Below are positions 1 through 64,000 of a stretch of 64,000 nt of DNA, piece by piece. The stretch is taken from positions 348,515 to 412,514 of IMG/VR virus record IMGVR_UViG_3300011989_000257; one strand, given 5' to 3'. The position numbers and the translations under genes are program-made. The notes below the pieces were generated by a model. That model ran no database searches, was not told where the DNA came from, and was given only the letters and a program-made list of their open reading frames with translations. Origin of the DNA: a virus (taxonomy: Duplodnaviria > Caudoviricetes). Within the stretch, counting starts at the first letter, position 1. Each line of letters starts with the position of its first letter.

Positions 1-1725
1 TATTATCTCACTTTGCAATAGGTTATTAGCAACATTGACGTTTAGATTTATTGGTATGTTTACATATCCATTCTTATTCTCAATCTCAAGGTTATCGAAT
101 ATATTATATGCGTCATCACTAGATATTGCGCCACTAACTGATGAAAATATTGATTGCCTTGATATCGGCTTTGAACCAAACACATTATTGTTTATCTGTA
201 ATGAATACCCATCTTGATTGGCTATGATTTCGCTAGCCAATTCTGTCTGCATTGTATGAATGGTTCCAGATGAATATTCATTTGGACTTATTGAGGCTTC
301 ACATATAAACAATGAGTTACCCTTAATCTCATCAACCACGAACTTTATCTTCCTTGGAATGGTCAATTCAGCAACATTGTCTCTGATGATATATCTATTG
401 CCTTCGATGGTAACACCAGAATATGAGTTTATATCATATGATTCATTCGTTGGTACATCCCCACTGACCATAACAAGCCCATATCTTTCTAGTTTATTAC
501 CATTTTTCTTCATTGGTACTTGTTCGTCCTCAATATTCACATATGCTATGTTAGAATTAAAATCATCATATGTAATGTCATACTCATTACCATTAATAAC
601 TGCTTTATCAAACAAGTTAGCCTCTGCATCATATCTGTTACCATCATAAAGGATTGCATTGTCTTCAAGGTCTATATATGATTCGTCACCATTTAACGTA
701 TAAACAAATGTGATTTCATCACCTACATTGATTGTTGCCCCTTGGTTTTCTAACATAACCATTATAAACCTAGAAGCACTAGTTTCCCTATAGTCCCCCA
801 ATATTTCATATGCATCATCATTAATCTTTATAAATGCCTTGAACTTATCCAAATCATTTATGTCTTGTGCATCATTGGTAGTAATCTCAATAATACTAGT
901 ATCATCATCAGTATATGCTGATACGTTATAATTGGTTATAACAGAAGGGTCATTTTCACTTGGGACTTGGCAAACATATTTACTACTACTAGGTATCACT
1001 GGACAATAGTCCTCACCATGTTTTGTATAGAAAAATTTCTCGCAATATTTAATGCTTTTAGGCTTATATTGTACAAATGGAATAGAATATGCCTTGAATT
1101 TGCATACATCATGTATCAATGACACATCATCGTATGGTATACAATCTATATCTCCTAATGCTGTTATATTAGTTCCTTTGTCAGTATATTTGATGCATCC
1201 TTTAGTACCATTTGGCTGTTGCTCATCTTTGTCGAATATGTATTTGTTACCATCAATGGTTACATATCCATCTTCAATCCAATAAACAGTATCAAGTTTT
1301 ATGAAATTACCATCTATAGTTGGCTCAACAGTTTTCTCAACTATTTTTGGTACATATTTCCCATTTTCATTTCTAGCAAATACTTCACACTGCCAATCCT
1401 TAATAGTAAATTTACCATTATTTTTATAGAAGAACCTACCATTAAGTTCAACATAATCGTTACCGTTGAATGTTTTAATTCGATATTTCTTACCCCTTAC
1501 TATAACATATCCAAGCCTTGTAACAACCTCGCATTCGACACTTAGTACTGAGTTGTTATTAGTCAAAGGGCTTATTACAGATATTGTATCATGTTTTTCA
1601 AGATGATATGATGAGTCTGTTACACCAGAAATAAATGATAAATCTGGTGCAACATATTTTTCCCTCCAAATTATGTTATTGTCTTTGAAATCGTTTTCAG
1701 TAAGTCTTACTTTATATTTTAACAT
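1..1725 (-). CDS. Large putative virion structural protein (partial, runs off window edge)
   Basis: ATG at 1725 overlaps the stop of the upstream gene; reads MLKYKVRLTENDFKDNNIIWREKYVAPDLSFISGVT; frame open where spot-checked, including position 1; continues the baseplate operon. Absent from the ORF track because it has no stop. Confidence 0.75.
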   Translation of the reverse strand, partial: MLKYKVRLTENDFKDNNIIWREKYVAPDLSFISGVTDSSYHLEKHDTISVISPLTNNNSVLSVECEVVTRLGYVIVRGKKYRIKTFNGNDYVELNGRFFYKNNGKFTIKDWQCEVFARNENGKYVPKIVEKTVEPTIDGNFIKLDTVYWIEDGYVTIDGNKYIFDKDEQQPNGTKGCIKYTDKGTNITALGDIDCIPYDDVSLIHDVCKFKAYSIPFVQYKPKSIKYCEKFFYTKHGEDYCPVIPSSSKYVCQVPSENDPSVITNYNVSAYTDDDTSIIEITTNDAQDINDLDKFKAFIKINDDAYEILGDYRETSASRFIMVMLENQGATINVGDEITFVYTLNGDESYIDLEDNAILYDGNRYDAEANLFDKAVINGNEYDITYDDFNSNIAYVNIEDEQVPMKKNGNKLERYGLVMVSGDVPTNESYDINSYSGVTIEGNRYIIRDNVAELTIPRKIKFVVDEIKGNSLFICEASISPNEYSSGTIHTMQTELASEIIANQDGYSLQINNNVFGSKPISRQSIFSSVSGAISSDDAYNIFDNLEIENKNGYVNIPINLNVNVANNLLQSEII

Positions 1726-4700
1726 ACTATATCTTTTTCTTTAACATAATTATTCTCATTCTCAATCTTTGCTTCCCTTCCAAGAATATCATCATCGGAA
1801 TAAAGTCCATATAAGTCATACGGGTCTTGTCTCTTTAGATATAAGTTGACTCTCTTATTGATGTAAAATGCCCCATTTGTGAAAGGATACTCTTCAATTG
1901 TCTTATCAGAAGGATTCATACCATTGTTTATTATATCACGCCATATGAATCTGCATGTGCCATCCCTAAGAATATGGGCATAAGAAGGTATGTTCAGATT
2001 ATCTATCTTAAACAGTCTATACCTTAACAGATTATCAGATGATGCGAATAAATCAGGTATTCTATCTGTCTTATTGCCTTCCTCATCATAGATGTTACAT
2101 ACAAATACCTTATCGTTGTCACCACTTATAGTCACACAGTAATATAGCTCATCAGTCTCAGTATCATATATCATCGCCTTGTCACCAACCCCTAGGAAAT
2201 GTTTTTCTAATACTGTTATCCTAGTTCCATTTGATGTATTTACCAAAGACCTTATATTAAGGAACATTGGCATTACAGAATTGATGGTACTGAATGTTTT
2301 TATTGGTATCTCATAGTGAGGTACATAATAATATCCCTCATTGTGATTATTGACATCTTTTTCAGTATTTGTTTTTATTTCATATTTATCATTTTTGTCG
2401 TAATCATCATTTTTAATCTCATCATAGATATATGTGTTAAAATATTCTGTCGATTCTGATTTATTCGATTCCCTCTGTGCGGTGTTGAATCTATGCAACA
2501 TTGGTTGTATATGCCTCTCAACAGCATTGAATGCATCATAATAGGACAAATCACCGTAATAACTTGTATCATAGTCATACCAGATTTCTTGAGCATCTAT
2601 ATGATATATATCTTTATCATCATAACCCCATTCTCTTTCGCCATTGATTAAACTACAATCATACCCAATATTCATACCATTATTATTTATCGACTTTATA
2701 TTCAGTATCCTGTAATCTCTAGCAGATTCTTCGCAACAATCAAATGCACAAGTAATCTTCCCAAAACAATGTGAATACTCTATACTATCTCCACTAACCT
2801 CACTGACATCCCAAGTATCTGCACTATTTGTAAAGCCATACCATTGTTTATACCCCTTATTGTTCTTAACCAATGTCAAATATACTGAAGATAATGGTCT
2901 TCCTAGATTATCTTTAAGATTTGATATATCTATATCATCTGTATAGACAATCTCTCCTATATCATCTGAATATATGTTCTTTGCAAAAGCTAGTCTTGAT
3001 ACATGGCTCTCAAAATCATATTTAGGGTCTTGATATTCCTTCAACAACCCGTTATCCTCACCATATAGGTCATATTCTGAAGTACCACCACTTGCAAACT
3101 TGAAATTAGGGACTCTTGAGAAAATCCTGACATAATATTCGCATTCAATGCCATTCACTACCTTTTTGAATGATATGTTTTGAGCATTTTTATCAAAATT
3201 GACATACCCATTATACCCCCTTCTTTTATTGACAATATAATATCTTTCTATAACCCCATCATCGTCATTGAACTCATAGAAGAAATCCTTTGTCTCATCA
3301 TCCAATACATATAGTGTACTTGCACTGTCACCACTTATAGTAATACCACTTATGATGTCATCATTTGACACTTCAACCCATGTATCACTTATCTGGACAT
3401 CAGCACCAAATAACGTGAAAATGTAATCATCTACGATTTCATCTACCTTTGCATTCTCAATTATCCTTTCAGTAATGGTCTCGCCACTCTCTTCATATGT
3501 CTTATATATATTTACATAATCACCTTTGGATAAACCATGCTTCGCAATACTGTACATAACCAATTGCGCAGTGCCATTATCAGACCTAGTATTCTCATCG
3601 AAATACATCACTTTCAATGAATTAACGCCATTGTTAGTCTCTATGATATCATCAAACCCATTTGTAGTAGATGAACTTGGATATGTTATGCAATAGTTCC
3701 AGTTTTTTTCTATCCTATGTTTGAAATTGTTCCACTTCGGTACAAATGAATATAAATCACGACTTGGATACATGTCAACGAAATCGCCACCATTCATATA
3801 CATTAATGGTCTTTCCAAACCCAAAGAGGAATTAGTATCAAAATCAAAATACGATTTTATCTTAGAAGAATTGATAAATCCAAACCACCCATTATATTTC
3901 TCGATAAGTTTGTTTTCTACTGCTTCGTCAAAGGTATATATGTCATCATATTCGTATAAGTGCCTCATTATCAGTTTAGCATTACCATCAACTTGAGCGC
4001 TTACTGGGAAATACATCTTCTCAATTACCTTATTACCATCAACATCACGCATTACGTCAGCAATTGTATTGAATGCAGTGTACTCTTCACTACCTTCATC
4101 ACTTTCTCTTTTACTTACTGGTTTGAATGTCTTACTTCTTATTAAATGATTATTGAATATATCCAATCCACAATGATATACGAAATGGCTACCTTTACTG
4201 TCATCCTTAGATAATTGCATATCCCTAATAGCATTTGCACAAGATATGCCACTTGAATCACCAAAAGGCTTTGTAGTACCGTCAGTTTCGCTTAAAGTTA
4301 TCACAGCTTCTGATAAAGGGGTTTCATATGATAGTGATTCAATCATGCTAGTATATTGTGATGTATTACCACTCCAAAATTCCATCGTCTTTGGCTTGTA
4401 TTTCACATTATCAAATATACAATAACTAGATGCATTGTCTTCTCCACAAGCGCTAGCCTCAGTGTTACTAAAGCCATAATTAAGCATTGTAAGCCCACTA
4501 CTCCCCTCATCCTTTACAATCTCAGTCACACGGTTAAAAAGCACGTTAGAACAAACAGGATTCACTTGACATGTAAGTCTTATTATGTTACATGCCTCTC
4601 TTTCCTTTGAATATTGGTCATATGCACTTATTACATATGACATGTCAGTGGATGGTAAAAGCCTTCTTTTACCACCCAAAGCCACGTTTAAACCACTTGT

Positions 4701-4754
4701 ATTGCTGACAGATTTCTTACTGCCGAATTCATTAAGAAAAATTTGAGTATCCAT
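1719..4754 (-). CDS. Putative virion structural protein (1011 aa)
   Basis: Long ORF in the operon downstream of baseplate genes; D/N/Y-rich; no enzyme motif recognised. Confidence 0.65.
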   Translation of the reverse strand: MDTQIFLNEFGSKKSVSNTSGLNVALGGKRRLLPSTDMSYVISAYDQYSKEREACNIIRLTCQVNPVCSNVLFNRVTEIVKDEGSSGLTMLNYGFSNTEASACGEDNASSYCIFDNVKYKPKTMEFWSGNTSQYTSMIESLSYETPLSEAVITLSETDGTTKPFGDSSGISCANAIRDMQLSKDDSKGSHFVYHCGLDIFNNHLIRSKTFKPVSKRESDEGSEEYTAFNTIADVMRDVDGNKVIEKMYFPVSAQVDGNAKLIMRHLYEYDDIYTFDEAVENKLIEKYNGWFGFINSSKIKSYFDFDTNSSLGLERPLMYMNGGDFVDMYPSRDLYSFVPKWNNFKHRIEKNWNYCITYPSSSTTNGFDDIIETNNGVNSLKVMYFDENTRSDNGTAQLVMYSIAKHGLSKGDYVNIYKTYEESGETITERIIENAKVDEIVDDYIFTLFGADVQISDTWVEVSNDDIISGITISGDSASTLYVLDDETKDFFYEFNDDDGVIERYYIVNKRRGYNGYVNFDKNAQNISFKKVVNGIECEYYVRIFSRVPNFKFASGGTSEYDLYGEDNGLLKEYQDPKYDFESHVSRLAFAKNIYSDDIGEIVYTDDIDISNLKDNLGRPLSSVYLTLVKNNKGYKQWYGFTNSADTWDVSEVSGDSIEYSHCFGKITCAFDCCEESARDYRILNIKSINNNGMNIGYDCSLINGEREWGYDDKDIYHIDAQEIWYDYDTSYYGDLSYYDAFNAVERHIQPMLHRFNTAQRESNKSESTEYFNTYIYDEIKNDDYDKNDKYEIKTNTEKDVNNHNEGYYYVPHYEIPIKTFSTINSVMPMFLNIRSLVNTSNGTRITVLEKHFLGVGDKAMIYDTETDELYYCVTISGDNDKVFVCNIYDEEGNKTDRIPDLFASSDNLLRYRLFKIDNLNIPSYAHILRDGTCRFIWRDIINNGMNPSDKTIEEYPFTNGAFYINKRVNLYLKRQDPYDLYGLYSDDDILGREAKIENENNYVKEKDIVC

Positions 4755-4758
4755 TTAA

Positions 4759-7700
4759 TTAAATTATAATCTGTGCTTCTGTTATTGTAAAATGGTCTTT
4801 TTCGGGTAATTCTTTACTATTGCCACTAAGCATAAAAGGTCCGATTTTATAAGAGAAACCAGAACTTGTTTTTGCCATTAAATAGCATCTCCATTGCTTT
4901 CCACTATCTAACAATGTGCCCATTTCTGGAGTCCATTTTCCGCTTATACGTACTATCATTGAATTATCATTCTCGCTTTCACCACTAACTTGGCATCCAA
5001 CTTGATACTGAGTTGTGTAATCATCAAACACCAATGTGAATGACATGCTATCAAAACTAGCAAATGCTTGATTTGCAATACTAGTTGGATTTCCGTTAGC
5101 AGCATCAACCTTAATTTCAAATGCTGTAGTTTGAATGTATTGAATTTCTTCAGTGCCACCGCTTAACTTCATATCCTTTGCCTCAACATAGCTCAATGGG
5201 GCGCTTTCTGTTCCACTAACAAATTTCATTAATATATCCCTAGCATCGAATAGTTCACTTGTTTCAATCGTTCTAACTTTTTTAGTTAATCTACTATTAG
5301 AGTTATCAACACAATATTTATCAACTAATATTGAGAATACCTTTACGTCATCTAAGTTAATACTAGTTCTAAATGCAATTTTATCAAAATTGTCATTATC
5401 TGTTGTGATAAATGATTCGCTGCTTTCTTCCCAAAATGACGAGAAATCATCAAGTATCTTTTGGTCATTCGCACCTATTAAAGAATTAGTTTCAATGGAT
5501 ATTCCATCTGGCAATATGACATCTCTTAAATCAATGCCAAATAAATACAAATAAAACCCACCATCAAATTTATATAAAGTAACATCATTAATTGCTTCAT
5601 CAACTGTTTTACTAGCCTTTATTTCTCCAGTTGGTGTTGCTGTTTTAAAGTATGTTATGCCATCAACGCCATCAATGTATGGCAACACTTTAATTACCCT
5701 TGGAAGTGCTGTATATACGTCAAACTCATCAGATATAGTTTTATTTAAAGTGAAATAAAGATTAGCAACGGATGCATTAAATCTAGTATAATCACTTCCA
5801 TTTTCACCTAAAGAATATTCCACATTGCCAACATCATTTTTCTCACTTGGGTATTGCATAAATCTTATAGGATTCTCAAATGATAAGTCAACATCAATTC
5901 CTTCTCCTTCCTTTGCTTCAGCAGTTATTGTACTGTCTTCATTGATTACGCTTCTCACACCGCCATATGAGCATGGGGTAATTGTCATCGAATAACTACC
6001 CATAGGTAATATGTTACATATATCTACATATCTTCTAGTTGGGTATTTATTGGACATAACTGCATCATCCCTATTAAAGTCACCATTATAATAACTTGCT
6101 TGGCCACTTGGGTATAAAAATACATAAGGCGTATATCCGCTAGAATCATATGATGGCTGTCCACTAGCAACATATTTACTTAGCCTATTCTTGTTGAATG
6201 TTGACCAGAAATAATCCCTAATGTCAACACCAAGCAACGATGCTTCATAGAAACGCTTGTTCATGGTTTCTCCATCTGTAGGTGTATACCCACTTGCAAG
6301 GTCTCTCTCCCAAAATACATCAGTTGGCTCATTATAAATCGTTATGGCATCCGTTTCACCACTTGATATGCTATAACTATACTCCAAGAATGTATTTGCA
6401 GAAGCACTGATAATATCAGTTGTTGCGGAATCAACGATAGTTTCAGCACTGATTATGTTATAATCCTCATCATATGACATCTCGATACCATTGTAGAATG
6501 TTCCAAATACACGAGCAGACTTCCAAAGTTTGTCCATATCTTTACTTTCATCATTATGTTCGTATAGATTGAACTTAGTGCCAACAGCTGGACCGATGAA
6601 TGTCAAATCATAGTCAAGCCTCCTATCAACTGTCAATGCTCTAAGATATGGCTGTGATTTTTTGCCTTCGTCTTTGTCATATGCATATGGAAATGAAGTA
6701 ATACTACCTTTCTCTTGCTTCCCTTTTGGCTTAGTATTTTCGTTAACATTAACAAGGGCATAACTTGGACTCTTTATAACCACCTCTTTAGGGTCAATTT
6801 CTTTTTTGTTTATATAGCCACCGTCATTGGTGAATGCTGCAAAGTAGTTACCTAATTTATCTGTATTATTATAAAAATCATTAAACGTTGGTATGCCACT
6901 TCGTGCTTCATCATCTCCATATATAGCATAGTTATTACCAATGATATTTGGCAGTTGTCTAGTAACCGTAACATAATTGGTGTCACCAAAGACATATTGG
7001 GAATTAGCAGTCCTAGAGTTCCCATAGTAAGGGGTAACACTTCTGTACAATGTAGGTTGTACACCACCGACAGAAGTGTATCTGAACTCTCCAGATACAT
7101 ATACTGCATTTGATAAACTAAACATCTTATCAAACTTATAATCAATAATGCTCAGTTTCGCAACTGGGTCTGTAATTCTTCTTCCACCAAATTTAATGAA
7201 ATCCTCCCATATTATCTCATTTTCTGAAACTGTATCATTAAATCTATACGTATCTTCTTGATGTACACCAAACCATCCTCTAACACCTTCATCAGTTGCA
7301 TTACTAACATGTTCACTTCTGTAAAAATAATTACCATTCGCAATAGAAGCATGTGAATCATCATTATTAGTGCCAAGCATGAATCTAGTAGGCATTGTAT
7401 TTAAGAATGTATTGAAATTCTCGCCATTTGGGACTTTTACAATTTCTGATGTCTTATTCTCCTCTAGTTCAGTACATGTTTCTGCCTCACCACTTTCAGC
7501 ACAGCATTGTTTTAATTCCATCATATACCTCTTTGGCTTATATACATTGAATTGTATGTAGGAACGTTGATTTTCCCCTTCTCCTTCTGTTTTTACACTC
7601 ACTCTAGGTTCATCTGGTTCTCCGCATAAGCATTCCTTTATCTCATCGTAGCGTTCAGCCTCAATGGTACTGAAATGAAGATAAACTGTTCCACCACTTA

Positions 7701-10700
7701 TCTTACCATTGGTTGATTTCAAGCCTGAGATTTCAAATACATATTCACCTTCATCACTTGTTTCTCCTGATTCAAAGCTAGTGGTACTAGAAATTGGACA
7801 ATCCATACCATCGATTACAATGTCATCGATTTCAATCCTTCCATAGAATTCATTATCTTCATCGCATATATATTCCTTTGGAGAATTGGCTACATCATAA
7901 AATTTAGTGCCAAGTTTATAGGATGCATAATTCAAAGAAAGAGTTGGCATACTAAGTTCAATTCTTCTGTTAACCTTCTTACCGTTATCATCCATTACAA
8001 CCAAGTTATACGTTTGATTGGTAAGACCAGAAAGTCCGTACTCATTCTCAACTATCACACCATCTTGGTATTTAACTTTACCATCACCATCATTACTAAC
8101 ATCACCAATAGTAAACGTTAATGCTGTCATATTGGTTTCACCTATAACAACTTCGCCATACGAGTCATATAATGTATATGAATAAGGGATTTGTATATCA
8201 TCAAGTTCTACCTTTATATATCCATAAGAATCTGTGATGCTAGAATATGCTGTAGGGCAGTATGACTTGCCCTTAGTATCAAGGTTAAGCGAGAATGGTT
8301 CAATTTCGTTGCCAACACAATCTGCCATGTATAGGTTATTGAACTTATCAATTGCGGTATTTCCTTTGTTTATGCCAAAATAGAAATAGAATGAATTGTT
8401 ATACAAAGGAAAGTGGAAAGCATCTCCCTCTTTATAGTAGAAATGCCTGTATCTTCCATGAGCACCTTCTTTATCGCCACCAAGCCTAAATGTTAGATAC
8501 GCTTGGTCTTGCTCATCATACATTGCTTGTTCAAACCCATTCTGGTATCTCTTCATTATCTCATCCATTCTGCCATCAAAGTCTGTTGGATAAATGAACC
8601 TGAACTTAGGAACAAGATATGTTGTATTCTCATCTTCAACTTGTGTTGTATATCCGCTTATACTATCTTGATATGCTTGCGGCACAAAACCAATGTGATT
8701 TAACGTTGCGAACATTGCACGATTATCCATATCATCAAGTTCATACTTGGTGATAAAACCGTCAGCCTCGATTACACCTCTTTGTATATTATTGCCATTC
8801 CTTGAATAAGACATATTGTATGTCATGTCAAGGTTAACACCTAATTCACTAAGTCTCTCCACGTTAATGCAAGACTTTAGTTTTGTGTCTGCGTATGTAC
8901 AAGCAAGGTCTAAGAGTAGACCACTTCCATAAGTAGGTACTGCCTCATCTCCACCTCTACGCCAAACCATACCATTAGTAATGGTTGTACCGCTATCTTC
9001 ACTTTGTGTAGAATCGTATTTGTTGTTTTCTACCTTCTTATCTTCATCCTCTAGACTTTCTTCTATTGAGGCAATTGGTGGTATATTTGCTGTTGTTGAT
9101 GGCAATACTTTAAAGAACTGAGGTATACCATACAGATTGTCCTCATTCAAGTTACCCAATAGTATTATGTCAGTCGCATATAGTCTTATCACAAAGAAAC
9201 CTTCTTTACGAGTTTCAATTGGTTCATAATAGTTATCATCAGTAGGCTGCATCGCAACATAATAATATGCAGTCAAGCCATCCTTATTGGTAACACCCTT
9301 GATAAGACCATTTGGAAAACGGACACCACCAGACCTACTTCTATGCCATCTATCTTCTTCAGAACTACTAGCAGATGATTCAACAGTCAAGTTTTCATCT
9401 TCATATGGGATATCGCAAGTGAAATATGTCTTAAGCCTACTGTATGTCCTATCACAATCGCAAAACTCATTCTTTGCGCTACTGCTGAACAAACCAAACA
9501 AGAATGTCTTCTTTTTTCTTTTTCTCCAATACCATAGCGGCATGTAAAGGCAACCATTCACCCAATCTTGATGGAAATCCAATTTAACCACATTATATTG
9601 GAGTGCTAGATTTTCTTGGATGATGTCTAGTAATTCGCCCATATTCTCACTCTTCCTACAGTTTGGTACTTCTGGGTCACAATCAGCGGCATCTTTTCCC
9701 TTACCACAATAACACCCAGGAAGATACATTACATTGCCTTCAGTTAAGCCAGCTGCCAATTGAACACAAGCAATATATGGTATATCTGGAATCCATTTAA
9801 ACAAATACTTAATAGGCCAAGGCTTCTTTAATAATCCAAACACATTGTTAATCAATTGAATCATTGCATTCAATGGGCAAATCAACGTTGCATTTATAAA
9901 TGCTATGATAACCATTACTATAGTGAATAGGATGCACACAATCATATACATAAATGGTATTTCAATCTGCATCTTATTGAATGGTATAGGATTTTGGTTA
10001 TCAGTGATATTACTCCCTTTCAATGAGCCATAGTTAGGTGAATATGGTCTATGTGCCACTTGTACCTTTGGTATATAGTTCTTTACAGAATATACATTAT
10101 TCCAATAAAGGTCACGGAAACAACTTTGTGGTGTATTTGAACCGAAGTTATACAAACGTTCAAAATTAGCGCCATCAAGTAATGACTTTGGCTTCATTTC
10201 ATCTTCCTTTATAGGAGGATTCATTGGTACAAGGTATTTTGCTGTATGACGAGATACACCTTCATCACCAGTTTCTGTTTTACTGAATCTAAACCTTACT
10301 TGTGTCCTTGTAGGGATACCCTTATTTGGGTTATCTGTTGGTATTATGTTACCGTATTCATCAGTACCTATATAATCTAGGTTCATTGGAATCTGATAGC
10401 ACCACACGCCATCACTGTCAATAAGCCTATTTCCTTGAATCTGGTATTCTTCAACAAGTCCATCAACAGTTTTACGAATCATCTCAATTGTGCCTTCTCC
10501 AGCAACCAATTGATTGTTCATGCCGTTTTCTTCAGATGGGGCACATTTATGCCCTATTGCATTAGCCTCATTGTCAGATATGATTGCACCCATGAATATA
10601 CAAGTTGGTTCAAATTTATAATCAACTTGCACATCGCATCTCGTAATCGATGCAATACCATTCTCAATATCACCCCAGAATGGATAAACAAATACGCTCT

Positions 10701-11343
10701 TATTCTGTGATATTATCTGCCTCAGATTATCAAGGTTAGTGCTAGACTTAAATTGATTTGCATTATCGAATTCAGTCATATTATATCCTTTATATAGGAA
10801 ATCACGAGGTTTTTGGGATAATATACCAATGTCCGAAAGGTCAATATCAGTGTGAATCTGTTGAGAACCCGTTGGGATGCCAAATATCATGTAATCACCC
10901 GCATTGTTGGTAACTGTAGTATATTTCCAATATTTCTCATATACCTCAAGATATGTATCATCATCCAATAATAATCTCTTATTAGGGAATGTTCCAACAA
11001 TTCTATAACATTCGTCATCACTATAATCTGGCAACAAATTATATCTTATGTTTTTCCTATCCTTTGTTGTGACATCATTATAAGGATATATATTCTCAAT
11101 TTCGGTGGTATCACTGTTATCTCTCTCGATGAATATGGAAACCTTTGCATTAGGAATACCAAATGCATCATTAGCAAGAACCCTTCCAACTATAACGCCA
11201 TAGTTGGAAGAGTGTATCTTATAAGCATCCTTCTGGGCAAGTTTCAATGACAACACTTCAAGAAACTCAAAGTCTTGTTTCATATTAACATTGAGAACTG
11301 TATCCTTAGATATATTAGTATGTATTCTGTATGATTTATCCAT
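4759..11343 (-). CDS. Very large putative virion/baseplate-associated protein (2194 aa)
   Basis: Long ORF after the baseplate wedge gene; N-terminal GRV...GIPNAKVSIF prealbumin-like segment, internal hydrophobic helix and Cys-rich region. Confidence 0.65.
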   Translation of the reverse strand: MDKSYRIHTNISKDTVLNVNMKQDFEFLEVLSLKLAQKDAYKIHSSNYGVIVGRVLANDAFGIPNAKVSIFIERDNSDTTEIENIYPYNDVTTKDRKNIRYNLLPDYSDDECYRIVGTFPNKRLLLDDDTYLEVYEKYWKYTTVTNNAGDYMIFGIPTGSQQIHTDIDLSDIGILSQKPRDFLYKGYNMTEFDNANQFKSSTNLDNLRQIISQNKSVFVYPFWGDIENGIASITRCDVQVDYKFEPTCIFMGAIISDNEANAIGHKCAPSEENGMNNQLVAGEGTIEMIRKTVDGLVEEYQIQGNRLIDSDGVWCYQIPMNLDYIGTDEYGNIIPTDNPNKGIPTRTQVRFRFSKTETGDEGVSRHTAKYLVPMNPPIKEDEMKPKSLLDGANFERLYNFGSNTPQSCFRDLYWNNVYSVKNYIPKVQVAHRPYSPNYGSLKGSNITDNQNPIPFNKMQIEIPFMYMIVCILFTIVMVIIAFINATLICPLNAMIQLINNVFGLLKKPWPIKYLFKWIPDIPYIACVQLAAGLTEGNVMYLPGCYCGKGKDAADCDPEVPNCRKSENMGELLDIIQENLALQYNVVKLDFHQDWVNGCLYMPLWYWRKRKKKTFLFGLFSSSAKNEFCDCDRTYSRLKTYFTCDIPYEDENLTVESSASSSEEDRWHRSRSGGVRFPNGLIKGVTNKDGLTAYYYVAMQPTDDNYYEPIETRKEGFFVIRLYATDIILLGNLNEDNLYGIPQFFKVLPSTTANIPPIASIEESLEDEDKKVENNKYDSTQSEDSGTTITNGMVWRRGGDEAVPTYGSGLLLDLACTYADTKLKSCINVERLSELGVNLDMTYNMSYSRNGNNIQRGVIEADGFITKYELDDMDNRAMFATLNHIGFVPQAYQDSISGYTTQVEDENTTYLVPKFRFIYPTDFDGRMDEIMKRYQNGFEQAMYDEQDQAYLTFRLGGDKEGAHGRYRHFYYKEGDAFHFPLYNNSFYFYFGINKGNTAIDKFNNLYMADCVGNEIEPFSLNLDTKGKSYCPTAYSSITDSYGYIKVELDDIQIPYSYTLYDSYGEVVIGETNMTALTFTIGDVSNDGDGKVKYQDGVIVENEYGLSGLTNQTYNLVVMDDNGKKVNRRIELSMPTLSLNYASYKLGTKFYDVANSPKEYICDEDNEFYGRIEIDDIVIDGMDCPISSTTSFESGETSDEGEYVFEISGLKSTNGKISGGTVYLHFSTIEAERYDEIKECLCGEPDEPRVSVKTEGEGENQRSYIQFNVYKPKRYMMELKQCCAESGEAETCTELEENKTSEIVKVPNGENFNTFLNTMPTRFMLGTNNDDSHASIANGNYFYRSEHVSNATDEGVRGWFGVHQEDTYRFNDTVSENEIIWEDFIKFGGRRITDPVAKLSIIDYKFDKMFSLSNAVYVSGEFRYTSVGGVQPTLYRSVTPYYGNSRTANSQYVFGDTNYVTVTRQLPNIIGNNYAIYGDDEARSGIPTFNDFYNNTDKLGNYFAAFTNDGGYINKKEIDPKEVVIKSPSYALVNVNENTKPKGKQEKGSITSFPYAYDKDEGKKSQPYLRALTVDRRLDYDLTFIGPAVGTKFNLYEHNDESKDMDKLWKSARVFGTFYNGIEMSYDEDYNIISAETIVDSATTDIISASANTFLEYSYSISSGETDAITIYNEPTDVFWERDLASGYTPTDGETMNKRFYEASLLGVDIRDYFWSTFNKNRLSKYVASGQPSYDSSGYTPYVFLYPSGQASYYNGDFNRDDAVMSNKYPTRRYVDICNILPMGSYSMTITPCSYGGVRSVINEDSTITAEAKEGEGIDVDLSFENPIRFMQYPSEKNDVGNVEYSLGENGSDYTRFNASVANLYFTLNKTISDEFDVYTALPRVIKVLPYIDGVDGITYFKTATPTGEIKASKTVDEAINDVTLYKFDGGFYLYLFGIDLRDVILPDGISIETNSLIGANDQKILDDFSSFWEESSESFITTDNDNFDKIAFRTSINLDDVKVFSILVDKYCVDNSNSRLTKKVRTIETSELFDARDILMKFVSGTESAPLSYVEAKDMKLSGGTEEIQYIQTTAFEIKVDAANGNPTSIANQAFASFDSMSFTLVFDDYTTQYQVGCQVSGESENDNSMIVRISGKWTPEMGTLLDSGKQWRCYLMAKTSSGFSYKIGPFMLSGNSKELPEKDHFTITEAQIII

Positions 11344-11350
11344 AAATTAC

Positions 11351-11593
11351 CTATTTCTTTCTCATATATTTTGACATGAACTCTGGTAATACAATTGGTT
11401 CACTATTTTTGAAAATCATTTTATATAATGCAATTATAATTATGGTAGGAGCTACTACCATTGTGATTAATATTGCAAACGTAAAAATCATTATTCTATA
11501 TGATAATCTAAACCCCTTTTCTAACGTGGTCTCTTCTTGAGGAACACCATATTTGTCCTCAATTTCAATCTTTTTCTTACAATTACATGCCAT
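11351..11593 (-). CDS. Small membrane protein with N-terminal MACNCK motif
   Basis: 80 aa, one long hydrophobic segment, tightly packed in operon. Confidence 0.7.
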   Translation of the reverse strand: MACNCKKKIEIEDKYGVPQEETTLEKGFRLSYRIMIFTFAILITMVVAPTIIIIALYKMIFKNSEPIVLPEFMSKYMRKK

Positions 11594-11613
11594 AACACTA
11601 TTTTCGTTAACAA

Positions 11614-13599
11614 TTAAATGGTTTTAACCCTAATTTTTATATCATCTCCATCTGGATTCTTTATCTCATACATGCTGTTGTAATCACTATACAAAACTTT
11701 ATCAGTAGCATTTAAATCCAATTGTTTTTGTCCCTCAAACATGCTTTCAGTAGGAGTGTCACAGCTACTACCTTCCACTATCGTTGGTAAAGGGCATATA
11801 TCTTCACTATAGCCGTTGCCGTGCAATGTATACACTTTAAGGCTGATGATACTGATTACGCCATCTTGCGTATTGATTTCTTTCTCCAAATCACCGACAA
11901 ATATATCCTCACCCATGTCATGATTATTAACATTGAAATAATCCTTAATCTTCTCTATGACATTTGAAACGACATTGGCTGTGTTGTAATTTTTGTCAGT
12001 AAACAAATCAACTGCAACTCCGATATTATAGATTCTTCCGCTTCTAATTTCAATGTAATCATTTATCTGCTTGTAATTGGTCATGTACTCCTTTATATTA
12101 TCAACCAATGTACTTGGTAGATAAGATGTCAATTTTCCTTCTCCATCTAGTCCAAGCATATCAATCTCTATCTTGTTATTAGTTTCCACAACACTGCTTC
12201 TGAATGGAGCACCATATTTAGGAGGCATCTGCATAAGTTTAACCTTATAGTCCTTAACAGTCACAGCACGGTTCTGTGATGATGTATTGTACTTCATAAG
12301 AGCCTTTATTTCATCTGTTGATGGTTCGTCTTTACCAGCCAATGCTGTTGAAATATTTGTGACTTTCATGGAATTAATTACATTACCTCTAATAGTACCG
12401 TTAGTACCTTCCACATTGCCCCAATCTATGTTTGCGACTGTAATTTTGTTGATTGAACCAGGTCCTAAATTAGTTGATATTCCTCCACCTACACGATAAA
12501 GTATGAACATAGTCCATCCTTCTTTTGGTAGTACCCCTAACATATCATTATTAATAATTCTAGAGGCTATGTATTGACCATATGTTGTAGTATTACTAGG
12601 AACTGTCTCGTATCCATTTCCAGCACCAAATATTACCTTCATATAGCCATTATCTGTAAATTCCGTGATGAACTTCTGAGTTAATGGTTTCCACTTACCA
12701 CGATAATATCTAGTTGTTCTTGTAGTGGTGCTATCACCCTCAGTATCATCATCATATACCTCTGGATTATATATATCCTTAATTATATTATTATCAATCT
12801 TATTGAATTCGCTTCCAAACCTCCATTGGTCTGCCAATGAATCACATTCAAAAAAACGATATGTCATTACAGCAGCACTTGTAGTCCTAAATTCTTCAGA
12901 ATCAATATAATATTCATATATCTCTGGATTTTCATTAAAATCAGAAGATTCTTTAAATATTATTGATTCTACATTCATAACATTTGATTCTGGCAATACA
13001 AATTCCATAAACGGCTGAAGGTCTGATGAATATATAACTTTCTTATATACCTTGGTATTTCCATTTACAGCAATAGTAGACTTGGTAACAGTATATCCTG
13101 TAATATTACCATTATTGTCTCTAGACGCAACTATTTTTCTATTAGAATAGCCATTCTCATTGAATTGTTCAGCAAAATTCACATTTTCCATTAGTTCAAA
13201 GTTATATGCCCCAGCAGAAACGATACTAGTTTTCTGTAATATTGGAGCATATTGCCAATCTGGGACAGATATATTTGTACTATTAACTGGCAGTTCACAA
13301 CTAATTTCTATTTCGCATGTAGATGCTTTACGTCCTGGAATCTTCAATCCATTAGTTCTAGCCATATTCAATACAGTGCTTCTAAGATTCGCACTATCAA
13401 GATTAGTTTCTTGGTACATTCTATCCGTATGGTAACTTAAGTCATCACCAACTGCTGAAACAAGGTCGATAAACCATGAACCAATGCTAGAATCATTAAA
13501 ATCATTGAATATTTCTGGATAATATTGATTACTGAATTTTAATAATTCTTCTTTTATACCTTCAAAATCTCGTTGCAAATAATTTATCTTTTTTTCCAT
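11614..13599 (-). CDS. Baseplate wedge subunit (T4 gp6-like)
   Basis: N-terminal YLQRDFEGIKEEL...DDLSYHTD...QE and C-terminal QNRAVTVKDY, typical of gp6/baseplate J; adjacent to gp25-like gene. Confidence 0.85.
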   Translation of the reverse strand: MEKKINYLQRDFEGIKEELLKFSNQYYPEIFNDFNDSSIGSWFIDLVSAVGDDLSYHTDRMYQETNLDSANLRSTVLNMARTNGLKIPGRKASTCEIEISCELPVNSTNISVPDWQYAPILQKTSIVSAGAYNFELMENVNFAEQFNENGYSNRKIVASRDNNGNITGYTVTKSTIAVNGNTKVYKKVIYSSDLQPFMEFVLPESNVMNVESIIFKESSDFNENPEIYEYYIDSEEFRTTSAAVMTYRFFECDSLADQWRFGSEFNKIDNNIIKDIYNPEVYDDDTEGDSTTTRTTRYYRGKWKPLTQKFITEFTDNGYMKVIFGAGNGYETVPSNTTTYGQYIASRIINNDMLGVLPKEGWTMFILYRVGGGISTNLGPGSINKITVANIDWGNVEGTNGTIRGNVINSMKVTNISTALAGKDEPSTDEIKALMKYNTSSQNRAVTVKDYKVKLMQMPPKYGAPFRSSVVETNNKIEIDMLGLDGEGKLTSYLPSTLVDNIKEYMTNYKQINDYIEIRSGRIYNIGVAVDLFTDKNYNTANVVSNVIEKIKDYFNVNNHDMGEDIFVGDLEKEINTQDGVISIISLKVYTLHGNGYSEDICPLPTIVEGSSCDTPTESMFEGQKQLDLNATDKVLYSDYNSMYEIKNPDGDDIKIRVKTI

Positions 13600-13988
13600 T
13601 ATACTTGTACTACTATGCTGTCATTAGTTATTTTATTCCCTTCTGTAACACTATAATCAAGTCTCACATATATTTCTGATTCATCTTCTTCATTCTTAAC
13701 CACTTGTATATTGTTAAGTGTTATATCGTTAGACCACCTTCTAACTGATTCACTCACTTCATTTTTAACTGATTCCCATGTCACCCCTTCATTTGGGTCA
13801 AATATGAATTTGATAAGGTCTGTTCCAAACTCAGGCAGCCTAATCCTCTGCCCTTTAGGAGTGAATACGATATGCATAATCTCGCTTCTAGCCTTTTCCT
13901 TTGGAGTATCGTTTGTGTCGATGAAAAAGTGCTGAAATCCATCTGTACGAAAAGGGTATTTTATACCAAAATATTGTCTTTTAGCCAT
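13599..13988 (-). CDS. Baseplate wedge/sheath initiator (T4 gp25-like)
   Basis: FTPKGQRIRLPEFGTDL...FDP motif of the GPW_gp25 family. Confidence 0.9.
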   Translation of the reverse strand: MAKRQYFGIKYPFRTDGFQHFFIDTNDTPKEKARSEIMHIVFTPKGQRIRLPEFGTDLIKFIFDPNEGVTWESVKNEVSESVRRWSNDITLNNIQVVKNEEDESEIYVRLDYSVTEGNKITNDSIVVQV

Positions 13989-14109
13989 TATCTCAAAAAT
14001 TATTTATAATAAGTATATAAAAAATAATTTTTTAAACCATTAAAATAAATAAAATTTAGGTAAATACCTTTTAACGAAAACTACTATTTATTAAAAAAAA
14101 TATACAAAC

Positions 14110-16050
14110 ATGAGTACAGGATTAATAGTTTTAATTGTTTTCATCATCCTTATAATAGGATGTGTTGTTTGGTTCTTTATAAATAATAAGAAACCAGACC
14201 CAACACCAGTACCTGATACTGGTGACACCCCTGACACAGGAGACACACCAACACCACCTACTCCAGACCCTGACCCACAGCCAGACCCTGACACTGGTGA
14301 CACACCTGACACTGGAGATACACCAACTCCTCCAGAACCAGAACCTCCTTGCATTTGTGAAAGTGAGACACATAGAATTCAAGATTCTATACCATCAGGT
14401 GTAACATCTGAGCCAATACAAGTTGGTACATATGACAATGGCAATATGTGTGAATGCACGTGGTCTGTCATAGGAGTGAAGACTGGTGAGGATTTCCTTA
14501 AGGATTTCAAATTCGAAGACGGAAAGATATTCGCCATCGTGTCAAAGACTAATGACGGTGAGGAAAGAACCACAAGATACATAACACATCTAGAAGGTGA
14601 GAATGTATCTAAGGATGACTATTTCGATGTAACCCAGAAAAGTGGTATTGACAAGGAATTTGAGACATATGTCGATGCGTTCAAGGAATATGCTGTCATT
14701 GCTAGAAGCGGTGCAACATATAACTATCTGAAGGTGTTATATGATGAGGCAAAGAATCAGTTCAACGAGGTTGACTCTACAAATGGTGTACCACAGTTAT
14801 ACAAAGAGGAGAATTTCCCTAACATATATAACATATACGGCAACGATGGCACAGAAAGCAAGGGATTCATCAGTATGGTGGGATGGTTATTTGCACTTCA
14901 ATTGTCAGAACTAAAGCCAAGATACAGGTCATATATGCTTAAGATTGGCTATGAACTTGGTGGGTATGACAGATATTCAAACATATATGGTTATAAGTTC
15001 AAGGCAGACCCTAATGTGGCAAGATTGGTTGCTTCCACACTATACAGCAGTATGAGGTCTTTGAAGAAACCTAATGTTGATGCGATGAGGGCTGAAATTG
15101 GTGGTAGCAAATATGACCAATCTCTTGAAGTATTGAGTAAAAGCAGCAGAGATGCTGTGAGCAAGGGAGATTTCTTCATTGACTTCAGGAAGTTCCTTCC
15201 AACAGCGCCTGGTCCTTATGCTCCTGGATATACAACACGTCCTGATGAGACATTCCCAAATGAGAAGAAGGAGAGCAACAAGAACTTGTCAGTAGATGCT
15301 GCAATACACGAAATGGTTGTGCAGACATACAATATGAACAGCGTAGAATATTCTGCAAGCAGTGTGCAAGCAATTGCTGATGAGGAATGCTGTAAGTATC
15401 ACGTATTTGGCAAAGATAAGGTAATAGGTCAATACAAGTTCCATCCAGTATTTGGAAAGGAGACCATAGGCACTGAAATATCTCCTGATAAATATGTAGG
15501 GGGATTGGCTGAGCTTATGCTTTATGTTGCAAGCGCATCAAGGGGTATAATGCAGAGTGCCACTGTTAACCCTAAACAATATGGTAGATTAAGACCTGGC
15601 TGTTCTTGGCAACAAGAGGCGAAAAAGAACTCTACAACCGATGACAGAAGAAACGTATTGTGTGAGATTGACATTGAAGACAATGATGGCTGTAAGGAGA
15701 CTGCAAACTCAGTAGGATACTACAACAAGGATGGCGTTTGGGTATACACGCAAGCACAAGAGGACAAGTATTGCGAGACGAAGAAGAATTCGCTTTATGC
15801 CAACTCATATCCTTCAGGTCACTCAAGTGGTATGTGGGGCGCTGCAATGATGCTTGTTGAATTGTTCCCAGAGAAGGCTGACAAGATTATGAAGGAGGCA
15901 AACCAGTTCGCTATCAACAGAACTATTGTAAGGTGGCACTGGACTTCAGATACAATTAACGGTAGGGTGCTTGGTGGAGCAACACACGCTGTATGTCACG
16001 CAACAAGCGACTATGATACAATGTTAAATAAGGCTAAGAAAGAGCTTTAA
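14110..16050 (+). CDS. Membrane-anchored PAP2-superfamily (class A acid phosphatase-like) protein
   Basis: N-terminal TM helix, Pro/Asp/Thr linker, catalytic motifs KQYGRLRP, SYPSGH and NRTIVRWHWTSD. Confidence 0.85.
   Translation: MSTGLIVLIVFIILIIGCVVWFFINNKKPDPTPVPDTGDTPDTGDTPTPPTPDPDPQPDPDTGDTPDTGDTPTPPEPEPPCICESETHRIQDSIPSGVTSEPIQVGTYDNGNMCECTWSVIGVKTGEDFLKDFKFEDGKIFAIVSKTNDGEERTTRYITHLEGENVSKDDYFDVTQKSGIDKEFETYVDAFKEYAVIARSGATYNYLKVLYDEAKNQFNEVDSTNGVPQLYKEENFPNIYNIYGNDGTESKGFISMVGWLFALQLSELKPRYRSYMLKIGYELGGYDRYSNIYGYKFKADPNVARLVASTLYSSMRSLKKPNVDAMRAEIGGSKYDQSLEVLSKSSRDAVSKGDFFIDFRKFLPTAPGPYAPGYTTRPDETFPNEKKESNKNLSVDAAIHEMVVQTYNMNSVEYSASSVQAIADEECCKYHVFGKDKVIGQYKFHPVFGKETIGTEISPDKYVGGLAELMLYVASASRGIMQSATVNPKQYGRLRPGCSWQQEAKKNSTTDDRRNVLCEIDIEDNDGCKETANSVGYYNKDGVWVYTQAQEDKYCETKKNSLYANSYPSGHSSGMWGAAMMLVELFPEKADKIMKEANQFAINRTIVRWHWTSDTINGRVLGGATHAVCHATSDYDTMLNKAKKEL
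14212..14334 (+). repeat. Coding repeat (PDTGDT)2-PTPP present twice in the phosphatase linker
   Basis: Two imperfect ~48-nt copies beginning at 14212 and 14287. Confidence 0.9.
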
Positions 16051-16051
16051 G

Positions 16052-16084
16052 AAAAAAGCGTAGGAACAATCCTACGCTTTTTTT
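16052..16084. terminator. Bidirectional intrinsic terminator
   Basis: aaaaaagcgtagga-acaa-tcctacgctttttt between convergent genes. Confidence 0.85.
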
Positions 16085-16086
16085 AT

Positions 16087-16707
16087 TCAATATATTGTCC
16101 AAATTTCCATAAATTTATTAAAATCATCGTATGGTATAATAGAATAACCATTATCGCCATAAGACCTTCCCCATGAATTCCTTATAATAAATCCATCTTC
16201 ATTATATCCGACAATGGCAACAGCATGACCACCTTCATAATCTCCATAAGCACTATCCCAAAATTCAGTTACCCTTGAATCGTATACTGGTAATGCCCCT
16301 ACACATGGTCCATTTAATATAAGGGCTTGTTTTAAACAAATCATACTACCAATTGTGGCATATCTATCTATAGTCTCAACACCTTCCTTAGTTGATACAC
16401 CCTCATGTTTTAAAAACTTAAGTCCATCCTTAAACGTCATTCCTTCACTGCTTTTAACAGAACTGCTGTCAAATATCTCTTGTAAATCAACTTCATTATC
16501 GACTTTATTTTCTCCAGTATCTGTATTTATTACCCAATTTATATAGGCAGACAATGAGCAAGGAACGCATATAGGCTTATTTCCTTGGTCAATAACTGAT
16601 GGAAGGTATTTCTTGTATGAATACTCAATTGGTATTTCAAAGTCCCTAATTTTCTTGAACTTTGTTTCAGACCCATCCATCTTCGAAGGTACAAATCCGT
16701 AATTCAT
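16087..16707 (-). CDS. Papain-like (C1) cysteine peptidase
   Basis: DQG...ICVPCS (Gln/Cys), GGHAVAIVGY (His), IRNSWG (Asn). Confidence 0.9.
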   Translation of the reverse strand: MNYGFVPSKMDGSETKFKKIRDFEIPIEYSYKKYLPSVIDQGNKPICVPCSLSAYINWVINTDTGENKVDNEVDLQEIFDSSSVKSSEGMTFKDGLKFLKHEGVSTKEGVETIDRYATIGSMICLKQALILNGPCVGALPVYDSRVTEFWDSAYGDYEGGHAVAIVGYNEDGFIIRNSWGRSYGDNGYSIIPYDDFNKFMEIWTIY

Positions 16708-16709
16708 AG

Positions 16710-17036
16710 TTAATCCTTAATTATACGCTTTGTTATTTTCACACTGTCATTCATCAACTCCTCTACCTTATACACGGTCTCATATCTGCCGTTTGATTTC
16801 ATATAGAGGAAAAGTGAATGCTTGTCCCTTGACTCATATTCCTTAAGCCCAAGGAACTTCCATTCGGTCAAACTCTTAGGTAATGTATCTGCAACACACA
16901 TCGAATCAAACTGTACATATGAATATTTACCTTTCATTGTATTGACCATGACATCTCCCTTGTCTATCTTCTCAATCACCTTCGGATTGCAAGAAAGGAA
17001 GAAAATACACATTATTATATATATTATATTCCTCAT
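16710..17036 (-). CDS. Putative lipoprotein
   Basis: Signal peptide with lipobox-like FFLSC. Confidence 0.65.
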   Translation of the reverse strand: MRNIIYIIMCIFFLSCNPKVIEKIDKGDVMVNTMKGKYSYVQFDSMCVADTLPKSLTEWKFLGLKEYESRDKHSLFLYMKSNGRYETVYKVEELMNDSVKITKRIIKD

Positions 17037-17064
17037 ATCTATAAATATAAAAAGGTAGCCATTT

Positions 17065-17559
17065 CTAGCTACCTTTCTTCCAAAATAAATGAGTTATATC
17101 CTCAAAATCAATCTGTTCAACGCCCTCACTCTCAAAAATCTTATGTTTCAGCTTATAAAGTTTTTGATTTGTGGTTTTTTTATTCAATCCACCCAATTCC
17201 TCATCGTAATGTCCTAACTTAATGTAATCGAAATAATGGAAATTGATACTTTTATAATACGAATCTCTTCCACTATACCACCCAACCTTTAGGTGTTTAT
17301 TATCATGCACATATTCTGCTAAATCTTGTATTGCTTGTGGCTCAGCGTCTCCACCCATAAAGCATACAGTTGTAATGCCGTTATTTTTCTCTATCAGCCT
17401 ATCCAATTCTTCAGTAGTCAACTCAGTACCTATATCTTCCCATAGGAACTTTGAATGACATCCTTTACAATGGCAAGGGCAATTGGTTATGTTAACCGCC
17501 AACGTTATCTCATTTGGTATTTCCTCAAATACCACCATTGCATTATAATATTTTACCAT
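17065..17559 (-). CDS. nrdG: Anaerobic ribonucleotide reductase activating enzyme (radical SAM)
   Basis: CPCHCKGC motif, MGGD, next to nrdD; likely start MVKYY at 17559. Confidence 0.9.
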   Translation of the reverse strand: MVKYYNAMVVFEEIPNEITLAVNITNCPCHCKGCHSKFLWEDIGTELTTEELDRLIEKNNGITTVCFMGGDAEPQAIQDLAEYVHDNKHLKVGWYSGRDSYYKSINFHYFDYIKLGHYDEELGGLNKKTTNQKLYKLKHKIFESEGVEQIDFEDITHLFWKKGS

Positions 17560-17564
17560 AAAAC

Positions 17565-17807
17565 TTATATTTCTCTTTTTGGTATTTTTGTTCCATCTAA
17601 TACATATAATCCGCATTCGCATTTACCCTTTATAGTATAATCTGTACAAGGGCAATGCAAATCCTTTCCTTCATAATCCTCAGAATTGTGTACGCAAGGG
17701 CACAGTCTTTCGTTTTTCTCACACCTTTTAAGTATTGCATTCACAACCTTATCGTTCGGGTTCAGAACCCATCCTTCTTTTCTAAGTATCTGTATCATAT
17801 CAATCAT
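17565..17807 (-). CDS. Ferredoxin:thioredoxin reductase catalytic-subunit-like protein
   Basis: LNP...CPC...CPC...CECGLY signature; start at 17807 or 17798. Confidence 0.85.
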   Translation of the reverse strand: MIDMIQILRKEGWVLNPNDKVVNAILKRCEKNERLCPCVHNSEDYEGKDLHCPCTDYTIKGKCECGLYVLDGTKIPKREI

Positions 17808-17819
17808 TCTAAGATTAAA

Positions 17820-17849
17820 ATTGGGTACTGATTGAGTACCCAAATTATT
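17820..17849 (-). terminator. Hairpin/terminator after nrdD
   Basis: ttgggtact-gattg-agtacccaa inverted repeat. Confidence 0.6.
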
Positions 17850-20041
17850 TATTCTACATTATAATATCTCATATGTTCCTCGGTCTGTCTTGCTTCATTA
17901 AATGAGCTAACACGCTTAAGATAACCTATAATTCTAGTTAAATAGTCTATATTATGGCTACCACATTTAGGACAAACATCAAGAGTATCTTTACTTATAT
18001 GACCGCAATCGTTGCAAACTGAATTCTTACAATTGAACGTGAAATAACTACACCCATATTCAGAAGCAACCCTTAGTAGTTGTCTATATTGCTCAAATGA
18101 AAGGTGTTCATTTATATTAAGGTGAGCTGCTTGTCCTCCGTCAAGATACTTTACATATTCATTACCGTGCAGTTTCATCTTATCCAATATTGAAAGACTA
18201 GTATCCTCAGGATTGAAGAAATAGCTGCTGTACATTATATGTTTTGGAGAGACATAATATCCATCCTTTTTATCCCAATTATAATTCTTATTTGAAAGAT
18301 TCTCGCCAGGTACAAACTCTGTGTTGTACATGCAATCCCTTGTCTTATCCTTTTTATTGGAAATATTAATAGTTTCAAGAATTAGATTAACAAACTCCTT
18401 GTAATCATCGTTAAGATTTGCATCTATTGAAAGGAATTCTGCTGCATCTGTTAGTCCATTAACACCAATAGTAAGATATTGTTTCTTCATATTAATGAAG
18501 CCAGCTCTATAGATGTCAAGCATATTTGCATTCAAGAAATCCTTTATAATCTCATTAAATGCCCTCTGATACTTATGAACTCTTTCAGTAATTTCAGTTA
18601 TACCGTTTGAGATATACTGATAAAGTAATTTCTTATCCTTTACTTTATTAATATCTATTTGCTGTTCTCTCTCTAGTATAATTCCTTCGTATTCCTCAAA
18701 GTATTCTCTTGCTGCATTCTGTATTACTCTGTTGAGATTAATAGTCATAACTGATTTAGAACCAGTCGCAACTGACGCAGTACCCATTGAGAATTGATGT
18801 GTTGTATGGTTATGTTCTTCATCTTCACCATCTTTAAGCGAGTTTCTTAGTCGGCAACAGCTTGATAGACTATCTGGTGAATCACTCAAATAACAGAAGA
18901 ATGAATGTCCCTCAGCCCACATTTCTGCTGTGAAATCAGCATATTCCTTATCTACTATATCGTGTCCATCTGTTAGCATTGCCATTGTTTCGACAGGGAA
19001 TGTAAGTATATATTTGGTTCTTTCTTCATTGAACCACTTCATAAACTTCTTCTGCAACCAAGACAATGTTTCCCATTTTGGCGCTGTTCCATCAGGAAAC
19101 TTGAATTCTCCAAATACACCATCGAAATAATTTTTATCAAAATAACCAACATTCCAAAAAACTGTTTGATAACCACGATTACCTGCTGGCATATTCATTG
19201 AATGCACAACTTGCTGGAACGCATTCTCGATTACTTGCTCAAGTGTTCTACTCTTTCTGTTTATCTCTACAACCTTATTAAGTATTTCGAGATAATCATC
19301 ACCATAGTCTTTTCTGATGAAATAATCCATATACATAAGGAACTCTGGGGTAGCAACTGCGCCCATAAACTGTGATGAAACCGAATATACTAGATTAATG
19401 AACTCTCCACAGTAGGACTTCAAATCAGTTGGAGCTTTAGATTGTCCTCCAATTTTTGTTAAACCATCAATTAGGAATGGATACATCGTAATTGCAACAC
19501 AATATGGATATCCTGGAGTTCCGCTTTCATCATGTTTATACAGAACATGGCTTTCTAAGTCTTTTATATATTGGTCTGCAAGTTTTTTAGAATACAATGC
19601 TTTTATTTTATTGTGCATTATATATCTATTTTGTTGAATGTTTTTCCCTTTATGTAGTTCTTGACCCAAGGTAACAACGTTTTTGTTCTCGACATTGGCG
19701 TTTGAATCATATTTAGAACCAGTTGAGGCATTTGACGCACTGATATAATCCCTTATGAAGTCACTATCCTTTTTAAGGACTTTATCCTTGTCTTGTTTCT
19801 CTTCAAATTTCTTAATATATTCTCTTGCAACTTTTTTATTTACTGACATCAATGCTTCTTCAACTTGTCTTCTGATTTCATTTGAAGAAATCTTGTCATA
19901 AATAAAAAGATTATCTATTAGAGATTCAATTAATCCATCTGGACATACTTCTTTTACTGCTGTATATGCCTCACAGATTCCATGTTTCACCTTATCAGAA
20001 TTGTATTCTTCAAAGGTACTATCACTTTTTCTTACTTCCAT
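17849..20041 (-). CDS. nrdD: Class III anaerobic ribonucleoside-triphosphate reductase
   Basis: N-terminal ATP cone, SCCRL finger loop, CNDC/CPKC Zn site, RIIGYL glycyl-radical motif. Confidence 0.95.
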   Translation of the reverse strand: MEVRKSDSTFEEYNSDKVKHGICEAYTAVKEVCPDGLIESLIDNLFIYDKISSNEIRRQVEEALMSVNKKVAREYIKKFEEKQDKDKVLKKDSDFIRDYISASNASTGSKYDSNANVENKNVVTLGQELHKGKNIQQNRYIMHNKIKALYSKKLADQYIKDLESHVLYKHDESGTPGYPYCVAITMYPFLIDGLTKIGGQSKAPTDLKSYCGEFINLVYSVSSQFMGAVATPEFLMYMDYFIRKDYGDDYLEILNKVVEINRKSRTLEQVIENAFQQVVHSMNMPAGNRGYQTVFWNVGYFDKNYFDGVFGEFKFPDGTAPKWETLSWLQKKFMKWFNEERTKYILTFPVETMAMLTDGHDIVDKEYADFTAEMWAEGHSFFCYLSDSPDSLSSCCRLRNSLKDGEDEEHNHTTHQFSMGTASVATGSKSVMTINLNRVIQNAAREYFEEYEGIILEREQQIDINKVKDKKLLYQYISNGITEITERVHKYQRAFNEIIKDFLNANMLDIYRAGFINMKKQYLTIGVNGLTDAAEFLSIDANLNDDYKEFVNLILETINISNKKDKTRDCMYNTEFVPGENLSNKNYNWDKKDGYYVSPKHIMYSSYFFNPEDTSLSILDKMKLHGNEYVKYLDGGQAAHLNINEHLSFEQYRQLLRVASEYGCSYFTFNCKNSVCNDCGHISKDTLDVCPKCGSHNIDYLTRIIGYLKRVSSFNEARQTEEHMRYYNVE

Positions 20042-20228
20042 TAAAGCAAAACTTTATTTCCGTTATTTTATTATTTTAGATTCGGTTAACCATTATTTTA
20101 TTTTTACATCTGATGTTAAAATAAATATGATTTCAAACTATAAAAAACAATCAAAAATAAAAAAAATTGGTCATCAATTTTATAAGTTTCTGATAACCAA
20201 TTTATAGTGATTGAAAAAGATAAAAAAA

Positions 20229-21635
20229 TTATTTTTTATCGTTTTTACTTGCTAAAAAAACTTCTTTTTGAATATTTAGTTTAGTTTCTTCTTGTTTTTG
20301 TTTAAGTTCGAACAAACTATCCAATTCATTAACATTATCAGTACTTATACGGCATGTTCCATTGTTAAATTCCACATTGTTAAAGACTTTTCCAGACTTT
20401 CCTGCACGATTTTTCAATATTGCAATAGTTGCTTTGTTATTGGCGATATCATCCACTGTCCTTGCAATTGACAATATAATGTGGGCAATCTGTGCTTTCT
20501 TAACTGACCCACCAATTTTATCCATTGTAACAAGTTCAAGATTGATTGAATCTTTAGTACCTTGAGATGGAATCCACATTGCAATATTGAGTTCACCAAC
20601 CATTGCCTCGAATATTCTCATTGTCTTGCCTTCTTTTTCAAACTCATTACTTGCATCACGGCTTGGTTCATGTGCAAGACATTCAAAGTAATCCACTATA
20701 ACAAGGTCAGGTTTAAACCCACTATTCGTAAGTTTGATAATGAACCTTTTGATGTCTCTTGCAGTCTTTTCACCACTTGGAAATTTAACAATTCTAAGAT
20801 TCTCGTTAAGTTTATCCTTATCTGGGAAATTCTCTATAGCAGCCTTTACCAAATCAATGTTATCTGGTTTTGATAAATCTTTTGCTTCAACCCCAGTAAT
20901 ACGTCCAAGATGCTTTCTTTGAATCTGCTTGATTCTATCCTCAAACACTATTTGCAATACCTTCCAACCATTACATGCAGCATGGGAAGCCATTGCAGTA
21001 GTCATACTACTTTTTCCGAATCCTGAAGGACCGATTATAACACCTAACTCTCCCTTGCCAAGACCTCCTTCAAGTGTTTCATCAATTTTGCCAATACCAG
21101 TTGGAATTGGTATTCTATAATCATCTGATAAGGTTTCGTTTATATGGTCAAATGGTTTTTCGCCAAAATCATTATGTAATCCTTGCGTCATTGCATCATT
21201 TAGCAACCCCACACATGCATCATACTTATCAGTATCACCATTCCCAGCAATTCTTAATATTTCATTAGCTGTCTTTACAATATTCTGTTGCCTAAAGAAC
21301 TTCTCAGCCTTCTCCCTTATTCTATCCACACCTTCACTTGTGGTATTTTTAATCTTTTCAATAATTGCGAGATATGTTTCAATCTCTTTGTCAGAGTGTG
21401 AAATATCTCGCAATTCAATTTCCATCATTTCATAAGAAGGGACATTACCCTCTCTTTCGAAATAATTTTTCATAACACCAACAAATGTCTTGAGGTTTGG
21501 GTCAGTAAACATATTCTGGTCTACTATACTGCACAAATCCTCAAAAAAAGTGTGGTTTTCCATAAACTCATGAGCTAGTCTATATTGAAATTTTTCTCCT
21601 AGAAATCCTAGGTCTTTCTTGTTATTTTGAGCCAT
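20229..21635 (-). CDS. dnaB: DnaB-like replicative helicase (T4 gp41-like)
   Basis: PTG..IDETLEGGL..GEL, Walker A GPSGFGKS, IVDY, KNRAG. Confidence 0.9.
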   Translation of the reverse strand: MAQNNKKDLGFLGEKFQYRLAHEFMENHTFFEDLCSIVDQNMFTDPNLKTFVGVMKNYFEREGNVPSYEMMEIELRDISHSDKEIETYLAIIEKIKNTTSEGVDRIREKAEKFFRQQNIVKTANEILRIAGNGDTDKYDACVGLLNDAMTQGLHNDFGEKPFDHINETLSDDYRIPIPTGIGKIDETLEGGLGKGELGVIIGPSGFGKSSMTTAMASHAACNGWKVLQIVFEDRIKQIQRKHLGRITGVEAKDLSKPDNIDLVKAAIENFPDKDKLNENLRIVKFPSGEKTARDIKRFIIKLTNSGFKPDLVIVDYFECLAHEPSRDASNEFEKEGKTMRIFEAMVGELNIAMWIPSQGTKDSINLELVTMDKIGGSVKKAQIAHIILSIARTVDDIANNKATIAILKNRAGKSGKVFNNVEFNNGTCRISTDNVNELDSLFELKQKQEETKLNIQKEVFLASKNDKK

Positions 21636-21669
21636 TAAAAACCACTCTTTTTAAATCAAATTATTTTCC

Positions 21670-22446
21670 TTAGAATAAATTCTTAAAATAACGATTGGTC
21701 TTAGCCATAACTGAGCGTTCCCAATCTTTTTCAATTTTTTTGTTCGCCAAATTTAGACTATAAGCGTATTTCTTTGTTTTTCCATTTGCATCTTTGCCAT
21801 AGTCATCAATTACAGTGTACTTGCTGAGATATTTATTATTCTCCTTCCAATCAAAATATCCCTTATCTTTTATTTCTTCCCTTGATGGTGAACAAGCCTC
21901 ACAAATTTTCTTGGTAATCTGTAACAATACATCTGGCTTATCAATTATCATTTTCTTCAATACTTCATGTTCGAATGATAATCTCCCATCATTTGCCTTA
22001 AAAAACGACTCCTTATCATACGAGAATGACTGGCCTTCCTTATTAGTTACCTTGACGTTTTTATTGCTAAGGTCAACTTTATCACGAATAAACTTAGGAT
22101 AAGCATATCCGTCCCAAATCCTAGTGATTACATCCCTTTTATTATCCGATATTACAATCTTGAATGTGCAAACCCAAGGGTCAAGTGGCTTCCCTGCAAA
22201 TTCTTCAAATGCGTCTTTTTCATTGGGATTAAAATAACACCATGTATAAACACGACTTTTAGACTTCAAGTCATCGTCAATCAACTTCACAATACCATCA
22301 ACAGTTTCCTTGAACTCCAATGTATTCATACTGTTTTCAATGAAATTGAAAATTCTGAAATTTCTTTTACAAATAATGTTATCATTTACATAGATTGTAA
22401 ATTCAAATCTCTCTTCTTTGTAATCCTTAGTTTCTTTAGTTTCCAT
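21670..22446 (-). CDS. Hypothetical protein
   Basis: 258 aa ORF with its own host-type promoter. Confidence 0.75.
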   Translation of the reverse strand: METKETKDYKEERFEFTIYVNDNIICKRNFRIFNFIENSMNTLEFKETVDGIVKLIDDDLKSKSRVYTWCYFNPNEKDAFEEFAGKPLDPWVCTFKIVISDNKRDVITRIWDGYAYPKFIRDKVDLSNKNVKVTNKEGQSFSYDKESFFKANDGRLSFEHEVLKKMIIDKPDVLLQITKKICEACSPSREEIKDKGYFDWKENNKYLSKYTVIDDYGKDANGKTKKYAYSLNLANKKIEKDWERSVMAKTNRYFKNLF

Positions 22447-22492
22447 AAATTAAAAATTGTTAAAAGTTAAACATATTTGTTAAATTGTGTTG

Positions 22493-22524
22493 CAAAGATA
22501 TATAAAATTTGTTAAAATTCCAAA
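22493..22524 (-). promoter_or_regulatory. Bacteroidota sigmaA-type promoter
   Basis: TTTG-N20-TATCTTTG on the minus strand. Confidence 0.8.
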
Positions 22525-22525
22525 T

Positions 22526-22795
22526 TTAAAGACCAAAATGTTTAAAAAAAGGCTTAACTAAAACTGAACCACGAAATAAGCAATTACTAAAGCAATTTGG
22601 TATAGTTTCGTATTTATCCAATATTATTGTAATATCATTAATTCTTCCTTCATCTGCCAATTTTATTAATTTCTTTACTCGTGTCTTGTCATTTCTAACA
22701 TTTGGAAAATAATAAAGAATCAATGTTACTTTCCTATATAACATGTAATTGGATTTTATATTTTTCTTTAAGAACTTACTTAACTCTTCAATCAT
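22526..22795 (-). CDS. Hypothetical protein (paralog-like of 22792..23127)
   Basis: Shares YYFPN motif with its neighbour; 4-nt overlap. Confidence 0.7.
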   Translation of the reverse strand: MIEELSKFLKKNIKSNYMLYRKVTLILYYFPNVRNDKTRVKKLIKLADEGRINDITIILDKYETIPNCFSNCLFRGSVLVKPFFKHFGL

Positions 22796-23127
22796 AGATT
22801 AAAATGCTTAAAAATATCGTCAATTGAAATATATCTAGTCTCATCCCATGAATTGGGAACAAATTCTCTGCCATTAATTTTTTCATACACTTTGTCAAAA
22901 ATCTTACATCTTGGGTCTTCATTTCTTAGGTATATGTATGTTTCGTCTGCATACTCCATTGCAGTTTCGAAATCATCTAATGATATGCCATATAATATAT
23001 TGGGGAAATAATATACCAATATTTTAGTCCTATTGTACTTCTTAAAATCCTTATTCTTTAATAGCCTTTTCAGATAATTCCTTAGCCATTCACATTTATT
23101 AATCTCAATTCTTTTCTCTAGCTGCAT
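22792..23127 (-). CDS. Hypothetical protein
   Basis: 111 aa, overlaps both neighbours. Confidence 0.7.
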   Translation of the reverse strand: MQLEKRIEINKCEWLRNYLKRLLKNKDFKKYNRTKILVYYFPNILYGISLDDFETAMEYADETYIYLRNEDPRCKIFDKVYEKINGREFVPNSWDETRYISIDDIFKHFNL

Positions 23128-24274
23128 AATCTCTAAATCTTTTGTTTTCCATCATCTGTATTCTATCAAACGGTTCTAAAATACTACCGAACTTATCCTC
23201 ATCAAGAATATCATTCACTTTGTTCTCACTTACTATTTTGTAAATATTCTTTATACTCCTATCAGATGTATCCATTGGAGCATGGAATTCATCATCCATT
23301 GTTTGTTTCGCTTCATCGGTCAATAGAGGCTCAGATAAATCTATTATCTTCTCATTAATCTCATATAATCTATTTCCTTGGCATCCATCTGTAACCCCAT
23401 TAATGATATTTTCAAGCGATTTGAGGGGTTTTTTCTTCTCTGCCTTCCTCTCATCAAGCAACTCCCTAGAACGCCTCATAATGAACTCCAAATCGATTTT
23501 TTCTTTCTCTATCTCTGGAAATAACTTCCTCAATGTTTCACTACCAACACCCTTAACACCTTTAATGTTGTCGGATACATCACCACATATTATTTTCTCT
23601 AACACGACATTTTCCGATAAGATGCCTATTTCTTCTTTTGCGTTTTCCTTTGTGATAAACTTTCTTTTCCTTGGGTTATATATGATTACAGTATCAGAAA
23701 TAAGTTGTGTAAGGTCTTTATCTGATGAAACAATAACTATTTTTTCATCTTCTTTCTTGGAATGTACATAATAGCTTATAATATCATCGCCCTCCACATT
23801 CTCAAACTCATATTGTCTTATACAAAGTTCGTCCAATATTCTCTGGAGTATTTCCTTCTGTCTTGCAAAACTCTCTTCTTCACTTTCCTTGTCACATTTC
23901 TCCCTAGAATATTTCAGCACATTCCTCGTATAGTTCTCTATGTATTTGTCATAATCACTCTTATTTGGGTTATGTAATTCATAGTTCTTATCCCTATTTG
24001 CCTTATAATCTTTATAATATTGATACCTAAGAACACCACTACCTTCATCATCATATGCAACTATGCAATAGTCAAAATCTTTCTTTCTAAGTATATCGCC
24101 TATTAGTCTCAATGATGTTAATATTATGCCGTATTCCTTTCCGTCATTGTTCATCTTATGGTCAACAGATGCAATCTTCAAGATATTGTTTCCATCTATT
24201 AGTAATGTATATTTATACTTCTTTGTATCAATTTTATTTGCTTCAGCTACTCGTTTTCTAATTGGTTGTATCAT
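23105..24274 (-). CDS. 5'-3' exonuclease / RNase H (T4 rnh, PolI N-terminal-like)
   Basis: LLIDGN, YKANR, EGDD, SSDKDLTQ, GDVSDNIKGVKGVG. Confidence 0.9.
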   Translation of the reverse strand: MIQPIRKRVAEANKIDTKKYKYTLLIDGNNILKIASVDHKMNNDGKEYGIILTSLRLIGDILRKKDFDYCIVAYDDEGSGVLRYQYYKDYKANRDKNYELHNPNKSDYDKYIENYTRNVLKYSREKCDKESEEESFARQKEILQRILDELCIRQYEFENVEGDDIISYYVHSKKEDEKIVIVSSDKDLTQLISDTVIIYNPRKRKFITKENAKEEIGILSENVVLEKIICGDVSDNIKGVKGVGSETLRKLFPEIEKEKIDLEFIMRRSRELLDERKAEKKKPLKSLENIINGVTDGCQGNRLYEINEKIIDLSEPLLTDEAKQTMDDEFHAPMDTSDRSIKNIYKIVSENKVNDILDEDKFGSILEPFDRIQMMENKRFRDYAAREKN

Positions 24275-24635
24275 ATCTAACTACTCTTGTTGGTAAGTTT
24301 TTTTCAGTCATTATATCAATCATATGTTTTGTTCCTTTAGATTGCCCATCCCAAAATGCAATGAGGCCATCGGCAACCTCTGCCATTTGTTCATTACGTC
24401 TATATCCTGCTCGTTTTCCATACTTATCCCATTGTGCTGGATAAATCTCCATTGAGAATCCCTCATCTTGAGCATACTTCTCTCCCAATAGGTCTGCTCC
24501 ACGTGCATGACCACTTACGATGATAATATCGCAAGTCTTTCTCTTATCACGTAAGTACTTATTACACTGCTCTTTAAGTAGTTTATAATTACTAAAACCA
24601 CGAGAGCCTGCGATAATCACTTTAAAATTATCCAT
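24258..24635 (-). CDS. SLOG-superfamily (YspA/DUF2493-like) protein
   Basis: VIIAGSR, SGHARGAD, AGYRRNEQM, AFWDGQSKGT. Confidence 0.85.
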   Translation of the reverse strand: MDNFKVIIAGSRGFSNYKLLKEQCNKYLRDKRKTCDIIIVSGHARGADLLGEKYAQDEGFSMEIYPAQWDKYGKRAGYRRNEQMAEVADGLIAFWDGQSKGTKHMIDIMTEKNLPTRVVRYDTTN

Positions 24636-24655
24636 TCATCTATTATAATTTAATG

Positions 24656-24687
24656 CAAAGATATACAAAAAATGTTAAATTTCCAAA
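24656..24687 (-). promoter_or_regulatory. Bacteroidota sigmaA-type promoter
   Basis: TTTG-N20-TATCTTTG. Confidence 0.8.
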
Positions 24688-24724
24688 TAAAATTAATATT
24701 TATTGTTAAAAATATTTTTTTAAA

Positions 24725-26002
24725 ATGAACATAAATATTACAGAAAACCAATATAACAATCTTATAATAAATGAAGCAGAAAACGTTGCATATAACAGAA
24801 GTAATGCTAAAGAACCTAATTTAAAAGCTATTTGGGCTGCAATTGATTCAAAACAAAAAATGCTTCAACAAGAAGTATTTGGTGAACTTAGTGAGAAAAT
24901 ATATGACATCACTATGGAAAAGGCTAAGTCAATGGGCGAGGAATATATGCAAATACCCAATAACATTTGTAATGCTGGTAATGACAAATTACCATCTAGT
25001 GTGCTTATAATAAATATGTCATCATCATTAATGTGTCCTTCATATTATTTAGGCATATGTACAATCACAAATGGCGCTTGTTATGCGCAAAGAGCAGAAA
25101 ATCAATATTCAGCAAAAGGTAAATCTAGTGTGTTGACCAATAGATGGAAAACTGACTTAATGCACACACAAATGTTGCAACAATATCAGCACGGAAACAA
25201 AAAACCAATGAAAGATTATTTTAATCTGATTGAAACATATATACAACTTGGTAATGCATATTCAGAAAACCTTTACAAAAAAGAACTTCAACGAATGCAA
25301 CTAAGATTAGGAAGAGAATTGACACAACAAGAAAAAAATTTTCTAAGAATACAACAATCAGAAAATAAGATAACTGATGTACGTATCAATGAAACAGGTG
25401 ATTTCCAATGCCAACTTGCAGTTGACCTATGGAGTAAATTTGCTGCAAAAATAAAGAAAAAATATGGTATAAACACACATGCATATACAGCTAGAAACCT
25501 AGATTTTTCAAAAGCAGTTGGAAATATGGCAATAAACCCTTCACACGAAGGAATTAATCTAGGAAATGTACAGCCTAGAATGTTCAAAGCAGTTGGGGAA
25601 AAATTCTACAATAGTTTACAAGGTGGAGACCAAGTTAAAAACAGACAACCTATACTAGGTGAAATTAACGGTAAATTCTTCTATAAGTGCCCTTGCAGCA
25701 GAGGTGAAACACACTGTGACCAATGTGGTGTATGCTTCGCAAAAAATCAAACAGGAAAGCCATATACAATATATGTCAAATATCATGGATTAATTGCTGC
25801 AAATGGTTTTAAAAACTTATTCAAAAAAGATGAAATAGAAAATGTAATAGAGAAACTTTATCAAAATGGTTGGATAACAGAAGAAGAATATAAATCATAC
25901 AATTCTCCAAAACAACAAAACTTCTTGAACAAAATATCAGCAAACATAGAAAAACAACGAAATCAAAAGGTAAAGACAAAAAGAAAAAAGGCTAAGAAAT
26001 AA
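24725..26002 (+). CDS. GP88-like Cys-rich (radical-SAM-like) protein with N-terminal leader
   Basis: GNDKL...CPS...C...CYA, RINETGDF, AYT, CPC...CDQCGVC pattern resembling the phage GP88 family. Confidence 0.65.
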   Translation: MNINITENQYNNLIINEAENVAYNRSNAKEPNLKAIWAAIDSKQKMLQQEVFGELSEKIYDITMEKAKSMGEEYMQIPNNICNAGNDKLPSSVLIINMSSSLMCPSYYLGICTITNGACYAQRAENQYSAKGKSSVLTNRWKTDLMHTQMLQQYQHGNKKPMKDYFNLIETYIQLGNAYSENLYKKELQRMQLRLGRELTQQEKNFLRIQQSENKITDVRINETGDFQCQLAVDLWSKFAAKIKKKYGINTHAYTARNLDFSKAVGNMAINPSHEGINLGNVQPRMFKAVGEKFYNSLQGGDQVKNRQPILGEINGKFFYKCPCSRGETHCDQCGVCFAKNQTGKPYTIYVKYHGLIAANGFKNLFKKDEIENVIEKLYQNGWITEEEYKSYNSPKQQNFLNKISANIEKQRNQKVKTKRKKAKK

Positions 26003-26013
26003 TCTTAGCCTTT
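25987..26013. terminator. Bidirectional terminator
   Basis: aaaggctaaga...tcttagccttt between convergent genes. Confidence 0.7.
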
Positions 26014-26030
26014 ATATTTTTCATCAAATT

Positions 26031-26210
26031 TTAAAACTCCCAGCCAAGCCATTGCTTTTTACCATGACCGCCAACCTCATCATCACCAATCTTTTTGTTC
26101 TTGATGCGAAGCCACTTATTCATCTGCTTTTTAGCCCATTTGTAGGACTTGCGCTTACGTCTCTTCTCAGAGTACATATAAGGCTCTAACTGTTCTCTAA
26201 ATAATGCCAT
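26031..26210 (-). CDS. Small basic hypothetical protein (59 aa)
   Basis: Hand-translated MALFREQLEPYMYSEKRRKRKSYKW...; starts 1 nt after the upstream stop. Confidence 0.6.
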   Translation of the reverse strand: MALFREQLEPYMYSEKRRKRKSYKWAKKQMNKWLRIKNKKIGDDEVGGHGKKQWLGWEF

Positions 26211-26211
26211 A

Positions 26212-26448
26212 TTATTTCTTTTTTCTTAAGTCAACAAACTTTATCCTCTCATTCTTAGGATTTGTGTTTGTAAGCTTCACAACAATATTGTCATTACACT
26301 TCTGTGCATCCATTGGAGGAAAAACAATAGGACGATACTGCACGTCTGTATTCAATGCAGAAAAAAACTCAGATAAATTAACTCCTACACTGCCACTGTC
26401 AAGTCTAATACCATGACATAGAGGCAATAAACATAATATCTTTTCCAT
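26212..26448 (-). CDS. Hypothetical protein
   Basis: Likely start MEKILC just downstream of the promoter at 26470-26500. Confidence 0.55.
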   Translation of the reverse strand: MEKILCLLPLCHGIRLDSGSVGVNLSEFFSALNTDVQYRPIVFPPMDAQKCNDNIVVKLTNTNPKNERIKFVDLRKKK

Positions 26449-26469
26449 TTTTTTTAATTTTTTGCATTG

Positions 26470-26517
26470 CAAATGTACGAAAAAAAGTTGGATTAACAAA
26501 ATTCTAATCCAACTTTT
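26470..26517 (-). promoter_or_regulatory. Fused terminator hairpin and sigmaA-type promoter
   Basis: TTTG-N19-TACATTTG overlapping inverted repeat aaaagttggatta/taatccaactttt. Confidence 0.75.
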
Positions 26518-26525
26518 AACATTTA

Positions 26526-27677
26526 TTATCTCCAATACATCCCTAAAGGTTTATTCTTCAAAACCCTAATAAGTTGTTCGTTTAGGTCTCCTTGGTTCTT
26601 CATTAGATTCCAAGGAAGCATCCTTTCCAACCTCTCCTTTAAGTCATTAAGAACAGCCTCCTTCTCAGACTTTCCTTGCTCAAGGAAAATAGAATAGTCC
26701 AATTTCATCTCAGCTTGCGGTATTTTAACCTCACCACTAGCATAACCACGAATATTTCCAAGCAGTATCTTAGCCTCTGCAACAAGCAAACGTCTTATAA
26801 TCTGCTGTGTTGGATAGTTCATCAATTCATATTTCATCTTATCCAACGGAACTTGGTCTGGGGTTATAATTACATCGTCCTTGTTCTCTATCATACAAAG
26901 GTCTGCGTCTTCAGCACTGCCACTCACATCATAGTATGTATACCAAACATAGCAATTAGCATACTTATTCCACCCCCAAGTATCATCAGCAGCAATACCG
27001 CCAACCATATTTGGAGAACCAGGAACGGACATTAAGTGTACTAAATGCGTACCTTCTGGTCCCGCTGTTACTTTGTAAGCCAAATCGCCTCTAAGTAATG
27101 AGTTCTTAAATTTCAAGTCAACTGACATGAGAGCTGTATCATATGCAGAACCTACATAGAAGCCTGTTATGCCCATGCCATTTCCCATATTTCCATATTG
27201 ACCAAAACCACCACCGATTCCTGTATCAAGCGTACCTAGATTACCATACAATGCTGCCTTAGTAGTAGAAGGTGTAACATACATTACTTTATTAATTTCT
27301 CTTCCTGCAGGTATTACATATACTTGTTTCCCTCTTTCTACTTGGAAGAAATCTTTTTTAAGTTCATAATTCCCACGTTGTTGTAACCCAACTTCTCTAC
27401 TAAACCAATATGAATAATCACGTGACCAATCCATTGTACGGACTGTCATAGCATATGCTAATTCGTTTGCGTTTTGGAACTGTATTTGGTTTTTACTTTG
27501 TAAATTAAGCCATTGTGTCTCAAGAACCCAATTCTGCACCTTTTCAGCATAATCACCTATTGCAATATCTAGTAAATCACACAATTGTTCATCTTCAAGT
27601 TGAACAGGACGTATTGGAGCACCCATTGTTGTTCTAACCAATTTAAACAAATGTTTTAAGTCTTCAGTTAATACCAT
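26526..27677 (-). CDS. Neck protein (T4 gp13-like)
   Basis: MGAPIRPVQLEDEQL..L..AI..Y N-terminus and LG.IRG..SG...P C-terminus resemble the gp13 family; late-type motif upstream. Confidence 0.7.
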   Translation of the reverse strand: MVLTEDLKHLFKLVRTTMGAPIRPVQLEDEQLCDLLDIAIGDYAEKVQNWVLETQWLNLQSKNQIQFQNANELAYAMTVRTMDWSRDYSYWFSREVGLQQRGNYELKKDFFQVERGKQVYVIPAGREINKVMYVTPSTTKAALYGNLGTLDTGIGGGFGQYGNMGNGMGITGFYVGSAYDTALMSVDLKFKNSLLRGDLAYKVTAGPEGTHLVHLMSVPGSPNMVGGIAADDTWGWNKYANCYVWYTYYDVSGSAEDADLCMIENKDDVIITPDQVPLDKMKYELMNYPTQQIIRRLLVAEAKILLGNIRGYASGEVKIPQAEMKLDYSIFLEQGKSEKEAVLNDLKERLERMLPWNLMKNQGDLNEQLIRVLKNKPLGMYWR

Positions 27678-27717
27678 AGTTTTTTTTTTAATATTTACTA
27701 TAAATATTTACCAAATA

Positions 27718-27749
27718 AAAAAAGCAGCAAGATTTCTATTGCTGCTTTT
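27718..27749 (-). terminator. Intrinsic terminator
   Basis: aaaagcagcaa...ttgctgctttt. Confidence 0.75.
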
Positions 27750-27921
27750 ATGTTTCTTCGTTTATTTCTTCTTCAGCTTCTCGTTTTATGAAAAGCCTCA
27801 TATATTTTTTTCTCCATTTGCTCCACATATGCTGTCTATCAGACTTATAATCCCTTTCACCTAGAAATGAATAAGACCTAAACGCATATTTAGTTTTTCT
27901 TTTCATTGGAAACCTTTTCAT
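27748..27921 (-). CDS. Small hypothetical protein (~57 aa)
   Basis: Hand-translated MKRFPMKRKTKYAFRSYSFLGERDY...; fills the gap before the terminator. Confidence 0.5.
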   Translation of the reverse strand: MKRFPMKRKTKYAFRSYSFLGERDYKSDRQHMWSKWRKKYMRLFIKREAEEEINEET

Positions 27922-28153
27922 ACCTTAATCTATGATTTGCCCTTATTTTACGTATTACTTCATCATGACTCATTCCATAATGCCGTGTAAATTCTCGTTC
28001 TGCTCTACAATCTTCTCTGATAAAGTTTTCAAACTTGAAATTATCTGACCAAGAATTATAATATTCCCATTTCTGTAATTCTCCTTTACACCACTCATCA
28101 GAATCTATCCCATAAGAATTTGCTATTCTCTTAATTTCATCAAGTAGTTCCAT
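27890..28153 (-). CDS. Hypothetical protein
   Basis: 87 aa ORF overlapping neighbours. Confidence 0.65.
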   Translation of the reverse strand: MELLDEIKRIANSYGIDSDEWCKGELQKWEYYNSWSDNFKFENFIREDCRAEREFTRHYGMSHDEVIRKIRANHRLRYEKVSNEKKN

Positions 28154-28535
28154 TTTTTATGTGCTCCATTTTTTCCTTAATCAATCTTCTCTGTAATTTC
28201 TTTGCAATTATATCCCCATGACAAGGTTTTGGTTTGCAAAAGCATTGCAAGTAAACATCCTCTCCATTCTTATAATGCTTATATATTTCATCAAATGCCT
28301 TTGTGAATTCTTCATTATTTCCATACATCTTATCGAAGTATTTATCATAGGCTTCAATGGCTTCTTCCCTTGTTTTAAAAGTAAGTGTTTTGAATACGCT
28401 TCTAACCCCATTATGGGAAAATGGATTGCCTAATGGACTACCTCTGCCTATATAGAAATTGTTAGGCTTATTTGTAAAATCTTCTTGATGACTATTATAA
28501 ACGTATATCATTCCTTTGTCTTTGTTAATTTCCAC
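28140..28535 (-). CDS. DUF4326-family protein
   Basis: YIGRGSPLGNPF...LQCFCKPKPCHGDII. Confidence 0.85.
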   Translation of the reverse strand: MEINKDKGMIYVYNSHQEDFTNKPNNFYIGRGSPLGNPFSHNGVRSVFKTLTFKTREEAIEAYDKYFDKMYGNNEEFTKAFDEIYKHYKNGEDVYLQCFCKPKPCHGDIIAKKLQRRLIKEKMEHIKNGTT

Positions 28536-29011
28536 TTATTATATGATAAAGCATCCCAAGGAGAAAGATACTTGTTATAGTTTGAGATATTTCCCTTAAT
28601 AAATTCATGCCATTTTTTTATAAGTCTTAAAGTCCAATATCGTTTATATCCAATTTTACTTGGAATCTCGGCATTCTCTCTCTCAAGGTATCTATTTTTC
28701 TTTTTTGTCGTACCTATAATTGATGGCATGTAATACAAAAGGTATCTCATAAAAGATGAAAGAGAAGTACAATATGATGATTCCCCATACTTACCAAGAT
28801 GATTGGCTGTATAAACGGTGTTATGCATGATTCTTTCAGCAAAAGTATTCTCAATTTCATGCACTTCTTTCTTTTCATCAATTCGCTTTCTCCACAAATA
28901 TTCATTTTGCTTATTTCGTACATTGATACGTATTTCAGTCATCAAAGCTAATCTCTCATTTGGTGTAACTCCGTTTTTTAGGAATAATTTAAATACTTCA
29001 GTAGGTGTCAT
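28508..29011 (-). CDS. Hypothetical basic protein
   Basis: 167 aa; N-terminus similar to its neighbour. Confidence 0.7.
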   Translation of the reverse strand: MTPTEVFKLFLKNGVTPNERLALMTEIRINVRNKQNEYLWRKRIDEKKEVHEIENTFAERIMHNTVYTANHLGKYGESSYCTSLSSFMRYLLYYMPSIIGTTKKKNRYLERENAEIPSKIGYKRYWTLRLIKKWHEFIKGNISNYNKYLSPWDALSYNKWKLTKTKE

Positions 29012-29490
29012 TTAATTTTTAATTTAAATTTATAGTTTTCTCCCTTTTTAAAAGGACTGTTGAATTTTTTATTGCTTTCTATATTTTCTTTTAAGAACTG
29101 TTTCCATTTTCTTTTATAGTAGTTTACATACATGCCACTATTCCAACTTTTGAAAATACATGGTCTATAAAAAGGTTCATACTCATCATACACCAAATAT
29201 CTCCTCCCTTCATTACGTTTATTAAAATCAATCTTGATAGATTTCCATCTAGGGTTTTCATAACGTTTTAGAGTTAAGTTAGGCGCAAGTATGAATAACC
29301 TAGTCATGTAGTTGTTTAAAGCCCTTCCATTCCTAGATAGATAATCTTCAACAAACGTTGAAGTGTACAGTGGTCTTTTCCTAAAATATTTATTGCCATT
29401 GTCCTTCAATATAATGTGTTTGAAAAACCTCATTTCCTCAATGGTACAACATTCCTTAAAGAAAAGAAATAATACTTGTGTAGCTGTCAT
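29008..29490 (-). CDS. Hypothetical basic protein
   Basis: 160 aa; host-type promoter upstream. Confidence 0.7.
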   Translation of the reverse strand: MTATQVLFLFFKECCTIEEMRFFKHIILKDNGNKYFRKRPLYTSTFVEDYLSRNGRALNNYMTRLFILAPNLTLKRYENPRWKSIKIDFNKRNEGRRYLVYDEYEPFYRPCIFKSWNSGMYVNYYKRKWKQFLKENIESNKKFNSPFKKGENYKFKLKIK

Positions 29491-29507
29491 TAATATTACT
29501 TTTTAAG

Positions 29508-29539
29508 CAAAGATATATAAAAAAAACATAAATAACAAA
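29508..29539 (-). promoter_or_regulatory. Bacteroidota sigmaA-type promoter
   Basis: TTTG-N20-TATCTTTG. Confidence 0.8.
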
Positions 29540-29541
29540 TT

Positions 29542-29712
29542 TTAGAATAAATTTTTATTTTCTTCTAAACTTTCATATAATTCTTTAACATCTTCCCTAG
29601 TTAACATAATATCATCAATATAATGCCCATACTTATCATACACTGTAAGCGTATAATTTCTCTCGTACTTATCGTACTTCAACTCGATTTTATCATTACT
29701 AATTATATCCAT
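29542..29712 (-). CDS. Small hypothetical protein (56 aa)
   Basis: Hand-translated MDIISNDKIELKYDKYERNY...; ATATTTAT motif upstream at 29730-29737. Confidence 0.6.
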   Translation of the reverse strand: MDIISNDKIELKYDKYERNYTLTVYDKYGHYIDDIMLTREDVKELYESLEENKNLF

Positions 29713-29755
29713 ATTACTTAATTTTTAGAATAAATATAACCATAATCCCAAAAAG

Positions 29756-29794
29756 AAAAATGCTGACCATCTTCACAGATAATCAGCATCTTTT
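29756..29794 (-). terminator. Long hairpin terminator ending the tRNA operon
   Basis: atgctgattatctgtgaagatggtcagcat followed by a T tract on the minus strand. Confidence 0.7.
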
Positions 29795-29853
29795 GTGGCA
29801 TATAAACCACTAAAACAACCTTTTAAATTTTATTTCTTATCCAAAAAAAAATC

Positions 29854-30057
29854 TTAATCCCAACCCCAAATCTCGTGAGACATTGGAAATCTCATAGACA
29901 TACGTTTCAACAGTTCATCCGTGAACCACTTCTTCTTACGGAAAAACCACTTAAACTTCTTATGGTCACTGCTCATTACATGTGCCCTCCAACTCTTCTT
30001 ATGCGGCATCTTATGCCAAAACCTTTTGGGGGTATTGTATTTCTTACCTTTTGACAT
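29854..30057 (-). CDS. Small basic hypothetical protein
   Basis: 67 aa, K/R/W-rich, downstream of tRNA-Gln. Confidence 0.6.
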   Translation of the reverse strand: MSKGKKYNTPKRFWHKMPHKKSWRAHVMSSDHKKFKWFFRKKKWFTDELLKRMSMRFPMSHEIWGWD

Positions 30058-30086
30058 ATTGCTATTATATATGCGTATATAAACAG

Positions 30087-30157
30087 TTGGGGTAGTAGGA
30101 TTCGAACCTACTCAAACAGCTCCAAAAACTGTTGTGCTACCATTACACCATACCCCA
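30087..30157 (-). tRNA. tRNA-Gln(TTG)
   Basis: Cloverleaf: acceptor TGGGGTA/TACCCCA, anticodon arm ACAGT-TTTTGGA-GCTGT, T-loop TTCGAAT; CCA not encoded. Confidence 0.9.
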
Positions 30158-30257
30158 ATGTAATGGGCATTTGGGCAATACCATAATACCCATATAGCAT
30201 CCGTTTGTTCCAATTATAGCAGTTAGTAACGTGATTTAAACAACTCGCCAAACAAAG

Positions 30258-30341
30258 TACCCTCGGAGGGACTCGAACCCTCACGTATATTTCAACACCA
30301 CATCCTTAGTGTGGCCTCTATACCAATTCGAGTACGAGGGC
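30258..30341 (-). tRNA. tRNA-Leu(AAG)
   Basis: Acceptor GCCCTCG/CGAGGGT, anticodon arm CCACA-CTAAGGA-TGTGG, long variable arm, GGTTCGAGTCC, discriminator A. Confidence 0.9.
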
Positions 30342-30347
30342 ATATCA

Positions 30348-30548
30348 TTATATATTAAAAATCTCAACGAATTTCTTTCCCAAATCTGTTAATTCAAATG
30401 AGCCATTATTTTCCTTAATAACGCCAAGATTAGCAAGTCTTTCAACGTTATTTTCACCAATGACTTCTGACAGTTTATCAATATTTCCTATCCCATCAAT
30501 AATCATTGGCTCATGCATAATGGTTTTAAATGGGATGTACTTTTCCAT
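30348..30548 (-). CDS. Small hypothetical protein, possibly winged-helix
   Basis: 66 aa between tRNAs; LANLGVI...FELTDLG pattern. Confidence 0.55.
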   Translation of the reverse strand: MEKYIPFKTIMHEPMIIDGIGNIDKLSEVIGENNVERLANLGVIKENNGSFELTDLGKKFVEIFNI

Positions 30549-30549
30549 G

Positions 30550-30633
30550 TAGCTCTAGAGGGACTCGAACCCTCACGCCATCGCTGACACTTGATTTTGA
30601 GTCAAGCCTGTCTACCAATTCCAGCATAAAGCC
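30550..30633 (-). tRNA. tRNA-Leu(CAA)
   Basis: Anticodon arm CTTGA-CTCAAAA-TCAAG, long variable arm, GGTTCGAGTCC. Confidence 0.9.
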
Positions 30634-30680
30634 ATAAAAAATAAAATTGCATTATGAATTAAAATTATCAACTCATAATG

Positions 30681-30712
30681 CAAAGATATGAAAAAAAATT
30701 GAAATAACCAAA
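30681..30712 (-). promoter_or_regulatory. sigmaA-type promoter of the tRNA operon
   Basis: TTTG-N20-TATCTTTG. Confidence 0.8.
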
Positions 30713-30726
30713 TTTATTAATAAAAA

Positions 30727-30855
30727 TTAACGAATAATTCTTTTCTCAATTCTTCTACCACCAACACTTCCGTTATTAAGTGGGTTACTTGGTCTCTGTA
30801 CTGCTTGTTTACTTACAGTAGCTTGATTTTGTTTATTCTTACAACCGCATGCCAT
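30727..30855 (-). CDS. Small protein MACGCKNK... (42 aa)
   Basis: Hand-translated; N-terminus matches the MACNCK motif of 11351..11593. Confidence 0.55.
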   Translation of the reverse strand: MACGCKNKQNQATVSKQAVQRPSNPLNNGSVGGRRIEKRIIR

Positions 30856-30881
30856 GATATTATATATTTTTAATAACGTTA

Positions 30882-31331
30882 TTAATACTCAGAAAAATAA
30901 TCTTGCTCACTTGGTATGTCATCTCCGCTATAATCAATCTCAACATTCTTCTCTAAAGTCTGTTGAATGATTCCATTATCTTGGATTGGTAGACATTCAC
31001 CATCTTTACAAATAACAATCTCAACAACTTCAATCGTTGGATTATCTACAATTTCATCTGAGCCATCTGGCACATCATAAGAACTAGTTCTCATATCTTG
31101 TCGCATATATGGATTAGTTTCAACGACAAATTCTATTTGCGCTATTGCATCACCTTGCAAACTAACCTCTATATCGTTTTTCCCTTGATTAGCAATCAGT
31201 TGTTGCTGCACAAGACTTTGCGCAATTGATTGCAAGAGGAAATTTTCATCTTGTTCACGCAATACTCTCAGCACACTACGTTGAATGAGATTATGCAAAT
31301 CTGACTCAGTTAATCTAATTATTTTCTTCAT
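30882..31331 (-). CDS. LTE-leader family protein with acidic cargo
   Basis: MKKIIRLTESDLH...VLRE leader; ATATTTAT upstream at 31352-31359. Confidence 0.8.
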   Translation of the reverse strand: MKKIIRLTESDLHNLIQRSVLRVLREQDENFLLQSIAQSLVQQQLIANQGKNDIEVSLQGDAIAQIEFVVETNPYMRQDMRTSSYDVPDGSDEIVDNPTIEVVEIVICKDGECLPIQDNGIIQQTLEKNVEIDYSGDDIPSEQDYFSEY

Positions 31332-31379
31332 TTTAAATGTAATTTTCTAATATAAATATACAATAAAGTTAGAAAATAA

Positions 31380-31604
31380 TCAATAATTAACATTAATTTC
31401 TTTCAAAATTTGCTTGGTTAGGTCTTTTTCATAACACCAGCGTTTATAATTGGTTATTGGTTTAACCAATCCATACCTACTATAGAATTTATTATCTTCT
31501 TCATTGAACCAAACATGGGCTATTTTGCCGCTTGTTGTTAGAATCAATATTCTATCAATTTTGCTGTTTGGTTTCTCCTCTTTCAACGTTTTCCAAATGC
31601 TCAT
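31380..31604 (-). CDS. Hypothetical protein
   Basis: 74 aa; W...EEKP N-terminus reminiscent of DUF551-like proteins. Confidence 0.6.
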   Translation of the reverse strand: MSIWKTLKEEKPNSKIDRILILTTSGKIAHVWFNEEDNKFYSRYGLVKPITNYKRWCYEKDLTKQILKEINVNY

Positions 31605-31804
31605 TTTTGTTTATATTGTCCTATTTTACAACGGACATAACTATCAGTATCATGCCCATCAACTTTGCATCGACCATCATATCCAGTTCCAATATGAAAA
31701 TTCACTATTCCCATATTCTCGAAATGTACACAAGTGTAACATTCCCCATAATGTGAACAACATTTATTACTCATAATCCTAAATAATCTAAAATTGGATA
31801 ACAA
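31601..31804 (-). CDS. Small Cys-rich hypothetical protein
   Basis: CYTCVHF...GRC...C pattern; start may be MSNK. Confidence 0.55.
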   Translation of the reverse strand: MLSNFRLFRIMSNKCCSHYGECYTCVHFENMGIVNFHIGTGYDGRCKVDGHDTDSYVRCKIGQYKQK

Positions 31805-32193
31805 TTCTTTCTTATCTCTTCTCTCTCGTCATCAGTATACTTATCAGTCTGGGTTAATAGATAGTCAACCTCTTCCCTTGCATTCCTTGGGCAAGCGTTT
31901 TTAGTGTATCTGCCGCATTCCCAATCAATGACTGCTGCAAGCCAATCCACTTTATTCAAACCATAATGTCGTCCAGAAAATATATGGTGTTTATTATGGT
32001 GCTTATGCCACTTCTGAACCTTCTTATACTCTCCCCAGAATAGTTTCAGCCAAGGCTTCTCAATATCATGTAACAAGTACTTTGGCTTCCATACACCAAG
32101 ATTCCAAGCTACCCAGTTATATGCCAAGTAATGATTCCACCAATAAGGAAACGTACTTCTGTCCTTTTTGTCGAATTTTCTAAACTTTATCAT
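31771..32193 (-). CDS. HD-superfamily-like (DUF5662-like) protein
   Basis: H...LLHDIEK...HKHHNKHH...VIDW; start MIKFRK at 32193. Confidence 0.65.
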   Translation of the reverse strand: MIKFRKFDKKDRSTFPYWWNHYLAYNWVAWNLGVWKPKYLLHDIEKPWLKLFWGEYKKVQKWHKHHNKHHIFSGRHYGLNKVDWLAAVIDWECGRYTKNACPRNAREEVDYLLTQTDKYTDDEREEIRKNCYPILDYLGL

Positions 32194-32497
32194 ATCCTTC
32201 AATTTTATTGTCCTTGTTCTTACCAATGTGATAGCCATCGCAGAAAAGGCACTTGTAGAACGAGAAATGTGCCCCACGTTTCTTTGACATCGCCTCTGCT
32301 GCTTTTTTAGCACTCTCAATAGTGTTGTACGTAACCTTTTCTTTCCTAGTATGCTGATTAACGTGTGAGTTTATGGAAAATGCTCCCCAAGCGTTTCTAG
32401 TGATAAAAAAATTCGTAAACCACCTTTTTCTTTTAATTTGGTCAACTAGCCAAATTTTTAAATTTCTGTATTTAATTTTTTTTATATCTTTAAACAT
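32180..32497 (-). CDS. Putative zinc-finger protein
   Basis: YKCLFCDGYHIG. Confidence 0.65.
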   Translation of the reverse strand: MFKDIKKIKYRNLKIWLVDQIKRKRWFTNFFITRNAWGAFSINSHVNQHTRKEKVTYNTIESAKKAAEAMSKKRGAHFSFYKCLFCDGYHIGKNKDNKIEGYDKV

Positions 32498-33020
32498 AAC
32501 GATTAGGAGTTATATAACGTATATTCTTATGCATATTGGCAAACTTCAAAATCTTGTTTTTAATTGCTGAAATCTCATTAGTCTGATATAACGGAATATT
32601 GTATCTCTCGCATACAACTCTAACGTTATCAAACCTATAGAAATTTGGTTCACAAAATACTATTAATTTATGGTCTTTTGCAAATAATCCAATCTCCATT
32701 AATGATATTGGTGATTTTGAGTTAGCCAATATATTCATTATAATCAAACTAGCATCTTCCAAATGAGATAGTTCCCAATTAATCTGTTTATCAATCTCAC
32801 TATGGTCATCAGATGATGGCCACTCAGAACGTCTTGGGTTAAAAACTACGATAGGATGAACTGTGTCACAAGAACTCAGTTCACCTATCAATTCATCTTG
32901 CCAATTTATACTTTCCCCATTGTCTATAGTGCCTCCTAAAAACACTCTTAATGGCATAATATCATATGTTGTATCTTTGCCATTGCAGTCATTGGGTGTG
33001 AAAACTTTAATTTTATCCAT
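32490..33020 (-). CDS. Nucleoside 2-deoxyribosyltransferase-like protein
   Basis: VFLGGTI...WQ...FNPRR...QINWEL...SPISLMEIG. Confidence 0.8.
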   Translation of the reverse strand: MDKIKVFTPNDCNGKDTTYDIMPLRVFLGGTIDNGESINWQDELIGELSSCDTVHPIVVFNPRRSEWPSSDDHSEIDKQINWELSHLEDASLIIMNILANSKSPISLMEIGLFAKDHKLIVFCEPNFYRFDNVRVVCERYNIPLYQTNEISAIKNKILKFANMHKNIRYITPNRYV

Positions 33021-33026
33021 ACTACG

Positions 33027-33058
33027 CAAATATATAGAAAAAAATTAAAATAACCAAA
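33027..33058 (-). promoter_or_regulatory. sigmaA-type promoter (near-leaderless)
   Basis: TTTG-N20-TATATTTG, 6 nt from ATG. Confidence 0.75.
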
Positions 33059-33059
33059 T

Positions 33060-33743
33060 TTATTCTTCTTTTTTAGCGGAAATTAACACTTTATCTGCAA
33101 TACCCAAATCTACAGCCTCTTGCCCTATAAACCATCTATCTCTATCACAAAGTTTCTCGATTTCCTCAAATGAATGGTTAGTGTTTTCCGAAAGAATCTT
33201 ATAAATATCCTCTTGACATCTCAATGTTTGTTCCATTTCTATCTTAATATCAGCAGTATGTCCTTGGAAACCGCTAGAAACAGAATGTATCATAACTCTA
33301 CTATGAGGCAATACAAACCTTTTACCATTATCACCACAACTTAATAGTACTGCGCCCATAGATGCTGCCATACCAATGCAAGTGGTTGAAATTGGACAAT
33401 TAATATAATTCATAGTATCAATTAAACCAAGTCCAGAGATTACACTTCCTCCAGGACTATTCACATACATATTAATATCTCTATCATCTATTGAAGATAG
33501 ATAAAGCATCTGTGCAATTGCTGTATTGCATGTATCATCATTAACTGTTCCTGCGAAATAAATGATTCTATCATACATTAATCTTGAAAACACATCCATT
33601 TGTGTTACATTAAGTTGTCTTTCCTCAAGGATGAATGGTGTCATCATGTTATTTACCTTATTAATCTTATCATCAATAACTGATGGTGATGCATTCACTT
33701 TATCAATAGCAAAGTGCCTAAAATCTTTTGTAATATTTTCCAT
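33060..33743 (-). CDS. clpP: ATP-dependent Clp protease proteolytic subunit
   Basis: DVFSRL..DRII, YVNSPGG, GMAASMG (Ser), MIH (His), DRD (Asp). Confidence 0.95.
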   Translation of the reverse strand: MENITKDFRHFAIDKVNASPSVIDDKINKVNNMMTPFILEERQLNVTQMDVFSRLMYDRIIYFAGTVNDDTCNTAIAQMLYLSSIDDRDINMYVNSPGGSVISGLGLIDTMNYINCPISTTCIGMAASMGAVLLSCGDNGKRFVLPHSRVMIHSVSSGFQGHTADIKIEMEQTLRCQEDIYKILSENTNHSFEEIEKLCDRDRWFIGQEAVDLGIADKVLISAKKEE

Positions 33744-34039
33744 TATTTTGTATTTGTTAGATATTCATTAAGTAAATCTTCTGTAAACACTATAGCTTTC
33801 ACATTTTTGAAGCTAGCTCTAGTGAAACCCCAAAATTCTATATGTGTGTCATCTATCTCGATTGCAATACTATCTCCGCTTTTAACATATTTATCTATCC
33901 AAGGTGCTTTCTCATATACACTTTTGTGCAAGTTATCACTCCTTACAACAAGTTCGCTCTTCTTCTTAGCATTGTTCATAACAACAAGAACATCACCAGT
34001 TCTATCAAACTTGAAATCTTTTATATTAATCCACTCCAT
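33743..34039 (-). CDS. Hypothetical protein
   Basis: 98 aa, translationally coupled to neighbours. Confidence 0.65.
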   Translation of the reverse strand: MEWINIKDFKFDRTGDVLVVMNNAKKKSELVVRSDNLHKSVYEKAPWIDKYVKSGDSIAIEIDDTHIEFWGFTRASFKNVKAIVFTEDLLNEYLTNTK

Positions 34040-34586
34040 CGTTTACAATAGTTAAATCTTGTCTTTTGTGGTACTTAAGTTCTCTCATTATGAAATCAGT
34101 TATCACACTATATGCGCCATCAATAGGTAATGTTGTGTAATTGATTCCATTGTCATCTAGAACTCTTTTGACAGTTTTATCTACCTCCTTTGCTTCCTCT
34201 TCGGTTTGCATTCTACCTTCAATTTGGTACTCACTACCTCTCTCAAGTAGGAAATTAAAGTTGGCAAATTTGTTAAATTGCTCCATTATCAATGTGTGGA
34301 ATGCTTGTGAATTCTCCTTGTCATAGACGATTGATATTGGTAGAGGTGAATCTGTTATGATTACATCAACCTTATCTTTCAATCTCCATATCTTATGAAA
34401 CTGTTTGCCGAAGATATAAATCTGGTCATCCATTGTCTTAAATGATTCTTCCCATACCTTATCCTTTGCAAATTCAAGAGCCATTTCACAGTTGACTCCC
34501 ATTAGTTTAAGTTCAGCAAATATACGTGCTGCTGTGGTGCTTTTACCAACACCTGGTCCTGCAAATAAATTAATTACTATTGCCAT
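34026..34586 (-). CDS. P-loop nucleotide kinase (NadR/AAA_28-like)
   Basis: Walker A AGPGVGKST, EFAK, ITDSP. Confidence 0.8.
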   Translation of the reverse strand: MAIVINLFAGPGVGKSTTAARIFAELKLMGVNCEMALEFAKDKVWEESFKTMDDQIYIFGKQFHKIWRLKDKVDVIITDSPLPISIVYDKENSQAFHTLIMEQFNKFANFNFLLERGSEYQIEGRMQTEEEAKEVDKTVKRVLDDNGINYTTLPIDGAYSVITDFIMRELKYHKRQDLTIVNDGVD

Positions 34587-34589
34587 ATA

Positions 34590-34805
34590 TTAATTTAAAT
34601 TTAATTCGTCAAATCTAACGTGCTCACCAGTACGCATATACCAATTTTCCAAAGCAAACTCTATTCTTTGCCTCGTTATAGCATTGTCAACCTCTCCTTC
34701 AAACTGGCTTAATACCTCGTTTAATGTTTGTGGCTCATTCATTGGCATATATTTACCAAATACAATATTAATATTATTTTTTCTAGGTATTTTTAGTCTT
34801 GCCAT
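34590..34805 (-). CDS. Hypothetical protein
   Basis: 71 aa ORF in operon. Confidence 0.6.
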   Translation of the reverse strand: MARLKIPRKNNINIVFGKYMPMNEPQTLNEVLSQFEGEVDNAITRQRIEFALENWYMRTGEHVRFDELNLN

Positions 34806-35699
34806 TTATTTTCCCCTTTCCTTTGGATATTCGTAAACTTTATTCAGCTCCAAGAACTTTTTCCTAAGATACTTTGTTTCTCTCTTATCTCTTCCCAATA
34901 CAAATGCATATTTATGCTTGTTTGGAAATATAATCTTCTCAGCTTTCTTGAACATTTCCCTAGAGTATTCCCTAAGTTTCTGCTCAACATCATCTGGTAC
35001 ATTCTTCCATTCCATCCTACTTCTATCGTTCCAATCCTTATGCCATTCAATGCCAAGGTCTTTCGCATAAAGCTTATAGAAGCTACGAGAACGGAATGTC
35101 CTGTCAGAAATCAATGAATTGGGTTTATATGGATTGATACATTTTATTGTACCACCACTCTTTTGTCCTAGATAATAGAAATTAAGTGCTTGGTATATGC
35201 TACCCATTTCCTTTGCTTGTGGGTCACTGTAGCAAGTGAATATACGATACGGTGTGTTGTTCACCATCCACTTGATACACCACATTACGAACTTGCTTCC
35301 AAGATTGAAGGGACACCATGAGGCAGATGCGCCTCTTGTAATCAACGCTTCAATGTTTTCTGTACCTTCCCCTAAGAGTTTGGAAAAGGCATTTGGTGGA
35401 CTCATAATCACAACCCCACCAAGAATGCCTTTATATCTAGCTGTAAACCACTGCATAGGGAAACCATTAACTTCCTCAAGCCACTCGTATCTCTTTATGA
35501 AATCTATTGCCTCACGCTTTTCTTCCTTTGTAGTGATGTTATCAAATACGAAATCGTCTAATGAGATACTATCAATATCTTCTTGAGACCATCCGTATTT
35601 CTCCATATCCTCTTGTAATGTATCCAATCTCTTCTGATATTGGTAACACCAAGGTTTGTCATAATTTTTTATTTTATCAAGTAATTTAATATCACTCAT
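34806..35699 (-). CDS. mom: Mom-like (GNAT-fold) DNA adenine modification protein
   Basis: YSDPQAKEMGSIYQALNFYYLG motif characteristic of the Mu Mom family. Confidence 0.7.
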   Translation of the reverse strand: MSDIKLLDKIKNYDKPWCYQYQKRLDTLQEDMEKYGWSQEDIDSISLDDFVFDNITTKEEKREAIDFIKRYEWLEEVNGFPMQWFTARYKGILGGVVIMSPPNAFSKLLGEGTENIEALITRGASASWCPFNLGSKFVMWCIKWMVNNTPYRIFTCYSDPQAKEMGSIYQALNFYYLGQKSGGTIKCINPYKPNSLISDRTFRSRSFYKLYAKDLGIEWHKDWNDRSRMEWKNVPDDVEQKLREYSREMFKKAEKIIFPNKHKYAFVLGRDKRETKYLRKKFLELNKVYEYPKERGK

Positions 35700-36009
35700 T
35701 TTTCTTCCTAGCTATACCAATTCTACAATAGAATATATCATCTAGGCAATCATTATCCAATTTGATTACCCATACATTGAAACCATTCTTATCTAACTCT
35801 TCAAATAACTTTGCTAAATCGGTAAAATAATTATACCATTCTCCAGCTCCATTTAAGCCGCCACACAATGTAACTGTCTTAGTTCCATATTCGTCAACTT
35901 CACTCTCTAACACTGTGATTTTACTTTTTTCACCGTATAATGATTTAATAATTGGTTTAATATCCTTTACAATTTCTTGAAGGGCTTTCTCTTTTTCTTC
36001 TTTGTTCAT
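35692..36009 (-). CDS. Hypothetical protein
   Basis: 105 aa ORF. Confidence 0.65.
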   Translation of the reverse strand: MNKEEKEKALQEIVKDIKPIIKSLYGEKSKITVLESEVDEYGTKTVTLCGGLNGAGEWYNYFTDLAKLFEELDKNGFNVWVIKLDNDCLDDIFYCRIGIARKKNE

Positions 36010-36027
36010 ACTAATTCAAAATTATTA

Positions 36028-36052
36028 AAGGGGGATTGTTTGAATCCCCTTG
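36028..36052 (-). terminator. Hairpin/terminator
   Basis: ggggatt...aatcccc inverted repeat. Confidence 0.55.
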
Positions 36053-36056
36053 TTAT

Positions 36057-36761
36057 TTAATCATTGGTAATCTTCTTACCAATCTCGGCCTCATAGTCGG
36101 CTGTGTTCTTAGTAGCTGCTTCATCAAGGGTTGCGCAGAACAATGCGCTAGTATCTGCTAGTGACGCACTAGTCTTAGCCATTGACCTATATGCTGTAGT
36201 TGCACAACTAATAATGTCGTAATTATTAGCGAACTTCTTTCTAGAGCCATAAGTCTTGAACTTGAATCCAAGGTCATCTGCTGCCTTTGATGTGGTAATG
36301 TCAGTACCCATGTAAATAAACTCCCAAGAATACTTGTCAGTCTGCTCCTTAATCTTATCTTGAACTTGCTTAAGAGTATATTCCTTTGATGCATTCTCCA
36401 TGCCATCGGTCATGACAACTACAAGCGTCTTACCTGGAAGTTCTGCACCACTCTTATCCTTTTCATAAAGCCACTCCCCAACTTTGTCAATTGCAGTACC
36501 AATACCATCATTCATGGCAGTCATGCCATCTGGCGAATAATGGAATTTTGCAATATCGTTAATGTCTACTCCAAGGTATTCTTGGTTTACCTTTTCATTG
36601 AATGTGAAAAGTGATACTGTAACCTTACCATCCTTATCTTTCTTTTGCTCCTCGATGGTCTTATCAAAACCACCTACAACATCTTCTCTTGAAGAGTACA
36701 TACTTCCAGATTTGTCGATGACAAATACAAGATTAATCCAATTTTTGTTAAGATTGCTCAT
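36057..36761 (-). CDS. von Willebrand factor A domain protein
   Basis: MIDAS DKSGSM, GMTAMND, VMTDGMEN. Confidence 0.9.
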   Translation of the reverse strand: MSNLNKNWINLVFVIDKSGSMYSSREDVVGGFDKTIEEQKKDKDGKVTVSLFTFNEKVNQEYLGVDINDIAKFHYSPDGMTAMNDGIGTAIDKVGEWLYEKDKSGAELPGKTLVVVMTDGMENASKEYTLKQVQDKIKEQTDKYSWEFIYMGTDITTSKAADDLGFKFKTYGSRKKFANNYDIISCATTAYRSMAKTSASLADTSALFCATLDEAATKNTADYEAEIGKKITND

Positions 36762-36762
36762 T

Positions 36763-36984
36763 TTATTTCAAATTTTTTAATTCATTATTAGGTTCATATA
36801 TGATTTGCATTTCTCCATTGCTATCAACTGCGATATTAGCATTGTCAATAGCTGCAAATGTCTTTTTTCTCATTTCCTCATCTGCCATGAGTTTAGGATA
36901 CTCCTTGAGCATCGTTTGTTTGGCTTTCAGCCTGAGCTGCTCGCTCTTCTTCCTCATTTGTCTTGCGTAAGAACTTTTAGTCAT
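36763..36984 (-). CDS. Hypothetical protein
   Basis: 73 aa ORF in operon. Confidence 0.6.
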   Translation of the reverse strand: MTKSSYARQMRKKSEQLRLKAKQTMLKEYPKLMADEEMRKKTFAAIDNANIAVDSNGEMQIIYEPNNELKNLK

Positions 36985-37141
36985 CGTAAATTGCTATCCA
37001 ATCCCTTATTTTCTTCTCATCTATATCACCCACTATGAGGTCAAGACCGTACCAAGGTTCTCCACTCCATAGGTACATTCCACTCCTCTTGCATAAAGCT
37101 ACATATTCATCAATGAACTCTTCTTTCTGTCTCCTATCCAT
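36977..37141 (-). CDS. Small hypothetical protein (54 aa)
   Basis: Hand-translated MDRRQKEEFIDEYVALC...; overlaps both neighbours by 8 nt. Confidence 0.6.
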   Translation of the reverse strand: MDRRQKEEFIDEYVALCKRSGMYLWSGEPWYGLDLIVGDIDEKKIRDWIAIYDD

Positions 37142-37610
37142 TATTCCTCTTCTTAGCAGCTCTTTCCTCAGCCTTCCTTAGTTTCTCCTCTTCCTTACGT
37201 CTGCGTTCCTCATCCTCAATTTGTTCCATTACGACATATGAGGCTTCCATAATGTCAGTATAGTTATCATACTTTCTGCGCATTCTGAATATTTCTTTTG
37301 CAATATCACCTTCAACATTGAGCTTATCCTTTTCAGTATCATAAGAAATATTACTGATAGCACCCTCCATGAGTTTTTCTTTGTACTCATCAGATAGTCT
37401 ATCAAATGCCTCTTCATAAATGATTAGGAATGCATCTTTTTTAGTGAGATAATTAATAGTAGCCCCTGCCTTTGATGCTTTTAAAACGTTTCTCGCTTTT
37501 GTTACTGACAATAGTTTTAAGTCAATACCCATTTGTGCTAAACCAGTTTCTTCCCATTTAACTTGGGCTAATTCAGCAATGTCTGCTGATGTTTCAAAAA
37601 ATTTTGCCAT
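37134..37610 (-). CDS. Hypothetical protein, phage metallopeptidase-like fold possible
   Basis: DAFLIIYEEAFDRLSDEYKEKLME segment resembles phage metallopeptidases but HExxH is absent. Confidence 0.5.
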   Translation of the reverse strand: MAKFFETSADIAELAQVKWEETGLAQMGIDLKLLSVTKARNVLKASKAGATINYLTKKDAFLIIYEEAFDRLSDEYKEKLMEGAISNISYDTEKDKLNVEGDIAKEIFRMRRKYDNYTDIMEASYVVMEQIEDEERRRKEEEKLRKAEERAAKKRNNG

Positions 37611-37640
37611 ATTTCTCTATTATATTTTTTGTTATGTTAT

Positions 37641-37799
37641 TCATTTTATCCTTTCCACAAGTTTCATTTCATAGATTGTATATCCATCCTTGAACAAACT
37701 AGGGCTGTTAATAACTATATTTTTCATTCCAAGCAAGTCATTGCCTTCCGCAATAGTTACTTCACTTCCGTTTTCAATTCTCTTCAAAACGTACTTCAT
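37641..37799 (-). CDS. Small hypothetical protein (52 aa)
   Basis: Hand-translated MKYVLKRIENGSEVTIAEG... Confidence 0.55.
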   Translation of the reverse strand: MKYVLKRIENGSEVTIAEGNDLLGMKNIVINSPSLFKDGYTIYEMKLVERIK

Positions 37800-37801
37800 A
37801 A

Positions 37802-38050
37802 TTACCTATATAAATGTTCTTTTTCTTCAATAACTTCGCTTATCTTATAGGAGTCCAAAAAGTATTTGGTGGTGATGGTATCACTAGTGCCACCTGGTTT
37901 GAATATAGTCCTATAATCTTCGTAGGATTTATTTTCATCAACAAAAGTTTTGGCTTCTTCCAACGTATCAAACTCACCACATTTACTGCCACGTCCTGGC
38001 TCGTATGGGTCATATATATACGTCATTTCAACTCTATATTTTTTACTCAT
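37802..38050 (-). CDS. Hypothetical protein
   Basis: GEFDTLEEAK motif common in small phage proteins. Confidence 0.65.
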   Translation of the reverse strand: MSKKYRVEMTYIYDPYEPGRGSKCGEFDTLEEAKTFVDENKSYEDYRTIFKPGGTSDTITTKYFLDSYKISEVIEEKEHLYR

Positions 38051-38232
38051 AATAACTCTTTAATTGGTAAATTAACTATACTTGCATTAAGCCTCTTTTC
38101 TCCTCCCTTATTGTTATATATGTCACCGTCACGTATTCGTACAATGGTACATATATCTCCTTTCTCTATACTATACAAGTAATACTCTTTTCCTTTATAT
38201 TGTACTATGCTTCCAACAATTAAGTCTTTCAT
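38047..38232 (-). CDS. Hypothetical protein
   Basis: 61 aa; promoter immediately upstream. Confidence 0.6.
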   Translation of the reverse strand: MKDLIVGSIVQYKGKEYYLYSIEKGDICTIVRIRDGDIYNNKGGEKRLNASIVNLPIKELL

Positions 38233-38236
38233 AATG

Positions 38237-38268
38237 CAAAGATATGTAAAAAAAGTTAAAATTCCAAA
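38237..38268 (-). promoter_or_regulatory. sigmaA-type promoter (leaderless)
   Basis: TTTG-N20-TATCTTTG-CATT-ATG. Confidence 0.8.
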
Positions 38269-38316
38269 TATTTATTTATTTAAATTAAAAAAAAAGTTAA
38301 TTTTTAAAGGAAAAAT

Positions 38317-38658
38317 ATGAATACAAAGGAAACAATGAATATATTAAATCATTTACTCGTAAATGATAAATTGACAACAGATGAAAGATATGCAATTAAC
38401 GAAGCTTGCAGTTATATATCACAATTAGAATATAACAATAATGAACAAACAGATTTTCAAGGTTGGCCACTTGAAAAACTCACAATGAAAGAACTTAGAA
38501 AATTCGTTAGAGATAATTGTGCATTAGATGACAATGTTAAATTACGCATATTGCAAGATGATGGAATGGGATACGGTGCTAATAATGGTTATTGTACTGA
38601 CATCAGCATTTATGAAGATACGGATAATAACAATAAAGAAGTTCAATTTTGGTTTTAA
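38317..38658 (+). CDS. Hypothetical protein
   Basis: 113 aa ORF. Confidence 0.7.
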   Translation: MNTKETMNILNHLLVNDKLTTDERYAINEACSYISQLEYNNNEQTDFQGWPLEKLTMKELRKFVRDNCALDDNVKLRILQDDGMGYGANNGYCTDISIYEDTDNNNKEVQFWF

Positions 38659-39354
38659 ATGTCACGTAGGAACAAGAAAAGAATATACAGCATCATATTG
38701 ATTAATCACGGAAAACAGCTTCAAACAATATATTCAGATACAACAGAGGAAAAAATATATAAAAAATTTAAAAAATTATTGGAAGAAAACAAAAAAGTAA
38801 TGTTTCCAATTAAATATAATAACCATAAGCATGTTATGATTGAATCTGAATATGAACTTGTTATCATCAAATGTAGGGATGAATTTGAAAGTATGGTTAA
38901 TAAAGTAAGAACTAATACTGGGGAATTCGCTGATTATATTACAACAGATGAAGATTGGATTGTTATTGACCGTGCACCATACGATATTGAAGAAACATTT
39001 TGGGTATATGGTTATCACCCAAGAATACAGAGAAAAAATTTTAAATGGATATTCGATACATTTATCACCAAAGATGCTAAAAACAAATATATGTTCAAAA
39101 CCGTACATATATATAAAAACAAATTATTAATAGATTGCAACGGTAAACTTGAAATGGTAATATGTAAAAATAAACAAGATGGTATTAGGCTATACAATAA
39201 AGTTGAATCAGAATCTATAAAGAAGAAATATAAGTATATTGCTTTTATGGGAGATGTAAGTAAAAGCAAATATAATAAACAATGGATTGACAGAATACAA
39301 CAAATGACTAATTGGACTAGGGAGAAAGTTATGAGGGACAATACAAGGCCATAA
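38659..39354 (+). CDS. Hypothetical basic protein
   Basis: 231 aa; starts immediately after the upstream stop. Confidence 0.75.
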   Translation: MSRRNKKRIYSIILINHGKQLQTIYSDTTEEKIYKKFKKLLEENKKVMFPIKYNNHKHVMIESEYELVIIKCRDEFESMVNKVRTNTGEFADYITTDEDWIVIDRAPYDIEETFWVYGYHPRIQRKNFKWIFDTFITKDAKNKYMFKTVHIYKNKLLIDCNGKLEMVICKNKQDGIRLYNKVESESIKKKYKYIAFMGDVSKSKYNKQWIDRIQQMTNWTREKVMRDNTRP

Positions 39355-39357
39355 AAC

Positions 39358-39390
39358 AAAAAGAGTGGTGTGTCGAACCTCACTCTTTTT
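39358..39390. terminator. Bidirectional terminator
   Basis: aaaaagagtg...cactcttttt between convergent genes. Confidence 0.75.
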
Positions 39391-39940
39391 AATTAAATGG
39401 CGTTTCAAAATCCTTAAATAATGGATGTTTCGTATCTTTCTCAGATAATACTGCTTTATCCGTAGGTATTTTCCAGTCTATTCCAAGTGATTCATCAAGT
39501 ATATTTATACCCCCATCACATTCAGGATGGTAGAAGTTATCACACTTATACTGAAATATAGCAATATCACTCAATACTGAGAAACCGTGCGCAAATCCCT
39601 TCGGTATGAATAATTGTCTATGGTTATCTTCTGTAAGTTCTACTGATACGTGATTTCCATATGTAGGACTATCCTTCCTCAAATCTACTGCAACGTCTAA
39701 TACAGCCCCTCTGACACATCTAACAAGTTTTGCTTGGGTATATGGTGGTTTCTGAAAATGAAGCCCTCTCATAACTCCATATGAGGATTTTGATTCATTG
39801 TCTTGAACGAAGTCAACAAACCCTACCTTGTCCACGAACTCAAGGTCATTGTATGATTCGAAGAAATATCCCCTTGAATCCTCAAATATCCTAGGTTCTA
39901 TAATATATACGCCATTAATATTAGTTTTTATTACATTCAT
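39389..39940 (-). CDS. rfbC: dTDP-4-dehydrorhamnose 3,5-epimerase
   Basis: DSRGYFFE, VQDNES.S..GVMRGLHFQ, DVAVDLR..SPTYG, IPKGFAHGF, YKCD. Confidence 0.95.
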   Translation of the reverse strand: MNVIKTNINGVYIIEPRIFEDSRGYFFESYNDLEFVDKVGFVDFVQDNESKSSYGVMRGLHFQKPPYTQAKLVRCVRGAVLDVAVDLRKDSPTYGNHVSVELTEDNHRQLFIPKGFAHGFSVLSDIAIFQYKCDNFYHPECDGGINILDESLGIDWKIPTDKAVLSEKDTKHPLFKDFETPFN

Positions 39941-39942
39941 AA

Positions 39943-40191
39943 TTATTTTTCTTGCTTTATAATAATCTTTACTAATTCAAAGTTAACGTCTATTTCCTCA
40001 TCAGATGGGATAAATTCTTGCTCACTATCTTTTTTATTCCTATAAAACAAATCTTCATCCACTTTCCTAAACTCATCAGCATTCAAACATATGGTTAATT
40101 CTGCCTTATTTACTACACCGTTTTCTTTGAGAGCGTTTGATATTATTCCACCAAGTTCAATAATACTATTACTTCCAAACTTAAATTCCAT
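39943..40191 (-). CDS. Hypothetical protein
   Basis: 82 aa in operon. Confidence 0.65.
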   Translation of the reverse strand: MEFKFGSNSIIELGGIISNALKENGVVNKAELTICLNADEFRKVDEDLFYRNKKDSEQEFIPSDEEIDVNFELVKIIIKQEK

Positions 40192-40192
40192 G

Positions 40193-40420
40193 TCAATTGA
40201 AAAAACTTAAGAATTTATTAATATGATTTTTAACTTTTCTCCAGAAAGTAAACTCAACTTTCTTGTTTCCGCTTAAAACATCGTTCATATCTTTGCCCAT
40301 GCTTCCATTTAATTGTTCTGCTATATTCCATTGATGTCCTTTAAGCGCTAACTTATCCATACGTTTTTCACTATTCATTGTAGTGATTTCCCTACTTATC
40401 TCATCCATTATTAGAACCAC
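40193..40420 (-). CDS. Hypothetical protein
   Basis: 75 aa in operon. Confidence 0.6.
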   Translation of the reverse strand: MVLIMDEISREITTMNSEKRMDKLALKGHQWNIAEQLNGSMGKDMNDVLSGNKKVEFTFWRKVKNHINKFLSFFN

Positions 40421-40772
40421 TCCTTTCCAATGCTTCTTGTAGTGTGTGTATTAGCCATACAATGCCACTTGAAAAGAAGCCATCTAAAATCATTATCACC
40501 CACCAAGGAGCTACTGTACCAAGCAATAGCATAAATGGTGTCAACGCCAATGTTGGATAGAACAACGAATTGGATAAGCTTAATATGAACCCAGTCCAAG
40601 TTGGAAAACATATCATACATGAAAATAATTCTCCAAGATTAGGATGAATTTTATTGGCTATATCTCTAATTTTATCATAAATATGAGCTGGTCCATGAGC
40701 ATAGACAAAATGATTTGATATTGCATACGAAACAATCGAAAAAACAAAAATAACTATCCAACTATTCATCAT
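40401..40772 (-). CDS. Membrane protein (DUF1360-like)
   Basis: Several TM segments; LGELFSCMICFPTW motif. Confidence 0.65.
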   Translation of the reverse strand: MMNSWIVIFVFSIVSYAISNHFVYAHGPAHIYDKIRDIANKIHPNLGELFSCMICFPTWTGFILSLSNSLFYPTLALTPFMLLLGTVAPWWVIMILDGFFSSGIVWLIHTLQEALERSGSNNG

Positions 40773-41265
40773 TCTTAACTTCAGTTATTTCATCATTATT
40801 TTCACTTGTAGCAATCTCTTCCTCAGAAGTTTCGATTGGCTCTTCTTGTGGTTTCTCAGCCTCTTTCTTCTTTTTGGTATACTTTCTCTTAGCCTTGTCA
40901 CTTTTACTCTTATTAGTGACAAACCTAAGCGTTGTCAGTTCATCATATGATAGTTCTGAAAACAATTCCTTTAATTCATTAACTTTATCTTTAAGCAACT
41001 TAAGTTTAAGCACAATATCGTTATTTGCCTTGATTGTCTCCTCAACCAAATCAAACATGTCTTCATAACTCGTATCTTTTGAATCTGCATAGTAATATGT
41101 CAAAGCACCATCATCTGACGGGGTAACCTTTATTCTACCATCAGAAGAAGGATATGCTTTCCAGTTTCTTGGATACACAACTTTAACCATCAAAGCCTCA
41201 TTATACATTTCTATACCACGAAAATAAGGCTTCATGTCATTCATTCTTTCTTGTAAACTTTTCAT
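40762..41265 (-). CDS. Hypothetical protein
   Basis: 167 aa; coiled coil and charged tail. Confidence 0.7.
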   Translation of the reverse strand: MKSLQERMNDMKPYFRGIEMYNEALMVKVVYPRNWKAYPSSDGRIKVTPSDDGALTYYYADSKDTSYEDMFDLVEETIKANNDIVLKLKLLKDKVNELKELFSELSYDELTTLRFVTNKSKSDKAKRKYTKKKKEAEKPQEEPIETSEEEIATSENNDEITEVKNDE

Positions 41266-41268
41266 TAA

Positions 41269-41460
41269 TCAAAACCCACATATTAACATTGTTAGTATAT
41301 ACGAAACAGCCATGCCAAACACTAGCAATTCGTTTTGTGTGGCTAGTTTTCCACTCTTTAATCTAAATACGCTTATAACATGAAAAATATCAACAAGCAC
41401 TGTCAATATTGCCATTATAAACAAAAATACCTTTAATTGTAATAATAAACTTGCAATCAT
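41269..41460 (-). CDS. Small two-TM membrane protein
   Basis: Two hydrophobic helices. Confidence 0.6.
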   Translation of the reverse strand: MIASLLLQLKVFLFIMAILTVLVDIFHVISVFRLKSGKLATQNELLVFGMAVSYILTMLICGF

Positions 41461-41508
41461 GGTTCTTCAATATTTTCAACATAATTATTTTTATTAAAAA
41501 ATAAAAAT

Positions 41509-41543
41509 AAATGCCCAACAATTAAACAGTTGTTGAGCATTTA
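41509..41543 (-). terminator. Hairpin/terminator
   Basis: aaatgcccaaca...tgttgagcattt. Confidence 0.55.
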
Positions 41544-41548
41544 ATATC

Positions 41549-42025
41549 TTAATATCCACTTTCAGCATCATTGGCAAAATCGCCATTATCAATCTTGTTG
41601 TATATCACCCTTGCAAGATGGTCTCCAAGTGTTGTATTGAACCATTCATCAAATTGTGATGATTGAACATCGCTCTGATTCATTTGTCTTCCAAAACCAC
41701 TATGTCCCAATACAACATCATCTATAGTGAAATCCCCATCAAAACTACCTCTTATAGATACCGCTTCACTCATTCCTTCGCCATAATCAGCTTCGAATTC
41801 ATAATATGAATCTCCAGTTTCCCAAACATATACATTTCTTAAATCTTGAGGTGTTATATGTTCAACTTCACTTATTGGATTATATGTGTCCATCTCATAC
41901 GGATTGCCTTCACTAGCAAAATCGCCATCGGAGAATTGGTCAAAGTCTTCTTTTATAATCCTTTTCACTGACCCCATAATAATCTTGTGAAGGTCACTCT
42001 CTGTTAATCTAATTATCTTTTTCAT
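41549..42025 (-). CDS. LTE-leader family protein with very acidic cargo
   Basis: MKKIIRLTESDLH...IIKE leader. Confidence 0.8.
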   Translation of the reverse strand: MKKIIRLTESDLHKIIMGSVKRIIKEDFDQFSDGDFASEGNPYEMDTYNPISEVEHITPQDLRNVYVWETGDSYYEFEADYGEGMSEAVSIRGSFDGDFTIDDVVLGHSGFGRQMNQSDVQSSQFDEWFNTTLGDHLARVIYNKIDNGDFANDAESGY

Positions 42026-42028
42026 TCT

Positions 42029-42718
42029 TTATTTCAAATCAAATGTTGCAGATGCGCCAACTACGACTCCAAACTGCTTATTTATCGGGTCATATCCTGC
42101 CGTAACACCAGGACCAAAAGAGAATCTGTTCCAAAACGTCCTCTTATCACTCTTTTTCCATACAGTAGGATTTGTAATAGTACCTCCGTTCTCAGGATTT
42201 ATGGTAATATGGTTAATACCTCCTTCCTCCTTGTTTACAATAGTAAACTTATTCTTCACCTTCGCTTGTATTGAATACCAATTCGGTTCTGTGAATGAAT
42301 TTACGTTCAATTTATATTGGAACGTGTCATTCGGTTCGCTTGTATATTCATATGTCCTTGCTATCTGTGGTATTGTAACAGGAATGGTGTCATACACTAT
42401 ACTATCCTTTATATTAGGCTTCGTAGTAACTTGCCCTGTGTTATATTCCTTCTCGTGATAGAACTGCACTATATAATCTAGCTTGTTTTTATATTGCTTC
42501 AGTGAATCATACAGTGCCTTATTTTCTTCCTTAAGTTCTTTGTATTTCTTCTCGTAATATATTTTATGATAAGTTCCGCTTGTATCAACGTATTCTATCT
42601 CATCAATCTTCTTCTGCTTCTCTTTAAGCTTCTGATTGAAGTATACTGCAAGAAACACTATAATGCCAATAAGGATAGTAACTATCCACGATGAATGATT
42701 CTTAAAAAATTCTTTCAT
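42029..42718 (-). CDS. Membrane-anchored coiled-coil protein (spanin-like)
   Basis: N-terminal TM, coiled coil, C-terminal beta-strands ending ATFDLK; next to holin-like gene. Confidence 0.5.
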   Translation of the reverse strand: MKEFFKNHSSWIVTILIGIIVFLAVYFNQKLKEKQKKIDEIEYVDTSGTYHKIYYEKKYKELKEENKALYDSLKQYKNKLDYIVQFYHEKEYNTGQVTTKPNIKDSIVYDTIPVTIPQIARTYEYTSEPNDTFQYKLNVNSFTEPNWYSIQAKVKNKFTIVNKEEGGINHITINPENGGTITNPTVWKKSDKRTFWNRFSFGPGVTAGYDPINKQFGVVVGASATFDLK

Positions 42719-42720
42719 AA

Positions 42721-43479
42721 TTAATTGTTTTTCATAACTATATCTAGGTCAAGCAATTGCGTCAACGTCTTGTCGTGTTCAGTCAGTTTCTTCTCTATTA
42801 AAGCTCGGTCTGGAACATCCTCGTACTCGTGATATGACACACACAAGAAGCCAAGCGGAGTACCTTCGCTGCTTATGTAAATCATTCCAAGATATACACC
42901 CCCAACGCTCTTAATGTGATTGGCAAATTCGTGGTCAATCTTGTCAATCTCATCTATTGTACCTATTATCATTTTCTGTTTTTGAAGGTAGTGCGGATAC
43001 TTGTAGAGCGTAAGAGGAATGTCTTGAAACTGCATTGCAATTCTGTCAACCTTTTTTTCCTCATTAACCTCTTCGTATGACATATCTGCAAATCTGAATG
43101 GAAGTCCACTAGTATTCTTTTTACCATTGTGTAATTCAAACAGAAATGCTCTGTCGGCGTTAAGCGTATATGTCAGAAGCTTAAGGTCATTCTGTATCTT
43201 AGGAGTCACCACGAAATCCCTTATATTCTCCTCCTTCTGGCTCCTCGCCAAGTGCATTGATGTCTCGTGCATCGCTTCCTTGTCACTTATGAACTCGTAA
43301 ACGAAAAATCCCCCTAATAGTGTGGCTAGAAAGAAAAACATAACTAAATAAACTTTAACAATCCTTGTCCATTTTGCATTTGAAATAGCATCCGTAACAC
43401 TTTTTATAGCCTTAACGACTGAAGATGCTTTTTCGCCACTAGGTTGATTTAAATTAATGTTTATGTCATTGTTTTTCAT
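42721..43479 (-). CDS. Putative T4 T-like holin (single TM plus GAF-like domain)
   Basis: One TM followed by LNADRAFLFELHNG...PLGFLCVSY GAF-like pattern. Confidence 0.55.
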   Translation of the reverse strand: MKNNDININLNQPSGEKASSVVKAIKSVTDAISNAKWTRIVKVYLVMFFFLATLLGGFFVYEFISDKEAMHETSMHLARSQKEENIRDFVVTPKIQNDLKLLTYTLNADRAFLFELHNGKKNTSGLPFRFADMSYEEVNEEKKVDRIAMQFQDIPLTLYKYPHYLQKQKMIIGTIDEIDKIDHEFANHIKSVGGVYLGMIYISSEGTPLGFLCVSYHEYEDVPDRALIEKKLTEHDKTLTQLLDLDIVMKNN

Positions 43480-43506
43480 TTCTATATATTTTAATTTAAA
43501 TCGTTA

Positions 43507-44328
43507 TTAATCCATTAACTTTCTAGCCTTATTGACCATATCTGAGAATTCTTTATCTTCTTGAACCCTAAATGAAGGGGTTGAAATCTTTGCCTCCGAA
43601 CTCTTATAGCCCCATAATTGTTTCATCCTCTCCTTCTGTTCATTAACAAGTGTCATATTAGGCTTCTTAGTTACCATTGGCTCTTTTGCATGCCATTCAA
43701 CAAGATACTGATTGTCAGCACTGTCTTTCATTACAAATCTGTTACCTTCTGTCTTATATTCATCTGGAATTTTTGTCATCATGTGATTCTCAGAAATAAA
43801 CTGTGTGTTCTTAAAGGTAAGCATCTTGATTTTCTTTGATTCTCCCATTGTTTCTCTTTGTTTTTCTACTTCAGTTTTATTAAGTTCACGACCTGTTAGG
43901 CCAATTTCTACGGCAGCATCCTTACCCTTCTTAACCATTTCAGCATGGTCTTTTGCTGCTTTATAAATGTTTCCATCATTATCGAATGTTGCGTTTCCAA
44001 ACTCATCGTTCTTATATTTATCCTCTGCATCCTTTGAAACATATCCCTTCATTTGGGATTTAACCCTCTCTTGAAAAGGCTTATTGATACTATCATAAGT
44101 TAAGTCATGCATACCTTTGTTATCAGTGGCAGAAATGCCTCCACCAAGCGACTTTTTATCCTTGGTGAGACCACCATCGTATTTTTCAGTTTCCTTTTTG
44201 ATGTCACTGTAAGCCTTTTCGTTTGTCTTCTTGGTTTCATCAGTTCCAAAAACTACTGGTTTGAATTCGTTTTGACTTTCCTTGATGTATTTCCTCAATT
44301 CGCCTACGTTAATCTTTTTAATTCCCAT
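43507..44328 (-). CDS. Putative head/prohead core protein
   Basis: Charged protein with repeated (I/L/V)xE motifs (IKE, ISE, VNE) in a late-type operon. Confidence 0.5.
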   Translation of the reverse strand: MGIKKINVGELRKYIKESQNEFKPVVFGTDETKKTNEKAYSDIKKETEKYDGGLTKDKKSLGGGISATDNKGMHDLTYDSINKPFQERVKSQMKGYVSKDAEDKYKNDEFGNATFDNDGNIYKAAKDHAEMVKKGKDAAVEIGLTGRELNKTEVEKQRETMGESKKIKMLTFKNTQFISENHMMTKIPDEYKTEGNRFVMKDSADNQYLVEWHAKEPMVTKKPNMTLVNEQKERMKQLWGYKSSEAKISTPSFRVQEDKEFSDMVNKARKLMD

Positions 44329-44335
44329 ATTTTTA

Positions 44336-44485
44336 TTATTTAAATTGATTTATGTATAATCCTCTTAGCATCTGTTCAAACATAAGTCTTGTCCTATTCT
44401 CTCTAGATACATTCTCATCATGAAGTTTATCATCTATTTCACGAATCTTCTTGATGGTTTCCTCATTTCCTTCGTAATCTATCAT
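44336..44485 (-). CDS. Small hypothetical protein (49 aa)
   Basis: Hand-translated MIDYEGNEETIKKIREID... Confidence 0.55.
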   Translation of the reverse strand: MIDYEGNEETIKKIREIDDKLHDENVSRENRTRLMFEQMLRGLYINQFK

Positions 44486-44495
44486 AACTTGTACT

Positions 44496-44837
44496 TTACT
44501 TTTTTCTATTACCCATAGAGAAACCAGGTGTTCTATCTAATGCTGGTTTCATATCAACTTGATTTGTCTTTGCTTGAGTCACATCACCAAGATTATGTGC
44601 TTGACGCATGATAGGTTCACTGAATGCGTTTCCTCCTACTTTTTTTTTATTCTTGCCTCCAAACGCAGGAGCATCAATATGATTCTTGGCTTGCCCAGCA
44701 GCACCTCCTACGTTAATACCAACACAGTTCGTAGCGCCACCTCCACCAATCTCACCATCTTCTTTAAGTATCCTATATACAGATTCCTTTACGATGTTTT
44801 TTAATTCACTCTCTGTCAATCTTATAATTTGTTTCAT
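44496..44837 (-). CDS. LTE-leader family protein with Gly-rich cargo
   Basis: MKQIIRLTESEL...ILKE leader; ATATTTAT at 44860-44867. Confidence 0.75.
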   Translation of the reverse strand: MKQIIRLTESELKNIVKESVYRILKEDGEIGGGGATNCVGINVGGAAGQAKNHIDAPAFGGKNKKKVGGNAFSEPIMRQAHNLGDVTQAKTNQVDMKPALDRTPGFSMGNRKK

Positions 44838-44894
44838 ATATGTAGACAATTATTTACATATAAATATACTTTTAATGTTAAAATTGTTAATTTA

Positions 44895-44926
44895 CTTGGC
44901 TATTTATTGTAAATTTCGTATCTTTG
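44895..44926 (+). promoter_or_regulatory. sigmaA-type promoter
   Basis: CTTG-N20-TATCTTTG upstream of the SprT-like gene. Confidence 0.75.
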
Positions 44927-44946
44927 CATTGTTAAATTAAAAAAAT

Positions 44947-45381
44947 ATGATTGCAGATTTTAATACAATGCCGATGGTGTTCAGTGAGTGTAACAAAAAG
45001 TATTTCAACAATTCACTCCCAACCCCAAAGTTCAATACTATCAACAAAACTAACATTCTTGCTAGATTCGAGTACAGAAAGAATAAGGGTAAGAACAAGG
45101 AAAAGAAGCCTCTTGAGTACAAGATGCTCATGTTTTCAGATTGCTTTGATTTCGATGAGAAAGATTTTATTGAAATCATGGTACACGAAATGGTACACTA
45201 TTACATCGCTTGGAATAACATTAAGGACAATAGTGCTCATGGAAAGAAATTCATGGAGATTGCCAACGAACTTAATGAGAAGTATGGATTGAATATAACA
45301 AAAACGAAAGATGCATCCTCATTCAAAAAGACTGAGAATGCACCTAAAGTTAAGGGTTTGTTTAGTTTTTTATTTAGTTAG
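44947..45381 (+). CDS. SprT-like zinc metalloprotease
   Basis: NKKYFNNSLP, HEMVH, AHGKKF. Confidence 0.85.
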   Translation: MIADFNTMPMVFSECNKKYFNNSLPTPKFNTINKTNILARFEYRKNKGKNKEKKPLEYKMLMFSDCFDFDEKDFIEIMVHEMVHYYIAWNNIKDNSAHGKKFMEIANELNEKYGLNITKTKDASSFKKTENAPKVKGLFSFLFS

Positions 45382-45898
45382 TAAAAGCGTTTCTTCTGTT
45401 CTGGAATCTACCACTTAAACTAGTAGCACCACCTTGGCTTAACATCTTAATCAAGTTGTCAATCATACCCATCTGCTTACCGATAACGCTGTATTGACCC
45501 ATGCTCTGAAGCTTTTGGTCAGCAGCCTTAAGGTTATTAAGTGCTTGAACTGCATTCTGGATAGCTTTCTGTGCCTCTTGGTTTGCTGAACCAGTTTGGT
45601 AAGTGTTCTTTGCATTGTTATAAGCTTGGCCCATTGCTTGCCCAGCTTGATTCATTTTCTGTCCTACAGCGTTTGCTGCTTGTCCCATAGCATTCTTAGC
45701 TTGATTCCATTTCTGACTAGCTGTATTAGCCATGTTCTGACCAGCTGTAGACATACGATTACCGAACTTTGAGCCTAATGCGCTCAAACCGCCCCATAAT
45801 CCTTCTTCCATCCCATTTTCCTTAAGGTATACCCTCACTGCATCCTCAACAAGCATGTGAAGGTCTTGTTCTGTTAGCTCAATTGGTTTATTTTTCAT
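45374..45898 (-). CDS. LTE-leader family protein with amphipathic helical cargo
   Basis: IELTEQDLH...YLKE leader, then Q/N/A/M/G-rich repeats. Confidence 0.75.
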   Translation of the reverse strand: MKNKPIELTEQDLHMLVEDAVRVYLKENGMEEGLWGGLSALGSKFGNRMSTAGQNMANTASQKWNQAKNAMGQAANAVGQKMNQAGQAMGQAYNNAKNTYQTGSANQEAQKAIQNAVQALNNLKAADQKLQSMGQYSVIGKQMGMIDNLIKMLSQGGATSLSGRFQNRRNAFTN

Positions 45899-45919
45899 TT
45901 GTTTATGCGTTTTTTAATT

Positions 45920-46042
45920 TTATGCTTTATTTTTCTTAATTTTTCTTTTCTTTGGATTAATATCTAAAGGACTCTTAGCTTCCTCTTCCTTCTTAATTAA
46001 TATTTGTGGTTCTCCGTAATAATCAAACTCAAAACTAATCAT
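45920..46042 (-). CDS. Small hypothetical protein (40 aa)
   Basis: Hand-translated MISFEFDYYGEPQ... Confidence 0.45.
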   Translation of the reverse strand: MISFEFDYYGEPQILIKKEEEAKSPLDINPKKRKIKKNKA

Positions 46043-46184
46043 CTTCCTTGATATATTTTTCGTTTCTTATTTCTTTCAGCTTTGATATGCTGAAGCATTC
46101 ATCCTTGTAATTCTCGTTATCCTTTATCATGGTGTTATCGCCATCAAAGCCATAAAAATCCAATGTTCTTATCTTATCTTTCAT
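46038..46184 (-). CDS. Small hypothetical protein (48 aa)
   Basis: ATGA overlap with the upstream stop; MKDKIRTLDFYGFDG... Confidence 0.5.
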
Positions 46185-46774
46185 ATTTTTTTCCTTTTTT
46201 TATTTATTTTGTTATTGTAAATATCAGTAGCTTGCTTTACATATTCAGGTGCTCTCTCATCACTTATCACACCCATCGTTAATGGAGAATTGAGCATTGT
46301 ATCTATCTCTCCTCTCATGTTTATGTCATTCCCTAGGTCGTTGTCATGAAGCATTACACCCTTTGATGTATGATAAGCCTCATTAATTCCAAAAAAATCA
46401 TTGTATAATTTCCTTATAAAAGACTTTTTGATTGGATTACCTATTCTTTCTTTATCCCTCATTTCCTTTCCAATCTTATCATTCCAGTCATATTTGACAT
46501 AATAACGAGATTGTTTGCGCCCAGTTGTCTCATCATAAGGTTCGTCAATTCTCTCCTCCTTGGTGATTATGCCATAGTCATATAGTTTCTTCCTAAGTTC
46601 ACCATTATGAAGCCCACAGCCCTTTAAAATATCATTTGGCACTGCTCCTATCGGGTCTCTGCGTATCCCATCTACAAATGACACAACACTTTCATAAAAA
46701 TCTTGAAAAGGTGGTCTCCTATTATCTTCTAGAAGTCTGTTAAAAACAGATTCATTTATATGTATTAACTTCAT
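46181..46774 (-). CDS. Hypothetical protein with leader variant (IHINES...LLE)
   Basis: 197 aa in late-type operon. Confidence 0.7.
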   Translation of the reverse strand: MKLIHINESVFNRLLEDNRRPPFQDFYESVVSFVDGIRRDPIGAVPNDILKGCGLHNGELRKKLYDYGIITKEERIDEPYDETTGRKQSRYYVKYDWNDKIGKEMRDKERIGNPIKKSFIRKLYNDFFGINEAYHTSKGVMLHDNDLGNDINMRGEIDTMLNSPLTMGVISDERAPEYVKQATDIYNNKINKKRKKI

Positions 46775-46980
46775 CTAGTGATTCCTCCTTTCCATGTACT
46801 GCTACGATTCCACAAAGTACGGAACAAGTCTTCAATAACCTCTGCTGTGACCTCTTTAACTGCTTTCTTAAAGTCCCTTGAGTTATATGCAGATGAAATA
46901 CGGTTGGATACAATCGATTCAACCTCAGTTTTATTTATCTCCTCATTGATTATCTCTCTTATTCTATTCTCTGAAATCAT
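46771..46980 (-). CDS. Small protein with leader variant (ISE...IINE)
   Basis: 69 aa; ATATTTAT at 47001-47008. Confidence 0.65.
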   Translation of the reverse strand: MISENRIREIINEEINKTEVESIVSNRISSAYNSRDFKKAVKEVTAEVIEDLFRTLWNRSSTWKGGITR

Positions 46981-47020
46981 ATAATATATCTATTTTACAT
47001 ATAAATATCATAAACAACAA

Positions 47021-47048
47021 AAAAGGATGCTATTTCCTAGCATCCTTT
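47021..47048 (-). terminator. Intrinsic terminator
   Basis: aaaggatgcta...tagcatccttt. Confidence 0.75.
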
Positions 47049-47077
47049 AATGATTATCTAAAACCATTTTTTGTTCA

Positions 47078-47764
47078 TTAACTTTCTCTTCCATTTTCTT
47101 TCAAATGTTTTCTAATTAATTCTTCCATCAAATATTCACATACAACCCCATTACGAGACTTGCAGTCATCATAACTAAACGTCACATTTGGGATTTCCTC
47201 AACTGTAAATGAATTCTGCTCAAGTTGAATCGTATAATTCTCATTATCAATTTCAAGCATTATATCACCCATTCTTTCCTTTATCTGGAATCTTGTTATC
47301 TCACCCTTGCTGTATCTCGCAGTATCAAATATTGCTGAATTATAACTCTTGGCTTGTGCGATTGCGTCTTTCTTGTCAAGACACACATACTTGTATGAAC
47401 CAAGAGTGTAACGCTCACCACTGCCATCACCCTTGAGGAATAATGTTGAATAATCGAACATGCAGCTACAATTATAATGAACCTTATTATAAAGTTCAAA
47501 ATAATGAGAGCCACCATTATCTTCACCACGATAAAGTCTAATTCTAAAAGCATCCTTAATGGTTATTCCAAAAATCTTGTGTGGTGTTATGACACAATGA
47601 TAATCTCGAATTAAACCACCGATACCCTCGAACACTACGTACACAGTGAATGGCTTGCCTACCTCTTGCTTACGAAACACATTATCATGCTTTCTATAAG
47701 GTGGCAGAGAAATGTCTTCTCTCCTAGCTGTGAAATAATCCTCTATATGTAATCTTAAACTCAT
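47078..47764 (-). CDS. Hypothetical protein
   Basis: Start MSLRLH at 47764, downstream of a promoter. Confidence 0.7.
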   Translation of the reverse strand: MSLRLHIEDYFTARREDISLPPYRKHDNVFRKQEVGKPFTVYVVFEGIGGLIRDYHCVITPHKIFGITIKDAFRIRLYRGEDNGGSHYFELYNKVHYNCSCMFDYSTLFLKGDGSGERYTLGSYKYVCLDKKDAIAQAKSYNSAIFDTARYSKGEITRFQIKERMGDIMLEIDNENYTIQLEQNSFTVEEIPNVTFSYDDCKSRNGVVCEYLMEELIRKHLKENGRES

Positions 47765-47784
47765 ATAACTTATTTTTTGTGGTG

Positions 47785-47832
47785 TAAAGATACAAAAAAA
47801 AATTGGACTGACCAAGAATCAATCCAATTTTT
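47785..47832 (-). promoter_or_regulatory. Fused terminator hairpin and sigmaA-type promoter
   Basis: CTTG-N20-TATCTTTA overlapping the aattgga...tccaatt hairpin. Confidence 0.65.
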
Positions 47833-47840
47833 AACATTTA

Positions 47841-48041
47841 TTACATTTTATCATTTAGCAATTCTTTTAAATTTTTGTAAACCTTGTCATTTATAGGTTT
47901 TATTGTCCCATCATCAAACACGGTTACAATTGTCCATCCTACAATATTATGGTCATCAATTAAGGCAGATACCTTTGTCCCATCCTCCAATTGTATGGCC
48001 TCCGATAACTGATTAATAATTTCCTTTAACTCTACTTTCAT
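47841..48041 (-). CDS. Hypothetical protein
   Basis: 66 aa. Confidence 0.6.
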   Translation of the reverse strand: MKVELKEIINQLSEAIQLEDGTKVSALIDDHNIVGWTIVTVFDDGTIKPINDKVYKNLKELLNDKM

Positions 48042-48048
48042 ATTTATA

Positions 48049-48624
48049 TTAGTCCTTATTCTCTGCCGCTTTTTTGAGTTTTTCCATTAAATCGCCATCT
48101 TGAGTAATTGAATCCTTCCAATTCGAGAAAGCATCCCTAATCTTACCCAATAACCTTGCATTTGTATCTGTAAGTTGCATTGCATCCGTCCATACATAGC
48201 ATCCATCGCCACTTGGGTCTGAATATCTAAACTGGAAATCAAGATTCAATGAAGGTATCTTGCCATCCAAAGTCATGTCATCGGCCTTTGGATAATACTT
48301 TAAAGCATTTTCGGAAAACTGAACATTGCCATTAATAGTCTTTCTTATTGCATCTTCTTGTGAAGTTCTCACATCGCCAAATTGAGGCGTATTTTTTGTA
48401 ATCTCAAATGAATCCTTATGGTCATCATCAACCTCTTCTTCAGTTAAGATTTTTTTTTTATTCTCGTCAATTGCCTCTTGCATAAGAATTTTTGTCCTTG
48501 TAAGGAAATTGTCATTTTCCTTTTCTTCAGTAACAAACTGTTCTGCTGCCTTTCTTGCTTGCTCAACTCTACCCTTTCTTAAGGTGTCAAGCATCTTTCT
48601 TGTTATACTGTTCTCACTAGCCAT
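48049..48624 (-). CDS. Hypothetical protein, possibly head-associated
   Basis: 191 aa; internal VTE/ILTE motifs; late-type operon. Confidence 0.65.
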   Translation of the reverse strand: MASENSITRKMLDTLRKGRVEQARKAAEQFVTEEKENDNFLTRTKILMQEAIDENKKKILTEEEVDDDHKDSFEITKNTPQFGDVRTSQEDAIRKTINGNVQFSENALKYYPKADDMTLDGKIPSLNLDFQFRYSDPSGDGCYVWTDAMQLTDTNARLLGKIRDAFSNWKDSITQDGDLMEKLKKAAENKD

Positions 48625-48626
48625 AA

Positions 48627-48986
48627 TTAAAAGTCAATTTCTTGTCCATTCCAAGAATAACCAAATTCATTATTGATTTTTCTTGCGATTTTATTTTCAA
48701 TTTTTTTAGTTTCATTTGCAATCTCTTTTGCCAACTCAACTGGTGCCACTACAACCTTTTCAATTGTCTCTCCAATTGCGTCCAACACTATATTTGTTGC
48801 ATCTTCCTCAACTGGTACTATTACACTTGGGTCACCATTCATAACTTGTGTATCAATTGTATCTGTATCCTCAGAAATTTCTTTGGGTGCTTCTTTTTGG
48901 ATTTCCGTTTCCCTTTCCTTGCTAATTGTCTTCTTAGTAGTAGGTTTTTTAGTTGTACTTTTCTTTGTAGTTTCTTTCTTTGCCAT
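48627..48986 (-). CDS. Hypothetical protein with K/T-rich N-terminus
   Basis: 119 aa; ATATTTAT at 48992-48999. Confidence 0.7.
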   Translation of the reverse strand: MAKKETTKKSTTKKPTTKKTISKERETEIQKEAPKEISEDTDTIDTQVMNGDPSVIVPVEEDATNIVLDAIGETIEKVVVAPVELAKEIANETKKIENKIARKINNEFGYSWNGQEIDF

Positions 48987-49001
48987 ATAATATAAATATT
49001 T

Positions 49002-49727
49002 CTAACTTAGTAATTCTTCCATATTTTCATACATCATCATTGATGAACGAAGTTTTCTGATTGCTTTTAATTTAACTTGTCTAACTCTTTCAGAACTTAA
49101 ATCATATTTTTTTCCTATTTCATATAATGTAAGTTCCATCTTTCCGTTTATTCCATAATAATGCTCTATTATTTCTCTTTCCCTATTACCAAGGGAATTT
49201 AATAATTTGCCTATTACCTCCTTTTGGTCATTAAATAATTCCCTCTTGTGTTCATCTGCCTCATTTGAAAATCTCTTTTCACTAGGGTTATTAATCTTTT
49301 CATCTTCCTCATCTGAAACGTTTCTTTCTATAAATTTATCATTTGTGTCATTCTCACTAATGTCAACAAACGATATTGCATTCTTCTTTTTTATGGCCTC
49401 CAAAATTCCTTGTTTTATCCACCATACAGCATATGAAATAAATTTAACATCCTTTTCTTCATCAAATTTATCAACTGCTCGAATCAAACCCATGTTTCCT
49501 TCGGATATTAATTCTGACATAGAAAGTCCACGTCCACTGTAATGTTTAGCAATGTCGAAAACGAACTTAAGATTAGCCTCCAATAATTCGTTCTTAGCCC
49601 TTAAGTTGCCTTTCCTAGTAAGTTTTAATAATCTCTTTTCTTTTGCCTTTGTAAGAGGCTTATATTTCTTTAAATCATCGTAATATAATTGCGTGGTTCT
49701 ATTAAAATCGTTAACATATTGGTTCAT
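49002..49727 (-). CDS. RNA polymerase sigma70-family factor
   Basis: ANLKFVFDIAKHY, LISEGNMGLIRAVDKFD, KFISYAVWWIKQ, region 4 TLYEIG...SSERVRQ. Confidence 0.92.
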   Translation of the reverse strand: MNQYVNDFNRTTQLYYDDLKKYKPLTKAKEKRLLKLTRKGNLRAKNELLEANLKFVFDIAKHYSGRGLSMSELISEGNMGLIRAVDKFDEEKDVKFISYAVWWIKQGILEAIKKKNAISFVDISENDTNDKFIERNVSDEEDEKINNPSEKRFSNEADEHKRELFNDQKEVIGKLLNSLGNREREIIEHYYGINGKMELTLYEIGKKYDLSSERVRQVKLKAIRKLRSSMMMYENMEELLS

Positions 49728-49745
49728 ATTGATTGATTAAACACT

Positions 49746-52115
49746 TTATTTCAAAACTACCTTTGAAATATTATTTTCTTTCACTACTGAAACATGGCAA
49801 TCACACCAGTCATAAACTTCGCTAGAATGACTTATCAAAAACAATGCATCATATTGTTTTGATACCTTCTCCAAAAGACTCTTCATATTTTCATAGTTAT
49901 TCTTTGAGACTCTCCCAAATACCTCATCCAACGTACAAATCGAAGCCTTCGGAATTGTTGATAATTCTGACAATACTGCTCTCAATGCTATTCCACTAGC
50001 AGTAAGTTCAAATCCACTTCCACTGCTCAAATCTGAATAAATGCCATCTTTAATCAAATAGAACATTACGTCATTCTTCTGGTTTATTGCAACTTCAACG
50101 TCAAAATCACAAACATCACTTAACAATTTTGACAATTTTGCATTTATAATTGGTAATGTTTTCCTAAGTACCATTTTGGAAATACCGTCTTTGCCAACAA
50201 GTTCAAGATAAATCTTCCAGTTTCTAACAAGTTTTTCCTCCTCTTGTAATTTCTTAATTACCTCTCGTCTGTCCTCAATTTGCCTATTATAATTCTTTAT
50301 ATCAGTCTCATGCCTTGCAATGATAGTAGCATTTGTCTCCTTTGTATTTCGTTTATCTCGTATAAATACATCGTTATTGCGAATTTGAATATCTATTGAA
50401 TTATTTTTATCAATCGCCTCACTATTTTTATCATATTCTTTTTTTAATGTATTATACTCTTGGTATTCGTTTCTAAGTTTTTCTACATTAACTTCTAATG
50501 CAGCCTTCTTAACAGTTAAATTTGATTTTTTATTATATTTTTCCCTGTTTGTTTTAAGTTTTTCAATCTTTAAAGTAAGATTCTCTTTAAGTATCCCTTT
50601 TTCCTTGCCTTCTCTAGTAATTTTATCTAGTTCCTTCTTAAATTCATCTATTTTCTTAGAATTATCCACATTGTCAAGTTTTCTTCCGCAAGTAGGGCAA
50701 ACCTCACTTGATTTAAGATGCTGTATGTTATGCTCAATGTTCCTATACCTCTCTCTCATAACGGAAATTTCACTTGTGAGCTTTGTTAATTCAGCTTGCA
50801 AGGTATCATACTCTTCAATTGAAAAATCAACATTGCCTATTTCGTTGAGTTCTTTATCGATTTCTTTTATGTCCTCTTTTTTCTTCTTTCCATTGAAAAT
50901 GCTATCCTCAATCTTTTTCTTAAGCGTTGTTATATCTATCTTAAGTACTGAATCATCAACAGTGGATTTTGATGACAATAATGTCTCCTTGGTTTTCTCA
51001 AGCCCTTCGATTTCCTTGTCTAATGATTTGTTCTCATTAGTAAGTTTTTCTATTTCTTTGGCCAACGTTTTCTTCTGTATCTCAAACGAATCTACTTCTT
51101 GTAGCATTGTTTCTTCATTAAACCTATTGGAAAGAAGCATAGGCTTAACACTAGTATTGAATCTTTCCCTTGCCAATTTATCTTTTTCCTCAATTGGTAA
51201 TAATCCTATCCATCTTGACAAAAGTCTTCCCCTATCAGCCTCCTTTTTATTCACAAGGTCATCTAATGTAGATTCCGTAACAGACATTATTAAGTCAAAG
51301 TCACTTTCAATACCAATGGCCTCTTTGATTGCTTTATTGGTTTGTATACCATTCTCTTCTTGCTGATTCTCAATATCATATTCCTCAAGTTCTTGCATTG
51401 AATCACCAGCAACCTTATAGTATTCGACCCTTTGCGTTGTTTTGCTCTTATCGCTCCTCCTATCTAATGATGGTCTTGTCAACGTTCTTTTAATTATATA
51501 ATCAATACCATCAATAGTAATACATCCTTCCACTGTTACATTTGTTTCCTTCGGTAGATGTTTGTTGAATATCTTATCTTGAGTTGCTACTTTCTCAGTT
51601 TTACCAAATAATAGGAAATGTATTAGGTCAATCGAAAGAGTTGTTTTTCCAGATTGGTTCTCTCCGCTTAATGATGTAAGACCATGAATATTGGTAAAAT
51701 CAAAATAGTTATTAGAACCATAACTTAAGAAATTATTCCATTTAACCCATTTTATTGAATATCTTCTATACTTGTCATATACCTTGTAGTCAATACAACT
51801 GTTTATTTCAGCATCAATCTTCTTTATAAGTTCAAAATCATAATTATCAATTTTTTTATTTTTGATATATGATTCAAACAATTTCAGTTGGAACTGTGGG
51901 TCTTGAATGTTCTGTATTATATCAGTATTAAGAGACATTTTCTCACCATTCTCATCCACCATTAAGAACTCTGGAATAACTTTAATTCTTTCCTTTGGAA
52001 GATTGTATTTCTTACTGAATTTAGCAATAACAGATTTTTCCTTATCCTTACTGTAGTCATATGGTGATACATTCCAATGTATATTTATCTTTGACTTCTC
52101 TTTAACTTCAATCAT
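49746..52115 (-). CDS. SbcC/Rad50-like recombination ATPase (T4 gp46-like)
   Basis: NFLSYG, Walker A GENQSGKT, coiled coil with CPTC hook, SGFE signature, LDE, LISH. Confidence 0.9.
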   Translation of the reverse strand: MIEVKEKSKINIHWNVSPYDYSKDKEKSVIAKFSKKYNLPKERIKVIPEFLMVDENGEKMSLNTDIIQNIQDPQFQLKLFESYIKNKKIDNYDFELIKKIDAEINSCIDYKVYDKYRRYSIKWVKWNNFLSYGSNNYFDFTNIHGLTSLSGENQSGKTTLSIDLIHFLLFGKTEKVATQDKIFNKHLPKETNVTVEGCITIDGIDYIIKRTLTRPSLDRRSDKSKTTQRVEYYKVAGDSMQELEEYDIENQQEENGIQTNKAIKEAIGIESDFDLIMSVTESTLDDLVNKKEADRGRLLSRWIGLLPIEEKDKLARERFNTSVKPMLLSNRFNEETMLQEVDSFEIQKKTLAKEIEKLTNENKSLDKEIEGLEKTKETLLSSKSTVDDSVLKIDITTLKKKIEDSIFNGKKKKEDIKEIDKELNEIGNVDFSIEEYDTLQAELTKLTSEISVMRERYRNIEHNIQHLKSSEVCPTCGRKLDNVDNSKKIDEFKKELDKITREGKEKGILKENLTLKIEKLKTNREKYNKKSNLTVKKAALEVNVEKLRNEYQEYNTLKKEYDKNSEAIDKNNSIDIQIRNNDVFIRDKRNTKETNATIIARHETDIKNYNRQIEDRREVIKKLQEEEKLVRNWKIYLELVGKDGISKMVLRKTLPIINAKLSKLLSDVCDFDVEVAINQKNDVMFYLIKDGIYSDLSSGSGFELTASGIALRAVLSELSTIPKASICTLDEVFGRVSKNNYENMKSLLEKVSKQYDALFLISHSSEVYDWCDCHVSVVKENNISKVVLK

Positions 52116-52459
52116 TTTTTCTTAATTATTTGAATTTTTCTAACAGTTATACCTTCTTTTCTTTCTTCAGTTGGTTTGATTTCTTCTTTTTCTTTTGTGG
52201 CTGGTTTTCCTTCTTCAATTGAGGGTTCTTTTTCCATTGGTTTAACGTTATTTTCTTTTCTACCATTGGTTTTCTTAATGTCTTTTATTCCCTTATTTTC
52301 CCTTTCAGCATTATCTTTTGGTGAAGTACCAAACTTGACAATGCTGAATCCTTGAGATAAGCAACGATTTGCAAATGCATTGATATCATCTATCTCGTTC
52401 AACTCACAATATTGACGAATTTGCTTCTCAAGTGTCTGGTTCACATACAATCTGCTCAT
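52112..52459 (-). CDS. Hypothetical protein
   Basis: 115 aa; promoter 4 nt upstream. Confidence 0.7.
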   Translation of the reverse strand: MSRLYVNQTLEKQIRQYCELNEIDDINAFANRCLSQGFSIVKFGTSPKDNAERENKGIKDIKKTNGRKENNVKPMEKEPSIEEGKPATKEKEEIKPTEERKEGITVRKIQIIKKK

Positions 52460-52463
52460 ACTG

Positions 52464-52495
52464 CAAAGATATATAAATTTTTTTTAATTAACAAA
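52464..52495 (-). promoter_or_regulatory. sigmaA-type promoter (leaderless)
   Basis: TTTG-N20-TATCTTTG-CAGT-ATG. Confidence 0.8.
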
Positions 52496-52601
52496 TTTTA
52501 ATAAATATTTTTTTAATTTTTTTTAATATTATATTATTTTATTTATTTAATATATTAATATAATATTATATTTTTTATTTAAAAATATTTTATTATATTA
52601 T
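52493..52601. other. 109-nt tract with no G or C
   Basis: Directly visible; lies between divergent genes. Confidence 0.9.
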
Positions 52602-53391
52602 GAACAAAGAGGGAAAAGAAGTATATTTGTCTTTAGATGTTTCAACTGCTTGTATTGGTATAAGCATTGTCATAGATGATGGTTCTGATTATGGTAAGAT
52701 TGTGGAATTAACTCACATCAGCCCAAAGGTATCGAGTAAAATTAAAGGTATAGAACAATTATTCTTAAAGAAAAAAATATTTGAAGAATTCCTTATCAAA
52801 TATAGAGACTTCGGAATTGACTATGTTGTTATTGAAGAGCCACTTCTAAGAAGCAACAATGTTAATACTGTATCGACATTGTTGCGATTCAATGGCATGG
52901 TTTCAGATTGTGTGTACAATATATTGGGAATTGTACCAAATTATATCTCATCATATGAGGCGAGAGAATATGCATTTCCAGAACTAATGGCTATAAGAAA
53001 ATATGGGAAGGATGAGAAACAATATACCTACAATAAGATTATGAAGGAAATAAAGGACTGTAAATTAGTTCTATTTGGTAGCTATCCTTGGACTATTGAC
53101 AAGAAAACTGTTCTTCAAGGGAAGGTTGCTGATATATTTCCAGAAATTGAATGGTTATATAATAAAAACGGTGAACTTAAAAAAGAGAACTTTGATGCTT
53201 GCGACTCATATGTAGCATTTCTAGGGTTTTTAAACAAAAAACGATACGGAGAACTTGATTTCAAGGTTCAAGAAATTGGAGCGCAAAATGACCCAGATAC
53301 AGCAATAGCTGTTAAGTATGACATATTATATTGGAATAAAGTAGAACATAGAACTACTTATATAGAACATGAAAAAAGCGAGGAAAAGTAG
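52600..53391 (+). CDS. RuvC-like Holliday junction resolvase
   Basis: LSLDVSTACIG, VVIEEP, FDACDS acidic motifs. Confidence 0.75.
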   Translation: MNKEGKEVYLSLDVSTACIGISIVIDDGSDYGKIVELTHISPKVSSKIKGIEQLFLKKKIFEEFLIKYRDFGIDYVVIEEPLLRSNNVNTVSTLLRFNGMVSDCVYNILGIVPNYISSYEAREYAFPELMAIRKYGKDEKQYTYNKIMKEIKDCKLVLFGSYPWTIDKKTVLQGKVADIFPEIEWLYNKNGELKKENFDACDSYVAFLGFLNKKRYGELDFKVQEIGAQNDPDTAIAVKYDILYWNKVEHRTTYIEHEKSEEK

Positions 53392-53404
53392 TATTCCTCG
53401 CTTT
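53374..53404. terminator. Bidirectional terminator
   Basis: aaagcgagga...tcctcgcttt. Confidence 0.7.
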
Positions 53405-53412
53405 AATTCTTT

Positions 53413-53742
53413 TTACCAAAACTTTAGTTTATTAACCATTTCATTGACCTCATTATTCTTAAGTTCTTCCATTAATTCACCAATAAATGATACAGTATTT
53501 TCCCAATCATAATCAACTTCATCATTTATTATCTTCTCATGAAATGATTTCATTTCATCTTTATCATTTGCTATTTGCGAAAATTCGTCTTGAACTTGAA
53601 AAGAATAATTCGTTATTCTGCCTATTTCAATAAGATGCTTATATAACTTATAAGCAGAATTAAAAGAAAGTTCAAACTTGTGTTTCACATTTATTTCCAA
53701 GAGAATCCTCTCAAGTGTCATTAAATTTTTAATTGTAATCAT
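53413..53742 (-). CDS. Hypothetical protein
   Basis: 109 aa. Confidence 0.65.
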   Translation of the reverse strand: MITIKNLMTLERILLEINVKHKFELSFNSAYKLYKHLIEIGRITNYSFQVQDEFSQIANDKDEMKSFHEKIINDEVDYDWENTVSFIGELMEELKNNEVNEMVNKLKFW

Positions 53743-53779
53743 TTTTTTTATTAAAGAATAAAAATATAGGATTAAGATA

Positions 53780-55312
53780 TCAATAGATTCTCACATCATA
53801 ACTATGTATAATTCTCCTATTGTTTAGGATTTTACTAAGTTTCTCCCTTGCAGCCGAAAGTCTATCGTTCCTTGGAGTGTTTTTCGGTAGTACTAGTGGC
53901 TTGCTAGAAGTTCTTTGAACCTTTGATATGTGTCTTATCCTTTTATGATTCATATACCATTTGAACCAACTAGAATTACATATCCCCTTGTCAAGATACT
54001 TTACTTTTATATCTTGGTTCTTCCAGCAACAATAATTGAATGATAATTGGTCTCTATGAGAACCATTCATAACCTCATTGCTCCAAGCCTCCATAAGCCT
54101 TATACAATCCTTATTGTTATGTTTCCTTATCAATATATTACTTTGCAACAAGCCATAACCTTTCGGAAACCCTTCTTTTTTATATCTTTCAATCTGTGGG
54201 TTAACGTTCTCAGCAGTGTCTTTTTTCATACTGATAACTGGTCTAACTTCATCATATATACACCCTCTTTGCGGGTGTTTTGGAACATATATTGAACAAT
54301 CATCAACTAGTATTTTCTTAATAAGTTCAGACATATTGCCTTTCACATCAACATTACCATCAACCCATATTGATATTTCGTACTCAGACAGTAATTTATG
54401 TGGATTAATCTTAACATATCTCTGTTTTTTAATCTGAGTAAGCCCTTCTGTTTCATTTGGTAACGGCTTTATGTCCCATATCTCACTCTTCAAATCCATG
54501 TTATCAGTAAAACATATATAATCGAAATTCTCATCTATGTATGAAGGCTCTATGAGTTGGTCATACCCACCAGTTATGCAAGTATATACAACGTTTTTAT
54601 TTCTCTCTGATGACCATAGCCTTTTATGCACCCTTAACCATTCGTCAATAGTCGTACTATGCCTTTTAAGCGTTGTATCCATCCAAGATGCATTGTTGTA
54701 ATGCACTATATAATCAGAGACTTTTATCTGTTCAGATTTTAAACCCTCCGAATCCTTACATAGAACAGCACCAGTATCATACATGTCTCCAGAAGGAGTC
54801 TTCCTTAAACCATGCATATAATTGTCATCGAAATAATGTATTCCGTATTTCTTGCACATCTCTGTGTTTATGAAACATATGAATGGAAGTATTCGATTTA
54901 TCTTAGATGTAGGCTGATTCTGAAGTTCTCCTACGTATACACAATCTTCTTGGAACATATCAGAGCAATCCCTTTTCAATAATATGTCTGAATCCATTAG
55001 CATGAAAGGCTCATTTAATATCTCCATACATTTCTCAACACTGATGCAATGTTTTGCACTACCCCAATAATTTCTTTTACCACCAGAACTCATTCTATTT
55101 GGATAGTTCTTCAACCATTCATCGAAGTTAATAATCTGGCCCTTTGTGTTATCTATGATAGACACATTATCGAACTTTGCAACAAATGGTGATTTATCAC
55201 TGTTATCGAATATATAAATAACAGCATCCTTAACAAACAAATTAATACTCCTTACCAAACACTCAGTAAGGTAGGGAGTATTATAATGTATTATAACAAT
55301 ATTTTTTTTCAT
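53780..55312 (-). CDS. Two-domain glycosyltransferase (GT-A/GT2-like plus DUF616/TOD1-MUCI70-like)
   Basis: Domain 1 IIHYNT...FDNS...MDSD; domain 2 VYTCITGGYD, CFTD, KINPH, SIWVDG, HPQRGCIYDE, RDQLSFNY. Confidence 0.8.
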   Translation of the reverse strand: MKKNIVIIHYNTPYLTECLVRSINLFVKDAVIYIFDNSDKSPFVAKFDNVSIIDNTKGQIINFDEWLKNYPNRMSSGGKRNYWGSAKHCISVEKCMEILNEPFMLMDSDILLKRDCSDMFQEDCVYVGELQNQPTSKINRILPFICFINTEMCKKYGIHYFDDNYMHGLRKTPSGDMYDTGAVLCKDSEGLKSEQIKVSDYIVHYNNASWMDTTLKRHSTTIDEWLRVHKRLWSSERNKNVVYTCITGGYDQLIEPSYIDENFDYICFTDNMDLKSEIWDIKPLPNETEGLTQIKKQRYVKINPHKLLSEYEISIWVDGNVDVKGNMSELIKKILVDDCSIYVPKHPQRGCIYDEVRPVISMKKDTAENVNPQIERYKKEGFPKGYGLLQSNILIRKHNNKDCIRLMEAWSNEVMNGSHRDQLSFNYCCWKNQDIKVKYLDKGICNSSWFKWYMNHKRIRHISKVQRTSSKPLVLPKNTPRNDRLSAAREKLSKILNNRRIIHSYDVRIY

Positions 55313-55314
55313 GT

Positions 55315-55785
55315 TTAACTATTTGCCCAATTATTATTGTCATCTGGGTCAATTCCTTGACGAAGAAGGTATTTGCCAGTTACAATTTTATAATCCCTTG
55401 GATTGAAACCATAATCAGCCATATCAACATCAAAATAGTCCTTCTTAAATTGTCTAAGTTCGCTTGGGTCATATTCACTGTAATCCCAACCATTTACTAT
55501 TTTATTAGTTGCTTTATTAACAGCAAAATGAGAATATCCTTGATTGTTTTTAAAAGATTCACCCTCTTCTTGAGCTTTAGGCATATTCTTATTCATAATT
55601 CTCATTTCGTCTCTATCCTCAACTGGGTCGTATTGTTGCGAAGGCGGTAATTCCCAAGCCTCCTTAATGGTTTTCTTTGACTTTTTATTCTCATATCTGC
55701 CCATTTCTTTTAACACGCCCTTTGCTGATTCCATAATCATTTTATGCAAATCATCCTCAGTCAATCTTACAATTTCCTTTTCCAT
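55315..55785 (-). CDS. LTE-leader family protein
   Basis: MEKEIVRLTEDDLH...VLKE leader; start at 55785. Confidence 0.75.
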   Translation of the reverse strand: MEKEIVRLTEDDLHKMIMESAKGVLKEMGRYENKKSKKTIKEAWELPPSQQYDPVEDRDEMRIMNKNMPKAQEEGESFKNNQGYSHFAVNKATNKIVNGWDYSEYDPSELRQFKKDYFDVDMADYGFNPRDYKIVTGKYLLRQGIDPDDNNNWANS

Positions 55786-55789
55786 ACTT

Positions 55790-56059
55790 TTACCAATTTT
55801 TAAGCCATTCAGCCTTTTGTAAGCTTTCATTCATTTCGCCATTATCTGTTCTATATTTCTCAGCAGCCTCAGTGGAATCTGCGCCATCTATAGCCTCTTG
55901 AGAGTTATAATCCTTATCACCAAACACACTACTAACCTTTGTGATGTCGTAGTATGCCCCTACTGCATAATGACCATTAGCACCGAATACAACTGAATCT
56001 TCATCAAGATGCATTGCCATAGCCTTTAAAATATCACTGTCTTTAATTTTCTTTGCCAT
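55790..56059 (-). CDS. Hypothetical protein
   Basis: 89 aa; ATATTTAT at 56078-56085. Confidence 0.7.
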   Translation of the reverse strand: MAKKIKDSDILKAMAMHLDEDSVVFGANGHYAVGAYYDITKVSSVFGDKDYNSQEAIDGADSTEAAEKYRTDNGEMNESLQKAEWLKNW

Positions 56060-56098
56060 AATCGTAATATATTTACTATAAATATTGTTATGAACAAA

Positions 56099-56124
56099 AA
56101 AATGCAGCCATCTCTGACTGCATT
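56099..56124 (-). terminator. Intrinsic terminator
   Basis: aaatgcag...ctgcattt with a T tract on the minus strand. Confidence 0.7.
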
Positions 56125-56128
56125 TGAC

Positions 56129-58564
56129 TTATTTTAGAAAGCCTAATTCATATACCATTGGTCTCATCTTATCAGCCAACTTCTTATAGAGTTCATTAAA
56201 CTCCTTTAGTGCTTCTGGCATATACTCCTTTAGCATAACCTTAATCTGATACCAACCGCAATCCCAATTCATTATCTGATACTCTTGGTGTTCTTCATCG
56301 AACATTTCTCTATACTTGAATGATGCCTTTGTCAGTTCGATAGCCTTATCCAACACTGCCTTTGCTTCTTCTGATAACTCAATGCCTTGCAATTTGGTAT
56401 ATACATAACGCTCATTTGATACGTTTGCATCGTTAAATGTGAAATCAAAACCATAGTCATTTGCCAACTGCATAATGTCAGCCTTTGACATAAAGAAAAA
56501 CTCATTCTTAATGTCCCATAACTTATCCTTATACTCAACTTGACGGAGCGAAGATTGGTTACTCTTACTCTCAAAGAGTGAATAGACAATGCTATCGTTT
56601 ACAAATTCTTGATACTTCTCATGCCCCTCATTTGGTGCAAGATATTCATCTGCCCAATTAATCCAATTTCCATCTACTAATCTTCTTGCGCTAAATAACG
56701 CAGTACAACGAGTGAAATTATCTTCGTTAACCCCAAATCCGTTGGCAGCACCGAAAGCGGAAGAGAACATACCAACATTTTGCCCATTCTTATTCACATT
56801 ATTTGAATTGCAATAAAAATAACCTAATGCATTATCAAAAAGCATTCCTCTTGTTTTGTCATCATTCTTTACTTGAATGCCACTTGTGACATTGACAACA
56901 TCTTTTGTGGGTAGTTTTTTAACTGGGTTTATAGCCCAATCTCTACCGCTTTCTAAACCATCAATGTTATAGATGATTTTGCTGCCAACGTTGACAATAT
57001 CTCCGTTGCTTTCATTAATAAGAATGTGTTCAAAATCATTGGTGATTTTACTGCCCACGGATTTGGGGTTCCAGATTGAAAATGCGATACCCCAATTTGA
57101 TGCAACATTAGCAAAATGTCCAGCGTTGAACGTACATCCTTTACTAAATTCAAATTCATTTAACCATACATTTCTGAACCCATTCCAACTTCCACCGCTA
57201 AGATAAAGTGTTGGGCTAAACAATGCAATATGCACATTGGTAAGATTATATTCTTTTTTGATAAGTAAAATTCTATAAAGGAATTGAGCGTATAAATTTT
57301 GGGCTGATTTTCCAATTTTATCCTTAATCATTTGCTCGTTTATCATTGTCTTTGCCACACCTTCTTTGCTTGTTTCCCCAAAATTATTTGCGGTTGCATA
57401 CGGAGGATTTAAGAAAAAGATAATTGGTTTATTCTCTTCCAATGCTGATTTAAGTCCTTGTGGCAGTTTATCAAGTGAATCGTTAAGGAAATCGAATTGG
57501 AATGATACCCCCTCTCTATTGTATCTGTCACTGATTGCCAATTCAGCATTTTCCAAAGTGCTGCAATACAACTCTTTGAAATAGTAATCTCTTGTAAGGT
57601 TTTTTGTACCACTACAATTATCCCATACGACATACTTTTCTTTCCAATCCTCTCCGAATTGTTCTGCAATCATCTTATGTGCATAGTCCACAAAAAGAGT
57701 TGGTGTATAGAACTCACCCTTATTACGTCTGTTTGTGTCCTCAATAAGTCTGTCGCTAATCTCAGCGAACTTATTTTTCTCTTGTGGTGTATAGTTACGA
57801 TTAAAATAAGAGAAGAATGACTGGAAACCATCACCCTTGATTGCAATTTGCTTTCCACCCTTGCATACAAGCACATTTTTCTTTGTGGGATGCTGATAGT
57901 ATTCATCTGCATCAGTGATAACACCCATAAAGATAGCCACAAGGTCATTTGGCTGAATCTTCTTTGCATCCTTGACAACCTTTTTGCAGAAATAGTCAAA
58001 GATATTTGAAATATTGTGCTCTGTCACACGTACATAACGCTGAACATTATCTGCAAGTGACTTGATTTTCTCGGCAACTTCTTTGAATGAGAAATTCTCG
58101 TCAATCTCAAAAATATATGGATTAATCTTTTCATCCTCTGCAATCTTCATTACAAGGTCGATGCAGTTTCCAGCAGATGATGGGGCAAGAGACCAGTCCA
58201 CATTTTCATCCAAATATGGAAGAATATCGTTTATATGGAAACAGAAACACTCGTCAATATCGCCAATAAGACAAACATTAGGCAAAATCAATCCATCATT
58301 CTCGAATCTTTTAAGATAGAAAAGAACTTGGGCAATAACCTTTGCACGATTAACCTTTGATGTCATTGTTTCATTTAACTTATACTCGATGATAAGTTTT
58401 AACATCTTACCATTCTCAGTAGTTGTTTCGATGAGGCCATCACAAGCGAATGGATGCTTTATATCCTCAGTGAAATAAAGGGAGATACCTTTATTATATA
58501 CATCCTCAACTTCTCTCTCAATTACCGCAGTTTTAATCTGATTGTAAAATTTACTTATTGCCAT
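56129..58564 (-). CDS. Fused PD-(D/E)XK nuclease and N6-adenine methyltransferase (type IIG-like R-M)
   Basis: E...CDG...IIEYK...Q..FY nuclease motifs; GEFYTP, WDNCSGTKNL, FDFL, NPPY MTase motifs; start MAISK at 58564. Confidence 0.75.
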   Translation of the reverse strand: MAISKFYNQIKTAVIEREVEDVYNKGISLYFTEDIKHPFACDGLIETTTENGKMLKLIIEYKLNETMTSKVNRAKVIAQVLFYLKRFENDGLILPNVCLIGDIDECFCFHINDILPYLDENVDWSLAPSSAGNCIDLVMKIAEDEKINPYIFEIDENFSFKEVAEKIKSLADNVQRYVRVTEHNISNIFDYFCKKVVKDAKKIQPNDLVAIFMGVITDADEYYQHPTKKNVLVCKGGKQIAIKGDGFQSFFSYFNRNYTPQEKNKFAEISDRLIEDTNRRNKGEFYTPTLFVDYAHKMIAEQFGEDWKEKYVVWDNCSGTKNLTRDYYFKELYCSTLENAELAISDRYNREGVSFQFDFLNDSLDKLPQGLKSALEENKPIIFFLNPPYATANNFGETSKEGVAKTMINEQMIKDKIGKSAQNLYAQFLYRILLIKKEYNLTNVHIALFSPTLYLSGGSWNGFRNVWLNEFEFSKGCTFNAGHFANVASNWGIAFSIWNPKSVGSKITNDFEHILINESNGDIVNVGSKIIYNIDGLESGRDWAINPVKKLPTKDVVNVTSGIQVKNDDKTRGMLFDNALGYFYCNSNNVNKNGQNVGMFSSAFGAANGFGVNEDNFTRCTALFSARRLVDGNWINWADEYLAPNEGHEKYQEFVNDSIVYSLFESKSNQSSLRQVEYKDKLWDIKNEFFFMSKADIMQLANDYGFDFTFNDANVSNERYVYTKLQGIELSEEAKAVLDKAIELTKASFKYREMFDEEHQEYQIMNWDCGWYQIKVMLKEYMPEALKEFNELYKKLADKMRPMVYELGFLK

Positions 58565-58586
58565 AGAAAAATATTTTTTGTTGGTG

Positions 58587-58656
58587 CAAATGTACGAAAT
58601 ATTTTTGAAATAGCCAAACAAAAATTTGTTTTTTTCAAATATTTAACATATCTTTG
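58587..58656. promoter_or_regulatory. Back-to-back divergent sigmaA-type promoters
   Basis: Minus 58587-58618 TTTG-N20-TACATTTG; plus 58625-58656 TTTG-N20-TATCTTTG. Confidence 0.8.
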
Positions 58657-58675
58657 CAAATAAAAAAAGAATAAC

Positions 58676-59707
58676 ATGCAAGAAATAGAGAAACTATACA
58701 ATATTTTGACGGTATTTTTAGGTGAAGCAAAAAATGGATTTGATGAGCATAATATGCAGTACGAGTTCCCTTGCCCACATTGCATCGAGAAATATGGCTG
58801 GCAAGAAGCTCGTAAATACAATTTATCCATATCCATATCCAAAAATAAATATCAATGTTGGAAATGTAGTTCTGAGGGTGATGATTTGATGCATGGCTCA
58901 TTAAAGAAACTCATCAAAGCATTCGGAAACGAATCACTTCTTAATGAATATATGGAAACATTGCGTTCAATAAGGAGCAGTGAATTATATAAATTGCATT
59001 TCGATGACTTTGATACATCAGTTGTTGAAAAAGAGGATTTAAAGTTTCCGTCATCATTCAAATTTTTCAAAAAAGGAGAAAAATACAACTATGGAGCATT
59101 CAAATATTTGAAAAACAGGGGAATAGGTTGGGACATAATAGAAAAGTATAAAATAGGGTATACTGAGAAGGAAGAGGATATTAAAATGAAAAAGTATTCA
59201 TATAGGGTTATAATTCCCTCTTTTAATGGCTTTGGAGACCTTAATTATTGGGTAGGTAGGGATTATCTACCCAAGTCAGATAAATTCCCTTCTAGGACAA
59301 AATATGCAAACCCAGAATCAGAGAAAAAGGAAATAATATTTAATGAGGAAAAAATACAATGGGATGCTGATATCACATTGGTTGAAGGCGCATTTGACCA
59401 TATTGTAGTTCCAAACTCAATACCATTGCTTGGAAAGGCATTGGATAAGGATTATAGATTATATTGGGACTTGATTAGTGATAAATTTAATGGAAGTTCA
59501 ATTAATATCTTTCTTGATGCGGACGCACATGAGACAGTGAAACAGATATACAAGTTTTTAAATCATGGGAAACTATATGGAAAAGTAAGATGGATACCAG
59601 TAGAGGGTGATGAAGACCCATCATCACTTTATGAGAAAGGTGGATATAAAGAAATTGCTAGACATCTTATGAATGCCCAGCAAATTGATGAGGTTTATTT
59701 ACAATAG
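58676..59707 (+). CDS. dnaG: DNA primase (Zn finger plus TOPRIM)
   Basis: CPHC...CWKC, YLKNRGI, GR, KYANP, LVEGAFD, FLDAD, DP. Confidence 0.9.
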   Translation: MQEIEKLYNILTVFLGEAKNGFDEHNMQYEFPCPHCIEKYGWQEARKYNLSISISKNKYQCWKCSSEGDDLMHGSLKKLIKAFGNESLLNEYMETLRSIRSSELYKLHFDDFDTSVVEKEDLKFPSSFKFFKKGEKYNYGAFKYLKNRGIGWDIIEKYKIGYTEKEEDIKMKKYSYRVIIPSFNGFGDLNYWVGRDYLPKSDKFPSRTKYANPESEKKEIIFNEEKIQWDADITLVEGAFDHIVVPNSIPLLGKALDKDYRLYWDLISDKFNGSSINIFLDADAHETVKQIYKFLNHGKLYGKVRWIPVEGDEDPSSLYEKGGYKEIARHLMNAQQIDEVYLQ

Positions 59708-60270
59708 CGCAAATCAGATAAAATGCTTTTCATTCTTTCGAATCTGTCTTTATTTGCACTTGCTAATAAGTTATTGTTACATATGTCATAACACCACCAA
59801 AATAGCTCATTGGTATTAAAATACCCATATTCTTCTCTTGTTACCGAATGGCCATACCATTTATCATGCGCTTTAGTAGTAAAGGCAATTACAGAATCAC
59901 ATAACCGTATGTCACTATTAGATAAGGTATAACCATCCTTAATTCTAAATGGGCACACGCTAGAAAGGATATGCTTAACGCTTCCGAATGGCTTTGTTAA
60001 ATCAAACAAAATATATTGATTGTGTCCGTTATACTGTTGTACATATTGATAAAAATAATCTTTACCAGATGACTTAGTTTCTGATTCAAATATTTTGGAA
60101 AAACACCAAGCAGTAGTTTCTCCAAGTGTAAATAATTCTTGGAATGGAAGTGCTGATTCAGCTTTAACTAATATATGACTGTTATCAGTTCCTACGATAG
60201 TCACATCTTTTGTATGAGCTAGAATGTGCATTAATGATTCTCTGTTAAAATTTTTCTCGTTCAATTTCAT
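59695..60270 (-). CDS. Hypothetical protein
   Basis: 191 aa; LG..TAWC motif. Confidence 0.65.
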   Translation of the reverse strand: MKLNEKNFNRESLMHILAHTKDVTIVGTDNSHILVKAESALPFQELFTLGETTAWCFSKIFESETKSSGKDYFYQYVQQYNGHNQYILFDLTKPFGSVKHILSSVCPFRIKDGYTLSNSDIRLCDSVIAFTTKAHDKWYGHSVTREEYGYFNTNELFWWCYDICNNNLLASANKDRFERMKSILSDLRYCK

Positions 60271-60358
60271 AAATAATTATGGCAATAATTATTGAATTTT
60301 AAAAATCATTCCTTAACTTTATTCCATTATTTCTTTAGGCAATAGCATAGATGTTGAC

Positions 60359-60616
60359 CTAAGAAAAATGAACTCGTAATTTAAGTTCTTCACTTGTTTT
60401 TAATTTATTATCAGAACCAAACCACCAAGTTTCAGATAATTTGCCAAAATAATAACTATTATCAGATACAATAGCTGCAACACGGTATTTCCATTGGGTT
60501 CTAAATACAAGTTCTTTTTCAAATGATACAACTTTAACTAATATCCATTCATAATAGCCGTTACCAAATTTGTCTTTAATCTTCCTTGGTTTTCTTTTTT
60601 TTGCTGTGCATTTCAT
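60359..60616 (-). CDS. Hypothetical protein
   Basis: 85 aa. Confidence 0.55.
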   Translation of the reverse strand: MKCTAKKRKPRKIKDKFGNGYYEWILVKVVSFEKELVFRTQWKYRVAAIVSDNSYYFGKLSETWWFGSDNKLKTSEELKLRVHFS

Positions 60617-60625
60617 AATTATGGG

Positions 60626-60916
60626 TCAACTTCTATGTGGTTGTCTTTCTTTATATCCATTTTTTAACATATAATCACAAAACACCATTGCAAGGTAGCA
60701 TCCTATGAAATTGGTGGTTGCTTGCACAAGTATTGCAATCATCAAGTCTGTCTCAGCGATAAACTTGACCACAACTGCTGAAAACGTATAACATATGCAG
60801 TTTGCCAATGATGCTACCATCTTGCTTGATTTAATAACAAGAATGCTTCTTACAATATGAAGAAAGACATTAATTAGTGAAATTACTATATATAATACAA
60901 GCATATTATTCTTCAA
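60626..60916 (-). CDS. Small multi-TM membrane protein (DUF5698-like)
   Basis: Three hydrophobic helices; NVFLHIVRSILVIK. Confidence 0.6.
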   Translation of the reverse strand: MKNNMLVLYIVISLINVFLHIVRSILVIKSSKMVASLANCICYTFSAVVVKFIAETDLMIAILVQATTNFIGCYLAMVFCDYMLKNGYKERQPHRS

Positions 60917-61275
60917 TGATTATTTTCTAATTCCTCGTAAAAGACATTCCTTTTAATTGGTTTATAAAGGATATCACCCAATAAATCTACTAATCTAATT
61001 AGTGGACGTATAAGTATGATGTAAAATGGTTTGAATATAAACTTATACATCGAAACTACTATTATGGCAATAAACGGAAATATACAATATGGCGGCAGAA
61101 GAAACATCCTTAACGGAGTATATTTTACTTTATTATCCCATATGTCATCATCTTTTATCATCCATTCTGTAAATTCCTTCCAAAATCCAAACTTAGTCGC
61201 TATATATAGATACCCATAGTTCACGACTGCTATTATTGCCCACGACAAACAAAGGTACAAAATTAACTTTTCCAT
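60913..61275 (-). CDS. Membrane protein
   Basis: Two hydrophobic segments. Confidence 0.6.
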   Translation of the reverse strand: MEKLILYLCLSWAIIAVVNYGYLYIATKFGFWKEFTEWMIKDDDIWDNKVKYTPLRMFLLPPYCIFPFIAIIVVSMYKFIFKPFYIILIRPLIRLVDLLGDILYKPIKRNVFYEELENNH

Positions 61276-61932
61276 TTATTCTTCAATATTTAGAATTTCT
61301 TTTTTGATATATTCCTTTACGTCTAGAAACATTCCGCAATGATTTCTGTCCCCAAATGCAACATGGTATTGTTCCTCATATTTACTAATGTTGTCCTTTA
61401 GGATTGGCGCATATGTCATTGCAATATATTCATTATCATCCATGTCTCGCTTAAGGTCAAGCCAAACAAAAACATATACATCTTGTCCTTCTCCAACAAC
61501 CTTTTTAGTTTCTTCTACTATATCCTTGAATGTTGATACATAATCCAAATCCTTAGATGAAATGCTGTTTCCATCATTATCCTTAACACCAATGGAATTG
61601 AAGAATTTTATGAATTCTTTATAATCCTTATTGGAAGTGAGAAAACAACCAAGTTTTGCATAATCGTTTTTCTTAAAGAAATTAAAGAACATCTTAGCCT
61701 TGCTTCTAACAATTTGGAAACATACAATCACATTACTCTTTTCCTCATTGTAAGGCTTTGAATAACGCACAACGATATCTTCTTGTGTTGAGAAATACTT
61801 TCCAACCAAGAACATTGACTTTGCGAAATCAATTTTATTCTCAAAGTCTGTGAGATTAAATGTGATTGGATTACTACTAATGATACTCAAATCCAAATCA
61901 CCAAGCCATCTAACAAAATCATTATATGTCAT
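61276..61932 (-). CDS. Hypothetical protein
   Basis: 218 aa. Confidence 0.7.
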   Translation of the reverse strand: MTYNDFVRWLGDLDLSIISSNPITFNLTDFENKIDFAKSMFLVGKYFSTQEDIVVRYSKPYNEEKSNVIVCFQIVRSKAKMFFNFFKKNDYAKLGCFLTSNKDYKEFIKFFNSIGVKDNDGNSISSKDLDYVSTFKDIVEETKKVVGEGQDVYVFVWLDLKRDMDDNEYIAMTYAPILKDNISKYEEQYHVAFGDRNHCGMFLDVKEYIKKEILNIEE

Positions 61933-62180
61933 TTCACAAAACGATAATTTTTATCAAGTTTATCCCCCTTATCCAACTCTTTCCAAGTGTAATAGCCAAA
62001 CTGTTTGGTATCTAAACTATCTGGATTATAAAGTTTTGACACCCTAATGTAATAGTTACCATTGTAATGCTTCTTATCCTCAACACGATAAACTGGCTCT
62101 TCGTTGGAGCACTCTAACTTAATTGTGTTGCAAGATGATAAGCAAGCACACAAAACAAATATAAATAATACCTTTTTCAT
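61929..62180 (-). CDS. Putative lipoprotein
   Basis: MKKVLFIFVLCACLSSC lipobox; start at 62180. Confidence 0.7.
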   Translation of the reverse strand: MKKVLFIFVLCACLSSCNTIKLECSNEEPVYRVEDKKHYNGNYYIRVSKLYNPDSLDTKQFGYYTWKELDKGDKLDKNYRFVK

Positions 62181-62203
62181 AATAACATTTTTTTTTTTCA
62201 CTG

Positions 62204-62252
62204 CAAATATACGAAAAAAGATTGGATTGACAAAATATCAACCCAATCTTTT
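62204..62252 (-). promoter_or_regulatory. Fused terminator hairpin and sigmaA-type promoter
   Basis: TTTG-N19-TATATTTG overlapping the aaaagattgg...ccaatctttt hairpin. Confidence 0.7.
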
Positions 62253-62266
62253 AATTGTTTTTAACA

Positions 62267-62377
62267 TTATATCACAAATTCATATCTTGGTATGCCATTC
62301 TTATCCGTATGCCACACAGTATTGTATTCCCTATAGTTCATCTCAGTAGATGACCATGTTACTTCACTATTACTCAT
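62267..62377 (-). CDS. Possible small protein (36 aa)
   Basis: MSNSEVTWSSTEMNY..., starts 2 nt after the endolysin stop. Confidence 0.35.
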   Translation of the reverse strand: MSNSEVTWSSTEMNYREYNTVWHTDKNGIPRYEFVI

Positions 62378-62379
62378 AT

Positions 62380-62883
62380 TTATTCCTCCCTATATTTAAA
62401 GTCATTTAGTCTGTTGAGCCATCCACCCAAGAACTTAGCCTTTCCACCCTTTGCAATGTCTTGGAAATGCTTCTTCCTCCTGTTCCATAACTTGTTGAAC
62501 AGTTCCTCTTGGTCTTCGTAGTCATTTATTGCTGCAAGGGTTTTTGGTCCAACTATTCCATCATCCTTTACACCTAATACTCTTTGAGGAAATTTTATTC
62601 CCCACACGCCACTAGTCCAGCACCAGTCAACAAGCAGTTCAGCGATAGATTGATTCTCGATATCATCGGCTTTACATCTGTCCCAAAACCCCTTTTTGAA
62701 GATGTAGTCCCATTCAGCTTGAGTGATTTCCTTCAAATCCTTACAAGTTTTTTCCTTACCGAAAAATCTTCTATAAGTCGCAAGAGTAACACCTTTCATG
62801 GTGCAAGTAGCCCCGTCAATGTTACCAGCATAACCACCCTCCCATTTGAGTATTTTCTTTATAATTTTTGTATATACTGCCAT
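62380..62883 (-). CDS. Endolysin, glycoside hydrolase family 108 with peptidoglycan-binding domain
   Basis: ILKWEGGY, T.KGVT, DDGIVGPKTL, FLGGWLNRL. Confidence 0.9.
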   Translation of the reverse strand: MAVYTKIIKKILKWEGGYAGNIDGATCTMKGVTLATYRRFFGKEKTCKDLKEITQAEWDYIFKKGFWDRCKADDIENQSIAELLVDWCWTSGVWGIKFPQRVLGVKDDGIVGPKTLAAINDYEDQEELFNKLWNRRKKHFQDIAKGGKAKFLGGWLNRLNDFKYREE

Positions 62884-62885
62884 AA

Positions 62886-63260
62886 TTATTTTTTATTTCC
62901 AGTATCAGTTAATACCTTATCTGATTCTAAGAACACTTTCTTAAAAAACTCATATAAGGAACTTGTTGGATGGTCTGCGTATTTTTTTAGTCCTTCAATA
63001 GCAGTTTCCCTTATTTTACCAATAATTGGTTCATGTTGGATAACCTCTTGAGCATGCATTGCAATCTCTTCCTCAGAGTCACCATTACCCATCATTTGTT
63101 GTGGCTGCTGCATCATTGTTGGGTCTTGTGGCGGCATTTGCTGTCCCATTCCTTGAGGGTCTTCCATCACACCCTCATCACCATTGAATAAATAATCTTC
63201 TGAAAGTTGTGCTTTCAAACTTTTCAATTCCTCTACAATATTTTTAATATCTTTGCTCAT
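62886..63260 (-). CDS. Hypothetical Q/M/P-rich protein, possibly head-associated
   Basis: Start MSKDIK at 63260; LSE motif; ATATTTAT at 63279-63286. Confidence 0.7.
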   Translation of the reverse strand: MSKDIKNIVEELKSLKAQLSEDYLFNGDEGVMEDPQGMGQQMPPQDPTMMQQPQQMMGNGDSEEEIAMHAQEVIQHEPIIGKIRETAIEGLKKYADHPTSSLYEFFKKVFLESDKVLTDTGNKK

Positions 63261-63299
63261 GATTAAAATAATTTTAATATAAATATCACGATATAATGA

Positions 63300-63334
63300 A
63301 AAAAAGAGGTTAGAAACCAATCTAACCTCTTTTT
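63300..63334 (-). terminator. Intrinsic terminator
   Basis: aaaaagaggttaga...tctaacctcttttt. Confidence 0.8.
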
Positions 63335-63345
63335 CATTATTATAT

Positions 63346-64000
63346 TTAGCTTCTCAAGTAGTTGCTGTAATCAGTAGTTTCACCACTTTCTGTCTCATCG
63401 GTAAAGTAATTTACATTATAGCCATTTGCTTCTACCTCAGCCATTTCATCTTCCTCGGTTGACTCTTGATAGTATTTACCGCAATTCCAAGCATTGCTAA
63501 GGTATACACCATTCTGCTTTGCTGCGATATCAGGCAACACACCTCCACCATCTTCGAGGCATACTATCCTAAGTGCATTAGTATCAGTGAACTCATTAAC
63601 GCCATGCTCAATGGTCTTTCCAGTTAAGTCTGTGATGTAAAGGTCATCAATTGTCATGGCTGCTGTCTTACCATATGAAGGTCTAACATCAACAAGCATC
63701 TTCTTGTTTGCGCCATCGTCAACCCAATTTGACGTTGTTGTGCAAGTCATACCACTAACCCACATTTCAAGTATTTCACAAATCTGATAAGCCATCATTT
63801 TATCAGCCTCCATAAATGAGGTGGCTGCGCTTATCACACAAGATAATGGGTCTGGTATGTATTGTATTCCTTCTCCGCATCCACCAGGAGCAACGCCTCC
63901 GAACAATGCCTTATAGATAGCGTCTGTTCTACCGCTTACACACTGTGCTGCTGTGTTTCCAGAACCGCTAACATAAAGACCGTTGTTTCTTATTTCAATA
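63346..64000 (-). CDS. 3' part of a putative virion protein (5' end outside window)
   Basis: Frame stays open upstream of 63906 to the window edge (IEIRNNGLYVSGSGNTAAQCVSGRT...). Confidence 0.7.
   Translation of the reverse strand, partial: IEIRNNGLYVSGSGNTAAQCVSGRTDAIYKALFGGVAPGGCGEGIQYIPDPLSCVISAATSFMEADKMMAYQICEILEMWVSGMTCTTTSNWVDDGANKKMLVDVRPSYGKTAAMTIDDLYITDLTGKTIEHGVNEFTDTNALRIVCLEDGGGVLPDIAAKQNGVYLSNAWNCGKYYQESTEEDEMAEVEANGYNVNYFTDETESGETTDYSNYLRS

Follow-up and report, generated by a model that had tools for sequence, protein, structure and literature searches.

A Conserved 26-Residue Leader on Unrelated Proteins of a Rumen Prevotella Jumbo Phage, a Candidate Head-Loading Tag

Leader-Tagged Genes in the Window

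The window, by which we mean the whole stretch of 64,000 nt analysed here, derives from the 412-kb genome of a rumen Prevotella phage with a T4-type head. Five otherwise unrelated ORFs within it, all on the minus strand, carry the same leader of 26 residues with the consensus (M)KKIIRLTESDLHxIVKESVxRVLxE, and we found the leader at every start proposed for it in the initial annotation (31331, 42025, 44837, 45898, and 55785; table 1). The ORF at 55785 has an in-frame ATG further upstream at 55830; its close homolog P0183 begins at the leader. The leader opens with a short hydrophobic stretch (KKIIRL), continues as an amphipathic helix with strong capping (TESDLHxIVKESVxRVLxE), and closes with (L/I/V)-x-Glu; it also contains an additional L-T-E tripeptide.

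The cargo encoded at 41549–42025 is a conserved folded alpha/beta domain of unknown fold, and the cargo core of the 55785 protein has more than 170 homologs, with the leader present on 98 of the 120 listed. AlphaFold models of two cargos place a leader helix first, then a disordered linker of approximately 30–50 residues, and then an independent domain at pLDDT of approximately 90, an arrangement in which the leader looks structurally detachable and tag-like. A ribbon-helix-helix DNA-binding domain was considered and rejected, because the models show only one helix, which runs into a disordered linker, and the window proteins have no Pfam RHH match. Neither the window cargos nor the 137 top hits have a toxin or MuF domain by Pfam; a single weak match to Tox-ART-HYD1 on one MAG protein (E 0.006) fell under the cut-off.

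Table 1. Positions of the leader-tagged genes, short variants, and associated elements (window coordinates unless marked G000).
Feature	Position	Strand	Comment
425-aa protein, weak N-terminal variant MNINITENQYNNLIINE	24725..26002	+	ATATTTAT at 24696-24703
Leader-tagged protein, 149 aa	30882..31331	-	Leader residues 1-26; acidic cargo, pI 4.1; HMM E 2.8e-16
ATATTTAT element	31352..31359	-	Late-type upstream element of 31331 gene
Terminator-like hairpin	41508..41543	-	Closes 44837-41549 unit
Leader-tagged protein, 158 aa	41549..42025	-	Last gene of late-type unit starting 44837
Leader-tagged protein, 113 aa	44496..44837	-	Gly-rich basic cargo; heads six-gene late-type unit
ATATTTAT element	44860..44867	-	Heads unit 44837 to 41549
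Leader-tagged protein, 174 aa	45374..45898	-	Q/N/A-rich helical cargo, pI 10.2; unit headed at 47001-47008
197-aa protein, weak N-terminal variant MKLIHINESVFNRLLE	46181..46774	-	
69-aa protein starting MISENRIREIINEE	46771..46980	-	
ATATTTAT element	47001..47008	-	Heads unit 46980 to 45374; after terminator-like hairpin 47022-47048
Leader-tagged protein, 156 aa	55315..55785	-	Cargo core domain ~80 aa
ATATTTAT element	56078..56085	-	Directly after terminator-like hairpin 56100-56125
Unit under 56078-56085 element			56059 (89-aa ORF), 55785 leader gene, glycosyltransferase 53780-55312, 53413-53742
124-aa protein	62886..63260	-	Heads late-type unit containing GH108 endolysin
gp21-type protease gene	G000 79306-80067		

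Distribution and Conservation of the Leader

We searched the complete genome (412,514 bp, 568 ORFs) with a leader HMM and obtained strong matches to 11 proteins (E 1e-10 to 1e-18), comprising the five window copies and six further copies, five of which are located in the head module. Apart from these 11 proteins and one 599-aa protein with two internal copies, both weak, no ORF in the genome scored below E 0.4. Related viral contigs yielded 156 unique copies. The leader is N-terminal in 10 of the 11 strong genome copies and in 129 of the 156 copies from related contigs. Approximately 15% of leader copies are internal; these retain the Met and look like gene fusions. Many metagenomic proteins carry two or three copies, and a profile search of such proteins collected 6,939 clusters (E up to 1e-3), almost none of which has a known function.

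A sequence logo of 127 unique copies bears out the earlier observation that similarity stops abruptly after (L/I)-x-E: the last Glu of the leader (P1) is 95% conserved and no residue after it exceeds 18%. Position P3 is Ile in 67%, Val in 21%, Tyr in 6%, and Leu in 1%, and among the conserved polar residues Arg reaches 91%, His 88%, and Ser 82%. Conservation this strong suggests a very specific partner, which need not be the scaffold. The suggestion that selection acts on the peptide also held up, because synonymous sites are saturated: among 668 pairs of identical leader residues, 44% share the same codon compared with the 40% expected from codon usage, and both TCN and AGY codons are used for Ser.

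Shorter variants had been proposed at 24725, 46774, 46980, and possibly 63260. None was significant with the leader HMM (E 3.9 for 63260). Those at 24725 and 46774 belong to a weak N-terminal class that accounts for 12 of 556 N-termini here, an enrichment over the background of 0.18%; the pattern defining this class was chosen post hoc from examples already seen. Those at 46980 and 63260 are unsupported. The MISENRIREIINEE start resembles the short helix-only leaders of the 55785 cargo family, a resemblance without statistical support.

Late-Type Units

The initial annotation placed most leader copies in operons headed by ATATTTAT, and this is the case for all five leader genes of the window. 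The element also lies upstream of the sheath, capsid, scaffold-candidate, portal, tape-measure, and endolysin-unit genes, and its orientation is sense in 42 instances and antisense in 4, whereas replication genes have Bacteroidota-type TAnnTTTG promoters instead. Because these gene classes share ATATTTAT, we infer that the tagged genes belong to the “late” class; the units that hold them are of late type rather than early type.

Head Module, Protease, and Related Phages

A gp21-like protease was expected elsewhere in the genome and was identified as a Peptidase_S77 protein (PF03420, E 1.7e-26, G000 79516-79977) that is directly adjoined by tagged genes. The genome also encodes a Gp23-type capsid protein (PF07068, E 1.4e-64), a portal, a terminase, and a sheath. 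Of the five tagged genes at 80–97 kb, within the head module, one begins 5 nt past the protease stop and two others are located between the portal and the protease, which is the place of genes 67 and 68 in T4. The leader copies in the head module are conserved across related genomes, and leader copies adjoin the protease in this genome and three others. The protease is encoded in each of the five related jumbo records that are near-complete and contain the leader, with 8–29 leader copies per record. At the N-terminus of the capsid protein of six related phages, [LI]-x-E followed by A is kept and the middle residue is variable. In P0174, I-T-E directly precedes the cargo without an adjacent leader, and short leader variants likewise finish with [LIV]-x-E at the edge of the cargo core. 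The leader is only weakly similar to the scaffold N-terminus.

Cassette Exchange and Mobile Elements

Tagged genes are also present in Prevotella and Segatella chromosomes. There, and in some phages, they are surrounded by terminal inverted repeats of approximately 25 bp and 8-bp target duplications; some of these elements encode a DDE_Tnp_IS1595 transposase (PF12762, E 1e-43 to 1e-46) and others lack one. Inverted repeats of 26–37 bp enclose 2.5–2.7 kb in L096, L100, and L103, and 8-bp duplications bound cassettes in L041, L056, and the window at 60338–60645; no such repeats were found near the five window leader genes. The host copies are low-GC passengers on transposons that also occur in these phages.

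Nucleotide similarity extends through the leader and stops at its 3′ end, or within approximately 20 nt of it, in at least five pairs that we compared; these include L110/L111 (96.8%), L095/L108, L096/L100, L093 versus L103 and L094, and the phage contig L057 versus Prevotella L095 (95% identity). The 95% identical segment is found in a cultured Prevotella isolate and ties these phages to the host genus. By these sequence comparisons the leader is an evolutionary module boundary, with cargo cassettes apparently swapped just after it and tagged genes apparently mobile on IS1595-family elements. That the leader is mainly a recombination junction for swapping downstream cassettes, like VENN or Rhs motifs, with trafficking secondary, nevertheless appears very unlikely: the shared breakpoints fit it, but toxin/immunity pairs were not found and the divergent neighbor gene does not covary with the cassette, within-genome codon sharing is no higher than chance so that DNA homology of the leader is not what is maintained, and polymorphic-toxin junction motifs also belong to trafficking or processing modules, which makes a junction role a consequence rather than a rival function.

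Interpretation of the Leader

We lean, with modest confidence, toward reading the leader as a lengthened and very well conserved version of the capsid-targeting sequence of T4 that would be removed at (L/I/V)-x-E, and as a putative prohead-core targeting signal in one clade of Prevotella jumbo phages from the rumen whose heads are of T4 type. Tagged proteins would be synthesized late and dock via the leader on the assembling scaffold core, the core would be enclosed by the closing capsid shell, and the gp21-type protease would then cleave past the final Glu and release the cargo within the head. Late timing, docking, cleavage, packaging, and injection of the tagged proteins are inferred; what we observe are the motif and its statistics, selection on the peptide, the genomic contexts, the protease, the oriented ATATTTAT element, and the tag-like predicted architecture. 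Cargos that are conserved and encoded next to the protease probably serve in the core or in assembly, as gp67 and gp68 do in T4, and the dispersed window cargos are candidates for internal proteins that exit with the DNA.

The modular address tag put forward in the initial annotation is partly supported. The refuting conditions that could be checked all turned out in its favor: a gp21-type protease is encoded next to tagged genes, and the tagged genes occupy late-type units; the (L/I)-x-E end and the detachable look of the leader agree with it as well. A purely N-terminal tag confined to phages is too simple a picture, however. What fits it poorly are internal, double, and triple copies, which are unusual for an N-terminal signal, and the transposon-borne tagged genes in chromosomes of Prevotella and Segatella, which offer no capsid. 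Further points against head loading are that tripeptides of the form [LIV]-x-E turn up often in helices and the leader holds a second one, L-T-E, that the leader has no sequence in common with the T4 capsid-targeting sequence, and that its similarity to the scaffold N-terminus is slight.

Possible, if somewhat doubtful, is that the leader does address the prohead core and that the tagged proteins are scaffold or assembly parts degraded or expelled at maturation, like T4 gp22, gp67, and gp68, rather than injected effectors. The head module holds half of the copies, including those at the T4 67/68 positions that are conserved among relatives; several cargos are very acidic and of low complexity, as are T4 gp67 and the local scaffold candidate; and no cargo matched a known enzyme or inhibitor or could be identified as an effector. 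However, two of the cargos in the window form compact folded domains that are well conserved and have many homologs, and the extreme diversity, mobility, and swapping of the cargos suit accessory genes of an arms race better than they suit essential components of a scaffold.

We consider it unlikely that the leader is a general docking or oligomerization helix for a phage or host protein or nucleic-acid hub, with the final Glu in its binding face and the capsid and protease irrelevant. Such a helix would agree with the strong conservation of the polar residues R, T, E, D, H, and S, with helix variants that are internal, repeated, or C-terminal-like, with the host-chromosome copies, and with profile matches in the PDB that are limited to idealized designed helices. 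It leaves unexplained why in several genomes the leader is tightly linked to the protease and to head genes, why conservation collapses exactly past [LIV]-x-E, why I-T-E is kept before the P0174 cargo, and why among the complete records tested the leader is confined to phages with a gp21-type protease. Moreover, the host copies are low-GC passengers on transposons that also occur in these phages.

Extending head loading to the host copies is more speculative. IS1595-family transposons and cassettes might move genes that combine a capsid address with a late-type upstream element back and forth between the chromosomes of Prevotella and jumbo phages, intact host copies being switched on by the late machinery of an infecting phage and loaded into its heads, either as a sabotaging or hitch-hiking “Trojan horse” or as a chromosomal cargo reservoir; we regard this scenario as quite unlikely.

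Comparison with Known Systems

The capsid-targeting sequences of T4 and the L/I-x-E specificity of gp21 have been described, and these sequences have been proposed as a means for T4-like phages to load varied proteins (PMC9026906). As in T4 (IPI, IPII, IPIII, and Alt; gp21), the leader is a short N-terminal propeptide-like segment on unrelated small proteins with an (L/I)-x-Glu end, it occurs with a gp21-family protease and a gp23-type capsid, and the dispersed genes vary among relatives. Compared by eye with the IPI, IPII, and IPIII propeptides (AF158101), it resembles neither these nor MKTYQEFIAE. The T4 sequences are 10–19 aa, whereas the leader is 26 aa and far more conserved; 8–29 proteins per genome are tagged here versus about 4 in T4; and thousands of cargo clusters, internal or tandem copies, IS1595 carriage, and host-chromosome copies are further differences.

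In jumbo phages, diverged gp21-type proteases cleave many head-internal proteins after Glu and thereby remove N-terminal propeptides (PMC9026906; PMC10052503). The parallel to the leader lies in the propeptides of inner-body and ejection proteins in the jumbo phages phiKZ, 201phi2-1, and SPN3US (gp175 and gp245 proteases). To our knowledge, those propeptides are heterogeneous, with an S/A/G-x-E motif and without a single common leader. The phage studied here differs in combining a close T4-type capsid protein with one uniform leader.

MuF (SPP1 gp7-like) toxins and phage polyvalent proteins pair an N-terminal head-incorporation module with swappable C-terminal effectors that are delivered with the DNA; trafficking in these systems depends on the MuF domain, which is large and folded, and recognizable toxins or enzymes form the C-termini. 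The tagged proteins share with MuF and polymorphic toxins a conserved N-terminal part, a variable C-terminal part, and recombination at the junction, but the tag is a helix of 26 aa and no MuF or toxin domain accompanies it by Pfam. By analogy, encapsulin cargo-loading peptides are also short terminal peptides that send diverse cargo into an HK97-fold shell; no protease removes them, they usually sit at the C-terminus, they operate in cellular nanocompartments, and they have no sequence relation to the leader. Finally, the inverted repeats and 8-bp duplications around host and some phage tagged genes are like those of IS1595 transposons and mobile insertion cassettes (MICs), with late-type leader-tagged phage genes as passengers in place of resistance or metabolic genes.

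Significance

Should the leader prove to be a true capsid address, it would provide a simple sequence rule that lists the packaged, possibly injected, proteins of a large clade of uncultured rumen and gut Prevotella jumbo phages, and the tagged clusters would be a rich source of candidate anti-defense and host-takeover proteins. The T4 capsid-targeting sequence has been used to load foreign proteins, and the leader would likewise be a ready-made tag for loading such proteins into Prevotella jumbo-phage capsids. The link to IS1595 elements and the exchange of cassettes at the leader end suggest how the cargo sets of these phages diversify.

A conserved leader on unrelated small proteins

The initial annotation described five ORFs in the window (starts 31331, 42025, 44837, 45898, and 55785) that open with a common module, and all five are present as written there, each on the minus strand. 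An HMM built from these copies recovered six more strong copies in the genome, giving 11 in total. When 127 unique viral copies were used to build a larger HMM, the separation among genome proteins was clean: 11 matched with E values of 1e-10 to 1e-18, two diverged internal copies in a 599-aa protein matched at 1e-6, and all remaining proteins had E values above 0.4. The resulting logo reads M-K-K-[IL]-I-R-L-T-E-S-D-L-H-x-I-V-K-E-S-V-x-R-I-L-x-E, in which each residue of the LTE triplet is conserved at 99–100%, Arg at 91%, His at 88%, and the final Glu at 95%. Similarity ends as abruptly as first noted, because beyond the final Glu no residue exceeds 18% and the positions are mostly Gly, Asp, Glu, Asn, or Ser. 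The L-T-E-S-D-L segment reads as a putative hydrophobic staple and capping box at a helix start. Identical residues share the same codon in 44% of 668 pairs, compared with 40% expected from codon usage, and both codon sets, TCN and AGY, are in use for Ser; selection therefore acts on the peptide, in agreement with the earlier proposal.

We rejected a ribbon-helix-helix fold, a Sec/Tat signal, and a membrane anchor on the basis of the predicted structure and the composition, and the leader profile matched only designed helical repeat proteins in the PDB. Searches with Pfam and PHROGs of the window proteins, the 137 top profile matches, the host proteins, and the operon neighbours assigned neither leader nor cargo to an informative family.

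Leader genes in the head module and in late-type units

The window is the final 64 kb of one viral contig of 412,514 bp with a G+C content of 34.5% that CheckV rates as complete. The genome encodes a Gp23-family capsid protein (PF07068, E value 1.4e-64) along with portal, large terminase, sheath, tape measure, and baseplate wedge proteins, and judged by these genes the head is T4-type and the tail contractile. A gp21-like prohead protease, the absence of which had been named as evidence against a capsid-targeting role, is also encoded (Peptidase_S77, E value 1.7e-26). Within the window, where the minus strand predominates, are replication and nucleotide genes (DnaB-like helicase, NrdD, 5'-3' exonuclease, and SbcC/Rad50-like), a glycosyltransferase, a GH108 endolysin, and many small ORFs of no assigned function. 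The plus-strand PAP2 gene lies in a local high-GC (40%) island of opposite skew amid minus-strand tail genes. Coordinates are collected in the table.

Features of the viral genome, its window, and a host locus
Feature	Location	Strand	Remarks
Leader unit	window, ATATTTAT 44860-44867 down to hairpin 41508-41543	minus	
Leader unit	window, ATATTTAT 47001-47008, past hairpin 47022-47048	minus	
Leader unit	window, ATATTTAT 56078-56085, past hairpin 56100-56125	minus	
Three tRNA genes (Gln-TTG, Leu-AAG, Leu-CAA)	window 30086-30633	minus	directly downstream of the 31331 leader gene
GH108 lysozyme with peptidoglycan-binding domain (endolysin)	window 62380-62883		second in its ATATTTAT unit, after the 63260 ORF
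646-aa protein, C-terminal PAP2 phosphatase domain	window 14110-16050	plus	
308-bp transposase-less cassette	window 60338-60645		IS1595-type inverted repeats GGCAATAGCATAGATGTTGACC / GGGTCAACTTCTATGTGGTTG; 8-bp target duplication TTTCTTTA
85-aa ORF without leader	window 60359-60616	minus	inside the 308-bp cassette
137-aa protein	genome 6081-6494		DUF3008, then internal leader, then short tail
599-aa protein	genome 152316-154115		two diverged internal leaders, DUF3008-like C-terminus
IS1595-family transposase of the phage itself	genome 232508-233530		53% identical to Prevotella copies
Solitary 87-aa leader gene, S. bryantii DSM 11371	host locus L093 7881-8344; NZ_BPTR01000001.1 around 3.247 Mb		

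Five of the 11 strong copies lie within the head module (80–97 kb of the genome). One tagged gene begins 5 nt past the stop codon of the protease gene, two others occupy the interval from portal to protease, which is the location of the core genes 67 and 68 in T4, and another is the first gene of the operon holding the terminase. The protease was found in all five related near-complete jumbo records tested. Leader copies number 8 to 29 per record, and three of the records have tagged genes no more than about 1.3 kb from the protease. The leader-bearing contigs of middle size are fragments (30–53% complete).

All five leader genes of the window belong to units headed by ATATTTAT, an 8-nt late-type element that the initial annotation had placed ahead of most of them. 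At the genes for tape measure, sheath, capsid, scaffold candidate, and portal, and at the endolysin-holding unit, this element stands 23–52 nt ahead of the start codon. As a bare 8-mer it is modestly over-represented in the window (31 occurrences versus 17 expected), but ahead of genes preceded by a same-strand neighbour its orientation is strongly biased, with 42 sense versus 4 antisense copies (p = 5e-9). Replication operons carry Bacteroidota-type TAnnTTTG promoters, and the form TAnnTTTG(C) precedes replication and early operons across the window. From the kind of genes sharing ATATTTAT we infer that the leader units are probably late. Terminator-like hairpins bracket three of the four window leader units; the fourth (ATATTTAT at 31352-31359) lies outside the terminator-scanned region. 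Hairpin terminators commonly separate units in general, and examples of promoter/terminator arrangements are found at window 24640-24720, 29490-29540, 47765-47835, and 58565-58675.

Candidate cleavage motifs and short variants

T4 capsid-targeting sequences are N-terminal propeptides of 10–19 residues that bind the core and are cut by gp21 after L/I-x-E, and it has already been suggested that T4-like phages may load varied proteins in this way (PMC9026906). In the T4 genome (AF158101), IPII and IPIII have the N-terminus MKTYQEFIAE, the IPI propeptide ends in ITE, gp67 begins with a helix that has L/I-x-E sites and continues into an acidic tail, and gp23 has FLTE|A at residue 65. The local capsid protein retains [LI]-x-E|A-T at residue 60, with a middle residue that varies in six related phages (LIYE, LISE, LLKE), and in the alignment the T4 gp23 site falls 12 residues beyond this motif, at an invariant GSFE|T. 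Both [LI]-x-E|A-T and GSFE|T are candidate maturation sites of the capsid protein. The idea that the leader is a copy of the scaffold N-terminus gained an hhalign probability of 4.8%, a weak lead at most.

Shorter variants had been claimed at 24725, 46774, 46980, and 63260. None is significant by HMM; those at 24725 and 46774 fall within a weak but enriched pattern, and those at 46980 and 63260 are unsupported. The pattern, [ILV]x[ILV][TNSKR]Exx[LFIMVY] in the first 16 residues, occurs in 12 of 556 proteins against a background of 0.18% among internal segments of 16 residues (p about 1e-9, an optimistic value because the pattern was drawn up after the examples had been seen). In some members of the 55785 cargo family a short helix, such as MIRIINESVKSIIRE or MKHLDKIISETVNRFIIE, substitutes for the full leader, ends in [LIV]-x-E, and is immediately followed by the core domain; in one related phage two genes 3' of the protease begin MKIIITEQAFRKLLKE and MKKILINEGQYKIL. 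These short leaders of relatives lend independent support to the short variants.

Cargo proteins

In the AlphaFold model of the 42025 protein a leader helix (residues 9–26, low confidence) is followed by a disordered segment (27–58) and an alpha/beta domain (59–150, pLDDT about 90), and the 55785 protein is modelled as a helix (10–27), a linker (28–75), and a core (78–156). The 55785 core of roughly 80 aa has more than 170 homologues, with the leader on 98 of the 120 listed and leader-to-core spacers of 0 to about 130 residues. Among 22 homologues of the 42025 cargo the Glu preceding DFNQFSD is invariant, and in one of them, P0174, where the cargo follows another domain with no adjacent leader, K-I-T-E still precedes it. 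On these models and alignments the leader looks detachable from its cargo.

The proposal that the cargos are effectors found no support: neither modelled cargo has a fold match, and the pI of window cargos spreads from 4.1 to 10.2. Foldseek returned no match at an E value of 0.001 or better against PDB for both models or against BFVD for the first, and a wide fold search with VIA-align for the second gave a best Z of 3.2. On a Prevotella MAG contig (L097 8001-8564), a leader-tagged protein of 187 aa has a Tox-ART-HYD1 match immediately past the leader with an E value of 0.006, below the cut-off, and a possible ADP-ribosyltransferase cargo is a lead.

Distribution and association with transposons

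Searching 1.84 billion representative proteins with the leader profile yielded 6,939 clusters at E values up to 1e-3 and 1,135 at up to 1e-10; these are unnamed and metagenomic, many with two or three copies or internal copies, and a protein atlas search with the leader returned unnamed clusters only. Among 50,697 records of cultured phages there was no tblastn match to the leader or to one full tagged protein, nor did megablast with 10 kb of the window match cultured phages. A literature search for the motif strings found no paper, and we found no mention of such a leader in the jumbo-phage papers examined. Internal leaders nearly always keep the Met, together with a short conserved linker (NESK, VENK, or ENKQYK), and in one host tagged protein two ORFs that phage contigs encode separately are fused.

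The leader also occurs at 20 loci in rumen Prevotellaceae genomes, including the isolates Segatella bryantii DSM 11371, Prevotella sp. MA2016, and Prevotella sp. tf2-5, where the tagged genes are part of a roughly 3-kb low-GC island inside DNA of 45–65% GC. At nine of these loci the tagged gene is followed by a convergent IS1595-family transposase, the end of which provides the stop codon. Terminal repeats of 26–37 bp with the core GGCAATAACATAGAAGTTGACCCAA surround 2.5–2.7 kb at the three host loci examined; inside are the tagged gene, the transposase, and a small gene in divergent orientation. Other host loci have this same repeat on their flanks, in one copy or as a pair. The divergent neighbour was rejected as an immunity partner, since it is unchanged when the cassette changes. 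Most host copies keep ATATTTAT or a near-identical element upstream. The S. bryantii gene shares ATATTTAT and an almost identical 5' leader region with the phage genes at genome 81918 and 88087, and a 170-bp remnant of an IS1595 end lies 3' of it.

A segment of 699 bp is 95% identical between a 279-kb jumbo phage contig (L057 4601-5298) and Prevotella sp. MA2016 (L095 7359-8056), which is direct evidence for recent phage-host exchange and for Prevotella as host genus. In this and at least four other pairs the similarity spans the leader and stops at its 3' end or no more than about 20 nt away. The 699-bp segment comprises the leader and a conserved N-domain of about 170 aa (RxSNHGTWLxTW...) that precedes an internal leader in several IS1595 passenger proteins (L095-L111, about 7400-8000) and has no Pfam or PHROG match. 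In phage contigs L039 and L046 the N-domain is encoded by its own ORF, ahead of the leader gene.

On two phage contigs there are cassettes that lack a transposase (609 and 648 bp); each contains a single tagged gene and has perfect repeats and a target duplication of 8 bp. That the window leader genes are themselves such cassettes was rejected, as inverted-repeat remnants lie near none of the 11 tagged genes of the genome. The phage's own transposase has as neighbours a BspA-like leucine-rich-repeat gene and a gene that, by eye, we take to resemble the GIY-YIG type. The simplest view of the host copies is that they are passengers on transposons moving between phage and host; possibly they have a function of their own (decoy, defence, or reservoir), which would be new.

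Proposed role of the leader

A prohead-core address is the simplest account covering the phage data, and on the sequence evidence we lean slightly towards the leader being an address tag of this T4-style type. We consider it much less probable that the cargos encoded in the window are injected effectors. The leader would be an elongated, strongly conserved prohead-core address that is removed at its terminal Glu; conserved tagged proteins may have a role in head assembly, and the dispersed, mobile ones would be candidate internal proteins.
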